Source: Gaiellaceae bacterium
GTDB lineage: Bacteria > Actinomycetota > Thermoleophilia > Gaiellales > Gaiellaceae
Reading direction: 5' to 3'
Assembly: GCA_046716705.1 (NCBI GenBank)
Contig: JBKJWA010000261.1
Span: 1 to 32,912 of the forward strand
DNA length: 32,912 nt
Shown: one piece after another, positions 1-32,912 of the stretch
Layout: each line of letters begins with the position of its first letter
Numbering within the stretch: the stretch's first letter is position 1
The notes under the pieces: generated by a model
Told to the model about the DNA's origin: nothing
The model's database searches: none
What the model saw: the letters and a program-made list of their open reading frames with translations, nothing else
Program-made: the position numbers and the translations under genes

Positions 1-225
1 CCGGCGGCGATCCGGAACCGATGGGAGACGCACACCGTGCTGATCGAGGACAGAGACGACCACTTCATCGTCCGCCCGGTGCCGGAGGATCCGATCTCCG
101 CTTTCCGGGGGAGCTTCAAAGGACGCGGACCAGGAAGTGAGGAAGCAAGGCGAATAGCGCGAGAGGAAGAGCGGCGTCGCGAGGAGCAGAAGTGGGGCCA
201 CCTCAAGAGCGCGCGCCGCAGGTAA
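1..225 (+). CDS. vapB: AbrB/SpoVT-fold VapB-type antitoxin, 5'-truncated by the window edge
   Basis: Frame 1 is open from base 1 to TAA 223-225. The translation PAAIRNRWETHTVLIEDRDDHFIVRPVPEDPI resembles the C-terminal strands of a swapped-hairpin antitoxin, followed by a charged Arg/Glu tail. It overlaps the start of the PIN gene by 34 nt. The ORF-track start (GTG 37) is probably internal. Confidence 0.6.
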   Translation, partial: PAAIRNRWETHTVLIEDRDDHFIVRPVPEDPISAFRGSFKGRGPGSEEARRIAREEERRREEQKWGHLKSARRR

Positions 226-650
226 CGCTCCTCGACGCGTCGTGCCTCATCGCGCTCGCGGAAGACGAGCCGGTGGCGGCAGAGGTCGAAGCGCTGCTGC
301 GACACGAGTCGACCGTCATTACGTCCGTCAACCTGCTGGAGGTTGCCGATTACCTGACGCGCCGCGCGGGGTGGCCGGAGGACGAAGTACGAAGTCGACT
401 GGCGCTTGTCGTGGGCCACGTCGTGCGCGTTGAGCCCGTCGGCGAGGAGGAGGCGTGGCGCGGAGCGCGTATTCGTGTGCGCTATTACGAGCCGAAGATC
501 TGCGAGCTCTCACTCGCAGACTGCGTGCTGCTGGCGTCGTGTCGCGCCGACGACGCCGTCGCAACCTCCGACCCAGCGGTTGTCGCCGTCGCACGCGCGG
601 AGGGAATCGACGTCATTCCTCTGCCCGACTCGAGCGGTCGGCGCCCGTGA
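192..650 (+). CDS. vapC: PIN-domain ribonuclease toxin (VapC family)
   Basis: 152-aa ORF starting at GTG 192. The four conserved PIN acidic positions are recognisable (LLDAS near the N-terminus, NLLEV, SLADC, TSD). It has the typical overlapping antitoxin-toxin arrangement. Confidence 0.85.
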   Translation: MGPPQERAPQVTLLDASCLIALAEDEPVAAEVEALLRHESTVITSVNLLEVADYLTRRAGWPEDEVRSRLALVVGHVVRVEPVGEEEAWRGARIRVRYYEPKICELSLADCVLLASCRADDAVATSDPAVVAVARAEGIDVIPLPDSSGRRP

Positions 651-1665
651 GGACTCGCTCGTAGAGCGAGAGCGTCCGGTGCGTCATCCGCGCGACTGAG
701 AAGAGCGACCGCGCGCGGCCGACGCCGAGCGTGCCGTACATCCAGTCGCCAAGCACCGTCTTGACGTCGCGCGCGAGCGCCTCGGAGTCGTCAGGCGGAA
801 AGAGCAAGCCGGTCATGCCGTCGGCGACGAGCTCCGGCGCCGAGCCTGCGTCGGCGGCCACCACGGGCCTCCCGGCCAGCATCGCCTCCAGCATTGCGAG
901 GCCGAAGCCTTCCCAGCGCGCGGGGTGGACGACGACGTTGCAGCGCCGGTAGAGGGCCGCGACGTCTCCTACACGCCCCGGCATGAGCACACGGTCGGCG
1001 ACGCCCAGCTCACGCGCGAGCGCCTCGAGCTTCGTTCTCTCCGGCCCTTCGCCGAGCACGAGCAGCGTCGCGTCGGGGATCGACGGCAGCGCGCGGATCG
1101 CGGTGTCGACGCCTTTTTGCGGAGCGAGCCGTGCAACACAGAGCAGCAGTGGTGCGTCATCGGGAATCGGCAGCTCCGGGTTCTCGCCCCACGGCTCGGG
1201 CAGCTCGTCGAGCCCGTAGTGGATGGCCTCGAGCTTGTCCGCGGGCAGGCCGACCTCCTCAACGCTAAAGCGTTTCACTGCCTCGCTGATGGCGATGATC
1301 CGCCTCGCCCGCCGCGCGAGAAGCCGCTCCACGAAGCGCCACGGGCCGGCGCGGAACGGATCGGGGTTGTGCTTCGTGGAGACGATCGGCGTGCGCGTCG
1401 AGACCGCGCCGTAGACGTCGGCGTGCACGAGGTGCGTGTGCACGAGGTCCGGCTTCGCTCGCCGAAGTGCCCCGCGGAGCTGCCAAGGCCGCGTCAGGCG
1501 CTCGAACGGGACCTCCAGCTCGTCGTAGAACGGGTCGGCGCCGGGCATGTCAAGGCCGAGGAACCTCACGTCAACGCCCTTCGCGGCGAGCGCCGGCAGC
1601 AGCGTCAGCAGATGCCGCTCCGACCCGCCGATGCCGCCGATCCTGTGGACATGGACTATCGCCAC
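613..1665 (-). CDS. GT4-family (GT-B fold) glycosyltransferase
   Basis: 350 aa. N-terminal GGIGGSERH motif and C-terminal HPARWEGFGLAMLEAMLAGRPVV (E-x7-E type motif). Last gene of the asnB operon, with a 10-nt overlap with the upstream methyltransferase. Confidence 0.9.
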   Translation of the reverse strand: MAIVHVHRIGGIGGSERHLLTLLPALAAKGVDVRFLGLDMPGADPFYDELEVPFERLTRPWQLRGALRRAKPDLVHTHLVHADVYGAVSTRTPIVSTKHNPDPFRAGPWRFVERLLARRARRIIAISEAVKRFSVEEVGLPADKLEAIHYGLDELPEPWGENPELPIPDDAPLLLCVARLAPQKGVDTAIRALPSIPDATLLVLGEGPERTKLEALARELGVADRVLMPGRVGDVAALYRRCNVVVHPARWEGFGLAMLEAMLAGRPVVAADAGSAPELVADGMTGLLFPPDDSEALARDVKTVLGDWMYGTLGVGRARSLFSVARMTHRTLSLYERVLTGADRSSRAEE

Positions 1666-2291
1666 GCGACGGCGAGATACATGAAGCGGAAGCGCAGAGC
1701 GGCGCGGGCGAGCGGCCCCGAGCGCTCGAGCAGGCGGCCGAGGGCGAGAGCCGGTCGCGGCAAGGACTTCGTGCTCGGGATGAAGAACGGCCGCAGCGCG
1801 ACGTGCGCGAAGCCGGCGGCATGCAGGTCGGCGGTAACACGTTCGACCGGGAACTGCCGCGGATTGAAGTCGAACACGAGCTTCCGCTGGGTGTGCCCGG
1901 CCGCGTGGCGGAAGAACGCGCGGTGGTCCGTGACGTACATCATCGCGCGGAACACGGCGGTCACCGCCACGGGCTCTGGTGGGACGTAGCTGTTCATGTC
2001 GCCGACCTCGGCGGGCGCTCTTCCGCCGAGCCGCCGCCGCGCAGCCTCCACCATCTCAGGCGTGACGTCCACCGCCCGGTAGCGGAAGCCTCGCGCCAGG
2101 AGCAGCTCGCCGAGGGCGCCGTCGGCACAGGCGAGCTCGAGCACCTCGTCGCCCGGCTCGAGCGGCGGGCCGATCGAGAGCAGCAGGTCGAGGCGGTGCT
2201 CGACGTACGCGGCCGGGTTGGCGTACTGCCGGTCGGTCCAGTCCTCAGCGGCTCGCGCGTACTGGTCGGCTTTGGGATCGGAGACGGTCAT
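1656..2291 (-). CDS. class I SAM-dependent methyltransferase
   Basis: SAM-binding motif I is VLELACADGALGELLLARG, followed by YRAVDVTPEMV. ATG 2291 (MTVSD...) is chosen; the ORF-track start at 2309 is also possible. Confidence 0.85.
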   Translation of the reverse strand: MTVSDPKADQYARAAEDWTDRQYANPAAYVEHRLDLLLSIGPPLEPGDEVLELACADGALGELLLARGFRYRAVDVTPEMVEAARRRLGGRAPAEVGDMNSYVPPEPVAVTAVFRAMMYVTDHRAFFRHAAGHTQRKLVFDFNPRQFPVERVTADLHAAGFAHVALRPFFIPSTKSLPRPALALGRLLERSGPLARAALRFRFMYLAVAWR

Positions 2292-3555
2292 AGAGGTCGA
2301 GCAACGCAACGCTCGCGAGGAAGGCTAGTACGAAGTCCCAGGGGACCCGGTAGCGCGTGGCGCCGGCGAAGACGAGCGCGGCGAGCGTGTTGTACGCGAG
2401 CAGGGCTACGAATAGCACGGCAAGCCGATGCGGAAGCCGGAAGAAGCCGACGAGCGCGAGGGCGAAGAGGGGGATGATGTAGACAGGCTGCACCCACGTC
2501 CGCACGTCGTCGACGAAGGTCCCAGCCTCGGATCGCCCTTCGGTCTGGAGGGCGCGCGGGTCCCAGAGCATCCACGCAGCCTGGCCCATGAGCTTCGCCT
2601 TCTCTCCGGGATGCTCCCTCCAGAAGTCGAGCACCTCCCGCCGGTAGAGGCGCATCTGCGCGCACTCGTCGGCGGCCGTCGGCGTGCCGGCGAGCGTCAG
2701 GTCGGCGGCGAGCTCGGGCCACGGCGGCGCGCCGGGCAAGTTCGGCACGTCGTCGATGAACTTGCCCGCGGCGAGCGTGTCGTACGTCGCGAGGTTGTTC
2801 GCCTTCCAGAGCGCGCGCGAGTCGGTGGTGATCGTGAAGCAGCCGACGTTCGCCTGGTTGCGCACGAGCCATGGCAGCAGCGCGATCACGCACGTCGCCA
2901 GCGTCACCCCGACCGTCTGCCAGCCTCTCCGGCGCCAGAGGAGGTAACCGCCGACGACGAGCGGCAACAGGACGAGACGCGAGTTGCCGAGAATCGCGAG
3001 TCCGAGCACGACTCCCAGCAGCGCAGGTGTTCCGAGCCCGCCGCGCCGCTCGCCGACGAGAAGCGTGAGCAGGACGATCGCTGCCAGCAACAGTTGATCG
3101 AGGATCTCGCGATTGACGTGGACGTCATGCCAGACGAGGTACGGGTTGAGCGTGGCGATCAGCGCGGCCAGCAGGCCAGCCCGCGGCGAGAGGAACCGCC
3201 GTCCAATCTCGTAGATCAGCAGCGCGGTCGCGGCTGCCACGGCGAGCTGCGCGAAGCCGACCGTCCACCACTCGCGCCCCACGATCCAGTAGATAGGAGC
3301 GAGAAAGAACGAGTACAGCGGCTGCGTGAAGGCGGACGGCCTGCCCGCGATGAAGCCGAACGTCCCGTCGTCGACGAGCACCTGCGCGAACCGGTCGCTC
3401 TTCTCGGTGAACGCCGCGAGGATGTCGCTCCGCTCGTGGAGGAGGACGGCGAGCCGCGGCACGATCGCGGCTGCGGCGACGAGGGCGTATGCGGTGCGAC
3501 GCGTCAAGTGTCGAGATGGGTCCGCTGCCACAGCTCGAGCATGAGCAGGCACCAC
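2245..3555 (-). CDS. polytopic GT-C-fold glycosyltransferase (ArnT/PMT, GT39/GT83-like)
   Basis: 436 aa with many predicted TM helices. Layout and motifs are like phospholipid-carrier-dependent glycosyltransferases (loop after TM1, LIYEIGRRFL, LNPYLVW). Start uncertain: GTG 3555/3552/3531, or TTG 3507, which would form a TTGA overlap with the asnB stop. Confidence 0.8.
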   Translation of the reverse strand: MVPAHARAVAADPSRHLTRRTAYALVAAAAIVPRLAVLLHERSDILAAFTEKSDRFAQVLVDDGTFGFIAGRPSAFTQPLYSFFLAPIYWIVGREWWTVGFAQLAVAAATALLIYEIGRRFLSPRAGLLAALIATLNPYLVWHDVHVNREILDQLLLAAIVLLTLLVGERRGGLGTPALLGVVLGLAILGNSRLVLLPLVVGGYLLWRRRGWQTVGVTLATCVIALLPWLVRNQANVGCFTITTDSRALWKANNLATYDTLAAGKFIDDVPNLPGAPPWPELAADLTLAGTPTAADECAQMRLYRREVLDFWREHPGEKAKLMGQAAWMLWDPRALQTEGRSEAGTFVDDVRTWVQPVYIIPLFALALVGFFRLPHRLAVLFVALLAYNTLAALVFAGATRYRVPWDFVLAFLASVALLDLYDRLRSQSRPVRASR

Positions 3556-5339
3556 AGCCCGTGCGCGTGGTCGGCGCGGCCCTCCACGTGTTCCCTGAGC
3601 AGTCGCTCGACGGCGCGTGGCCGCAGCTGCCCGCGATTGCGCGCGCGAGAGTCGAGAAGCACGTCGCCGGCGAGGTCACGCAGGCCGTTCCGGAACCAGT
3701 CGGCGAGCGGCACGCCGAAACCGGACTTGCCGCGCTCGGCGATGTCGTCGGGGAGGTCGTCTGCGAAGGCGCGCCGGAGCGCCTCCTTGCCGCGCCTGCC
3801 TTTCACCTTCAGCTCGCGCGGCAGCGAGACGCCGAGCTCGAGCACCTCCCAGTCGAGGAACGGCGAGCGCAGCTCGAGCGAGTGTGCCATCGACGCGATA
3901 TCGGCCTTCAGCAGGAGATCGCCGGGAAGGTATGTCTGGATGTCGAGCAGCTGGAGCCCGGCGATGCCGTCGGCGGGCGGCGGGCCGAGGAGCTGCCAGG
4001 CCGGGGCGGGACGGGGAACGAACTCGGCGTCGAGCAGCTCGACGCGGTCCTCGGCGGGGAAGACCTCCACCAGCCTGCCGTACCGCTCTCCCGGTTGCGA
4101 GGCAGCTGCCTCGAGCAGGCGGGCCGCGCGAACGACGGTCGACCGGCGCTCTCGCCCCATGGAACGCAGCGCTCGGGCCGCGGCCCCGACGCCGGGCACG
4201 TGCAGCTTGCCGGCCAGCTCGTGCGCGACGTACCGCTCGTAGCCGGCGAACGACTCGTCTCCGCCGTCGCCGGTGAGCGCCACGGTGACATGCCGCCGTG
4301 CTGCCTCACAGACGAGGAAGAGCGGCAGAGCCGCGTCGTCTCCGAGCGGCTCGTCGAACGACTCCGCGAGGCGCGGCAGTGCCTCTGCCATGTTCCCTTC
4401 GAGCTCGATCTCCTCGTGCTCCGTCGCGTAACGCTCGGCGACAGCGCGCGCGTAGCGGCGCTCGTCGTAGCCCTCGTCGCCGAAGGCGACGGTGAAGGTG
4501 CGCACGGGGTGCGTGGACGCCTGCGCCATGAGGCCGACGACGATGCTCGAGTCGATGCCGCCCGAGAGCAAAGCGCCGAGCGGCACGTCCGAGATCAGGC
4601 GACGGCGGACGGCGGCTTCCACGCGCTCCCGGACGAGCGCGAGCCAGTCGCCGTCGCTCTCCGGCCCGAGCGGCTCGAGCTCCGCATAGCGCTCGACGCG
4701 AACGTGGCCGTCCTCGGCCACGAGCACGCTCGCCGGCGGCAGCTTCTCGACGCTCTGCAGGCCCGTCCCGCCGGGGACGTACTGGAGCGCGAGGTACGCG
4801 TCGATGGCGATCGGGTCGACCTCGCGCGACACCCGTGGCAGGCGTAGCAGCGCCTTCAGCTCGGAGGCGAACGCGAGCGAGCCGTCCGGGAGCTGCGCCC
4901 ACAGCAACGGCTTCTTGCCCACGCGGTCGCGGGCGAGCACGAGGCGCTCGCGCGTCCGATCCCAGAGCGCCACCGTGAACATCCCTGACAGGTGCTCGGC
5001 GAATCTCGACCCGTACTCCTCGTACAGGTGCGGGATGACGGGTGTGTCGCCGGTGCCACGGATCTCGTGCCCGCGTTGGGCGAGATCCTTGCGGAGCTCG
5101 AGGAAGTTGTAGATCTCGCCGTTGAAGACGGCGACGACGTCTCCGGCCTCGTTCTCGACGGGCTGGCTGCCGGTGACGAGGTCGATGATCCGGAGGCGGC
5201 GGTTGCCGAGCACGCAGCGGCCGAACGCGTCGACCGAGCCCTCATCGGGGCCGCGATGGACGAGCGCGGCGTTCATCCGTTCGACGACCGCCCGGTCTCC
5301 CTGGCCGGACGGTGCTAGGAATCCGCAGATGCCGCACAT
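3504..5339 (-). CDS. asnB: asparagine synthase (glutamine-hydrolysing) family amidotransferase
   Basis: 611 aa beginning MCGICG (Ntn catalytic Cys2). Contains the SGGIDSS PP-loop motif and full-length AsnB-like organisation. Confidence 0.9.
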   Translation of the reverse strand: MCGICGFLAPSGQGDRAVVERMNAALVHRGPDEGSVDAFGRCVLGNRRLRIIDLVTGSQPVENEAGDVVAVFNGEIYNFLELRKDLAQRGHEIRGTGDTPVIPHLYEEYGSRFAEHLSGMFTVALWDRTRERLVLARDRVGKKPLLWAQLPDGSLAFASELKALLRLPRVSREVDPIAIDAYLALQYVPGGTGLQSVEKLPPASVLVAEDGHVRVERYAELEPLGPESDGDWLALVRERVEAAVRRRLISDVPLGALLSGGIDSSIVVGLMAQASTHPVRTFTVAFGDEGYDERRYARAVAERYATEHEEIELEGNMAEALPRLAESFDEPLGDDAALPLFLVCEAARRHVTVALTGDGGDESFAGYERYVAHELAGKLHVPGVGAAARALRSMGRERRSTVVRAARLLEAAASQPGERYGRLVEVFPAEDRVELLDAEFVPRPAPAWQLLGPPPADGIAGLQLLDIQTYLPGDLLLKADIASMAHSLELRSPFLDWEVLELGVSLPRELKVKGRRGKEALRRAFADDLPDDIAERGKSGFGVPLADWFRNGLRDLAGDVLLDSRARNRGQLRPRAVERLLREHVEGRADHAHGLWCLLMLELWQRTHLDT

Positions 5340-6069
5340 GGAAGAGAAACGGTACGCGGTCGTTTCCTGCCACGTCGAACGACCGCTCGACGACGACTGC
5401 TGGCGCCGCTTCTCCCGGCTACAGGAGCGGCGGCCGGGCGGCTTCGCGATCGCCGCCCTGCTACGCCCGCCGGACGCGGCCGCCGGTGAGGACGCCGAGC
5501 TGTGGCTCGAGCGCGCCCGCGAGGCGGCCGGGCGCGGGCCGCTCGGCCATCACACTCACTTCGTCGGGCCGGCGCATGCGCGGCCGGCGGCAGGGGGCGC
5601 CGAGCACGCGGAGCGGGTTCGCAGCGAGGCGCTGTGGCTGCGAGAGAACGGCCTGGAGCCGCGGCTCTTCTGCGGCGGCGGCTGGTACATCGACGAGCAC
5701 GTCGCTTCGCTGCTGGCCGAGCTCGCGTATGCGGACTGCACGGGCACGGCGTTCGTGCCGCCCTATCTCGACGATGACGCGCCGCGTCTCTCCGCCGAGG
5801 GCCCGGCGTGGCTGTCTCTCCCCGACGGCCAGCAGCTGCTCGAGCTGCCGTCCACGCACTCGCTCGGCATGGCGGCGCGGGCGGTCACGAGTGCGCTCGC
5901 GCCGTACGTCCACGTGTACTTCCACGACACGGACTTGCTGTCCGCAAGACGTCGGTCCGCCTTGCGGTGGACACTCGCATTGCTCCGGCGGCGCTGCGAG
6001 GCAACCGATCTCGATCGCCTACGGACGGCGCCCGACGGGCTCCCCGAGCGGGACTTCGCCCTAAACTGA
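5329..6069 (+). CDS. hypothetical protein, weakly polysaccharide-deacetylase-like
   Basis: The ORF reads through 5122-6069, but only the part after the asnB start looks coding. ATG 5329 has an AGGA 8 nt upstream; ATG 5338 is the alternative. SCHVERPLDD, GHHTHF and CGGGWYID are faintly reminiscent of deacetylase metal/catalytic motifs. The functional call is weak. Confidence 0.55.
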   Translation: MPHMEEKRYAVVSCHVERPLDDDCWRRFSRLQERRPGGFAIAALLRPPDAAAGEDAELWLERAREAAGRGPLGHHTHFVGPAHARPAAGGAEHAERVRSEALWLRENGLEPRLFCGGGWYIDEHVASLLAELAYADCTGTAFVPPYLDDDAPRLSAEGPAWLSLPDGQQLLELPSTHSLGMAARAVTSALAPYVHVYFHDTDLLSARRRSALRWTLALLRRRCEATDLDRLRTAPDGLPERDFALN

Positions 6070-6076
6070 CAGCTCC

Positions 6077-7591
6077 GTGGCAAGCGAGCCCGCGCCCTCG
6101 GAGCAGCCCGCCGGCGCGCCGGACGAACGCCGCGACCTCGGGGACATCCGTCGCGGCAGGCCGCTCGGCCTCGCCCGCGCCCAGCTGCGGACGATCACGT
6201 TCCGTGTCGGCGGCGTCGCCTGCCTCATCGCGCTCGACATCGTCGGCCTGACCATCGCCATCTATGCAGCTCTCGTCCTGCGGGACGTCTACTACGGCAA
6301 CACCGTGTTCTGGGGGATCCTCTGGGGAGAAGCGCTTCCCGACTATCTGCCGTTCGCCGCGCTTGTGACCGTGCTCGTGTTCTCGCAGGCGCGGCTCTAC
6401 GCGACGCGCGAGCGGCGGCCGGGGTTCGGGCGGATCGTCTCGTCGATCTTTCTCGTCGCGCTGCTGACGTTTGCCTTCGGCGTCGGCATCGGCCACGAGT
6501 TCTCGACCTTCGGCCTCATCCCCACGACCGCGGTCTTCGCCGTCGTGCTCATCGGCCTCTTCCGGGCGAGCTACGACGTCGTCACGCGCGAGATCTTCCA
6601 CCTCCTCGGCATCCGCCGCCGCGCGGTGCTCGTGGGCGAGGGCGACCACCTCGTCCACCTCTACAGGACTCTCGGCTCCGGCCGCAGCGGCATCGACTAC
6701 GAGCTCATCGGCGTCGTCACCGCCGAGGAGGAGTCCGACGTGCCGCTGCCCCGGCTCGGGAGCGCCGACTCGCTGCGGGCGGTCCTCGCCCAGCATCCGG
6801 TGGACGAGCTGATCGTCACCGACACGGACTTCGGCGAGCGCGAGCTGCTCGAGCTTGTCGACCAGGCGCATCGCTCGGGCGTTCGGATCCGCATCGCGCC
6901 GCGGACGACTGAGCTGCTGACGAAGCACGCCGACTACGTGCCGGGACAGGGCATCCCGCTGTTCGAGATCACACCGCCGGTGCTCGTCGGCACGGATTGG
7001 GCGCTGAAGCGCGGCTTCGACGTCGTCGTGTCGCTGCTCGTGCTCGTGGTCGGCCTGCCGCTGTGGCTCGCGATCGCCGCCGGTGTGAAGCTCTCCTCGA
7101 GGGGGCCTGTGCTCTACCGCGACCGCCGTGTCGGCCTCGGGGAGCGGGAGTTCGGGATGGTGAAGTTCCGGACGATGTACGCGGACGCCGCGGAGCAGCA
7201 GGCAGAGCTCGAGGAGGCGAACGAGGCAGCTGGGGCGCTCTTCAAGATCCGCGACGACCCGCGGGTGACGCCGCTCGGGCGGTTCCTGCGCCGGTACTCG
7301 CTCGACGAGATCCCGAACGTCGTCAACGTCCTGCGCGGCGAGATGAGCCTCGTCGGCCCGCGCCCGCTGCCGACGCGCGACTACAACCTCCTCGAGGAGT
7401 GGCACCTCAAGCGCTACCTCGTGTTGCCGGGGATGACGGGCCTTTGGCAGATCTCGGGGCGGTCGAACCTCTCCTTCGACGACCTCGTACGACTCGACTT
7501 CTACTACCTCGACAACTGGTCGATCTGGCTCGACATCTCGATCCTCGCGCGCACGATCCCGGCTGTGATCTCTAAGCGGGGCGCGTACTGA
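6077..7591 (+). CDS. polyprenyl-phosphate hexose-1-phosphate transferase (WbaP/WcaJ-like, bacterial sugar transferase family)
   Basis: 504 aa. The C-terminal catalytic domain has KFRTM, DPRVTPLGRFLRRYSLDEIPN and MSLVGPRP motifs. The N-terminal half has 4 TM helices plus a Rossmann-like VLVGEG...ELIGVV module. Confidence 0.9.
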   Translation: MASEPAPSEQPAGAPDERRDLGDIRRGRPLGLARAQLRTITFRVGGVACLIALDIVGLTIAIYAALVLRDVYYGNTVFWGILWGEALPDYLPFAALVTVLVFSQARLYATRERRPGFGRIVSSIFLVALLTFAFGVGIGHEFSTFGLIPTTAVFAVVLIGLFRASYDVVTREIFHLLGIRRRAVLVGEGDHLVHLYRTLGSGRSGIDYELIGVVTAEEESDVPLPRLGSADSLRAVLAQHPVDELIVTDTDFGERELLELVDQAHRSGVRIRIAPRTTELLTKHADYVPGQGIPLFEITPPVLVGTDWALKRGFDVVVSLLVLVVGLPLWLAIAAGVKLSSRGPVLYRDRRVGLGEREFGMVKFRTMYADAAEQQAELEEANEAAGALFKIRDDPRVTPLGRFLRRYSLDEIPNVVNVLRGEMSLVGPRPLPTRDYNLLEEWHLKRYLVLPGMTGLWQISGRSNLSFDDLVRLDFYYLDNWSIWLDISILARTIPAVISKRGAY

Positions 7592-7593
7592 TC

Positions 7594-8808
7594 GTGAAGC
7601 CTCCGAAGATCCTCGCCGTCGCGTCCGCTGTCGACCTCGACTTCCGCTACGGGTGCACGCCCGCGTGGTGGCAGCTTTGGAAGGGACTGCACGAGGCCGG
7701 CGTCGACCTCATCGTGACGCCTTACCGGGGCCGGCCCGTCGAGGCGCCTTGGTGGCGCACCGAGCCGAACCCGTGCTACCGCGAGGGTGAGCTCTTCGCC
7801 GGCGGCCGCGACCTTGTCGCCCGCATCAAGGGCGACACGCACATCCGCCGCGCAGAGGAGAGCCCGCCCGACACGGCCTCTGACCGCCTCGTTCGCGACG
7901 TCATCTGGCGCTGGGTGACGCCGCGCTGGCAGCGCCACCTGGAGCGGATCCTCGAGCGCGAGGGGAACGTCGACGCCGTTGTCGTCTTCACGGTGCCGAT
8001 GAGCCACCTGCGCGGCGTGGCGACGAGGCTCCGGGAGCGGTTCTCCGTACCGGTCGTCTTCTACGACGGCGACGTGCCGATGAGCCTGCCGGAGTTCGGC
8101 GGCATGGACACCGGCTTCAACTACTACCACGGCGCCGATCCCTCCGAGTACGACCTCGTTGTGTCGAATTCCGAGGGCGGCCTGGAACGGCTGCGCGAGC
8201 TCGGCGCGCGGCGCGCTGAGGCGGTCTTCTGGGGCGCAGACCCCGAGCTCTTCCGGCCGCTGCCGGTCGAGAAGCAGACGGACGTCTTCTTCTACGGGTA
8301 CGGCGAGAAGTTCCGCGCCGAATGGATCGACGCGCTCGTGATCGAGCCGAGCCGTCGTCTGCCCACCGTGGACTTCGCGCTCGGCGGCAACGACTTTCGT
8401 TCGGACACCGGCGCCGCTCGCTACGCGGGAGACGTACCGTTCAACGTCTTCTCGAACGCGATCTCTGCCGCACGCATCAACCTCAACATCACGCGGCTGC
8501 CGCATGCGACCGTGCCCGCCTCGTCGACTTCTCGGCCGTTCGAGTTGGCGATGTCCGGCGCGGCCATCGTCTCGAACCCGCACGAGGGTATCGAGCGCTG
8601 GTTCGAGCCCGGCCGCGAGTTGGTGGTCGTCGACGGCGCAGACGACGCCGTGGCGACGTACGAGGAGCTGCTGAGCGAGGGAGGACGCCTGGAGGAAATG
8701 GGTCGCGCAGCCCGCGAGCGCGCTCTCGACGAGCACACGTACCTCCATCGCGCCCGGCAACTGCTGGACCTTGTCGGCGCGCGCTCCGGTGCGGCGGTCG
8801 GTGGCTGA
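7594..8808 (+). CDS. CgeB-like / DUF3880-type glycosyltransferase-like protein
   Basis: 404 aa. GTG 7594 lies 2 nt after the upstream stop. The C-terminal block INLNITR...SRPFELAMSGAAIVSN...ERWFEPG...LV is typical of the CgeB-family GT-B C-domain. Confidence 0.7.
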   Translation: MKPPKILAVASAVDLDFRYGCTPAWWQLWKGLHEAGVDLIVTPYRGRPVEAPWWRTEPNPCYREGELFAGGRDLVARIKGDTHIRRAEESPPDTASDRLVRDVIWRWVTPRWQRHLERILEREGNVDAVVVFTVPMSHLRGVATRLRERFSVPVVFYDGDVPMSLPEFGGMDTGFNYYHGADPSEYDLVVSNSEGGLERLRELGARRAEAVFWGADPELFRPLPVEKQTDVFFYGYGEKFRAEWIDALVIEPSRRLPTVDFALGGNDFRSDTGAARYAGDVPFNVFSNAISAARINLNITRLPHATVPASSTSRPFELAMSGAAIVSNPHEGIERWFEPGRELVVVDGADDAVATYEELLSEGGRLEEMGRAARERALDEHTYLHRARQLLDLVGARSGAAVGG

Positions 8809-9538
8809 TCCGCGCCTCGCCGCGCTGCGGCGGCTCGCGATCGTGCCGGCGTACAACGAGGAGGGCTCGGTCGCGCGCGTGATCGACGAGATCCGCGACT
8901 TCGATCCCGGCTTCGAGGTCGTCGTTGTGGACGACGGGTCCCACGACAGCACGACCTCGGTTGCGGAGGAGAATGGCGCTCGCGTACTGACGCTCCCTTA
9001 CAACCTCGGCATCGGCGGCTCCGTGCAGACCGCCTTCCGCTACGCGCTCGAGAACGAGTTCGAGCTCGCCGTTCGCCTCGACGGGGATGGCCAGCACGAC
9101 GCCGCACACCTCCCGGCGCTGATAGCGCCGGTGCTCGACGGGAAGGCGGACGTCGCCGTCGGCTCGCGCTACCTCGGTGACGGTGGTTACCGGCAATCGG
9201 CGCACCGAAACATCGGCAACCGTATCCTCGCTGGGGCCGCCTCCGCCGTCACGGGGCAGAAGGTCACGGATCCGTCCTCCGGCTTCCAGGCGCTGAATCG
9301 CGACGCGATCGAGCTCTTCGCGAACGACTATCCGCACGAGTTCCCGGAGGTGGAGGCGACCGTGCTGGTGGCGAAGCACCGCCTGCGCCGGGTCGAGGTT
9401 CCCGCGCCGATGCGAGAGCGCCTGGCCGGTACGTCGTCCCACGGCGTCCTCAAGTCCACGTACTTTCTCGCCAAGGTGCTGCTCGCGCTCTTCGTCGCGC
9501 TCTTCCGCCGCCAGGCCGTTCCCGGGGACACGCGGTGA
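8771..9538 (+). CDS. GT2-family polyprenyl-phosphate glycosyltransferase (DPM1/GtrB/ArnC-like)
   Basis: LAIVPAYNEEGSV...VVVVDDGSHDST...RLDGDGQHD are GT-A signature motifs. The ORF-track start is TTG 8771. GTG 8789 or GTG 8801 (8-nt overlap with the upstream stop) are alternatives. Confidence 0.85.
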   Translation: MSARAPVRRSVADPRLAALRRLAIVPAYNEEGSVARVIDEIRDFDPGFEVVVVDDGSHDSTTSVAEENGARVLTLPYNLGIGGSVQTAFRYALENEFELAVRLDGDGQHDAAHLPALIAPVLDGKADVAVGSRYLGDGGYRQSAHRNIGNRILAGAASAVTGQKVTDPSSGFQALNRDAIELFANDYPHEFPEVEATVLVAKHRLRRVEVPAPMRERLAGTSSHGVLKSTYFLAKVLLALFVALFRRQAVPGDTR

Positions 9539-9897
9539 CGCCGCTCACCTTCTCGATCGCGGGCGCCATCGCCTCGGTGCTGCTCGTGCTCGTCGTGCTC
9601 GAGCTGATCCGCAAACGGCGCCTGAAGGAGCGCTACGCATTGCTTTGGCTCGTGACGGGGATCGTACTGCTCGTGATCTCGATCTGGCGATCGGCGACGG
9701 CGACGATCGCCGACTGGTTCGGCGTCGAGACGTACCCGCCCGCGGTGCTGTTCGCGGTGGCCGTGTTCTTCATCCTCCTCGTCCTGCTCGACTACTCGAC
9801 GGCGATCTCGAAGCTCGTCGACCAGAACGTCACGCTCTCTCAGCGGCTCGCGATCCTCGAGGAGAAGCTCAAGGATGAAAGGCGTGAAGAGTCGTGA
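9535..9897 (+). CDS. DUF2304-family small membrane protein
   Basis: 120 aa with three hydrophobic helices and a C-terminal amphipathic/coiled tail (LSQRLAILEEKLKDE). GTGA overlap with the GT2 stop. The GT2 plus DUF2304 pairing is characteristic. Confidence 0.8.
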   Translation: MTPLTFSIAGAIASVLLVLVVLELIRKRRLKERYALLWLVTGIVLLVISIWRSATATIADWFGVETYPPAVLFAVAVFFILLVLLDYSTAISKLVDQNVTLSQRLAILEEKLKDERREES

Positions 9898-11245
9898 CGC
9901 CGTGCTCGTCGGCTGCGGTTGCGTAAGGCTCCTGCAACGCCGCCATCAGCGCCGGCCGCTCAGCCCAGAGCCTGCCGACCACGACCGTGAGAACGTCGTT
10001 TCGCCTGAGCTCCTCGAGGATCTCCTCGTCCGTGAGCGAGCCGGTGCCGAGCCGGACGAACGACGAGTCGATCAGCTGCCCGGGCACGCGACGGTCGGCG
10101 AGGTACGCGATGATTGGGAGGTCAGTGCCGACGAGACCGAACGGCTCCGGGTCCGTACGTAGTTGCTCGGCGGCAAAGACGACGCCGCGCGGATCGCCCT
10201 CCTGGCGCCACAGTCTCCGCTCTTCCTGAGCGAAGCCGAGGGCGATCAAGATCGCAGCAGTCCCAGCAGCCGCGTATCGCACCGGTACGGGAACGCGAGT
10301 GACGGCTACTCCAAGTCCCGCTCCCGCGAGAACGGCCAGGGTCGCTGCGAGCAGGACGAAGTGATGATCGAGCAGGGGCTGCTGCGCCATGAGAAAGAGC
10401 GCCGAGACGGCGATCCACGCGCCGAGGGCGAGTAGCTCGACCCGCCTCAGCAACACGACTGCGGCAACGAGCCCGATGGGCACGAGCAGTCCCGCCGGCG
10501 TTCGCCAGTCGAGCGGATGCAGAAGCACGCGCTCGATGTTGTCGGCCACCGATGGGCCGAGGTCGCGCGCGTCGCGGTGGTCCGATACCACCGACTGCCA
10601 GAGCTCGCCGAGCGCGCCCGCGTAGGTAATGAGCAGCGCCGCCCAGACCGCGGCGGCTCCAGCTGCTGCTGCGGCCGCCGCTCGCCACGAGCGGCGCGCG
10701 GCGAGCAGCACGGCGAGCGGCGCGACCACCGGAAGCGCGAGCAGCTTGACGGAGATCGCGGCGCCGGCGACCACGCCCACGGCCGCCCAGCGCCATGAGC
10801 AACGGCCGGCGTAGAAGGCGACCGCGACCGCGCCGAGGGCGAGTGCGACGGAAGCTGTGTCCGCCTGGACACGCGCAGCCTGCACGGGCCACGGTGCGGT
10901 CACGGCAAGCAATGCCGCAGCGCCGAACCCACCCCAGCCGCCGGCGAGCTTACTGCCGATGGCATAGGCGGCGACCAGTCCCAGAAGCGCGACGAGCATG
11001 AATGCGACCCGAATCCCCTCGACCCCGTCGCCGGGCAAGAACGACAGTGCCTGGAGCAGCACGTAGAAGCCGGGCGGCTGCGACGCGTAGACGTCCGTCC
11101 CCAGCTCCTGTCCGTGGCGGAGCGCATCAAGCGATGCGAGGTAGACGCCCTCGTCGTAGTTCGCCGCCGCGTCGAGACCCCGGAGGTAGACGAGCGTCGT
11201 GACTGCGAGCAGCCCGGCGAGCCCGACCCACTCGCGACGGATCAA
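9869..11245 (-). CDS. polytopic GT-C-fold glycosyltransferase (GT39/ArnT-like)
   Basis: This is the C-terminal 458 aa of the 1004-aa track ORF. It contains the NYDEGVYL first-loop motif, many TM helices and a soluble C-terminal domain. The proposed TTG start at 11245 forms a TTGA overlap with the upstream stop. The upstream part of the track ORF is an Arg/Pro/Ala-rich shadow frame. Confidence 0.75.
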   Translation of the reverse strand: MIRREWVGLAGLLAVTTLVYLRGLDAAANYDEGVYLASLDALRHGQELGTDVYASQPPGFYVLLQALSFLPGDGVEGIRVAFMLVALLGLVAAYAIGSKLAGGWGGFGAAALLAVTAPWPVQAARVQADTASVALALGAVAVAFYAGRCSWRWAAVGVVAGAAISVKLLALPVVAPLAVLLAARRSWRAAAAAAAGAAAVWAALLITYAGALGELWQSVVSDHRDARDLGPSVADNIERVLLHPLDWRTPAGLLVPIGLVAAVVLLRRVELLALGAWIAVSALFLMAQQPLLDHHFVLLAATLAVLAGAGLGVAVTRVPVPVRYAAAGTAAILIALGFAQEERRLWRQEGDPRGVVFAAEQLRTDPEPFGLVGTDLPIIAYLADRRVPGQLIDSSFVRLGTGSLTDEEILEELRRNDVLTVVVGRLWAERPALMAALQEPYATAADEHGVTTLHAFHP

Positions 11246-12900
11246 GGAACCGTGACGGTGACGGGGTTCGAGAGGAGGAAGACGTCGCCCATCTGGGGGT
11301 CGTCGAGCCAGTTCGCGCCGACGCCGACGCGGTACGTCCACGGGCCTGGCCCGGGCTGGTCGGTGGCGATCGTGGCGCGGGTGACGCGGACGACCTCGCC
11401 CGTGATCTCGCAGGTGTCCGCGCCGCCATAGGCGCTCGGGCCGCAGAGTGTGTCCATCGCAGCCTGCGTGCGGAAGACCTTGAAGAAGACCCCGACCGAG
11501 GGCGTGTCGGGCCGGTCCCAGCGCAGGAAGACGCGCCCGGCGGGACCGGCGCGCGCCCGGAGGTCCAGGCCGCCGTCGACAGGCACGGCGATGCCGTCGA
11601 GGACGATCGAGCGGTCGGCCAAGCGCAGCGGGCTCACTGCCGCAGCGGCGACGAGCGGCGCTACCCCGAGCGCGAGCACGGCGGCGATCAGAGCCGCACG
11701 GCCTGTCTGGCGCGGCGGCGCGATCCGCGTCCGCTCCGCCCACCGCTGGCCCCAGCGGGGCACGAGCACCGGCAGCGATGCGGCCATCAGGACGAGCACC
11801 GGGAAGACCGGCATTAGGAAGCGGAAGAACGACCCGCTGTCGACGCTCGAGGAGAGCGCCGAGCCCTTGATCACGAAGAACGCCCAGAACCAGAGCGACA
11901 GGAAGGCCGCGATGGGGATCGACCGCCTCGCGACGGCGATGGCGCCGGCGATGGGCAGCCACTGGAGCACCCGCAGGCTGAAGAAGACCTCGGCCAAGCC
12001 GAGGAGGTTCAGGTGCAGGTGGTGCCAGTCGATGTCGACGTAGCGGTCGTACGGGCTCGTGATTGTGTCCACGCCCAGCGCCACCCGCACCTCCTCCTGG
12101 TACGTGAACGCCGGGATGTAGCCGAAGCCCTGCTGCTTCCAGAGCATGAGCCCGCCGAGCGCCGGAGCGAGCGCGACGGCGAAGGCGACCGTCTCGCGCC
12201 ACCGTCGGGCGAGCAGGGTCGCGGCGAAGACGCCGAAGAGGAAGAGCAGGCTCGACGGCTTCATGAGCGTCGCGAAGCCCGCCAGGAGCCCGGCGAGGAC
12301 GGCCGCGCGCAGATCGCGACCCTGGATTGCACGCACCGTGAAGACCGCCGAGGCGAGGAGGCAAACGACCGTCGGCTGGTCGGCCATCGCGGTCAGGCCC
12401 AGCGGATGGGGGAGGAACTGGTCGATGTAGCGGTCGTGGTAGCGCTGCTCGAACAGCGGGATGACGGCGTAGGGCACCACCGTCCAGAGGAAGGCCGCGG
12501 TGTAGCCCACCATCCGCCCGCCGATCCGCGCTCCCAGCTCGTAGACGCACCAGAGCGCGATCGGTGCGAGCACGATCACCTGGAGGACGAGCGCGCCCGG
12601 CAGCCCGTTTACGAACGCCGGGCCGGCGACGAGCGCGAGCGGTGCGAGCACGAGCGACCAGCCGTGCGAGACGAGCGGCACGGTGATGTCTCCGCCCATC
12701 AGCAGCCAGCCGGTCGTCCAGAACCAGATCTGGTCCCCGCCCTGGTAGAAGAGCCAGCCGTTGTGGTTCACACGGGTTGTGAACGCAACGAGCGCGAGCC
12801 AGTGGATCACGAGCAGCGGTACGAGCAGGCGCCACGGCTCGCGAAGAGGAATGCCGTTCCACGCCCGGACGGCCGCGCGCCATACACGCTGCGCCGTCAT
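11242..12900 (-). CDS. polytopic GT-C-like membrane glycosyltransferase with C-terminal beta-rich domain
   Basis: 552 aa with about 10 or more TM helices, then a final TM and a roughly 150-aa Gly/Val/Thr-rich extracytoplasmic tail. ATGA overlap with the fcl stop. Confidence 0.7.
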
Positions 12901-13811
12901 GCGAGGGCGCGCGCGTGCTCTCGGTACCAGGCGATCGTGCGCTCGAGCCCGTCGCGGAGGCTCGTCGAGGCGCGGAAGCCGAAGAGGTCGGCCGCCTTCG
13001 TCGTGTCGAGGAGCCGCCGCGGCTGCCCGTTCGGCTTCGACGGATCCCAGACGATCTCGCCCTCGTAGCCCGTGAGCTCGGCGACGAGCGCCGCCAGCTC
13101 GCCGATCGAGATCTCCTCGCCGGAGCCGAGGTTGACGGGCTCAGCTTCGTCGTAGCGCTCGGCGGCGAGCGCGATGCCCTCGGCGCAGTCCTCGACGAAG
13201 AGGAACTCGCGCGTCGGCGTGCCGTCGCCCCAGAGCACGACCTCCTCGTCCGCCTCGAGCAGCTTGCGGATGAGCGCGGGCACGACGTGCGAGGTCTCGA
13301 GGTCGAAGTTGTCGCGCGGCCCGTAGAGGTTGACCGGCAGCAGCGTGATCGCGTTCAGCCCGTACTGGTCGCGGTAGGCCTGCGCGCCGACGAGCAGCGC
13401 CTTCTTCGCGACGCCGTACGGCGCGTTCGTCTCCTCGGGAAAGCCGTTCCAGAGGTCCTCCTCGCGGAACGGCGCCGGCGTGTGCTTGGGGTACGAGCAG
13501 ATCGTCCCCAGCATGACGAGCTTTGCGACGCCGGCGAGGCGGGCCTGTTCGAGCACGTGCGTGCCCATGACGAGATTCGCGTGCCAGAAGAGCCCCGGCG
13601 CCGCGCGGTTCGCGCCGATGCCGCCGGCGAGCGCGGCGAGGTGGAAGACGATCTCGGGCTCGGTGTCCCGGAAGAGGCGCGCGGCGTCGTCCTCGTGCGT
13701 GAGGTCGTAATCGGAGCTCCGGGGGACGACAACCTCGTGCCCGCCCGCCTCCAGCCGCTCGACGAGATGCGAGCCGAGGAAGCCCGAGCCGCCGGTGACG
13801 AGCGTTCTCAT
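12897..13811 (-). CDS. fcl: GDP-L-fucose synthase family (GDP-4-keto-6-deoxy-D-mannose 3,5-epimerase/4-reductase)
   Basis: [73 protein letters not shown] and [11 protein letters not shown] align motif-for-motif with Fcl/WcaG as I remember it. ATG 13811 forms an ATGA overlap with the upstream stop. Confidence 0.85.
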
Positions 13812-14956
13812 TCGACCTTTGCGGGTGACGGGGCGCTCCAATCGACCCGCCCTGCCCACTTGTCGCGGTTGTCGGCGTACCACGCGATCGTCTGCCGGAC
13901 GCCGTCCTCCCAGGAGACGAGCGGCTGCCAGCCGGTCTCGCGCGCGAGCTTCTCGAAGCCGACCTTCAGCGCGAGCACCTCGCTGGCGCCCGGGCGGTGG
14001 CGCTCGGCGACGCTCACCACCTCGCGGTCGCCGGGCCAGTGACCGGCTTCCTCGCCCACGCGCAGGATGAGGTCCGCCCAGTCGCGCATCGAGATGTTCT
14101 CGCCCTGTCCGTAGACGTACACGTCGCCCGGCACGCCGTGGGCGGCGACCGTGAGGTGACCGCGGACGCCGTCCGTGCAGTAACAGAAGTCGCGGAGCGG
14201 CTCGAGCTGCCCGAGCTCCACGCGCTGCCGCTCGAGTGCCTGCGTGATGATCGTCCCCGTGACGAAGCGCGGGTTCTGCCGCGGCCCGTAGTTGTTGAAC
14301 ATCCTCGTCACGATGCCCGGGATGCCGAACGCGTCGTGGTAGTTCATCGTCAGGAAGTCCGCGGCCACCTTCGACGTCGCGTACACCGACTTCGGGTTGA
14401 GCGGCGAGCGCTCGTGGAAGACCACGCCGCCGTCGGCGTCGAAGTCGTGCTGGTCGACGACCGCCTCGCGCGGGTTGCCGTACTCCTCCGACGTGCCCGC
14501 AGTGTCGAAGCGCTCGAGCTCGAGCTCGTGGTCGAGGATCGACTGGAGGAGGTTGAGCGTACCGACGATGTTCGCCATCACCGTCTCGTATGGCCTGTGC
14601 CAGGACTCGCCGACGTGCGCCTGGGCGCCGAGATGGAAGACGTACGGCCGGTCCGGCGCCCGCTTCAGCTCCCGCACGAGGTAGTCCACCGACGTGCGGT
14701 CGGTGAGGTCGGCGAACTTGATGACCATCCGCTGGCGTAGATGGCCGATGTTGTTCAGCGCGCCGCTCGACGTCGCGCGAACGAAGGCGACGACGTTCGC
14801 GCCCAACTCGACGAGCGCCTCCGTGAGGTGCGAGCCCATGAAGCCGTCGGCGCCGGTGACGAGCACCGTGCGCCCTTCGTAGACGTCGCCGAGCTCGCGC
14901 CGCAGGTCGGCGATCGCGGTCTCGGACCAGATGCTTCCGGCACCCGCCCCGCTCAT
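13808..14956 (-). CDS. extended-SDR NDP-sugar 4,6-dehydratase (probably GDP-mannose 4,6-dehydratase-like)
   Basis: [13 protein letters not shown] Rossmann motif, AGTSEEYG, and YATSK catalytic Tyr/Lys. [22 protein letters not shown] is intermediate between RmlB and Gmd patterns. ATG 14956 is chosen; the longer track ORF N-terminus is a shadow frame. Confidence 0.8.
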
Positions 14957-14964
14957 GGCCGCAA

Positions 14965-14970
14965 AGAGTA
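14965..14970 (-). promoter_or_regulatory. putative -10 box TACTCT upstream of the dehydratase operon
   Basis: The minus strand reads TACTCTTTGCGGCC-ATG (8-nt gap), within a 32-nt divergent intergenic region. Confidence 0.3.
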
Positions 14971-14988
14971 GTCCCTCGCTGTAAAGGT

Positions 14989-15768
14989 TTGTCGGTGCGC
15001 GGCTGGGCGGGACTCTGGGCAGAGAGCGTGAAGCTCGGCGTGCGCCATCTGCTCCGGAAGGGCTACCGGCGCGAGGCGGTGGTACGCGTCGTCGTGCCGC
15101 TCGACCCGAGCCGCTACCTCGAGCTGCCGTGGGCGCTCGAGCGGCTGGGCGCGAAGCCGGGCCAGCGCGTGCTCGACCTCGCCGGCCCGAAGTTGCTCTC
15201 GGTCTTGTTGGCGCGGCAGGGCGTCCGCGTGACGGCCGTCGATCAGCTCGAACGCGAGATCGCGACCTGGCAGGCGCTCGCGGGCGACGTCCCCGAGCTC
15301 GAGCTGCGCGTCGCCGACGGCCGCGCGCTGCCGTTCGAGGACGACTCGTTCGACCATGCGTGCTCGATCTCGGTGCTCGAGCACATCGAGGAGCCCGGGG
15401 ACGCCGAGGCGCTGCGCGAGCTGGCGCGCGTCGTGCGGCCCGGCGGTCGGGTGCTCGTGACGCTTCCCCACGCGACGGCGTATCGCGAGGATTGGCGCGA
15501 CGCGCCCGTCTATGCGAACGAGCCCGCAGGCGGCCGTACGTTCTTCCAGCGCTGGTACGACTCGGCACGTGTCGACGCCCTTGTAGCGGCCGCGCCGGAG
15601 CTCGAGCTCGTCTCGCGCGACGTCGTGCGCATGGCGCCGAACTGGAACGACGCGTACGTGCGCTCGTTCCCGTGGCTCGTGCCGCTCGGCCCCCTCTATG
15701 GGCTGCTCGGCCGCGAGGTGGCGGCGGCAGACGGCGACGTTGTTCGTCTCGCCTTCGTCAGGCGCTAG
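14989..15768 (+). CDS. class I SAM-dependent methyltransferase (Methyltransf_11-like)
   Basis: [33 protein letters not shown], and [16 protein letters not shown]. The start is TTG 14989 or in-frame GTG 14995. It appears to be a single-gene unit. Confidence 0.8.
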
Positions 15769-16822
15769 CGACGTCTCGGTACACGGCGTCGTGGGCGTGG
15801 GCGCAAGCGTCCCATGTGAAGCCCGCCGCCTGCTCCAGGCCTCGCTCCACGAGCCGGCCGTCGAGCGCGCGGAGGATCGCGTCGGCCATGTCCTGGGCCG
15901 ACAGCGGGTCGAAGTACTCGGCGGCCGCGCCGCAGACCTCGGGGAGCGAGGTCGCGTTCGACGAGGCGACGGGGCACCTGCACGCCATCGCCTCGAGAGG
16001 GGGTAGGCCAAAGCCCTCGTACAGGCTGGGAAACACGAGGCAGGCGGCACGGCGGTACAGGTCGAGGAGCTCGTCCGCCGACACGTGGCCTCGCCACTCC
16101 ACGGCTTCGGGTAGCCGCGCCCGCTCGTGTCCCTGCCCGGTGAGGACGAGCCGGAGGTCGGGCCGGTCCCGTCGCGCGAGCGCGAACGCGTCGAAGAGCC
16201 GGGCGTGATTCTTGTGCGGCCAGCGGTTCGCTGGATAGAGGAGGAAAGGCTCGCGGTCACGCTTGTCAGGCGTGAAGCGTTCGTGGTCGATGCCGAGATG
16301 AATCGTGCGCACGCGCTCCGGCGCGAGCCCGTACCGCTCGAGCAACGTCGACCGCGCGTGCTCGGAGATGGCGATCAGCAGGCGGCTGCGCTTCACAGTC
16401 CAGCCGTAGACGACTCGGCGATAGGCGAGCTCCGCGCGCGAGAAGAACGCCGGGTAGAGCTCGTGCTGCAGGTCGTGCACGGTCGTCACCGTGGGCGGCG
16501 CGTCGACGCGGGGAATCATGACGCTGAGCGGGAAGTGGAGCGCGCCGAGGCCTGCGCGACCGAACCGGCGGCGAACTGGCGCCGGTATCGCCGTCGCGAG
16601 CGACATCGCGGCGACACGACCCGCAGTCGTCGTGCGAGCGCGGTACTCGGGGACGACCGTCGTCGGCAACCCGTGGCCGGCAGCGGGGGCGAGCGTGGGG
16701 ACAAACGCCGCGTAGTCGAGCTCCCCGACGCGCGCCAGGGCACGGCAGAGCTCGCGCGCGTACGTCTCCGAGCCTCCGACGACGCCCGGAACGAGCGTGA
16801 GCAAGCTCAGACCGACGCGCAT
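15758..16822 (-). CDS. GT4-family glycosyltransferase (WbdA/mannosyltransferase-like subgroup)
   Basis: Begins MRVGLSLLTLVPGVVGGSETY and contains FPSLYEGFGLPPLEAMACRCPV. ATG 16822 is chosen. Its 3' end overlaps the convergent methyltransferase by 11 nt. Confidence 0.9.
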   Translation of the reverse strand: MRVGLSLLTLVPGVVGGSETYARELCRALARVGELDYAAFVPTLAPAAGHGLPTTVVPEYRARTTTAGRVAAMSLATAIPAPVRRRFGRAGLGALHFPLSVMIPRVDAPPTVTTVHDLQHELYPAFFSRAELAYRRVVYGWTVKRSRLLIAISEHARSTLLERYGLAPERVRTIHLGIDHERFTPDKRDREPFLLYPANRWPHKNHARLFDAFALARRDRPDLRLVLTGQGHERARLPEAVEWRGHVSADELLDLYRRAACLVFPSLYEGFGLPPLEAMACRCPVASSNATSLPEVCGAAAEYFDPLSAQDMADAILRALDGRLVERGLEQAAGFTWDACAHAHDAVYRDVASA

Positions 16823-16828
16823 CGCGCG

Positions 16829-16872
16829 AGCGTACCGGCGCTTACCGTGCCGTAACAGGCTGGAAGTACCAT
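16829..16872. promoter_or_regulatory. putative bidirectional leaderless promoter core (two -10 boxes)
   Basis: Plus strand: TACCAT (16867-16872), then 6 nt, then ATG 16879. Minus strand: TACGCT (complement of 16829-16834), then 6 nt, then ATG 16822. No Shine-Dalgarno-like sequence on either side. Confidence 0.4.
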
Positions 16873-16878
16873 GCGGCC

Positions 16879-17997
16879 ATGCCGGACGGCGGCGGGCACG
16901 ATGGTGCGTCTGCACAGGCTTCGCCGTCGGCGGAGGTGGACGCCGTCGTGCTGTTCGAGCATCTCCGCGAGGAGATCCGCCGTGGCGGCGCCGGCCCGGA
17001 GGGCGCACGTGCGACGTGGCGCGCCCAGGCCGAACGGATGTGGCCGGTCTCGGCCGAGCGTCCGTTGGAGCGGCGACCAGGCCTCAAGGGCGCGATCGCG
17101 TATCCCGTCAAACGGCTCCTGCGGCCGCTGCTCCGGTGGTATGTCGAGCCGCTCGCTGCCGAGCAGCGCGCATTCAACGACGCCGTCCTGAAGCTCGTCG
17201 ACGGCCTCTACGAAGCCGCCGACCGTGCAAAGGACGGTGAGGAGGCGAGCCGCCGCGCGCTCGTCGAGCTCGAAGAGCGGCTGCGGCGCATCGAGCGGAG
17301 GGGCGGCACGTCGGCGCCCACGATGACGGTGGCCGCGCAGCCGGCTGCGGCGGCCGTGCCCGACTACTTCGCGTTCGAGGCGCGGATGCGGGGCTCCACG
17401 GCCGCCGTCCGCGACCGTCAGCGTCCCTACGTCGACGACTTCCGCGATGCCGGTCCCGTGCTCGACATCGGTTGCGGGCGCGGCGAGTTCCTCTCGCTGC
17501 TGCGCGAGGTGGGCGTCGAGGCTCGGGGGATCGACGCCGACGCGGACATGGTCGCGTACGCCGCCGGTGAGGGACTCGACGTCGAGCAGGCGGATGCCGT
17601 GGCCTACCTCGAGGGCCTCGACGAGGGTTCGCTCGGGGGTGTCTTCGCCGCACAGGTCGTCGAGCACCTGCCTCCCGCGACGCTCGTCCGGCTACTCGAG
17701 CTCGCGGCTGTGAAGCTCCGGCAGGGCGGCCTCCTCGTCGCCGAGACGATCAACCCGCTCTCGCCCCTGGCGCTCCGCAGCTACTTCGCCGATCTCACGC
17801 ACGCGCAACCGCTCGTCCCAGAGACGCTCGTCCTGCTGGCGGAGCAAGCGGGATTCCGCAAGGTGGCGACGCGATTTCTCAACGAGCCAGAGGAGCGCCT
17901 GGCCGTTCCCGACGATCTACTCATCGCCGGGAACGTGCGCAGGCTGAACGAGCTCTTGTTCGGGCCGCTCGACTACGCGATCGTCGCCCGGACGTGA
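16879..17997 (+). CDS. SAM-dependent methyltransferase with N-terminal coiled-coil domain
   Basis: 372 aa. Roughly the first 170 aa are helical/heptad-like (AEQRAFNDAVLKLVDGLYEAADRAKDGEEASRRALVELEERLRRIERR). The C-terminal domain has VLDIGCGRGEFLSLL and VVEHLPPATLVRLLELAAVKLRQGGLLV. Confidence 0.85.
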   Translation: MPDGGGHDGASAQASPSAEVDAVVLFEHLREEIRRGGAGPEGARATWRAQAERMWPVSAERPLERRPGLKGAIAYPVKRLLRPLLRWYVEPLAAEQRAFNDAVLKLVDGLYEAADRAKDGEEASRRALVELEERLRRIERRGGTSAPTMTVAAQPAAAAVPDYFAFEARMRGSTAAVRDRQRPYVDDFRDAGPVLDIGCGRGEFLSLLREVGVEARGIDADADMVAYAAGEGLDVEQADAVAYLEGLDEGSLGGVFAAQVVEHLPPATLVRLLELAAVKLRQGGLLVAETINPLSPLALRSYFADLTHAQPLVPETLVLLAEQAGFRKVATRFLNEPEERLAVPDDLLIAGNVRRLNELLFGPLDYAIVART

Positions 17998-18030
17998 TGA
18001 ACGCTCTCGGCACAGTTGCGTCACCCATGG

Positions 18031-18046
18031 GCCGCGATATCGCGGC
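18031..18046. promoter_or_regulatory. perfect 16-bp palindrome GCCGCGATATCGCGGC (candidate operator)
   Basis: All 8 base pairs of dyad symmetry were verified by hand. It lies in the 61-nt gap after the 16879-17997 gene and directly abuts the TAGGCT box at 18047-18052. Confidence 0.4.
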
Positions 18047-18052
18047 TAGGCT
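18047..18052 (+). promoter_or_regulatory. putative -10 box TAGGCT for a leaderless GTG 18059 transcript
   Basis: TANNNT hexamer exactly 6 nt upstream of GTG 18059, the same spacing as at 16879, 16822 and 32863. Confidence 0.35.
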
Positions 18053-18058
18053 CACGCC

Positions 18059-19135
18059 GTGGGTCGGGGAGGCGGGGTCTCCCCACTGCCAGGCGAACCG
18101 GACACGGCCGTGAGGATCGCGGTCTGCCGCCCTCAGGTGCCGTTCGAGCGCGGCGGCGCCGAGATCTTCGCGGACGACCTCACGGAGGAACTCCGTCAGC
18201 GTGGCCACGAGGCAGACGTCGTCACGCTCCCCTTCAAGTGGTACCCGGGCGCGCGCGTGCTGAGCCAGGCGTTCCTCTGGCGGCTTTCCGACCTGACCGA
18301 AGCGGACGGCCGCGCGATCGACATGGTGATTGCGACGAAGTTCCCGTCGTACTGCGTGCGGCATCCGAACAAGGTGGTCTGGCTGCTCCACCAGTTCCGC
18401 CAGGCATACGAGCTCGACCGCACGGAGCTCGGCCAGTTCTCCGAGTCGCCGCCCGACCGGGCACTACGCCGGCAGGTGCAACGCCTCGATCGCGTCTGTC
18501 TCGGTGAGGCCCGCCGTGTCTTCGCCACGTCCCAAAACGTCGCCGACCGCCTCGCGCGCTCGACGGACATCGCCGCCGAGGTGATGCCTCACCCTCCGCA
18601 GCACCTCGACTACCGCTGCGACGAGTACGGCGACTTCGTGCTCTCCGTGGGTCGACTCGACCGCGCGAAGCGGGTCGACCTGCTGCTCGAGGCGCTCGCA
18701 GCAGACCCCACCCTGCGTGGGGTGGTCGCCGGGGACGGCCCCGACCGCGCACGCCTCCAGGAGCTGGCCGCGAAGAAGGGGCTCGACGGGCGCGTGACGT
18801 TCTCCGGCCGCGTGAGCGATGCGGAGCTCACCGACCTCTACGCGCGCTGCCTCGCCGTCTTCTACGCGCCCGTGGACGAGGACTTCGGCATGGTGCCCTT
18901 CGAAGCGTTCCTCGCTGAGAAGCCCGTCATCACGACCGCCGACGCCGGCGGGCCGCTCGAGGTCGTGGACGACCGCCGCACGGGGCTCGTCTGCGAGCCG
19001 CGACCACTCGCCGTGGCCGAAGCCTGCGCCTGGCTGCGGGAACACGTCGACGACGCACGGACGTGGGGACAGGCGGGCCGCCGGGTCGCCGAGCAGCTCA
19101 CGTGGGATCGCGCCATCGACCGGCTGCTCGCATGA
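18059..19135 (+). CDS. GT4-family glycosyltransferase
   Basis: GRLDRAKRVDLL...FYAPVDEDFGMVPFEAFLAEKPVIT. GTG 18059 sits 6 nt after a TAGGCT box (leaderless-like). GTG 18110 (VRIAVCRP...) is the alternative start. Confidence 0.85.
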   Translation: MGRGGGVSPLPGEPDTAVRIAVCRPQVPFERGGAEIFADDLTEELRQRGHEADVVTLPFKWYPGARVLSQAFLWRLSDLTEADGRAIDMVIATKFPSYCVRHPNKVVWLLHQFRQAYELDRTELGQFSESPPDRALRRQVQRLDRVCLGEARRVFATSQNVADRLARSTDIAAEVMPHPPQHLDYRCDEYGDFVLSVGRLDRAKRVDLLLEALAADPTLRGVVAGDGPDRARLQELAAKKGLDGRVTFSGRVSDAELTDLYARCLAVFYAPVDEDFGMVPFEAFLAEKPVITTADAGGPLEVVDDRRTGLVCEPRPLAVAEACAWLREHVDDARTWGQAGRRVAEQLTWDRAIDRLLA

Positions 19136-20337
19136 AGGTCGCCTACTACTCGCCCCTGCCGCCGTCGCGCTCGGGGATCGCCGACTACAGCGAGCTGCTG
19201 CTGCCGGCGCTTCGGGAGAGGATCGACGTCGAGCTCGCTCGCCCCGGGCGCTTCCGCCGCGCGCCGAAGGCGGACGTCGCCCTCTACCACGTCGGCAACG
19301 ACCCGGAGGCGCACGGCTGGATCGTCGAAGCTCTTCGCCGCCGCCCAGGCGTCGTCGTGCTCCACGAGCTCGTCCTCCATCACCTCGTTGCGGGCATCAC
19401 CCTCGCCCGCGGAGACGCGGCCGGCTACCTCGCCGCAATGGAGGCAGAGCACGGCCTCGCCGGCCGGCTCCTCGCGTACGGCGTGCTCGACAACCGGATT
19501 CCCCCTCTGTGGGAGTCGCGGCCTCAGGACTTTCCGCTTGCGGGCGAGATCCTCAGGCTCTCGCAGAGCCTCGTCGTCCACTCGCGCTACGTGGAGGAAG
19601 GGGCACGGGCTGCCGGCTACGAGGGGCCGATCGCGCGCATTCCCCACCCTGCCTGGACGCACGAAGGGGTGACGACGACCGACGGAAAGCGCATCGGCTG
19701 CTTCGGCCACGTGAACGAGAGCAAGCGCATTCCGCAGCTGTACGCGGCGTTCGCGCGGCTCCGCGAACGGCTCCCCGAGGCGCGGCTGATCCTCGTCGGC
19801 GGCGCATCGCGACGGCTCGCCGATCTCGAGGCGCCCGAGGGCGTGACGCGTGAAGGATATGTCGGCGAGGAGCGGCTCTGGTCGCTCATGGAGTCCTGCG
19901 ATGTCGTCGTTTCACTGCGCTCGCCGACGATGGGCGAGACGTCGGGCACCGTCGTCCGCGCGCTATCGATCGGCAAGCCGCTCGTGGTCACCGACGTCGG
20001 CTGGTTCTCCGAGCTGCCTGACACGGTGGCCGTGAAAGTGGCCGCCGACGAGCACGAAATGGAGACGCTTGCCGCCGAGCTCGAGCGTCTGCTCGCCGAC
20101 GCCGAGGCGCGCCGAGCGATGAGCGCAGCCGCGCGCGAGCTTGCCAGGACCGAGCACGACGTCGAACGGGTCGCCGACCTCTACGTCGCAGCGCTCGAGG
20201 AGACAGCGGGAGGCGAGGGCGTGCGGGAAGCTGTTGCACGCGAGGTCGCGGGCGCCGCGGCCGACGTCGGCATCGGTCCTGACGATCCCGAGGCGAAGGA
20301 GCTGGCGGCCCGCCTGCGTGAGGCTGAGCTTGGCTAG
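19132..20337 (+). CDS. GT4/GT-B-family glycosyltransferase
   Basis: Begins MKVAYYSPLPPSRSGIADYS and contains GHVNESKRIPQL...SLRSPTMGETSGTVVRALSIGKPLVV. ATGA overlap with the upstream stop. Confidence 0.8.
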   Translation: MKVAYYSPLPPSRSGIADYSELLLPALRERIDVELARPGRFRRAPKADVALYHVGNDPEAHGWIVEALRRRPGVVVLHELVLHHLVAGITLARGDAAGYLAAMEAEHGLAGRLLAYGVLDNRIPPLWESRPQDFPLAGEILRLSQSLVVHSRYVEEGARAAGYEGPIARIPHPAWTHEGVTTTDGKRIGCFGHVNESKRIPQLYAAFARLRERLPEARLILVGGASRRLADLEAPEGVTREGYVGEERLWSLMESCDVVVSLRSPTMGETSGTVVRALSIGKPLVVTDVGWFSELPDTVAVKVAADEHEMETLAAELERLLADAEARRAMSAAARELARTEHDVERVADLYVAALEETAGGEGVREAVAREVAGAAADVGIGPDDPEAKELAARLREAELG

Positions 20338-22390
20338 TCGCCTCGCCCGCGTCCCGGCGTGGGTCTGGCTCGCGGGCATCGTCACGGTCTCGACGCTCGT
20401 CCGCTACGTGTTCGGCCGCGGCACGCCCGCGCCGTGGATCATGGTCGACGAGCTCATCTACTCCGAGCTCGCGAAGAGCCTCGCCGACTCGGGTCGCTTC
20501 CTCGTCCGCGGCGAGGCAACGGCGGCGTACGGCATCGTCTACCCCGCGCTGATAGCGCCGGCGTGGGCGCTCTTCGAGTCGGTGCCGCAGGCGTACGCGG
20601 CCGCAAAGGCGATCAACGCGCTCGTCATGTCGCTCGCGGCCGTGCCTGCGTACTTCCTCGCCCGCCGCGTGCTCGCCGAGCCGCTCGCGCTCGTGGCGGC
20701 GGCGCTGACGGTGGCCGTGCCGGCGATGGTCTACACGGCGACGCTGATGACGGAGAACGCGTTCTATCCGCTGTTTCTCTGTACGGCGCTTGCGATGGTG
20801 CTGTGGCTCGAGCGGCCGACGCCGCTGCGAACGGCCACTGTTCTCGGCGCCTGCCTCGTCGCGTACCTCACGCGCCAGCAAGCGGTCGCACTGCTGCCGG
20901 CGCTTCTGACCGCGCCGTTCTACGTCGCCGGGCGGGCCGCCTTCCGCCGCTACGCGCTCCTCTACGGCGTCGCTGCCGCAGGCTTCGTGGCGATCCTCGC
21001 CGTCCAGCTGGCAAGAGGCCGGTCGCCCCTTGGCATCTTCGGAGCGTACGAGGTTGCGGGCCGTGCCGACTACTCCGTTCGGGAGGTTGCGAAGTGGTTC
21101 GTGTACCACGTCGGAGAGCTCAGCCTCGCCCTCGGCGTGATTCCCTTCGCGGCGCTCATCCTCCTGGCGCTCATACCGCGGCAGTTGACGGAGCGCGACC
21201 GGACCTTCGTCGGCGCCGCCCTCAGCCTGTTCTTTTGGCTCGTGCTCGTAGCGGCCGTGTTCGCCTCGGAGCAGACGTTCCGCATCTCGGAGCGAAACAC
21301 GTTCTACGTCGGATCACTGTTCCTTATCGCGCTGCTCGTGTGGGTCGAGCGCGGAGCGCCGAGACCTCAGGTAGCAACAGCGATTGCGGCATTCCTCGCC
21401 GCCGGGCTGCCGCTCGTCATCCCGTACGAGGACTTCATCGGACTCAACGCGGTGTCAGACACCGCGGCGCTGCTCCCGCTCGGGTGGCTCGTCGAACAGG
21501 GACTGTCCCTGTCGAATGCAGATCTGGTTGTCCTCGCCGGCTGCCTCGTCGCTGCTGCGGCCTTCCTCTTTGTTCCCCGGCGGTACGCGCTCGCGCTGCC
21601 GGCGTTCGTGCTCCTGTACTTCGCGCTCTCCCAGCATCCGATCGTGGATCAGCACCGGTTCCGCTCGGCGCAACACCTGTTCGGCGGGATCGCGATAGAA
21701 GATCGCGATTGGATCGACCGCTCGGTGGGGCGGGATGCCGACGTGGCGTTCCTGTGGACCGGCACCTCCGACAAGTTCACGATCTGGGAGAACGAGATCT
21801 TCAGCCGCAGCATCGGCGACATCTACACGACGGGACCAGCCGTTCCCGGCGGGCTGGCGCAGACGCCTGTCTCGATCGACAGAAGCACGGGCTACGTGCG
21901 CCGGCCCGACGGAGACCGCGTGCCGGTGTCGTTCGTGGTCACCGACGCGACCGGTGAGTTCGGAGGCACTCTGGTCGGCGAAGACGGGATCAAGCGCCTG
22001 GCTCTCTATCGGGTTCACGGCCCGCTCCGCCAAGTTGCCTTCGTCGACGGGCTCTATCCACAGGACACGTGGTCGGGCAAGAACGTGACCTACACGCGCC
22101 ACGAGTGTCGTGGTGGGACGCTCGAGGTCGAGGTGCAGAGCGACGCGGCCCTGTTCGATACACCGAACATCCTCAGTGCCCGAGTGGGCGGCCGCGTGAT
22201 CAAACGCGTGATCGTCGACCCCCGGGTCACGTCGGTGCAGATGCGCATTCCGATCGAGTCGGAGAACGGGAAATGCGTCGTACGGTTCGAGGTCGACCGC
22301 ACGGCGATACCGCGCGAGGTGACCGATGGCGAGAACCCGGACCCGCGCCAGCTGGGCCTGCACTTCAACCGCTTCACGTACGAGCCGTGA
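20318..22390 (+). CDS. large polytopic GT-C-fold glycosyltransferase with C-terminal extracytoplasmic domain
   Basis: About 690 aa. MVDELIYSELAKSLA first-loop Asp-Glu motif, AVPAYFLARRVL, TENAFYP, more than 10 TM helices and a roughly 250-aa beta-rich tail. GTG 20318 is proposed; TTG 20330 is the alternative. Paralogue of 26190-28355. Confidence 0.8.
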   Translation: MRLSLASRLARVPAWVWLAGIVTVSTLVRYVFGRGTPAPWIMVDELIYSELAKSLADSGRFLVRGEATAAYGIVYPALIAPAWALFESVPQAYAAAKAINALVMSLAAVPAYFLARRVLAEPLALVAAALTVAVPAMVYTATLMTENAFYPLFLCTALAMVLWLERPTPLRTATVLGACLVAYLTRQQAVALLPALLTAPFYVAGRAAFRRYALLYGVAAAGFVAILAVQLARGRSPLGIFGAYEVAGRADYSVREVAKWFVYHVGELSLALGVIPFAALILLALIPRQLTERDRTFVGAALSLFFWLVLVAAVFASEQTFRISERNTFYVGSLFLIALLVWVERGAPRPQVATAIAAFLAAGLPLVIPYEDFIGLNAVSDTAALLPLGWLVEQGLSLSNADLVVLAGCLVAAAAFLFVPRRYALALPAFVLLYFALSQHPIVDQHRFRSAQHLFGGIAIEDRDWIDRSVGRDADVAFLWTGTSDKFTIWENEIFSRSIGDIYTTGPAVPGGLAQTPVSIDRSTGYVRRPDGDRVPVSFVVTDATGEFGGTLVGEDGIKRLALYRVHGPLRQVAFVDGLYPQDTWSGKNVTYTRHECRGGTLEVEVQSDAALFDTPNILSARVGGRVIKRVIVDPRVTSVQMRIPIESENGKCVVRFEVDRTAIPREVTDGENPDPRQLGLHFNRFTYEP

Positions 22391-23460
22391 GGATCGCCTT
22401 CGACGTCAGCCCGCTCTCGCATCCGCGGTCAGGGATCGGCACGTACCTCCGCGGGTCGCTCGCGGGGCTGGCCGAGGCAGCCGCCGGCGAGCACGAGATC
22501 GTCGCCTTCGCGCCGACGAGCCCGCAGGGGAAGAGGGCGATCCCCGCAGCGCTCGCCGGCATCCCCGTCGAGATCTCGCTCCAGCTCCTCCCGTTCGCGC
22601 ACTTCTGGCGCCAGGGCTGGAGCAAGCTCGGGAAGCCCGCCGTGGAGCGCTTCCTCGGCCCGATCGACGTCCTCCACTTCTCGGACTGGATGTACCCGCC
22701 TCAGCGACGCGGGATCCGCGCGACGACGATTCACGACCTCGTGCCCCTGCGCCACGCCGAGTGGGTGCAGGGCCGGACGCGCCGCATGCACTCGGCGAAA
22801 TACCGGAACGCGGCACGCACCTGCGATCTCATCTTCGCGAACTCGGCGTTCACGGCGCGCGAGGTCGTCGACCTGCTCGGGGTATCCGCCGATCGCGTGC
22901 ACGTGGCGCTGCCCGGCGTGGACGCCGTCTTCACGAGCGACGGCGCGAAGGCCGACCTCGGCGGCGACTACGTCCTCACCGTGGCGACGCTCGAGCCGCG
23001 CAAGAACCTCGCAGCGCTCGTCGAGGCGCAGGCGCTCCTGGGTCGCGACGATGTCTCGCTGGCGGTGGTCGGCGCCGAAGGGTGGGGCGAACAGCCGGCG
23101 CTCGATCGGCTGGGGATCGTGAGGCTTGGCTACGTCGACGACGAGGAGCTCGCACGCCTGTACCGCGGGGCGGCGGTTTTTGCCTACCCGTCGCGCTTCG
23201 AGGGATTCGGGTTGCCGGTGATCGAGGCGATGGCCTGTGGCGCGCCGGTCGTCTGCTCGTCGCATGGGTCGATGGACGAGGCCTGCGGCGATGCTGCTGT
23301 GCGCGCCGACCCCGAGAGCCCGCCCGCCGTCGCCACGGCGATCGAGATTGCGCTCGACCGGCGGGACGAGCTCGTCGCTCGCGGCGTCGCGCATGCCGCG
23401 CGATTCTCGTGGTCGCACACTGGCCGGGTCTTCCTCGACGCCTATCTCGACGCCTCGTGA
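22387..23460 (+). CDS. GT4-family glycosyltransferase (WbdA-like), tandem copy 1
   Basis: Begins VRIAFDVSPLSHPRSGIGTY and contains TLEPRKNL, YPSRFEGFGLPVIEAMACGAPVV. GTGA overlap with the upstream stop. Confidence 0.9.
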   Translation: MRIAFDVSPLSHPRSGIGTYLRGSLAGLAEAAAGEHEIVAFAPTSPQGKRAIPAALAGIPVEISLQLLPFAHFWRQGWSKLGKPAVERFLGPIDVLHFSDWMYPPQRRGIRATTIHDLVPLRHAEWVQGRTRRMHSAKYRNAARTCDLIFANSAFTAREVVDLLGVSADRVHVALPGVDAVFTSDGAKADLGGDYVLTVATLEPRKNLAALVEAQALLGRDDVSLAVVGAEGWGEQPALDRLGIVRLGYVDDEELARLYRGAAVFAYPSRFEGFGLPVIEAMACGAPVVCSSHGSMDEACGDAAVRADPESPPAVATAIEIALDRRDELVARGVAHAARFSWSHTGRVFLDAYLDAS

Positions 23461-24422
23461 TGCGCGTCGGTCTCGACGTCTCGGCGCTCGACCAGACCCG
23501 CGCCGGCACCGCGCGCTACATCGACGGCATCGACGCGCTCGACGACGTCGTCCTCGTTCGCCTCGGCCACCGCGGATCCGGCCACCTCGCGACCGTCTAC
23601 CGCGACGCGTGGTGGTACCCGGTCGTCCTTCCCCGCATGGCTGAGCGCAAGGGAGTCGACGTCCTCCACTGCCCGACGTTCCGCGGGCCACTTTCACCGA
23701 TGCCGCTCGTCGTAACCGTCCACGATCTCGCCGTCCTGCGCCACCCGGAGACCTTTAACCCATGGACGCGGCTCTACAGCCGCTTGTGCGTACCTCGGGT
23801 GGTGCGCGCGGCGAGCCGGATCATCGCCGTCTCCGAGCTCACGAAGCGCGAGCTGGTCGAGCTGCTCGGCACGCCGCCGGACAAGGTGACGGTGATACCG
23901 AACGGCGTCGCCGAGGTCTTCTCGATGGACGGCCCCGCGGCCGAGGGCGACTACGTGCTCGCGGTGGGCACGCTCGAGCCGCGGAAGAACCTCGAGCGCG
24001 TGCAGGAGGCCGCGAGGTTGTCCGGTGCCGAGCTGCGCGTGGTCGGTGCACAGGGCTGGGGTGGGGTGCAGATCGCGGGCTGGCTCGGCCGAGTGCCCGA
24101 TGAAGAGCTCGCGCGTCTGTACCGCGGCGCGAAGTGTCTTGTCTACGCGTCGCTGTACGAGGGCTTCGGCCTACCGATCGCGGAGGCCATGGCGTGCGGG
24201 ACGCCCGTCGTGACTAGCCGGGGCGGCGCGACCGAGGAGACCGCCGGCGGCGCCGCGGTGCTCGTCGACCCGTACGACCCGGCGGCGATCGCTGCAGGGA
24301 TAGCGGAAGCGGTGGGACGACATGCGGAGCTTCGCCGCCGCGGCCTCGAACGAGCGCGCGCGTTCTCGTGGGACCAGGCCGCACGCGCCACCGTCGACGT
24401 CTACCGTGAAGTGGCCGGATGA
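23460..24422 (+). CDS. GT4-family glycosyltransferase (WbdA-like), tandem copy 2
   Basis: Begins MRVGLDVSALDQTRAGTARY and contains TLEPRKNL, YASLYEGFGLPIAEAMACGTPVV. TGATG 1-nt overlap with the upstream stop. Confidence 0.9.
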   Translation: MRVGLDVSALDQTRAGTARYIDGIDALDDVVLVRLGHRGSGHLATVYRDAWWYPVVLPRMAERKGVDVLHCPTFRGPLSPMPLVVTVHDLAVLRHPETFNPWTRLYSRLCVPRVVRAASRIIAVSELTKRELVELLGTPPDKVTVIPNGVAEVFSMDGPAAEGDYVLAVGTLEPRKNLERVQEAARLSGAELRVVGAQGWGGVQIAGWLGRVPDEELARLYRGAKCLVYASLYEGFGLPIAEAMACGTPVVTSRGGATEETAGGAAVLVDPYDPAAIAAGIAEAVGRHAELRRRGLERARAFSWDQAARATVDVYREVAG

Positions 24423-25432
24423 GCCTCGTCGTGATCGACGCGGACGTCCTCGGCCGTCGGCGCACGGGAGACGAGACGTACGTCTCGAACCTCCTGCGTC
24501 ACCTGGCGGCGGCGGGCGGGGACAGGCTCCGGTTCGCTGCGCTCACGCGGCGGCCCGATCTCGTGCCCCACGGGGTCGAAGCGGTGCACGTGCCTGCCCG
24601 CTTCCAGGAGCTGCGCATGGCATGGTCGGTGCCTCACACGCTGAACCGGCTACGTCCGGCGCTGGCGCACTTCCAGCATGCGCTGCCGCTGCGGTGCCCG
24701 TGTCCGGCTGTGGTCACGATCCACGACCTCTCGTTCGAGCGCGACCCTTCGGTGATGCCGCTGCACGACCGCCTCGTGTTCAAGACCGTCGTGCCGCGCT
24801 CGGCCAGGCGTGCGGCGCAGGTCCTAGCGGTGTCCGAGCGGACGAAGGGCGACATCGTCGAGCTGTACGGCATCGCACCTGAGAAGATCACCGTTACGTC
24901 GCACGGCGCGGATCCCGCGTTCTCGGCGGGCGACGGCAGACCCGGCGAATACGTGTTGCTCGTGGGCTCTGTCGAGAAGCGCAAGAACCCGTTGGCCGCG
25001 GCCGTCGCTGCCTCCGAGGTCGGGTTACAGCTCGTCGTCGCCGGGCCTGTGCGCGACGGAGAGCTCGCGCGGGAGCTCAACCGTCGTGGCGCGCAGGTCC
25101 GGGGCTACGTGACGCAAGAGGAGCTCGTCGAGCTCTATCGCGGCGCGGCGTGCCTCGTGATGCCGTCCCGCTACGAGGGCTTCGGCCTGCCCGTGCTGGA
25201 GGCGATGGCTTCAGGGACGCCGGTCGTCGCAGCGCCCGACGTCGCGCTGCGCGAGGTGGCCGGGGGGGCCGCGATCTTCGTCGAGCCCGAGCGGCTGGCG
25301 GATGGCATACGGCGAGCGCTCGCCGAGCGCGACCTGCTGGTCGCCGCGGGCCTCGACCGCGCACGCCTGTTCACGTGGGAGGAGACCGCGCGCCGCACCG
25401 TCGATGTCTACCTCGAGGTGCTCGGCGGGTGA
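24419..25432 (+). CDS. GT4-family glycosyltransferase (WbdA-like), tandem copy 3
   Basis: Begins MSLVVIDADVLGRRRTGDETY and contains SVEKRKNP, MPSRYEGFGLPVLEAMASGTPVV. ATGA overlap with the upstream stop. Confidence 0.9.
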   Translation: MSLVVIDADVLGRRRTGDETYVSNLLRHLAAAGGDRLRFAALTRRPDLVPHGVEAVHVPARFQELRMAWSVPHTLNRLRPALAHFQHALPLRCPCPAVVTIHDLSFERDPSVMPLHDRLVFKTVVPRSARRAAQVLAVSERTKGDIVELYGIAPEKITVTSHGADPAFSAGDGRPGEYVLLVGSVEKRKNPLAAAVAASEVGLQLVVAGPVRDGELARELNRRGAQVRGYVTQEELVELYRGAACLVMPSRYEGFGLPVLEAMASGTPVVAAPDVALREVAGGAAIFVEPERLADGIRRALAERDLLVAAGLDRARLFTWEETARRTVDVYLEVLGG

Positions 25433-26187
25433 AGGTCTCGGCCGTCGTCGTCAGCCACGGCCACCGCGAGGAGCTCGCCGAGTCGCTGCCTACCCTCGTC
25501 CCGCAGGTGGACGAAGTGGTCGTGATCGCGAACACGGCGGGCTCCGCCCCCGCGGATGCACTCGGTGCGCGCGTGATCGAGAACGGCCGGCCGACGGGCT
25601 ACGCGGCGAACATCAACGCGGGCACGCGGGCGACCAGCGGCGAGCTCGTCCTCGTCTCGAATCCCGACGCGGTGCCCAAGCCTGGGGCGATCGCCGTCCT
25701 CGACGAATTCATGGAGACACACCCACGCTGCGGCGTCGCAGGGCCGCAGCTCGTGAACGAAGACGGCTCGTGGCAGCCCTCGCGACGCCGCTTCCCGACC
25801 GTGAGAGGCACGCTCGTCCGTCGCACGCCCCTCCGCCGCCTGCGCCCGCCGCTCGAGCACCAGCGTGACCACTACCTCCTCGACGTGCGTCCCACCGAGC
25901 CTGTCGAGACCGATTGGATGCTCGGCGGCTGTCTCATGCTGCGCCGCGCGATGCTCGACGAGCTGGGCGGCTTCGATGAGGGCTTCCGCATGTACGGCGA
26001 GGAGATCGACCTCTGCTACCGCGCGGCGAAGGCGGGTTGGGAACGCTGGTACGTGCCCGAAGCCGTCGTGCGTCACCGCTGGGATGCGGCGACCGACAAG
26101 AGCTTCTTCACGAAGCGAACGCTGTGGCACTGGCGTGGCATCTTCCGCTTCGTCCGCAAGCACCCCGAGCGCCTCAAGGCGCTCTAA
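25429..26187 (+). CDS. GT2-family glycosyltransferase (WbbL/RfbF rhamnosyltransferase-like)
   Basis: VSAVVVSHGH..., GYAANINAG, LVSNPDAV, GPQLVNEDGS, GGCLMLRR, and FRMYGEEIDLCYR are typical of this GT-A subgroup. GTGA overlap with the upstream stop. Confidence 0.85.
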   Translation: MKVSAVVVSHGHREELAESLPTLVPQVDEVVVIANTAGSAPADALGARVIENGRPTGYAANINAGTRATSGELVLVSNPDAVPKPGAIAVLDEFMETHPRCGVAGPQLVNEDGSWQPSRRRFPTVRGTLVRRTPLRRLRPPLEHQRDHYLLDVRPTEPVETDWMLGGCLMLRRAMLDELGGFDEGFRMYGEEIDLCYRAAKAGWERWYVPEAVVRHRWDAATDKSFFTKRTLWHWRGIFRFVRKHPERLKAL

Positions 26188-26189
26188 CC

Positions 26190-28355
26190 TCAGCGCGACC
26201 CGCGGGGGACAAACAGGTATCCGACCTGCGCCCCGAGCTCGCGCCGGTCGGATTCGCCCTCGTAGTCCGACGGCGAGAACGTCGGCCGCACCGTCACCTC
26301 CACGCGGAAGGGCGGCGCCGGCGCCGGAATGACGAACGTCGCCCGCGAGAGGCTGTGGATCGTCCAGCGCCGTGTCGCGGTCACCTTGCCGAGGTGCGGC
26401 TGCTTGTCGGCGCCCTTGACGAGCGTTCCGACGCGGATCAGCACCCGGCCGGGCTTGTCGGGCCCGCCCCAAGCCCACCGGCCGATCCTCACGACCATGT
26501 TCCCTCCCTTGCCGCTCGGCGAGGCGTACTGGTTGTACGCGCTCTCGGCGCCCATCCAGCCGTCGACGAAGATGCCTGTCTCGGCGTGAGCGAGGCGCAG
26601 CGGCCCGTCGAGCTTGTAGACGAACCAGCGGCCGGTCTCGGGCGGTCGCCCGACGAGCTCGCCGTCCACGTCGACGCCCCGCTCGGCGAGGACATAGCGC
26701 GCTCCCGGGTCGGGGGCCAGCCGGCCGTCCGTCGCTACGAGGTCGGGCGTGAGAACCGGCCCGGGGCCGGGCGCCGTGCCGTCGATGCTCCACACGTGCT
26801 TCAGCGAACGGTTCCAGAACTCGGTCAGCCAGACCCCGAGGGCCGCGCCGGTGTTGATGTTCTGCCCGAGGTACACGACCGGCTCGCCGCCCGTGATGTC
26901 GTCGAGCCACGTGAGCGGCTTCGGGTAGTTACGTGTGATGAGGTCGCCCGCGTCGTTCGAGTACTTGGCAGCGGAGATCTGGCCCGTGAGCGTCCAGGCT
27001 AAGACGAGCGCAGCCGTCAGCCCGACCACCGCCCGCGCGGCCGTCCGGCGGGCTCCGAGCAATGTCGGCAGGACGAGCAGCAGCACCGACACTGCGAGCG
27101 TCATGATCAGTGCCCACTGGACGGCGCTGTCGGTGAACGAGAAGTTGCGGTTGGACATCTGCGCGATGGCGAGACCGAGCGCGTCCGAGTACGGGACGTT
27201 CTCGAGCGCGTAGTTGGCCGACACGAGCAGGTACGCGACGAAGGCGGCCGCGGCCGCGAGGGGCACCCAGCGCAGCTGCGGCCGCTCGAGCCAGAGGGCG
27301 GTGCCGACGAAGACGAGCGGGATGAGATAGATGAGGTTCCGCTCGACGATGACCGTGCCGAAAGCCGTCGAGAGATACGAGGCCTTGACGGCGGTGTAGA
27401 GGCCGAAGCACAGGAGTGCGGCGGAAAGGAGCGCGGTGAACGCGCGCAGCGCCGGCGTCCGCTCCTCGCCTTTGGGACGGATGAGCCCCGCGAGGGCGGC
27501 CACGACCGGCAGGACACCCAGGCCGATGACGAAGGCGCCGCCGGCCCAGACGCCGTACTCGATCATCCGCCCGCGGTAGTGGCCGGTAGCGATCAGCCAG
27601 CTCTGTGAGAAGTTGCCCGCAACGGCTGAGAAGAAGATGACCGCGCCCGTTGTCAGCACCACGGCGCCGACCCAGTCCCAGGCCGTCCACGACGCGCGCC
27701 AGCGCCGTCCGGCGTCGCTCGTGAGGAAGTAGAAGAACCCGGCGAGCGGGAACGCGACGGCGATCACGCCCAGCTCGGCCCGCACGAGCGGGGCGACGAG
27801 ACACGCGACCACCGCGCCGGCGATCCACCAGCGCGTCTGCGCCACGATCGCCTTGGCGATAAGGAAGAAGCAGAGAGCCGCGTACGGATACGCGAGCGCC
27901 TCTTCTGAGATGACCTGCGAGTAGGCGAGCGCGGGCACGGTTGCGGTGGCAGTCGCGGCGAACAGCCCCGCGGGCTTGCCGACGATCGTCCGCGCGAGGA
28001 AGTACGTGGGGAAGACGACCGCCGTCATCGTGAAGACGCCGATGTAGCGGACGAGGTCGTACGCGGATGACGTCGAGTCGATCCACCAGGCGGGCGCGGT
28101 TAGGTACGTGTAGAGCGTCTCGAAGAAGTGCGGCTCGCCGCGCCTGGCCGCCTCACCGGTCTCCGCGATGCTCCGCGACAGCTGCGTCAGCTCGAGCTCG
28201 TCGGTGAAGAGCCACGGCGACGTGTGCCGCCACGACTGGTACGCATAAAGCGATGCGAGCCAGATGAAGATCGTCGCGAGTGGCAGGGCGGCGTACGCGC
28301 GATCGAGCCAGGTGCGGTCGCCGGCAGCCGCCGCCGGGGCGGCGGGGGACGTCAT
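26190..28355 (-). CDS. large polytopic GT-C-fold glycosyltransferase with C-terminal extracytoplasmic domain
   Basis: 721 aa. FTDELELTQLSRSIA, VFPTYFLARTIV and SEEALAYP align with the 20318-22390 protein. More than 10 TM helices and a beta-rich tail. ATG 28355 forms an ATGA overlap with the upstream stop. Confidence 0.8.
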   Translation of the reverse strand: MTSPAAPAAAAGDRTWLDRAYAALPLATIFIWLASLYAYQSWRHTSPWLFTDELELTQLSRSIAETGEAARRGEPHFFETLYTYLTAPAWWIDSTSSAYDLVRYIGVFTMTAVVFPTYFLARTIVGKPAGLFAATATATVPALAYSQVISEEALAYPYAALCFFLIAKAIVAQTRWWIAGAVVACLVAPLVRAELGVIAVAFPLAGFFYFLTSDAGRRWRASWTAWDWVGAVVLTTGAVIFFSAVAGNFSQSWLIATGHYRGRMIEYGVWAGGAFVIGLGVLPVVAALAGLIRPKGEERTPALRAFTALLSAALLCFGLYTAVKASYLSTAFGTVIVERNLIYLIPLVFVGTALWLERPQLRWVPLAAAAAFVAYLLVSANYALENVPYSDALGLAIAQMSNRNFSFTDSAVQWALIMTLAVSVLLLVLPTLLGARRTAARAVVGLTAALVLAWTLTGQISAAKYSNDAGDLITRNYPKPLTWLDDITGGEPVVYLGQNINTGAALGVWLTEFWNRSLKHVWSIDGTAPGPGPVLTPDLVATDGRLAPDPGARYVLAERGVDVDGELVGRPPETGRWFVYKLDGPLRLAHAETGIFVDGWMGAESAYNQYASPSGKGGNMVVRIGRWAWGGPDKPGRVLIRVGTLVKGADKQPHLGKVTATRRWTIHSLSRATFVIPAPAPPFRVEVTVRPTFSPSDYEGESDRRELGAQVGYLFVPRGSR

Positions 28356-30169
28356 TCGACCGCGGCGCCCAACGCGACGAGTGGATCTACGTCGAGGTCC
28401 CTGCGCACGAATCTGCAGGGTACTTGCGCCCGCTTGCATGCTTGCACCACCCCGTCGAGGACGTCGCGCGGGGCCGCCGGGATCGTCACGAGCACGAGAT
28501 CGGGGCGGGACTGCGCAAGGACGCGCTCGATGTCGCGGAGCGAGCCGAGCACTGGCACGCCCTGCATGCGCCGACTCCGGAGCCTGGCGTCGTCGTCCAC
28601 GAAGCCGACGACGTGCTCACCCGGCGTCTCGCGCAGCTCGCGCAACAGGCTCCGGCCGCTGCGACCGGCGCCGACGAGCAGCGTCCGCCGCCGCTCGTGC
28701 CGGTCGCGGAAGGACGCATGGGCGCGGAACATCGCGCGTTCGGCGAAGCGAGAAGCGCCCACGAGGACGAGCGCGATGAGCGCGTCGAGCACGTAGATCC
28801 GCTGCGGGAAGTCCCCGAAGGGACGGCTCGTGAACCACACGATCCCGTACGCGAGCCCCTGCGAGACGATGACGGCGAAGGCGATCGCGGCTGCCTCGCG
28901 CGCGCCGGCGAAGCGCCAGACACCGCTGTAGAGGCCGGCGGGGATGAAACAGAGGTAGCGCGCGAAGAGGATCGCCGGCAGCGAGACGAGGAAGATGTGC
29001 TTCTCGTAGTCCGTGCCCGAGCCGTCCACGAACAGCAGGTACGCGATCGTGAACGAGGCGGTGATGAGGGCGAAGTCGACGAGCACCTCCACGAGCCGGC
29101 GAGGGCTGAGGAGGATGCGCCACAGGGCAACGGGACGGCCGTCGACCACGCGCTCGCCCTCGTCGATGTCCGTCAGGAAGCCGGCGAGCTGGACGAGCAG
29201 CGCGAACGTCACGAGCACGCCGACGAGCGTCACCCACCCGTTGTCGAGCCCCGAGTAGGCGAGGCTCGTCAGCCCGAGCCCGGCGGCGATCGCAGTCAGC
29301 AGGACGACGGTGCCCTTCTCGGAGATGCCGCTGCGCACGAGCCGGTGGGACGCGTGGTCGCGGCCTCCCTGGTGGATCGGCCGCCCCTCCACGAGCCGGA
29401 CTGCGGTGACGAGCGCCGTGTCGAGGATCGGTACCGCGAGCACGAGCATCGGGATGATGAGAGTGGCGATCGTCGATTCCGCCACCTTCCAGCTCGTCGC
29501 GAGGCCGAGTGCTGCCAGGGTGAGCCCGATCACCTGGCTGCCCGAGTCGCCCATGAACACAGCAGCGGGCTTTCGGGGGCGGAAGTTGAACAGGAGGAAG
29601 CCGGCCACCGCGAGCGCCAGTGCGAGCGAAACCACGAGCAGGAGCTCGTCGTCGTGGATCCAGACGGCGTCGATCGCGAAGAAGACGGCGGCCACGACGG
29701 CGAGGCTCCCGGCCAGCCCGTCCATGTTGTCGAGGAGGTTGAAGGCGTTCGTGATCGCCACGAGCCACAGCAGGCCGAGGGCGGTGGCGGCGACGTCGTT
29801 CTCGACGATCTCCACGCGGATCCCCGACGCGAGCACGACGCCGGCCGCGGCGAACTGGCCTGCGAGCTTCACCGGTGGCGGCAGTGAGCGCAGATCGTCG
29901 AGCAGGCCGAACGCGAAGATGACCGCTGCCCCGCCGGCGATGCCCCCGAGCTCCCAAGTCGGCTCGATCGCGCCTGCGAGGAGACAGGCACCGATCCCTG
30001 CGAGCAGGCCGAGGAAGATGCCGACGCCGCCGTGGAGCGGTGTCTCCTGCTGGTGCCAGCGGTCGCCCGACGGGGTGGCCACGAGGCGGCCGCCAAGGCC
30101 GTTTCGCAGCAGCGCCCAGATCGTCAGCGCGGCGACCGGGAGGGCGACGATGGCTGCGACGGCGCTCAT
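28352..30169 (-). CDS. WecA/MraY-family polyprenyl-phosphate N-acetylhexosamine-1-phosphate transferase fused to a C-terminal 4-TM plus Rossmann-like (WbaP/CapD N-terminal-type) module
   Basis: Residues 1 to about 332 carry FGLLDDL, NAFNLLDNMDGL, FMGDSGS and GGRDHASHRL, the hallmark PNPT motifs. Residues about 345-605 have 4 further TM helices, YSGVWRFAG, then TLLVGAGRSGRSLLRELRETPGEHVVGFVDDD...VPVLG...DLVLVTIP. Confidence 0.9.
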   Translation of the reverse strand: MSAVAAIVALPVAALTIWALLRNGLGGRLVATPSGDRWHQQETPLHGGVGIFLGLLAGIGACLLAGAIEPTWELGGIAGGAAVIFAFGLLDDLRSLPPPVKLAGQFAAAGVVLASGIRVEIVENDVAATALGLLWLVAITNAFNLLDNMDGLAGSLAVVAAVFFAIDAVWIHDDELLLVVSLALALAVAGFLLFNFRPRKPAAVFMGDSGSQVIGLTLAALGLATSWKVAESTIATLIIPMLVLAVPILDTALVTAVRLVEGRPIHQGGRDHASHRLVRSGISEKGTVVLLTAIAAGLGLTSLAYSGLDNGWVTLVGVLVTFALLVQLAGFLTDIDEGERVVDGRPVALWRILLSPRRLVEVLVDFALITASFTIAYLLFVDGSGTDYEKHIFLVSLPAILFARYLCFIPAGLYSGVWRFAGAREAAAIAFAVIVSQGLAYGIVWFTSRPFGDFPQRIYVLDALIALVLVGASRFAERAMFRAHASFRDRHERRRTLLVGAGRSGRSLLRELRETPGEHVVGFVDDDARLRSRRMQGVPVLGSLRDIERVLAQSRPDLVLVTIPAAPRDVLDGVVQACKRAQVPCRFVRRDLDVDPLVALGAAVE

Positions 30170-30176
30170 GGCGAAA

Positions 30177-30182
30177 ACGGTA
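30177..30182 (-). promoter_or_regulatory. putative -10 box TACCGT upstream of the WecA-fusion gene
   Basis: The minus strand reads TACCGTTTTCGCC-ATG (7-nt gap). Nearly the same string, TACCGTTTCTCTTCC-ATG, precedes asnB (complement of 5340-5354). Confidence 0.3.
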
Positions 30183-30235
30183 GTGAGCTGCTGTTAAGCA
30201 CGTGTGTGGCCGTCCTTTCCGGTACAGAGTACGCC

Positions 30236-31186
30236 GTGCCCGTGACGCCCACGCTGCTCGAGCTGCTGCGCTGCTCCGTCTGCCGCAGCTCACTCGATGC
30301 GGACGGCTCAACGCTGCGCTGCCGCAGCTGCGGCGCAGCGTTCCCTGTGGAAGACGGCATGCCGCGGATGCTCGACGACCGCCTGCCCGGCATCCATGCC
30401 AAGCGGCGCGAGATCGAGGGCTGGCCGGCGATGGCGAAGGCGCAGGGCTGGTACGAGCGCGACGACGAGATCGACGCCCATCTCCCGTACCTCAACCGCG
30501 ATCTCGGCTGGGACGACAAGAACTGGCGCGCGACGGAGCACTCGTTCTCGCTGCTGCTCGATCACTACGTGCGTCCGGGCATGCGGGTGCTCGAGGTGGG
30601 AGCGGCGAAGGCGTGGGCGGCGCAGCACGTAGTGCCGCTCGGCTGCGAGTACGTGGCGACGGACATCCTCGCCGACCCGGTGATCGGACTAGGTCGTGGT
30701 GCCTTCTACGAGGCGCGGGTCGGCGCGTTCGGCCGCGTCCAGGCCGACGGGGAGCACCTTCCCTTCGCCTCCGAGGCATTCGACGTTACGTACTGCGTCG
30801 CCGCGCTCCACCATGCGCTCGACCTGACGGCGATGGTGCGCGAGATGGCGCGCGTCACCCGCAAGGGCGGCTGGGTTTGCGCGCTGAACGAGGGCACGCG
30901 GGCCCTCGGCGCCGCGGCCGACGTGCCCGACCAGGCCGAAGAGAAGGGCTTCGGCATCAACGAGCACGTGCACACGCTCTACGCGTACCTCTGGGCGTTC
31001 GCGCGCTCGGCCCTCGTCGTGCGGCGCGTCGAGCAGGCAGAAGGGTACGGCGAGCTCGCCGGCCGGAGGATCGCCGGCCGCCTCCTGCGCCTGCCCGGCA
31101 TGGGGCGCAGCGCCGCGACGTTCTTCTCCCAGACCTGCCACGGGTACTCAGGCGTCTCCGTCTACGCTCGTAGACTGCTCTCGTGA
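30236..31186 (+). CDS. SAM-dependent methyltransferase with N-terminal Trm112-like zinc ribbon
   Basis: LLRCSVCRSSL...LRCRSCGAAFPVEDGMPRML has a CxxC...CxxC pattern. It is followed by VLEVGAAKAW, a Methyltransf_11-like core (ADGEHLPFASEAFD) and ARVTRKGGWV. Start is GTG 30236; GTG 30206 and 30242 are alternatives. Confidence 0.8.
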   Translation: MPVTPTLLELLRCSVCRSSLDADGSTLRCRSCGAAFPVEDGMPRMLDDRLPGIHAKRREIEGWPAMAKAQGWYERDDEIDAHLPYLNRDLGWDDKNWRATEHSFSLLLDHYVRPGMRVLEVGAAKAWAAQHVVPLGCEYVATDILADPVIGLGRGAFYEARVGAFGRVQADGEHLPFASEAFDVTYCVAALHHALDLTAMVREMARVTRKGGWVCALNEGTRALGAAADVPDQAEEKGFGINEHVHTLYAYLWAFARSALVVRRVEQAEGYGELAGRRIAGRLLRLPGMGRSAATFFSQTCHGYSGVSVYARRLLS

Positions 31187-31302
31187 CGTCTGCCGATCAG
31201 AGCACGGCTTGCGCGTTCCTCGGCCGTCGCTCGCAAGGGAGACAAGGGCGCGGCGCGAAGGACAGTACGTCGGGTACGGCCAAGCGCCGAGCCCGCAGGA
31301 TC

Positions 31303-31349
31303 CCGCCGCGAGCGGCGGCAGGCTACGGCGGAGGGCGGCCTCGCCGCCC
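31303..31349 (+). other. two GC-rich stem-loops in the wzm upstream spacer
   Basis: CCGCCG-cgag-CGGCGG (31303-31318) and GGGCGGC-ctc-GCCGCCC (31333-31349). Neither is followed by a T-tract. Confidence 0.3.
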
Positions 31350-31376
31350 GGGAGCCGCAGCCGGCGAGGGGCGCGC

Positions 31377-32174
31377 ATGAGCGTCTACGCGGATCTGATC
31401 CGCTACCGCGAGCTCTTCGGCAGCCTCTTCCGCCGCGATCTGCGCGCCCGCTACAAGGGCACGATCTTCGGCGTCGCCTGGTCGCTCGTGAACCCGATCA
31501 TGCTGGCCGCGATCTACGTCCTCGTCTTCTCGCTGCTCTGGGAGGTGACGTCGATCGACCGCTACCCGCTGTTCCTGCTCTGCGGGCTCAGCGTGTGGCT
31601 CTTCGTCTCGTCGTCCCTCACCGGCGCCGCGCGGTCGATGCTCGACTACGCAGAGCTGATCAAGAAGGTGCGCTTTCCGCGGCAGCTCGTGGCGTTCTCG
31701 GTCGTCGCGACACAGCTTGTGCCGTTTGCCGTGTTGCTCGGCGGGTTGATCGTCGTCAACGCGATCGTCCTCGACCGGACGCGCGACACCGTGTTGCTGT
31801 CGATTCCCGTCGCGGCCGCGATCGTCGTGCTCGTGGCCGGTATGGCGCTGGCGGTCGCCGCGGCGAACGTGGTCTTCCGCGACGTGGAGCACCTGCTGGC
31901 GGCGCTCCTCCTCCCGTGGTTCTTCCTCACGCCGATCCTCTACTCGCTTGAGGAGTTGCCCGGCGGCCTCGAGGACTACGACCTCGTCGTCGATCTCCTG
32001 CGTTGGGCAAACCCGCTCACGCCGCCGCTCTACGCGTTGCGCGATCCGCTCTTCTACGGCGAAATGCCGGCGGCGGGTGACGTGATCTACCTCGTGGTGG
32101 CAGCTGCCGTGTCGCTCGCGATCGGCGCGCTCGTCTTCCGGCGGATCGACGACAGCATCGCCGTCGAGCTCTAG
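31377..32174 (+). CDS. wzm: ABC-2-type polysaccharide/teichoic-acid export permease (Wzm/TagG/KpsM-like)
   Basis: Begins MSVYADLIRYRELFGSLFRRDLRARYKGTIFGVAWSLVNP, the canonical Wzm N-terminus, followed by 6 TM helices. GAGGGG lies 5 nt upstream of ATG 31377. 38 of the first 40 codons end in G/C. Confidence 0.85.
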   Translation: MSVYADLIRYRELFGSLFRRDLRARYKGTIFGVAWSLVNPIMLAAIYVLVFSLLWEVTSIDRYPLFLLCGLSVWLFVSSSLTGAARSMLDYAELIKKVRFPRQLVAFSVVATQLVPFAVLLGGLIVVNAIVLDRTRDTVLLSIPVAAAIVVLVAGMALAVAAANVVFRDVEHLLAALLLPWFFLTPILYSLEELPGGLEDYDLVVDLLRWANPLTPPLYALRDPLFYGEMPAAGDVIYLVVAAAVSLAIGALVFRRIDDSIAVEL

Positions 32175-32863
32175 GAGGGCCTGAGCACGAGCGAGGCGTC
32201 GTAGACCCACGGCTCGTCCGTGGGCGCGCGGAAGGCAGCGAGCCCCTCGACGTCGGGGAGGCGCTCGAGCTCGACTTCGTGCAGCACGGACGGGCATAGC
32301 AACGCGTGGGCGAAGCCCGGGACGCGTCCGGGGCCGGGCGCCCACGGCGCGAGCCGCTTGCGGAGGCGTCGTGGGGCGTCGATCGCGCCGGCGACGACCG
32401 CGTACCCCTCGGCGTGGAGCTCCAGCACGCGGCTCTCCCATTCAAGCGTGGTCGAAGACGGATGGACGGTTGCGACATCGCGCAGTGACGTTGCGTCGAC
32501 GCGCGGCAGCACGTCTACAGCCTCGCTCGGCGCGTCGTTCTCCCCGAGCTCGCCGAACCAGGCGCGGTGCTCGGCGACGAGGTCGAGCGCGAAGCCGTAC
32601 CGCGCCGGCGGCATCGGCGCTCGCACGGCGATCTCGAGCGAGACGCGTTCGCCGGGCGCAACAGGGCCTGGGAGCGCGCTGCGAATCCCGTCCCAGACGA
32701 TGGCGTTGCCGCGCTCGTCGAGCCAGTGGTACGAGGCTGAGATGTCGTCACCCCAAGTGGCCACTCCGGCGTTCTCCACGTCCGCCCGTGCCGTCGTCAC
32801 CGCTCCGGCGCGGGGCGGCTCGAGTGACCACGAGCGCCAGCGTGCGACGAGAGGCCCGGGCAC
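32171..32863 (-). CDS. hypothetical protein with N-terminal Ig-like (NBR1-like) beta-sandwich domain
   Basis: 230 aa starting at GTG. The pattern VENAGVATW...SYHWLDERGN...DGIRSALPGPVAPGERVSLEIAVRAPMPPARYGFALDLVAEHRAWF matches a beta-sandwich module I recognise from glycan-cluster proteins. High GC3. Its stop shares a CTAG with the wzm stop. Confidence 0.65.
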   Translation of the reverse strand: MPGPLVARWRSWSLEPPRAGAVTTARADVENAGVATWGDDISASYHWLDERGNAIVWDGIRSALPGPVAPGERVSLEIAVRAPMPPARYGFALDLVAEHRAWFGELGENDAPSEAVDVLPRVDATSLRDVATVHPSSTTLEWESRVLELHAEGYAVVAGAIDAPRRLRKRLAPWAPGPGRVPGFAHALLCPSVLHEVELERLPDVEGLAAFRAPTDEPWVYDASLVLRPS

Positions 32864-32869
32864 GGCGCC

Positions 32870-32875
32870 AGTCTA
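32870..32875 (-). promoter_or_regulatory. putative -10 box TAGACT for leaderless GTG 32863
   Basis: The minus strand reads TAGACT-GGCGCC-GTG (6-nt gap). Confidence 0.35.
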
Positions 32876-32891
32876 TTCCGGACATGTCTAG

Positions 32892-32912
32892 GTGCCAGAC
32901 CCAGTGCCAGAC
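32892..32912. repeat. direct repeat GTGCCAGAC x2 (12-nt period), truncated by the window end
   Basis: GTGCCAGAC occurs at 32892-32900 and 32904-32912. On the minus strand (GTCTGGCAC) the copies lie at about -29 to -49 relative to GTG 32863. Confidence 0.5.

Follow-up and report, generated by a model that had tools for sequence, protein, structure and literature searches.

The stretch of DNA analysed here (32,912 nucleotides, referred to as the window) is tiled between positions 613 and 32863 by 28 genes, as delimited with a codon-position GC model. About 99% of this interval is coding, G+C is even across the window (0.68-0.72), and the genes, which alternate between strands, make up at least nine transcription units. 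Gene families were assigned by HMM annotation of the predicted proteins (Pfam and NCBIfam), which yields two initiators (one of the WecA and one of the WbaP type), eight GT-B, two GT2 and five GT-C enzymes, along with four methyltransferases, one AsnB amidotransferase, a Wzm permease and a dehydratase/GDP-L-fucose-synthase pair. An initial annotation had counted nine GT-B enzymes, of which eight were found (g01, g07, g15, g17, g18, g20, g21 and g22); its two initiators, two GT2 enzymes (g08 and g23, by HMM), five GT-C enzymes, four methyltransferases (g02, g14, g16 and g26, by HMM) and amidotransferase (g04, AsnB-type) were all recovered. The genes are as follows:

613..1665, minus: g01, GT4-family GT-B glycosyltransferase (PF00534 8e-41, PF13439 7e-25)
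1656..2291, minus: g02, class I SAM methyltransferase (PF13649 1.4e-8)
2245..3555, minus: g03, GT-C glycosyltransferase, PMT_2 (PF13231 6e-14)
3504..5276, minus: g04, glutamine-dependent AsnB-family amidotransferase (PF00733 6e-101, GATase_7)
5329..6069, plus: g05, unclassified conserved protein, GH57/CE4-superfamily (beta/alpha)7 barrel (AF2 and Foldseek)
6077..7591, plus: g06, large monotopic phosphoglycosyl transferase, WbaP/WcaJ type, second initiator (PF02397 3e-62, PF13727)
7594..8808, plus: g07, GT-B-like glycosyltransferase, Glyco_trans_1_2/CgeB-like (PF13524 1e-28)
8789..9538, plus: g08, GT2 polyprenyl-phosphate sugar synthase, GacI/PpgS/AglJ-like (PF00535 3.5e-26)
9535..9897, plus: g09, DUF2304 small membrane protein, GacJ/Rv3632/WpsB-like activator of g08 (PF10066 1e-22)
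9869..11245, minus: g10, GT-C glycosyltransferase, GT87/PMT_2-like (PF09594 2e-7, PF13231 3e-7)
11242..12900, minus: g11, GT-C glycosyltransferase with soluble C-terminal domain (PF13231 1e-6)
12897..13811, minus: g12, GDP-4-keto-6-deoxymannose 3,5-epimerase/4-reductase, GDP-L-fucose synthase homologue (NF047922, PDB matches)
13808..14956, minus: g13, NDP-hexose 4,6-dehydratase (PF16363 9e-63)
15028..15768, plus: g14, SAM methyltransferase (PF08241 5e-18)
15758..16822, minus: g15, GT4 glycosyltransferase (PF00534 7e-27, PF13439 1e-16)
16936..17997, plus: g16, SAM methyltransferase with unassigned N-terminal extension of ~150 aa (PF13489 3e-13, residues 156-311)
18110..19135, plus: g17, GT4 glycosyltransferase (PF00534 1e-31)
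19132..20337, plus: g18, GT-B glycosyltransferase, GT1-type C-terminal domain (PF00534 2e-16, PF13692 2e-15)
20318..22390, plus: g19, large GT-C glycosyltransferase, beta-rich C-terminal domain (PMT_2 below cut-off, orthologues)
22387..23460, plus: g20, GT4 glycosyltransferase (PF00534 6.5e-23, PF13439 8e-16)
23457..24422, plus: g21, GT4 glycosyltransferase (PF00534 2e-23, PF13439 4e-19)
24419..25432, plus: g22, GT4 glycosyltransferase (PF13692 2e-20, PF13439 5e-16)
25429..26187, plus: g23, soluble GT2 glycosyltransferase (PF13641 4e-12, PF00535 1e-10)
26190..28355, minus: g24, unclassified large GT-C-fold glycosyltransferase, CBM-like C-terminal beta-sandwich (AlphaFold model and Foldseek)
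28352..30169, minus: g25, polytopic phosphoglycosyl transferase, WecA/WbpL type, first initiator (PF00953 7e-30, PF13727 9e-15)
30236..31186, plus: g26, Trm112-like zinc-ribbon and SAM methyltransferase (PF03966 1e-9, PF08241 4.5e-14)
31377..32174, plus: g27, Wzm-type ABC-2 permease (PF01061 1e-13)
32171..32863, minus: g28, conserved soluble protein, convergent with wzm (position and orthologues)

By homology and motifs, both initiators are intact polyprenyl-phosphate phosphoglycosyl transferases. g25 carries PF00953 at residues 77-224 and PF13727 at residues 417-588, matches TIGR02380 (WecA) with 98 bits over residues 28-328, and contains the motifs DD92-93, NAFNLLDNMDGL141-152 and DHASHRL. 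g06 scores 368 bits against TIGR03025, which exceeds the model cut-off, and retains both the catalytic DE (410-411) and PRP (428-430). In residues 363-589 of g25, the WcaJ/WbaP models are matched by their N-terminal half only; the protein is a WecA-type enzyme fused to an accessory module of four TMHs and PF13727 (WbaP/PglF-type).

Two gene pairs relate to sugar supply. g12 scores 289 bits against NF047922 (cut-off 500) and aligns end to end with GDP-L-fucose synthases of solved structure (7ll6/8du0, 6e-66; E. coli 1e6u, 5e-56), which makes plausible the 6-deoxyhexose that the initial annotation had placed in the product. g13 overlaps g12 by 4 nt and is about equidistant from structures of RmlB (2e-32) and of Gmd (1e-24); its coupling to g12 suggests GDP-mannose as the putative substrate. 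In the second pair, which also overlaps by 4 nt, g08 has a DGD motif at 98-100 and a hydrophobic helix at the C terminus, and its top NCBIfam models (AglJ, PpgS and dolichyl-P-hexose transferase) all score under their cut-offs. The combination of this GT2 with the DUF2304 protein g09 resembles the GacI/GacJ and PpgS/Rv3632 polyprenyl-phosphate-sugar synthases that feed GT-C enzymes; the GacI/GacJ/GacL and PpgS/Rv3632 systems (10.1101/180810) and the role of DUF2304 proteins of the GacJ, Rv3632 and WpsB type (10.1101/180810, PMC10821137) are documented.

Homology, motifs or fold identify the eight GT-B enzymes and the soluble GT2 g23 as cytoplasmic glycosyltransferases. Orthologues of g01 in relatives are 55-90% identical, and those of g07 (69-96% identical) are always adjoined by g06 and g08. 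For g23, the top NCBIfam match is MftF-like (72 bits). Its earlier description as WbbL-like was rejected: it scores 28 bits against the 200-bit cut-off of the rhamnosyltransferase model, and rml genes are absent from the window.

Among the five GT-C enzymes, only g03, g10 and g11 pass the Pfam cut-off for PMT_2. g03 probably starts at 3555, giving 436 aa with TM1 included; in about 90 orthologues, its first-loop E51/D54 are ~93% conserved and D144/E150/D153 are invariant. g10 (~10 TM segments) keeps D31-E32 after TM1 in 10/10 orthologues, and g11 (~12 TM segments) keeps D56, within GGDQ, in 13/13. g19, with 24 bits narrowly under the PMT_2 cut-off of 26.1, is assigned through its orthologues, which carry PF13231 and keep D44-E45 (10/10). 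g24 has no match in Pfam, and every one of its 1168 homologues is labelled 'hypothetical'; its assignment comes from paralogy with g19 (27% identity over 670 aa) and from an AF2 model (pLDDT 82, pTM 0.78) whose top Foldseek matches are EmbB, EmbA/B, STT3, PglB, AftD, ALG9 and AftA, at low TM-scores (0.30-0.36) that do not separate oligosaccharyltransferases from polyprenyl-P-sugar GT-Cs. D52-E53 of g24 is invariant across 30 homologues. Homology, motifs and fold thus place all five proteins among the GT-C enzymes, and the acidic residues of the catalytic first loop, whose loss the initial annotation would have counted against it, are conserved in 5/5.

The permease g27 has six TM segments, and among the NCBIfam models it comes closest to that of the galactan export permease Wzm/RfbD (73 bits, below cut-off). 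HMM searches of the window gave no match to the Wzx, Wzy, WaaL, Wzz or LCP families, and the Walker-A (GxxxxGK[ST]) and LSGGQ motifs are absent from it in all six frames, in agreement with the initial annotation. Nor did a polyprenyl-P-sugar flippase (GtrA, Wzx, MATE) or any ligase, LCP and WaaL included, turn up in the window or up to 10 kb from the anchor genes of the relatives examined. In four of the four syntenic relatives examined (L001, L002, L090 and L092; 63-90% identity), however, a Wzt ATPase (ABC_tran and Wzt_C) lies 3-4 kb past Wzm, after hemE-hemH, and is similar to the full-length O-antigen Wzt of A. aeolicus, carbohydrate-binding domain included (E = 3.5e-71). Collinearity between the window and the closest relative extends to the last base of the window, ~60 nt short of the hemE start. 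Judging from this synteny, the Wzt of this genome almost certainly sits just right of the window, as hemE-hemH-wzt. The reported lack of Wzt therefore holds within the window but almost certainly not for the locus, and the unusual export-less hybrid deduced from it is a window-edge artefact.

Among the modifying enzymes, g02 occupies the same place in some relatives only, and L002 and L092 instead carry a homologue between g24 and g23; g14 has weak similarity to MftM, the mycofactocin oligosaccharide O-methyltransferase. g26 adjoins wzm in all four relatives as well, and is a candidate chain-terminating (capping) methyltransferase. g04 exceeds the cut-off of TIGR01536 (405 bits), its top model is the XrtA/PEP-CTERM EPS amidotransferase, and it probably amidates a sugar carboxylate.

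The gene order g01-g20 is kept in seven MAGs and the core order g13-g01 in dozens of soil contigs, and in a relative of 65% identity the entire locus is contiguous on a single 186-kb contig. Since the order is kept so widely in Gaiellaceae MAGs and soil contigs, this looks like a core envelope glycan locus rather than a variable island. The window is best explained as most of a vertically inherited Gaiellaceae (Thermoleophilia, Actinomycetota) locus of ~36-45 kb. No characterised syntenic locus was found, the comparison that the initial annotation had proposed returning uncharacterised MAGs and metagenome contigs.

We consider it reasonably likely that the locus directs the synthesis of a single conserved heteropolysaccharide of the cell envelope, along an ABC-transporter-dependent route to which a stage of extracytoplasmic glycosylation is added; the product is probably a methylated, fucose-type polysaccharide. 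g25 would prime polyprenyl-P with HexNAc-1-phosphate, and the GT4/GT2 enzymes would polymerise a chain with L-fucose or a related 6-deoxyhexose and, probably, with amidated uronic acid and O-methyl sugars. One methyltransferase, for which g26 beside wzm is the best candidate, would probably cap the non-reducing end, and the Wzt_C of the Wzt encoded right of the window would read this cap before Wzm/Wzt export the chain; a Wzt carbohydrate-binding module recognises a terminal methyl(phosphate) cap (PMC3482155). Outside the membrane, the five GT-C enzymes would attach branches or additional segments, drawing on the lipid-linked sugar made by g08/g09, as in the GT-C three-component modification of O antigens made by the ABC-transporter route (PMC11127046). 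An oligosaccharide begun by g06 may serve them too, which would give a dual-chain scheme as in lactococcal rhamnan/PSP (PMC10821137). For the last step, the window encodes neither the ligase nor the acceptor, which may be peptidoglycan, lipid or protein. The core logic in the initial annotation (WecA primer, cytoplasmic polymerisation, ABC export and a GT-C stage) is supported by these data and strengthened by the Wzt of the relatives, and its analogy to mycobacterial arabinogalactan/LAM applies to this general logic but to nothing more specific. Streptococci, lactococci, Klebsiella and mycobacteria provide precedents for such a route.

Alternatively, two independent pathways may lie side by side: a WbaP-initiated g01-g11, making a glycan or glycolipid with g08/g09 and three GT-C enzymes, and a WecA-initiated, Wzm/Wzt-exported g14-g28, with g12/g13 shared or belonging to one module. 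The two intact initiators come from different superfamilies, the many transcription units alternate in strand, and the part found most widely in metagenome contigs is the left module (g13 to g01), which has its own insertions and deletions (for example, g04 and g10 are optional). However, both halves are joined in the same order in every relative examinable for both, down to 63-65% identity, the left module lacks a dedicated exporter (neither Wzx nor a second ABC transporter), and both halves contain interspersed GT-C genes, g19 and g24 lying among GT4 genes and beside WecA; we regard this arrangement as rather unlikely.

Protein glycosylation (e.g. of an S-layer protein or lipoprotein), with g24 or g19 transferring the Wzm/Wzt-exported glycan en bloc as an oligosaccharyltransferase, appears improbable. 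In its favour, g24 and the initiator g25 are translationally coupled, the locus has neither an LCP nor a WaaL ligase, and Geobacillus makes methyl-capped S-layer glycans by pathways that depend on an ABC transporter. The matches of the g24 model to PglB, STT3 and AglB are comparable to those with Emb/Aft, at TM-scores that do not discriminate between them, and an archaeal STT3 model faintly matches the first-loop region (E = 1e-5); yet WWDxG, the defining motif of STT3/PglB/AglB, is missing from g24, g19 and all 30 g24 homologues, and the locus shows no obvious gene for an S-layer or acceptor protein. Export by a lone Wzm, or by GT-C enzymes without a dedicated ATPase, would fit the absence of Walker-A and ABC-signature motifs from the window, but with Wzt present in all four relatives and the window ending inside the collinear region, a truly Wzt-less system is highly improbable; no ABC-2 permease is known to function without an NBD.

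In addition, the locus contains two unclassified protein families, those of the GT-C-fold protein g24 and of g05. g05 gave no match in Pfam, NCBIfam or PDB sequences, and its 3980 homologues are all unnamed. Its AF2 model (pLDDT 89.5) is matched by Foldseek to a GH57 4-alpha-glucanotransferase (TM 0.60) and to CE4 deacetylases, and H15, E17, H75, H77, H177, H199 and D200 are invariant; on this model, it is probably a metal-dependent sugar deacetylase or hydrolase. For g28, family and PDB searches gave no significant match, only a faint Ig-like similarity. Neither the g05 barrel nor g28 is supported as the ninth GT-B. Orthologues of g28 (44-77% identity) occupy the same position in L001, L002 and L090, and L092 has an unassigned 254-aa ORF there.

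The composition of the window is uniform, and because its G+C content is 68-72% throughout, raw ORF lists are crowded with spurious frames. Genes were called with a codon-position GC model, and families were assigned by Pfam and NCBIfam scans. The resulting 28 genes (g01 to g28, numbered from left to right) tile positions 613-32863 and cover about 99% of this interval, frequently with 4-nt stop/start overlaps; scans for Rfam families and for tRNAs are empty over the window. The family scans identify eight GT4/GT-B genes (g01, g07, g15, g17, g18, g20, g21 and g22), the GT2 genes g08 and g23, four SAM methyltransferases (g02, g14, g16 and g26, of which g26 also has a Trm112-like zinc ribbon), an AsnB amidotransferase (g04), a DUF2304 protein (g09) and an ABC-2 permease (g27). 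Among the GT-C enzymes, g03, g10 and g11 match PMT_2/GT87, and g19 lies just under the cut-off. The product of g12 is a GDP-L-fucose-synthase homologue that matches solved Fcl structures over its full length (E = 6e-66), and g13 encodes an NDP-hexose 4,6-dehydratase about as distant from RmlB as from Gmd. The Pfam scan gives no family match for g05, g24 and g28, nor does the NCBIfam scan for g05 and g28; PDB sequence searches with g24, g19, g11, g28 and the g05 profile return nothing usable. The initial annotation had counted nine GT-B enzymes and called a GT2 enzyme WbbL-like. We find eight of the former, and the WbbL-like label is not supported for g23, which reaches only 28 bits against the 200-bit cut-off of the rhamnosyltransferase model. 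The genes that require individual description are as follows.

5329-6069, plus strand: g05, a protein of about 246 aa
20318-22390, plus strand: g19, a large GT-C enzyme with a C-terminal beta-sandwich domain
26190-28355, minus strand: g24, a large GT-C enzyme (721 aa), also with a C-terminal beta-sandwich domain
28352-30169, minus strand: g25, a polytopic phosphoglycosyl transferase (PGT) of the WecA/WbpL type fused to a 4-TMH + PF13727 'DUF' module
32171-32863, minus strand: g28, a soluble, conserved protein (about 230 aa) whose sole signal is a faint Ig-like match

Within the window, the absences reported earlier are real: none of the 28 proteins has a family match to Wzx, Wzy, WaaL, Wzz or LCP, each polytopic membrane protein is otherwise assigned, and neither a Walker-A nor an LSGGQ motif occurs in any of the six frames. 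The claim of a system without Wzt probably does not hold, since four syntenic relatives encode this protein. The permease g27 (Wzm) has six TM segments and matches PF01061 (1e-13); its best NCBIfam model is Wzm/RfbD, below the cut-off. Because an exact-sequence look-up of the window Wzm finds no record, its genomic context is taken from homologues. The nearest homologues of the WecA-type initiator g25 belong to Gaiellaceae MAGs and soil metagenomes, and its orthologues in the four syntenic relatives (fetched loci L001, L002, L090 and L092) are 90, 80, 65 and 63% identical. The gene order in these relatives is g26 - wzm - g28 homologue - hemE - hemH - wzt - small ORF - ... - cofD, with occasional insertions, such as a cupin gene in the closest relative. 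The wzt gene encodes ABC_tran and Wzt_C domains, lies 3-4 kb beyond wzm and overlaps the end of hemH with its start (arrangement seen at L001 992-2880, L002 4240-7041, L090 4062-7318 and L092 1998-6037). Residues 9-380 of a relative's Wzt align with the A. aeolicus O-antigen Wzt (carbohydrate-binding domain; PDB 8dku, E = 3.5e-71). The DNA alignment between the window and its closest relative runs to base 32912, about 60 nt upstream of the relative's hemE start. Since the relatives carry wzt past hemE-hemH and the window is collinear to its last base, the missing Wzt is almost certainly an effect of where the window was cut, and with Wzt present in syntenic relatives the strangeness of an ATPase-free hybrid largely disappears. 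A flippase of the GtrA, Wzx or MATE type is found neither in the window nor in the relatives' flanks examined, and a ligase neither in the locus nor in these flanks.

In the relatives wzt is separated from wzm and instead lies immediately downstream of hemE and hemH, two genes of heme biosynthesis; such an operon partnership is odd, yet it is conserved. Across the relatives, g28 is always convergent with wzm; its product might assist the exporter or be unrelated to it.

Synteny was assessed by searching the fetched loci with all 28 proteins (tblastn), and a contig search with g11 reached close relatives only (7 MAGs). Seven MAGs have g01-g20 in unchanged order (54-96% identity), g18-g28 are kept in L002, L090 and L092, and the core g13-g12-g11-(g10)-g09-g08-g07-g06-g05-(g04)-g03-g01 recurs, with 50-75% identity, in dozens of soil contigs. 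In the 65%-identity relative, two fetched halves lie on one 186-kb contig with a gap exactly as expected, and the whole locus is thus contiguous there. In the long-read MAG assemblies L003-L009 and L091, orthologues are broken up into numerous in-frame fragments, probably through homopolymer frameshift errors and not because they are pseudogenes, so that a synteny coverage below 1.0 is not to be taken as gene decay. The conserved order, together with the uniform composition, is the signature of a core locus for the envelope that has been inherited vertically, and not of a strain-variable O-antigen or capsule island. A syntenic match to a characterised polysaccharide locus was sought and none was found.

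The locus contains two initiators. The WecA-type g25 matches PF00953, is covered by the WecA model over residues 28-328 and keeps the polytopic-PGT signatures, namely DD at 92-93, NAFNLLDNMDGL at 141-152 (NxxNxxDxxDGL-like) and an HxxHRL stretch. The second, g06, keeps the Asp-Glu dyad of monotopic PGTs and the PRP motif and is predicted to be an intact WbaP-type PGT. Wzx and Wzy, which a Wzx/Wzy-dependent pathway would have alongside such a PGT, are not found among the 28 window proteins.

The 4-TMH + PF13727 module fused to g25 is known from large monotopic PGTs (WbaP type) and from PglF-like/WbpM dehydratases, where it is proposed to be a UMP sensor, and polytopic PGTs are listed as 'PGT only' in the summary table of that 2024 eLife paper (PMC10942596). 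The fusion of a polytopic PGT with PF13727 was not found in the PGT literature searched. An exhaustive HMMER search with g25 yields 1801 representatives at E <= 1e-30, and most of the best 150 of these align over their full length (30-45% identity); given these numbers, the architecture is common and widespread. Five remote members, each of about 600 aa, were checked and all carry both PF00953 and PF13727, and three family members of about 950 aa carry an additional Polysacc_synt_2 dehydratase, that is, a fusion of WecA/WbpL with PglF/WbpM.

Judged from their sequences, the parts fit an ABC-transporter-dependent pathway. In such a pathway, g25 would start the chain, cytoplasmic GT4 and GT2 enzymes would polymerise it from nucleotide sugars, including a 6-deoxyhexose of the GDP-fucose type, and the chain would be O-methylated and then exported by Wzm/Wzt. 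Circumstantially, the Wzt_C domain in the relatives and the four methyltransferases, with g26 conserved beside wzm, point to a Wzt that may recognise a terminal cap at the non-reducing end, the way E. coli O9a does.

A later, extracytoplasmic stage is indicated by g08 and g09. The GT2 protein g08 matches PF00535 and has a DGD motif; its best NCBIfam models are AglJ, PpgS and Dol-P-hexose transferase, all below their equivalog cut-offs. Directly downstream, with a 4-nt overlap, g09 matches PF10066 (1e-22). The pair would correspond to GacI/GacJ, WpsA/WpsB and PpgS/Rv3632, systems in which the GT2 enzyme, stimulated by the DUF2304 protein, makes a polyprenyl-monophosphate sugar that a GT-C enzyme spends outside the membrane (10.1101/180810; PMC10821137). 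In Gram-negative bacteria, GT-C modification of glycans made by the ABC-transporter route is established (PMC11127046). When the three- or four-component scheme (GtrA/B/C; GacI/J/K/L; PpgS/Rv3632/Rv3779) is applied to the locus, the synthase, activator and GT-C enzyme are present and the flippase is not found. The presence of five GT-C enzymes and of a second initiator, of the WbaP type, suggests that the locus either adds several different side chains or assembles two chains as lactococci do.

Loss of the conserved first-loop acidic residues from the GT-C ORFs would have counted against the reading of the initial annotation; acidic residues in the loop after TM1 are kept in all five proteins: D31-E32 of g10 and D44-E45 of g19 in 10/10 orthologues each, D56 of g11 in 13/13 orthologues, D52-E53 of g24 invariantly in 30 homologues, and E51/D54 of g03 at about 93% conservation, with an invariant D144/E150/D153 cluster. 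A first-loop DD of g03 is ruled out as the catalytic site, since it is not conserved and E51/D54 are conserved instead. Note that g03 probably starts at 3555, not at 3462.

The g24 protein has about 12-14 TM segments and, after them, a soluble tail of some 260 aa; g19 is its paralogue (E = 3e-17; 27% identity over 670 aa). Every one of the 1168 homologues of g24, which come from Gaiellaceae/Thermoleophilia and appear confined to Thermoleophilia-like sequences, is annotated as 'hypothetical'. A confident AlphaFold model built with 30 homologues (pLDDT 82, pTM 0.78) has as its nearest PDB structures in Foldseek EmbB, EmbA/B, STT3, PglB, AftD, ALG9, AglB and AftA, all of them GT-C enzymes, and the C-terminal beta-sandwich weakly resembles CBMs. 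The top matches have E = 2e-5 to 1e-3 and probability 1.0 with TM-scores of only 0.30-0.36; with TM-scores this modest, the model clearly shows the GT-C fold class but does not support placement in a subfamily. By its TM helices, conserved first-loop acidic residues and fold matches, g24 is assigned to the GT-C superfamily (7-13 TM helices), and g19 joins it by paralogy. A faint NCBIfam match and the PglB/STT3 fold matches would agree with an STT3-type oligosaccharyltransferase. We reject this assignment: Emb and Aft structures match equally, and the WWDxG motif is absent from g03, g10, g11, g19 and g24 as well as from the 30 g24 homologues.

The g05 family has 3980 homologues and no Pfam or NCBIfam model. 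The predicted structure (pLDDT 89.5) is a seven-stranded beta/alpha barrel of the GH57/CE4-like (beta/alpha)7 type, on which ground g05 is rejected as the ninth GT-B enzyme; its fold matches are the GH57 catalytic domain (TM 0.60) and CE4/NodB deacetylases. With this fold and the His/Asp/Glu/Cys residues invariant in the family, g05 is probably a sugar deacetylase or hydrolase and not a glycosyltransferase. The gene always has the AsnB-type amidotransferase on one side and the WbaP-type initiator on the other.

Among known systems, the Streptococcus pyogenes group A carbohydrate (GacO, GacB-G, GacD/E, GacI/J/K/L) shares with the pathway predicted for the window a WecA-family primer, a cytoplasmic 6-deoxyhexose-rich chain, ABC export, a GT2 + DUF2304 pair as the source of a polyprenyl-monophosphate sugar, and a GT-C enzyme by which this sugar is attached outside (10.1101/180810). 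However, it has one GT-C enzyme, a flippase of the Wzx type (GacK) as well as dTDP-rhamnose, whereas the window has five GT-C enzymes, a second, WbaP-type initiator, no such flippase, a GDP-fucose-type gene pair and four methyltransferases; in addition, the Wzt of the relatives carries Wzt_C and is encoded apart from wzm. The lactococcal rhamnan and PSP system (TagO, RgpA-F, RgpC/D, WpsA/B, WpsG, WpsI/J) makes two lipid-linked chains, each with an initiation of its own; an ABC transporter exports one of them, GT-C enzymes polymerise or attach the other outside, and the WpsA/WpsB of this system are, like g08/g09, homologues of GacI/GacJ (PMC10821137). The second initiator of the window could be g06 or g08, and dual-chain assembly at this locus is hypothetical, by analogy with lactococci; no Wzx-type flippase, rml genes or LCP is found in the locus.

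E. coli O8/O9a and the P. aeruginosa common polysaccharide antigen combine, as predicted for the window, WecA/WbpL priming, GT4 polymerases and Wzm/Wzt export, and their chains are stopped by a terminal methyl or phosphomethyl cap that the carbohydrate-binding domain of Wzt reads (PMC3482155). In contrast to these, the window has no WbdD-like kinase, coiled-coil ruler or WaaL, belongs to an actinobacterium with no LPS context and has an additional GT-C stage. In the P. aeruginosa antigen, the 6-deoxyhexose is supplied as a GDP-sugar. Mycobacterial arabinogalactan/LAM assembly has in common with the predicted pathway WecA priming, Wzm/Wzt-type export of a cytoplasmic chain, many outside GT-C enzymes, some with C-terminal CBM-like domains, and the PpgS/Rv3632 pair homologous to g08/g09. 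However, no homologue of WbbL, GlfT, UbiA/DprE1/2 (DPA) or Ppm1 is detected in the window, the sugar genes differ, and the GT-C enzymes are not Emb/Aft orthologues, the likeness being one of fold only (TM 0.3-0.36). The analogies drawn in the initial annotation thus apply to the general logic and do not support membership in the arabinogalactan/LAM class.

A more far-reaching reading takes all these elements jointly: the product would be an essential, lineage-defining wall heteropolysaccharide of Gaiellales/Thermoleophilia, made by dual-chain assembly fed by two initiators of different superfamilies, and g19 and g24, with their CBM-like C-termini and g24 coupled to the initiator, would replace Wzy/WaaL/LCP by polymerising or ligating lipid-linked oligosaccharides outside the membrane. 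We regard this as unlikely; if true, it would be an actinobacterial parallel to arabinogalactan-type assembly, and an independent one. As the mechanism itself obeys established rules, the value of the analysis is mainly descriptive. Gaiellaceae are abundant soil actinobacteria, nearly all uncultured, and in the searchable literature we found ecology papers or nothing, with no description of Gaiella/Thermoleophilia envelope glycans. The strictly conserved locus of about 40 kb provides concrete genes through which their main surface polymer can be approached. This polymer matters for how the envelope evolved in deep-branching Actinomycetota, for phage and antibody receptors and, with its methylated deoxy-sugars, for the chemistry of soil carbon. 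Of broader use are the widespread polytopic-PGT + 4TMH/PF13727 fusion and two families absent from Pfam, the GT-C family and the GH57/CE4-like family.

Two further observations follow, the first at the left edge of the locus.

1-650, plus strand: vapBC-like toxin-antitoxin pair, with the PIN domain at 192-650, converging on g01

A short ORF upstream of the PIN-domain gene runs off the window start. DNA homology between the window and its relatives ends at about 657, and at this spot the relatives continue with GT4, GNAT acetyltransferase and CE4 deacetylase genes, so that the module probably points to an insertion or a rearrangement at this edge of the locus. The second observation is an extra methyltransferase gene between g24 and g23 in two relatives (L002 13997-14620 and L092 13951-14583), absent from the corresponding position of the window (26187-26190). 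Its product is 54% identical to that of g02 (1656-2291), suggesting that a methyltransferase gene has moved within the locus.

Follow-up and report, generated by a model that had tools for sequence, protein, structure and literature searches.

A single gene of the 32,912-nucleotide window (the whole stretch of DNA analyzed here) encodes one polypeptide with 15 transmembrane (TM) helices, in which an 11-TM WecA-type part is followed by a linker and a four-TM/Rossmann-like module (Table 1). Arguing by analogy with characterized enzymes, we propose, at a probability of roughly 55%, that this fusion is an initiating transferase whose module provides dimerization and/or sensing of uridine nucleotides (UMP), acting as a regulatory and assembly device without adding a reaction, and that it originated from a dehydratase fusion. 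The gene joins an initiating polytopic transferase to a module otherwise known from two unrelated classes of sugar-pathway enzymes. Full-text literature searches found no description of the PF13727 module on a polytopic PNPT, as a preliminary description of this DNA had supposed; published accounts place it only on large monotopic PGTs and on PglF-like dehydratases.

Table 1 Features of the fusion gene and of genes discussed with it
Feature	Position	Strand	Details
Fusion gene, complete ORF	28352..30169	-	605 aa; ATG start, stop codon included
WecA/MraY-type polytopic phosphoglycosyl transferase domain, residues 1-332	29174..30169	-	11 TM helices; PF00953, Foldseek, hydropathy, AlphaFold2
DD91-92 motif, cytoplasmic loop after TM3	29894..29899	-	D92 invariant, D91 at least 90% conserved (n = 95 diverse fusions)
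NAFNLLDNMDGL, PNPT signature loop, residues 141-152	29714..29749	-	N141, N144, D147, D150, G151 invariant
DHASHR, subfamily-specific loop, residues 271-276	29342..29359	-	Position of WecA HIHH / MraY HHH; D271, H272 invariant
Cytoplasmic linker, residues 333-361	29087..29173	-	Low model confidence; pLDDT <50 at residues 335-343
Four-TM-helix bundle of accessory module, residues 362-488	28706..29086	-	Hydropathy, AF2, profile alignment
Cytoplasmic Rossmann-like domain ("DUF" of PF13727), residues 489-605	28355..28705	-	GAGRSG 500-505, VGFVDDD 521-527; PF13727, 3nkl
Downstream polytopic membrane protein, GT-C-like	26190..28355	-	721 aa; ATG overlaps fusion stop as ATGA
WbaP-like large monotopic PGT, second initiator in window (comparison only)	6077..7591	+	CoA_binding_3 + Bac_transf
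Divergent genes: Trm112p-zinc-ribbon + methyltransferase protein; ABC-2 (Wzm-like) permease	30032..32174	+	Domain search

Judged by its sequence, the transferase part belongs to the WecA-type polytopic phosphoglycosyl transferases (polyprenyl-phosphate HexNAc-1-P type) and is catalytically intact. Residues 77-224 matched Pfam Glycos_transf_4 (PF00953) with E = 6.7e-30 and 104.6 bits (cut-off 27), and Foldseek aligned this part to MraY/GPT with TM-scores (target) of 0.7-0.77. Hydropathy and the AlphaFold2 model concur on 11 TM helices before the linker, and the catalytic loops and the C-terminus of this part lie on the cytoplasmic side in the model. A GDSGS motif is present at residues 207-211, and the catalytic motifs are kept in about 100 (95-100) diverse fusions; the signature-loop motif served as one scan pattern for GTDB loci, and the family was retrieved with the pattern GG[RKT]DHxSHRL. 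WecA, TagO and WbpL (PF00953) share with residues 1-332 the domain, the motifs DD, NxxNxxDxxDGL, GDxGS and His-rich loop, the 11-TM topology that ends in the cytoplasm, the MraY/GPT fold and the predicted reaction (UDP-HexNAc + polyprenyl-P -> polyprenyl-PP-HexNAc + UMP). Characterized members of that group, however, stand alone and are some 330-400 aa long, and the fusion carries 270 aa extra (four TM helices plus the Rossmann-like domain). The TIGR02380 ECA_wecA model matched residues 28-328 with 98 bits, under its 326-bit cut-off, and orthology to E. coli WecA and GlcNAc specificity are therefore not established.

Behind the flexible linker, which spans 29-61 aa (median 36.5) in 100 fusions, residues 417-588 matched Pfam CoA_binding_3 (PF13727) with E = 9.1e-15 and 55.5 bits (cut-off 25); this is the family to which the preliminary description had assigned the module as one shared by WbaP-type transferases and CapD/PglF/WbpM dehydratases. 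Its four helices appear as hydropathy peaks at residues 362-380, 392-410, 426-444 and 458-476 and, in the AF2 model, a monomer of moderate quality (pLDDT 74.9, pTM 0.59), at 356-380, 387-408, 423-448 and 457-488, with a beta-alpha-beta domain at 494-594. Given 11 + 4 helices, the linker and the Rossmann-like domain are predicted to be cytoplasmic, in agreement with the N-in module topology of the eLife 2024 WbaP structure paper (PMC10942596). The Rossmann-like domain matched 3nkl in sequence (E = 5e-6), by profile (66 bits, E = 2.5e-17) and in fold (TM-score target 0.71). Across phyla G500 never varies, while A501, G505, D525, D526, G537 and G542 reach 90% conservation or more, and the module therefore appears to be under selection; the nucleotide-binding motif is its most conserved feature across diverse fusions. 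No catalytic domain follows; the stop codon (28352-28354) shares bases with the next gene's ATG. The earlier domain parsing was thus confirmed element by element, including the lack of a dehydratase or sugar-transferase domain behind the module.

Such an arrangement could also arise as an artefact, a wecA gene and a small membrane protein gene having been joined by a sequencing or assembly frameshift, and frameshifts do occur in the fusion region of some related loci from long-read MAGs (L034, L038, L039, L041). In the window, however, GC3 is 0.87-0.94 in a single frame in all four segments of the gene and continuous over the junction. Both Pfam domains are present in some 120 close homologs, 594-613 aa long and 63-91% identical, from independent JGI, ENA and NCBI assemblies. 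Of the 81 related loci, 75 hold the fusion as one uninterrupted ORF, and in cultured Desulfonema magnum, whose genome is complete, a 661-aa ORF has both domains. The GC3 continuity, the homologs and the single-ORF loci effectively refute a gene merger, to which we assign a negligible probability, and uphold the original view of a fused single protein.

The fusion is not a local oddity; its distribution in sequence points to a large, old and vertically maintained family in many phyla. Of the 150 top-ranking cluster representatives (50% identity), 99 were complete fusions, and the fusion was present in all of the 80 best loci (GTDB species genomes) from at least eight phyla, the groups being Actinomycetota, Planctomycetota, Omnitrophota, Nitrospinota, Chloroflexota, Desulfobacterota, Acidobacteriota and one Heliomicrobium MAG. 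Family members are annotated as "UDP-GlcNAc:undecaprenyl-phosphate GlcNAc-1-P transferase" or "hypothetical protein". The architecture is therefore common among sequences, and on this point the preliminary description needs correction; the literature searches found no characterization of it.

Within PF13727, the sequence data place the fusion module in the PglF/WbpM/CapD dehydratase branch and not in the WbaP branch, because its profile scored 66 bits on 3nkl and WbaP structures gave 33 and 23 bits, because of dehydratase matches in plasmids and because of the three-domain relatives. Among 18 tblastn matches in plasmids, 13 fell under genes annotated "nucleoside-diphosphate sugar epimerase/dehydratase" and two unannotated Rhizobium matches proved to be CoA_binding_3 + Polysacc_synt_2; every match with an identifiable gene was a dehydratase. 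PglF, WbpM and CapD (Cap5D), UDP-GlcNAc 4,6-dehydratases with the same N-terminal four-TM + PF13727 module, form the closest branch by sequence. Unlike them, the window fusion is without a Polysacc_synt_2/SDR domain, and its module stands behind a transferase rather than before a dehydratase; Polysacc_synt_2 still follows the module in the three-domain relatives (P0136, P0153, P0159, L048). The module of the second initiator at 6077..7591, previously described as the same, is of the same Pfam family but distant and of a different branch, with 29% identical residues in a 203-aa alignment (pairwise E = 0.002), 25 bits in BLASTP and no phmmer match to the fusion module.

In a midpoint-rooted NJ tree the fusions roughly follow taxonomy, and the three-domain proteins group as a single clade inside the two-domain ones, the two-domain form being the majority state across at least eight phyla and the dehydratase domain being kept by a minority clade. 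The family may have originated when a WecA/WbpL-like gene joined the gene of a full-length membrane dehydratase. Most lineages lack the dehydratase domain, and one clade would have either kept it or gained it anew; the direction, loss or gain, rests on the midpoint rooting. Such an origin would allow the module to be a remnant of a WecA-dehydratase fusion, at most an inert anchor or folding aid, and the relatives with an intact Polysacc_synt_2, the dehydratase-branch membership and the end of the window protein right behind the Rossmann-like domain fit this idea. We regard it as quite improbable. The three-domain proteins are nested within the two-domain majority, which in at least eight phyla keeps the GxGxxG glycine unchanged and the DD at the beta2 end almost unchanged; at about 30% overall identity such conservation is not expected of a vestige.

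In the regulatory reading that we prefer, the fusion would take HexNAc-1-phosphate from a UDP-sugar and attach it to polyprenyl phosphate, with release of UMP, a product of WecA-type enzymes too in established PNPT biochemistry. This transfer would start a cell-envelope glycan that neighbouring GT4 and GT-C-like enzymes extend and an ABC-2/Wzt-type transporter encoded beside the fusion gene exports. The module would dimerize the enzyme and/or bind UMP, UDP or a UDP-linked precursor at the GxGxxG/acidic beta2 site, and initiation would be throttled when product or competing precursors build up, a role proposed for the module in WbaP. This is modelled on WbaP, WcaJ, CpsE and EpsZ (Lg-PGT), the sole group with functional data on the module, which resembles the fusion in carrying PF13727 with a 4-TMH bundle and in its role as an initiating phosphoglycosyl transferase that releases UMP. 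The fusion-module profile aligned across the WbaP 4-TMH + DUF region (positions 19-225, E = 3e-7), and Foldseek aligned 248 columns to 8t53. The WbaP DUF mediates dimerization and is stabilized by UMP, UDP and UTP, and UMP inhibits the full-length protein (IC50 4.1 uM; PMC10942596); in EpsZ the response regulator EpsW acts at the DUF interface (PMC12802240), and inhibition of full-length CapD by UDP-MurNAc-pentapeptide and lipid II has been reported (PMC6441080).

The analogy has limits, as the nucleotide-binding data are from the WbaP branch and the fusion module is of the dehydratase branch. The catalytic domain of the fusion is unrelated to Bac_transf with its monotopic re-entrant helix, the two PGT superfamilies differing in catalytic mechanism according to the cited literature, and the module is N-terminal in Lg-PGTs but C-terminal here. 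The WbaP dimer depends on a beta-hairpin, whereas the short terminal strand pair of our model (585-589 and 592-594) is conserved inside the Gaiellales clade and not across the wider family. The bifunctional monoPGT fusions (Bi-PGTs) of the Imperiali group likewise join an initiating PGT to another pathway domain (PMC10942596, PMC11626204), but those are monotopic with added catalytic domains, and here a polytopic PGT carries a module with no catalytic function, or a full dehydratase in the case of the three-domain relatives. We infer activity, sugar specificity, oligomeric state and ligand of the fusion family from such comparisons.

The ligand could instead be a dinucleotide, since the module profile resembles the NAD(H)-sensing Rex domains (35 bits, E = 9.5e-8). 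A Rex-like domain binding NAD(H) or, as the name of the Pfam family implies, CoA would tie glycan initiation to redox or energy state, consistent with Foldseek matches to the Rex family, weak GFO_IDH_MocA and TrkA_N matches, and the GxGxxG motif with an acidic residue at the beta2 end, a classic pattern for dinucleotide binding. We consider a redox sensor improbable, as UDP-sugar chemistry rather than redox is common to the three host enzyme classes, with the exception of the dehydratases, in which NAD is bound in a different domain.

The product of the downstream gene is probably a GT-C-like glycosyltransferase; it had no Pfam match and a weak STT3-like match, and is a paralog (hhalign E = 1.8e-40) of the product of 20141..22390, itself a weak match to PMT_2. 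A homolog lies directly downstream of the fusion in about 39 actinobacterial loci, starting within a few bases of the stop, and is the sole conserved neighbour, limited to the actinobacterial clade. In one MAG, the fusion and this partner are a single 1336-aa ORF. Such proximity, together with the one-ORF case and the presence of PF13727 on both initiators of the window, might mean that the module is mainly a docking platform that recruits the translationally coupled GT-C-like partner, a soluble UDP-sugar-modifying enzyme or, by DUF-DUF heterodimerization as the preliminary description suggested, the WbaP-like enzyme, with nucleotide sensing secondary; in WbaP the DUF forms a protein-protein interface, and in EpsZ it is the site of EpsW action (PMC10942596, PMC12802240). 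We think this possible but unlikely, and conservation lends no support to a docking device shared by the two initiators or to a heterocomplex of the two. The partner is missing from every non-actinobacterial fusion locus examined while the module is conserved there, other phyla have differing downstream genes (Wzy_C in 5/28, TPR in 7/28, dehydratase in only 1/28), the two modules of the window share only 29% identity and lie in different branches, and the most conserved feature of the module is a nucleotide-binding motif.

On the other side of the fusion gene, the true start of the divergent methyltransferase gene is probably downstream of 30169. In the homologous locus L001, ABC2_membrane and ABC_tran + Wzt_C genes adjoin the fusion.

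A WecA-type transferase carrying at its C-terminus the four-helix accessory module known from WbaP-type transferases and membrane dehydratases, as proposed in the preliminary description, is indeed encoded in the window, with both Pfam domains, all motifs of the polytopic phosphoglycosyl transferase (polyPGT, PNPT) superfamily and the expected transmembrane layout present and nothing following the module. Glycos_transf_4 (PF00953) spans residues 77-224 with 104.6 bits (gathering score 27; E=6.7e-30), and CoA_binding_3 (PF13727) spans residues 417-588 with 55.5 bits (gathering score 25; E=9.1e-15). Among NCBIfam models, the WecA model TIGR02380 covers residues 28-328, and residues 363-589 match the N-terminal halves of the EPS_sugtrans, WcaJ and WbaP models. 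The PNPT hallmarks are complete (DD91-92, NAFNLLDNMDGL141-152, GDSGS207-211, DHASHR271-276), with the loop motifs invariant or at least 90% conserved across 95 fusions, and GAGRSG500-505 and VGFVDDD521-527 lie in the second half. By these tests, the protein belongs to the PNPT superfamily and carries the PF13727 module. It scores below the equivalog cut-off of TIGR02380 (98.2 bits against 326.05), above which specificity for GlcNAc-1-P would be implied, and does not qualify as WecA in the strict sense; the JGI product name of its homologs, UDP-GlcNAc:Und-P GlcNAc-1-P transferase, is based on homology only. Pfam found neither Bac_transf (PF02397), the mark of large monotopic PGTs, nor the SDR domain Polysacc_synt_2 (PF02719) of PglF/WbpM/CapD dehydratases. 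Annotation pipelines label such proteins plain WecA or hypothetical and ignore the module.

An artefact of frameshift or assembly was considered as an explanation for the fusion and was ruled out by codon composition, homolog lengths and single-ORF loci, so that the earlier reading of one uninterrupted gene stands. GC3 is 0.87-0.94 in a single frame through all four segments of the ORF, and almost every one of the best 120 database homologs (63-91% identity; from JGI, ENA and NCBI assemblies, several of them named Gaiellaceae) has a length of 594-613 aa and both Pfam domains. In 75 of the 81 related loci that were fetched, the fusion is one ORF. The others lie on truncated contigs or in long-read MAGs with frameshifts, or encode the Desulfonema magnum protein, which is more divergent and has both Pfam domains in one 661-aa ORF. 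The gene ends in TGA at 28352-28354, and the start codon of its downstream neighbour overlaps this stop (ATGA).

Features of the window and of one related locus (L048) discussed in the text
Feature	Coordinates	Strand	Description
WbaP-like protein	6077..7591	+	CoA_binding_3 + Bac_transf (Pfam)
Partner paralog	20141-22390	+	749-aa PMT_2-like protein; hhalign E=1.8e-40
Partner	26190-28355	-	polytopic membrane protein of ~720 aa; ATGA coupling to fusion
Fusion ORF	28352..30169	-	605 aa, ATG start
Trm112p-methyltransferase	30032-31186	+	Trm112p-like zinc ribbon, then class I methyltransferase domain; divergent from fusion
ABC-2 (Wzm-like) permease	31209-32174	+	directly downstream of Trm112p-methyltransferase gene
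Three-domain relative	L048:1811-4756		Pfam

The hydropathy profile and a model built with AlphaFold2 from 66 aligned sequences (mean pLDDT 74.9, pTM 0.59) agree on 11 transmembrane helices, a low-confidence linker at 333-361, four further helices at about 356-488 and a beta-alpha-beta domain at 494-594, and no domain follows this Rossmann domain before the protein ends at residue 605. With 11 helices and all catalytic loops cytoplasmic, the WecA part would end in the cytoplasm, and the predicted topology is self-consistent because the four extra helices bring the chain back to that side, where a nucleotide-binding domain is required to be. E. coli WecA has 11 transmembrane helices and a cytoplasmic C-terminus, and MraY has 10 and a periplasmic one; if this is right, the module would therefore be acceptable only at the C-terminus of an 11-helix type. 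In Foldseek searches of the PDB, the WecA part resembles MraY and human GPT, with matches to 5jnq, 6oyh, 8cxr and DPAGT1 (target TM-scores 0.6-0.77), and the C-terminal part resembles 3nkl (target TM-score 0.71) and aligns with S. enterica WbaP 8t53 over 248 columns. The C-terminal part also matches Rex-family Rossmann domains, and a sensor of NAD(H) or CoA is one rival reading of the module to be weighed beside these matches and the uridine-nucleotide data on homologous modules discussed below. Terminal strands at 585-589 and 592-594 of the model, compared with the WbaP beta-hairpin, are conserved in the close clade and not family-wide.

The preliminary description had not recognized this architecture as one already described. 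When 1.84 billion cluster representatives were searched exhaustively with phmmer, 1801 matched at E<=1e-30, and the best 150 include 99 complete fusions (30-55% identity), each from a separate 50%-identity cluster; both domains were verified by Pfam in all five of the two-domain examples spot-checked (32-45% identity). Scanning one genome per GTDB species with two subfamily-specific peptide patterns gave at least 590 relatives. Among the best 80 of these loci, all cover most of the query length, and in 78 the match extends at least as far as residue 553; the other two are a cut contig and a MAG with a frameshift. These 80 belong to Actinomycetota (Gaiellaceae, Thermoleophilia, Miltoncostaea), Planctomycetota (including Ca. 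Scalindua), Ca. Omnitrophota, Nitrospinota, Chloroflexota, Desulfobacterota/Thermodesulfobacteriota (including the complete genome of the cultured Desulfonema magnum 4be13) and Acidobacteriota (Pyrinomonadaceae, Blastocatellales), with one Heliomicrobium MAG. The architecture is thus that of a large, old family and no peculiarity of the window, and Gaiellales, Omnitrophota, Planctomycetota, Pyrinomonadaceae and Desulfobacterales are environmental groups of high abundance with poorly understood envelopes. A neighbor-joining (NJ) tree of 145 fusions broadly follows the taxa, which suggests that the fusion has been maintained vertically over a long time.

Some taxon labels look at odds with the protein tree. 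The Heliomicrobium MAG fusion sits inside the Acidobacteriota clade, and contigs labelled 'Pseudomonadota' (L020) and 'Ca. Limnocylindria' (L031) carry Gaiellales-type pairs of fusion and downstream partner at 57-62% identity to the window; the mismatches, which concern L020, L031 and L075, may all come from binning errors or horizontal transfer. Two fusion relatives, P0190 (928 aa) and P0171 (936 aa), have about 330-350 additional C-terminal residues, with TPR repeats in one and no Pfam match in the other.

Although common, the fusion appears to be uncharacterized. In the openly searchable full-text literature, no protein with PF00953 and PF13727 is described; the one paper citing both employs them as separate search models. 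The pair of domains surely has an entry among the architectures tabulated by InterPro. The module is described there only on large monotopic PGTs and PglF-like dehydratases, with a polytopic PGT host nowhere mentioned. The family is common in sequence databases, uncharacterized and not categorically new.

The WbaP-type and CapD-type modules had been treated earlier as one thing, which is correct at the level of the Pfam family; within that family, sequence comparison places the fusion's module on the dehydratase branch. With the window protein as query, phmmer against structures found 3nkl (E=5e-6), which shows the accessory domain of a WbpM-type dehydratase from Vibrio in isolation, and no WbaP structure. 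A profile of 47 fusion modules scored 66 bits with 3nkl (E=2.5e-17), 33 bits with recent WbaP entries (E=3e-7) and 23 bits with 8t53. A tblastn search of 72,556 annotated plasmids gave 18 matches, 13 of them under genes annotated as nucleoside-diphosphate sugar epimerase/dehydratase; no match fell in a sugar transferase gene. Two unannotated Rhizobium plasmid matches proved to be CoA_binding_3 plus Polysacc_synt_2 proteins of 637 and 675 aa, whose modules match that of the fusion with 77 and 68 bits; the control search of the same plasmids with the window's WbaP-like module gave no matches and is uninformative. The NCBIfam match to the EPS_sugtrans/WcaJ/WbaP N-terminal halves was rejected as evidence for a WbaP-type origin because EPS_sugtrans does not discriminate, a genuine Rhizobium dehydratase module matching it equally well (72.8 vs 78.7 bits). 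The recent WbaP structures 9s7s, 9s8l, 30us and 30wc, which align with the fusion-module profile at positions 19-225 over both the four helices and the DUF, would offer better modelling templates than 8t53.

The idea that both initiators of the locus share one device at opposite ends fares similarly, in that both carry PF13727 but the two modules are only 29% identical (203 residues, pairwise E=0.002), and phmmer with the fusion module does not find the WbaP-like module of its own genome. Conservation gives no support to the suggested heterocomplex of the two initiators.

Three-domain relatives point to a possible origin. Four proteins of 936-981 aa (the metagenome proteins P0136, P0153 and P0159 and one from locus L048) contain Glycos_transf_4, CoA_binding_3 and Polysacc_synt_2 and so join a polytopic PGT to a complete membrane dehydratase of the PglF/WbpM type; they form a single clade nested among the two-domain fusions in the NJ tree. 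In the simplest history, a WecA/WbpL-like gene would have fused to a full-length membrane dehydratase gene; wbpL adjoins wbpM in the O-antigen clusters of Pseudomonas aeruginosa. The SDR domain is missing in most fusion lineages and, on a midpoint-rooted NJ tree, may have been either lost or later regained. Since these proteins join a polyPGT to the dehydratase that would supply its 6-deoxy-HexNAc donor, they offer a Rosetta-stone argument that WbpL-like and WbpM-like enzymes are functionally coupled. A rival reading, in which the module is a vestige, has to be set beside its conservation: in sequences with an overall identity of about 30%, G500 is invariant and the conservation of A501, G505, D525, D526, G537 and G542 reaches at least 90%. 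Judged by such patterns, an intact polyPGT is joined to an intact and selectively maintained PF13727 module.

We propose that the fusion makes polyprenyl-PP-HexNAc, releasing UMP, and so would start an envelope glycan exported by an ABC transporter, with the module contributing control and not chemistry. Functional data on the module come only from homologous modules. In S. enterica WbaP, whose homodimer is domain-swapped and beta-hairpin-mediated, the DUF accounts for most of the dimer interface, UMP, UDP and UTP stabilize it in isolation, and the full-length enzyme is inhibited by UMP (4.1 uM) with a curve that suggests an allosteric site (PMC10942596). The DUF interface of Myxococcus EpsZ is the site of response-regulator action (PMC12802240), and full-length CapD is reportedly inhibited by UDP-MurNAc-pentapeptide and lipid II (PMC6441080). 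The 2024 WbaP structure paper regarded the presence of the module on both large PGTs and PglF-like dehydratases as puzzling and proposed UMP feedback (PMC10942596). With the polytopic WecA-type initiator, the module has a third class of host, which has only UDP-sugar, UMP and the membrane context in common with the other two. This lends weight to the view, and opens it to testing, that the module is a sensor of a uridine nucleotide or an organizer of dimers and does not serve one chemistry. By analogy, a uridine-nucleotide-sensing and/or dimerizing module would be the most economical explanation for its presence on all three enzyme classes, while the wider proposal of a portable general sensor and dimerizer for membrane enzymes consuming UDP-sugars is more doubtful, with a probability of roughly 0.3. 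If it were true, the occurrence of the module on polytopic PGTs, a third and mechanistically unrelated class, and on the three-domain proteins would make feedback of UMP or UDP-precursors on glycan initiation a conserved control principle, extending from the two PGT superfamilies to the first step of sugar modification, and the fusion family would provide a clean natural experiment on the module's shared role.

The window is a glycan-assembly locus, encoding several GT4 enzymes, one GT2, PMT_2/GT-C-like membrane proteins, methyltransferases, an AsnB-like amidotransferase, an epimerase/dehydratase-family protein and the WbaP-like initiator. Directly downstream of the fusion lies a gene whose homologs are found within a few bases of the fusion stop in about 39 Gaiellales/Thermoleophilia-type loci, as mapped by direct homology. 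This partner family has no match in Pfam or in a profile search against the PDB; an invariant D-E loop after TM1, a weak STT3-like match and a C-terminal extracytoplasmic domain conserved in the window and loci L001-L041 were observed. Since the partner is a clear paralog of the window's PMT_2-like protein and the family gives weak PMT_2 and STT3 signals, it is probably a GT-C-type enzyme of an undescribed GT-C-like glycosyltransferase family. In one long-read MAG (MFD10007.bin.1.1, L040:3953-7963), WecA part, module and partner form a single 1336-aa ORF. Because the sister assemblies L038 and L041 of this series are frameshifted, that ORF may have arisen from a spurious indel where the two genes overlap (ATGA) and need not be a real triple fusion.

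A docking platform is a further rival reading of the module, and the neighbourhoods bear on it. The partner was absent from the fusion loci compared outside Actinomycetota, so the module is conserved independently of it. Downstream of the fusion in other phyla, O-antigen-ligase-like Wzy_C and TPR proteins are frequent (5 and 7 of 28 loci). A 'split dehydratase', with a soluble Polysacc_synt_2 protein encoded downstream and docked by the module, was rejected as a rule because a dehydratase follows in 1 of these 28 loci and none does in the window.

On the other side of the fusion, the Trm112p-methyltransferase could be the chain-terminating methyltransferase of an ABC-transporter-dependent glycan pathway; its true start probably lies further downstream, as the listed ORF start overlaps the 5′ end of the fusion. 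The same genes, with ABC_tran and Wzt_C among them, surround a 66%-identical fusion homolog that lies on a 1.5-Mb contig. Elsewhere in the window (8771-9897, plus strand), a GT2 (Glycos_transf_2) gene is followed by an overlapping gene for a small DUF2304 membrane protein.
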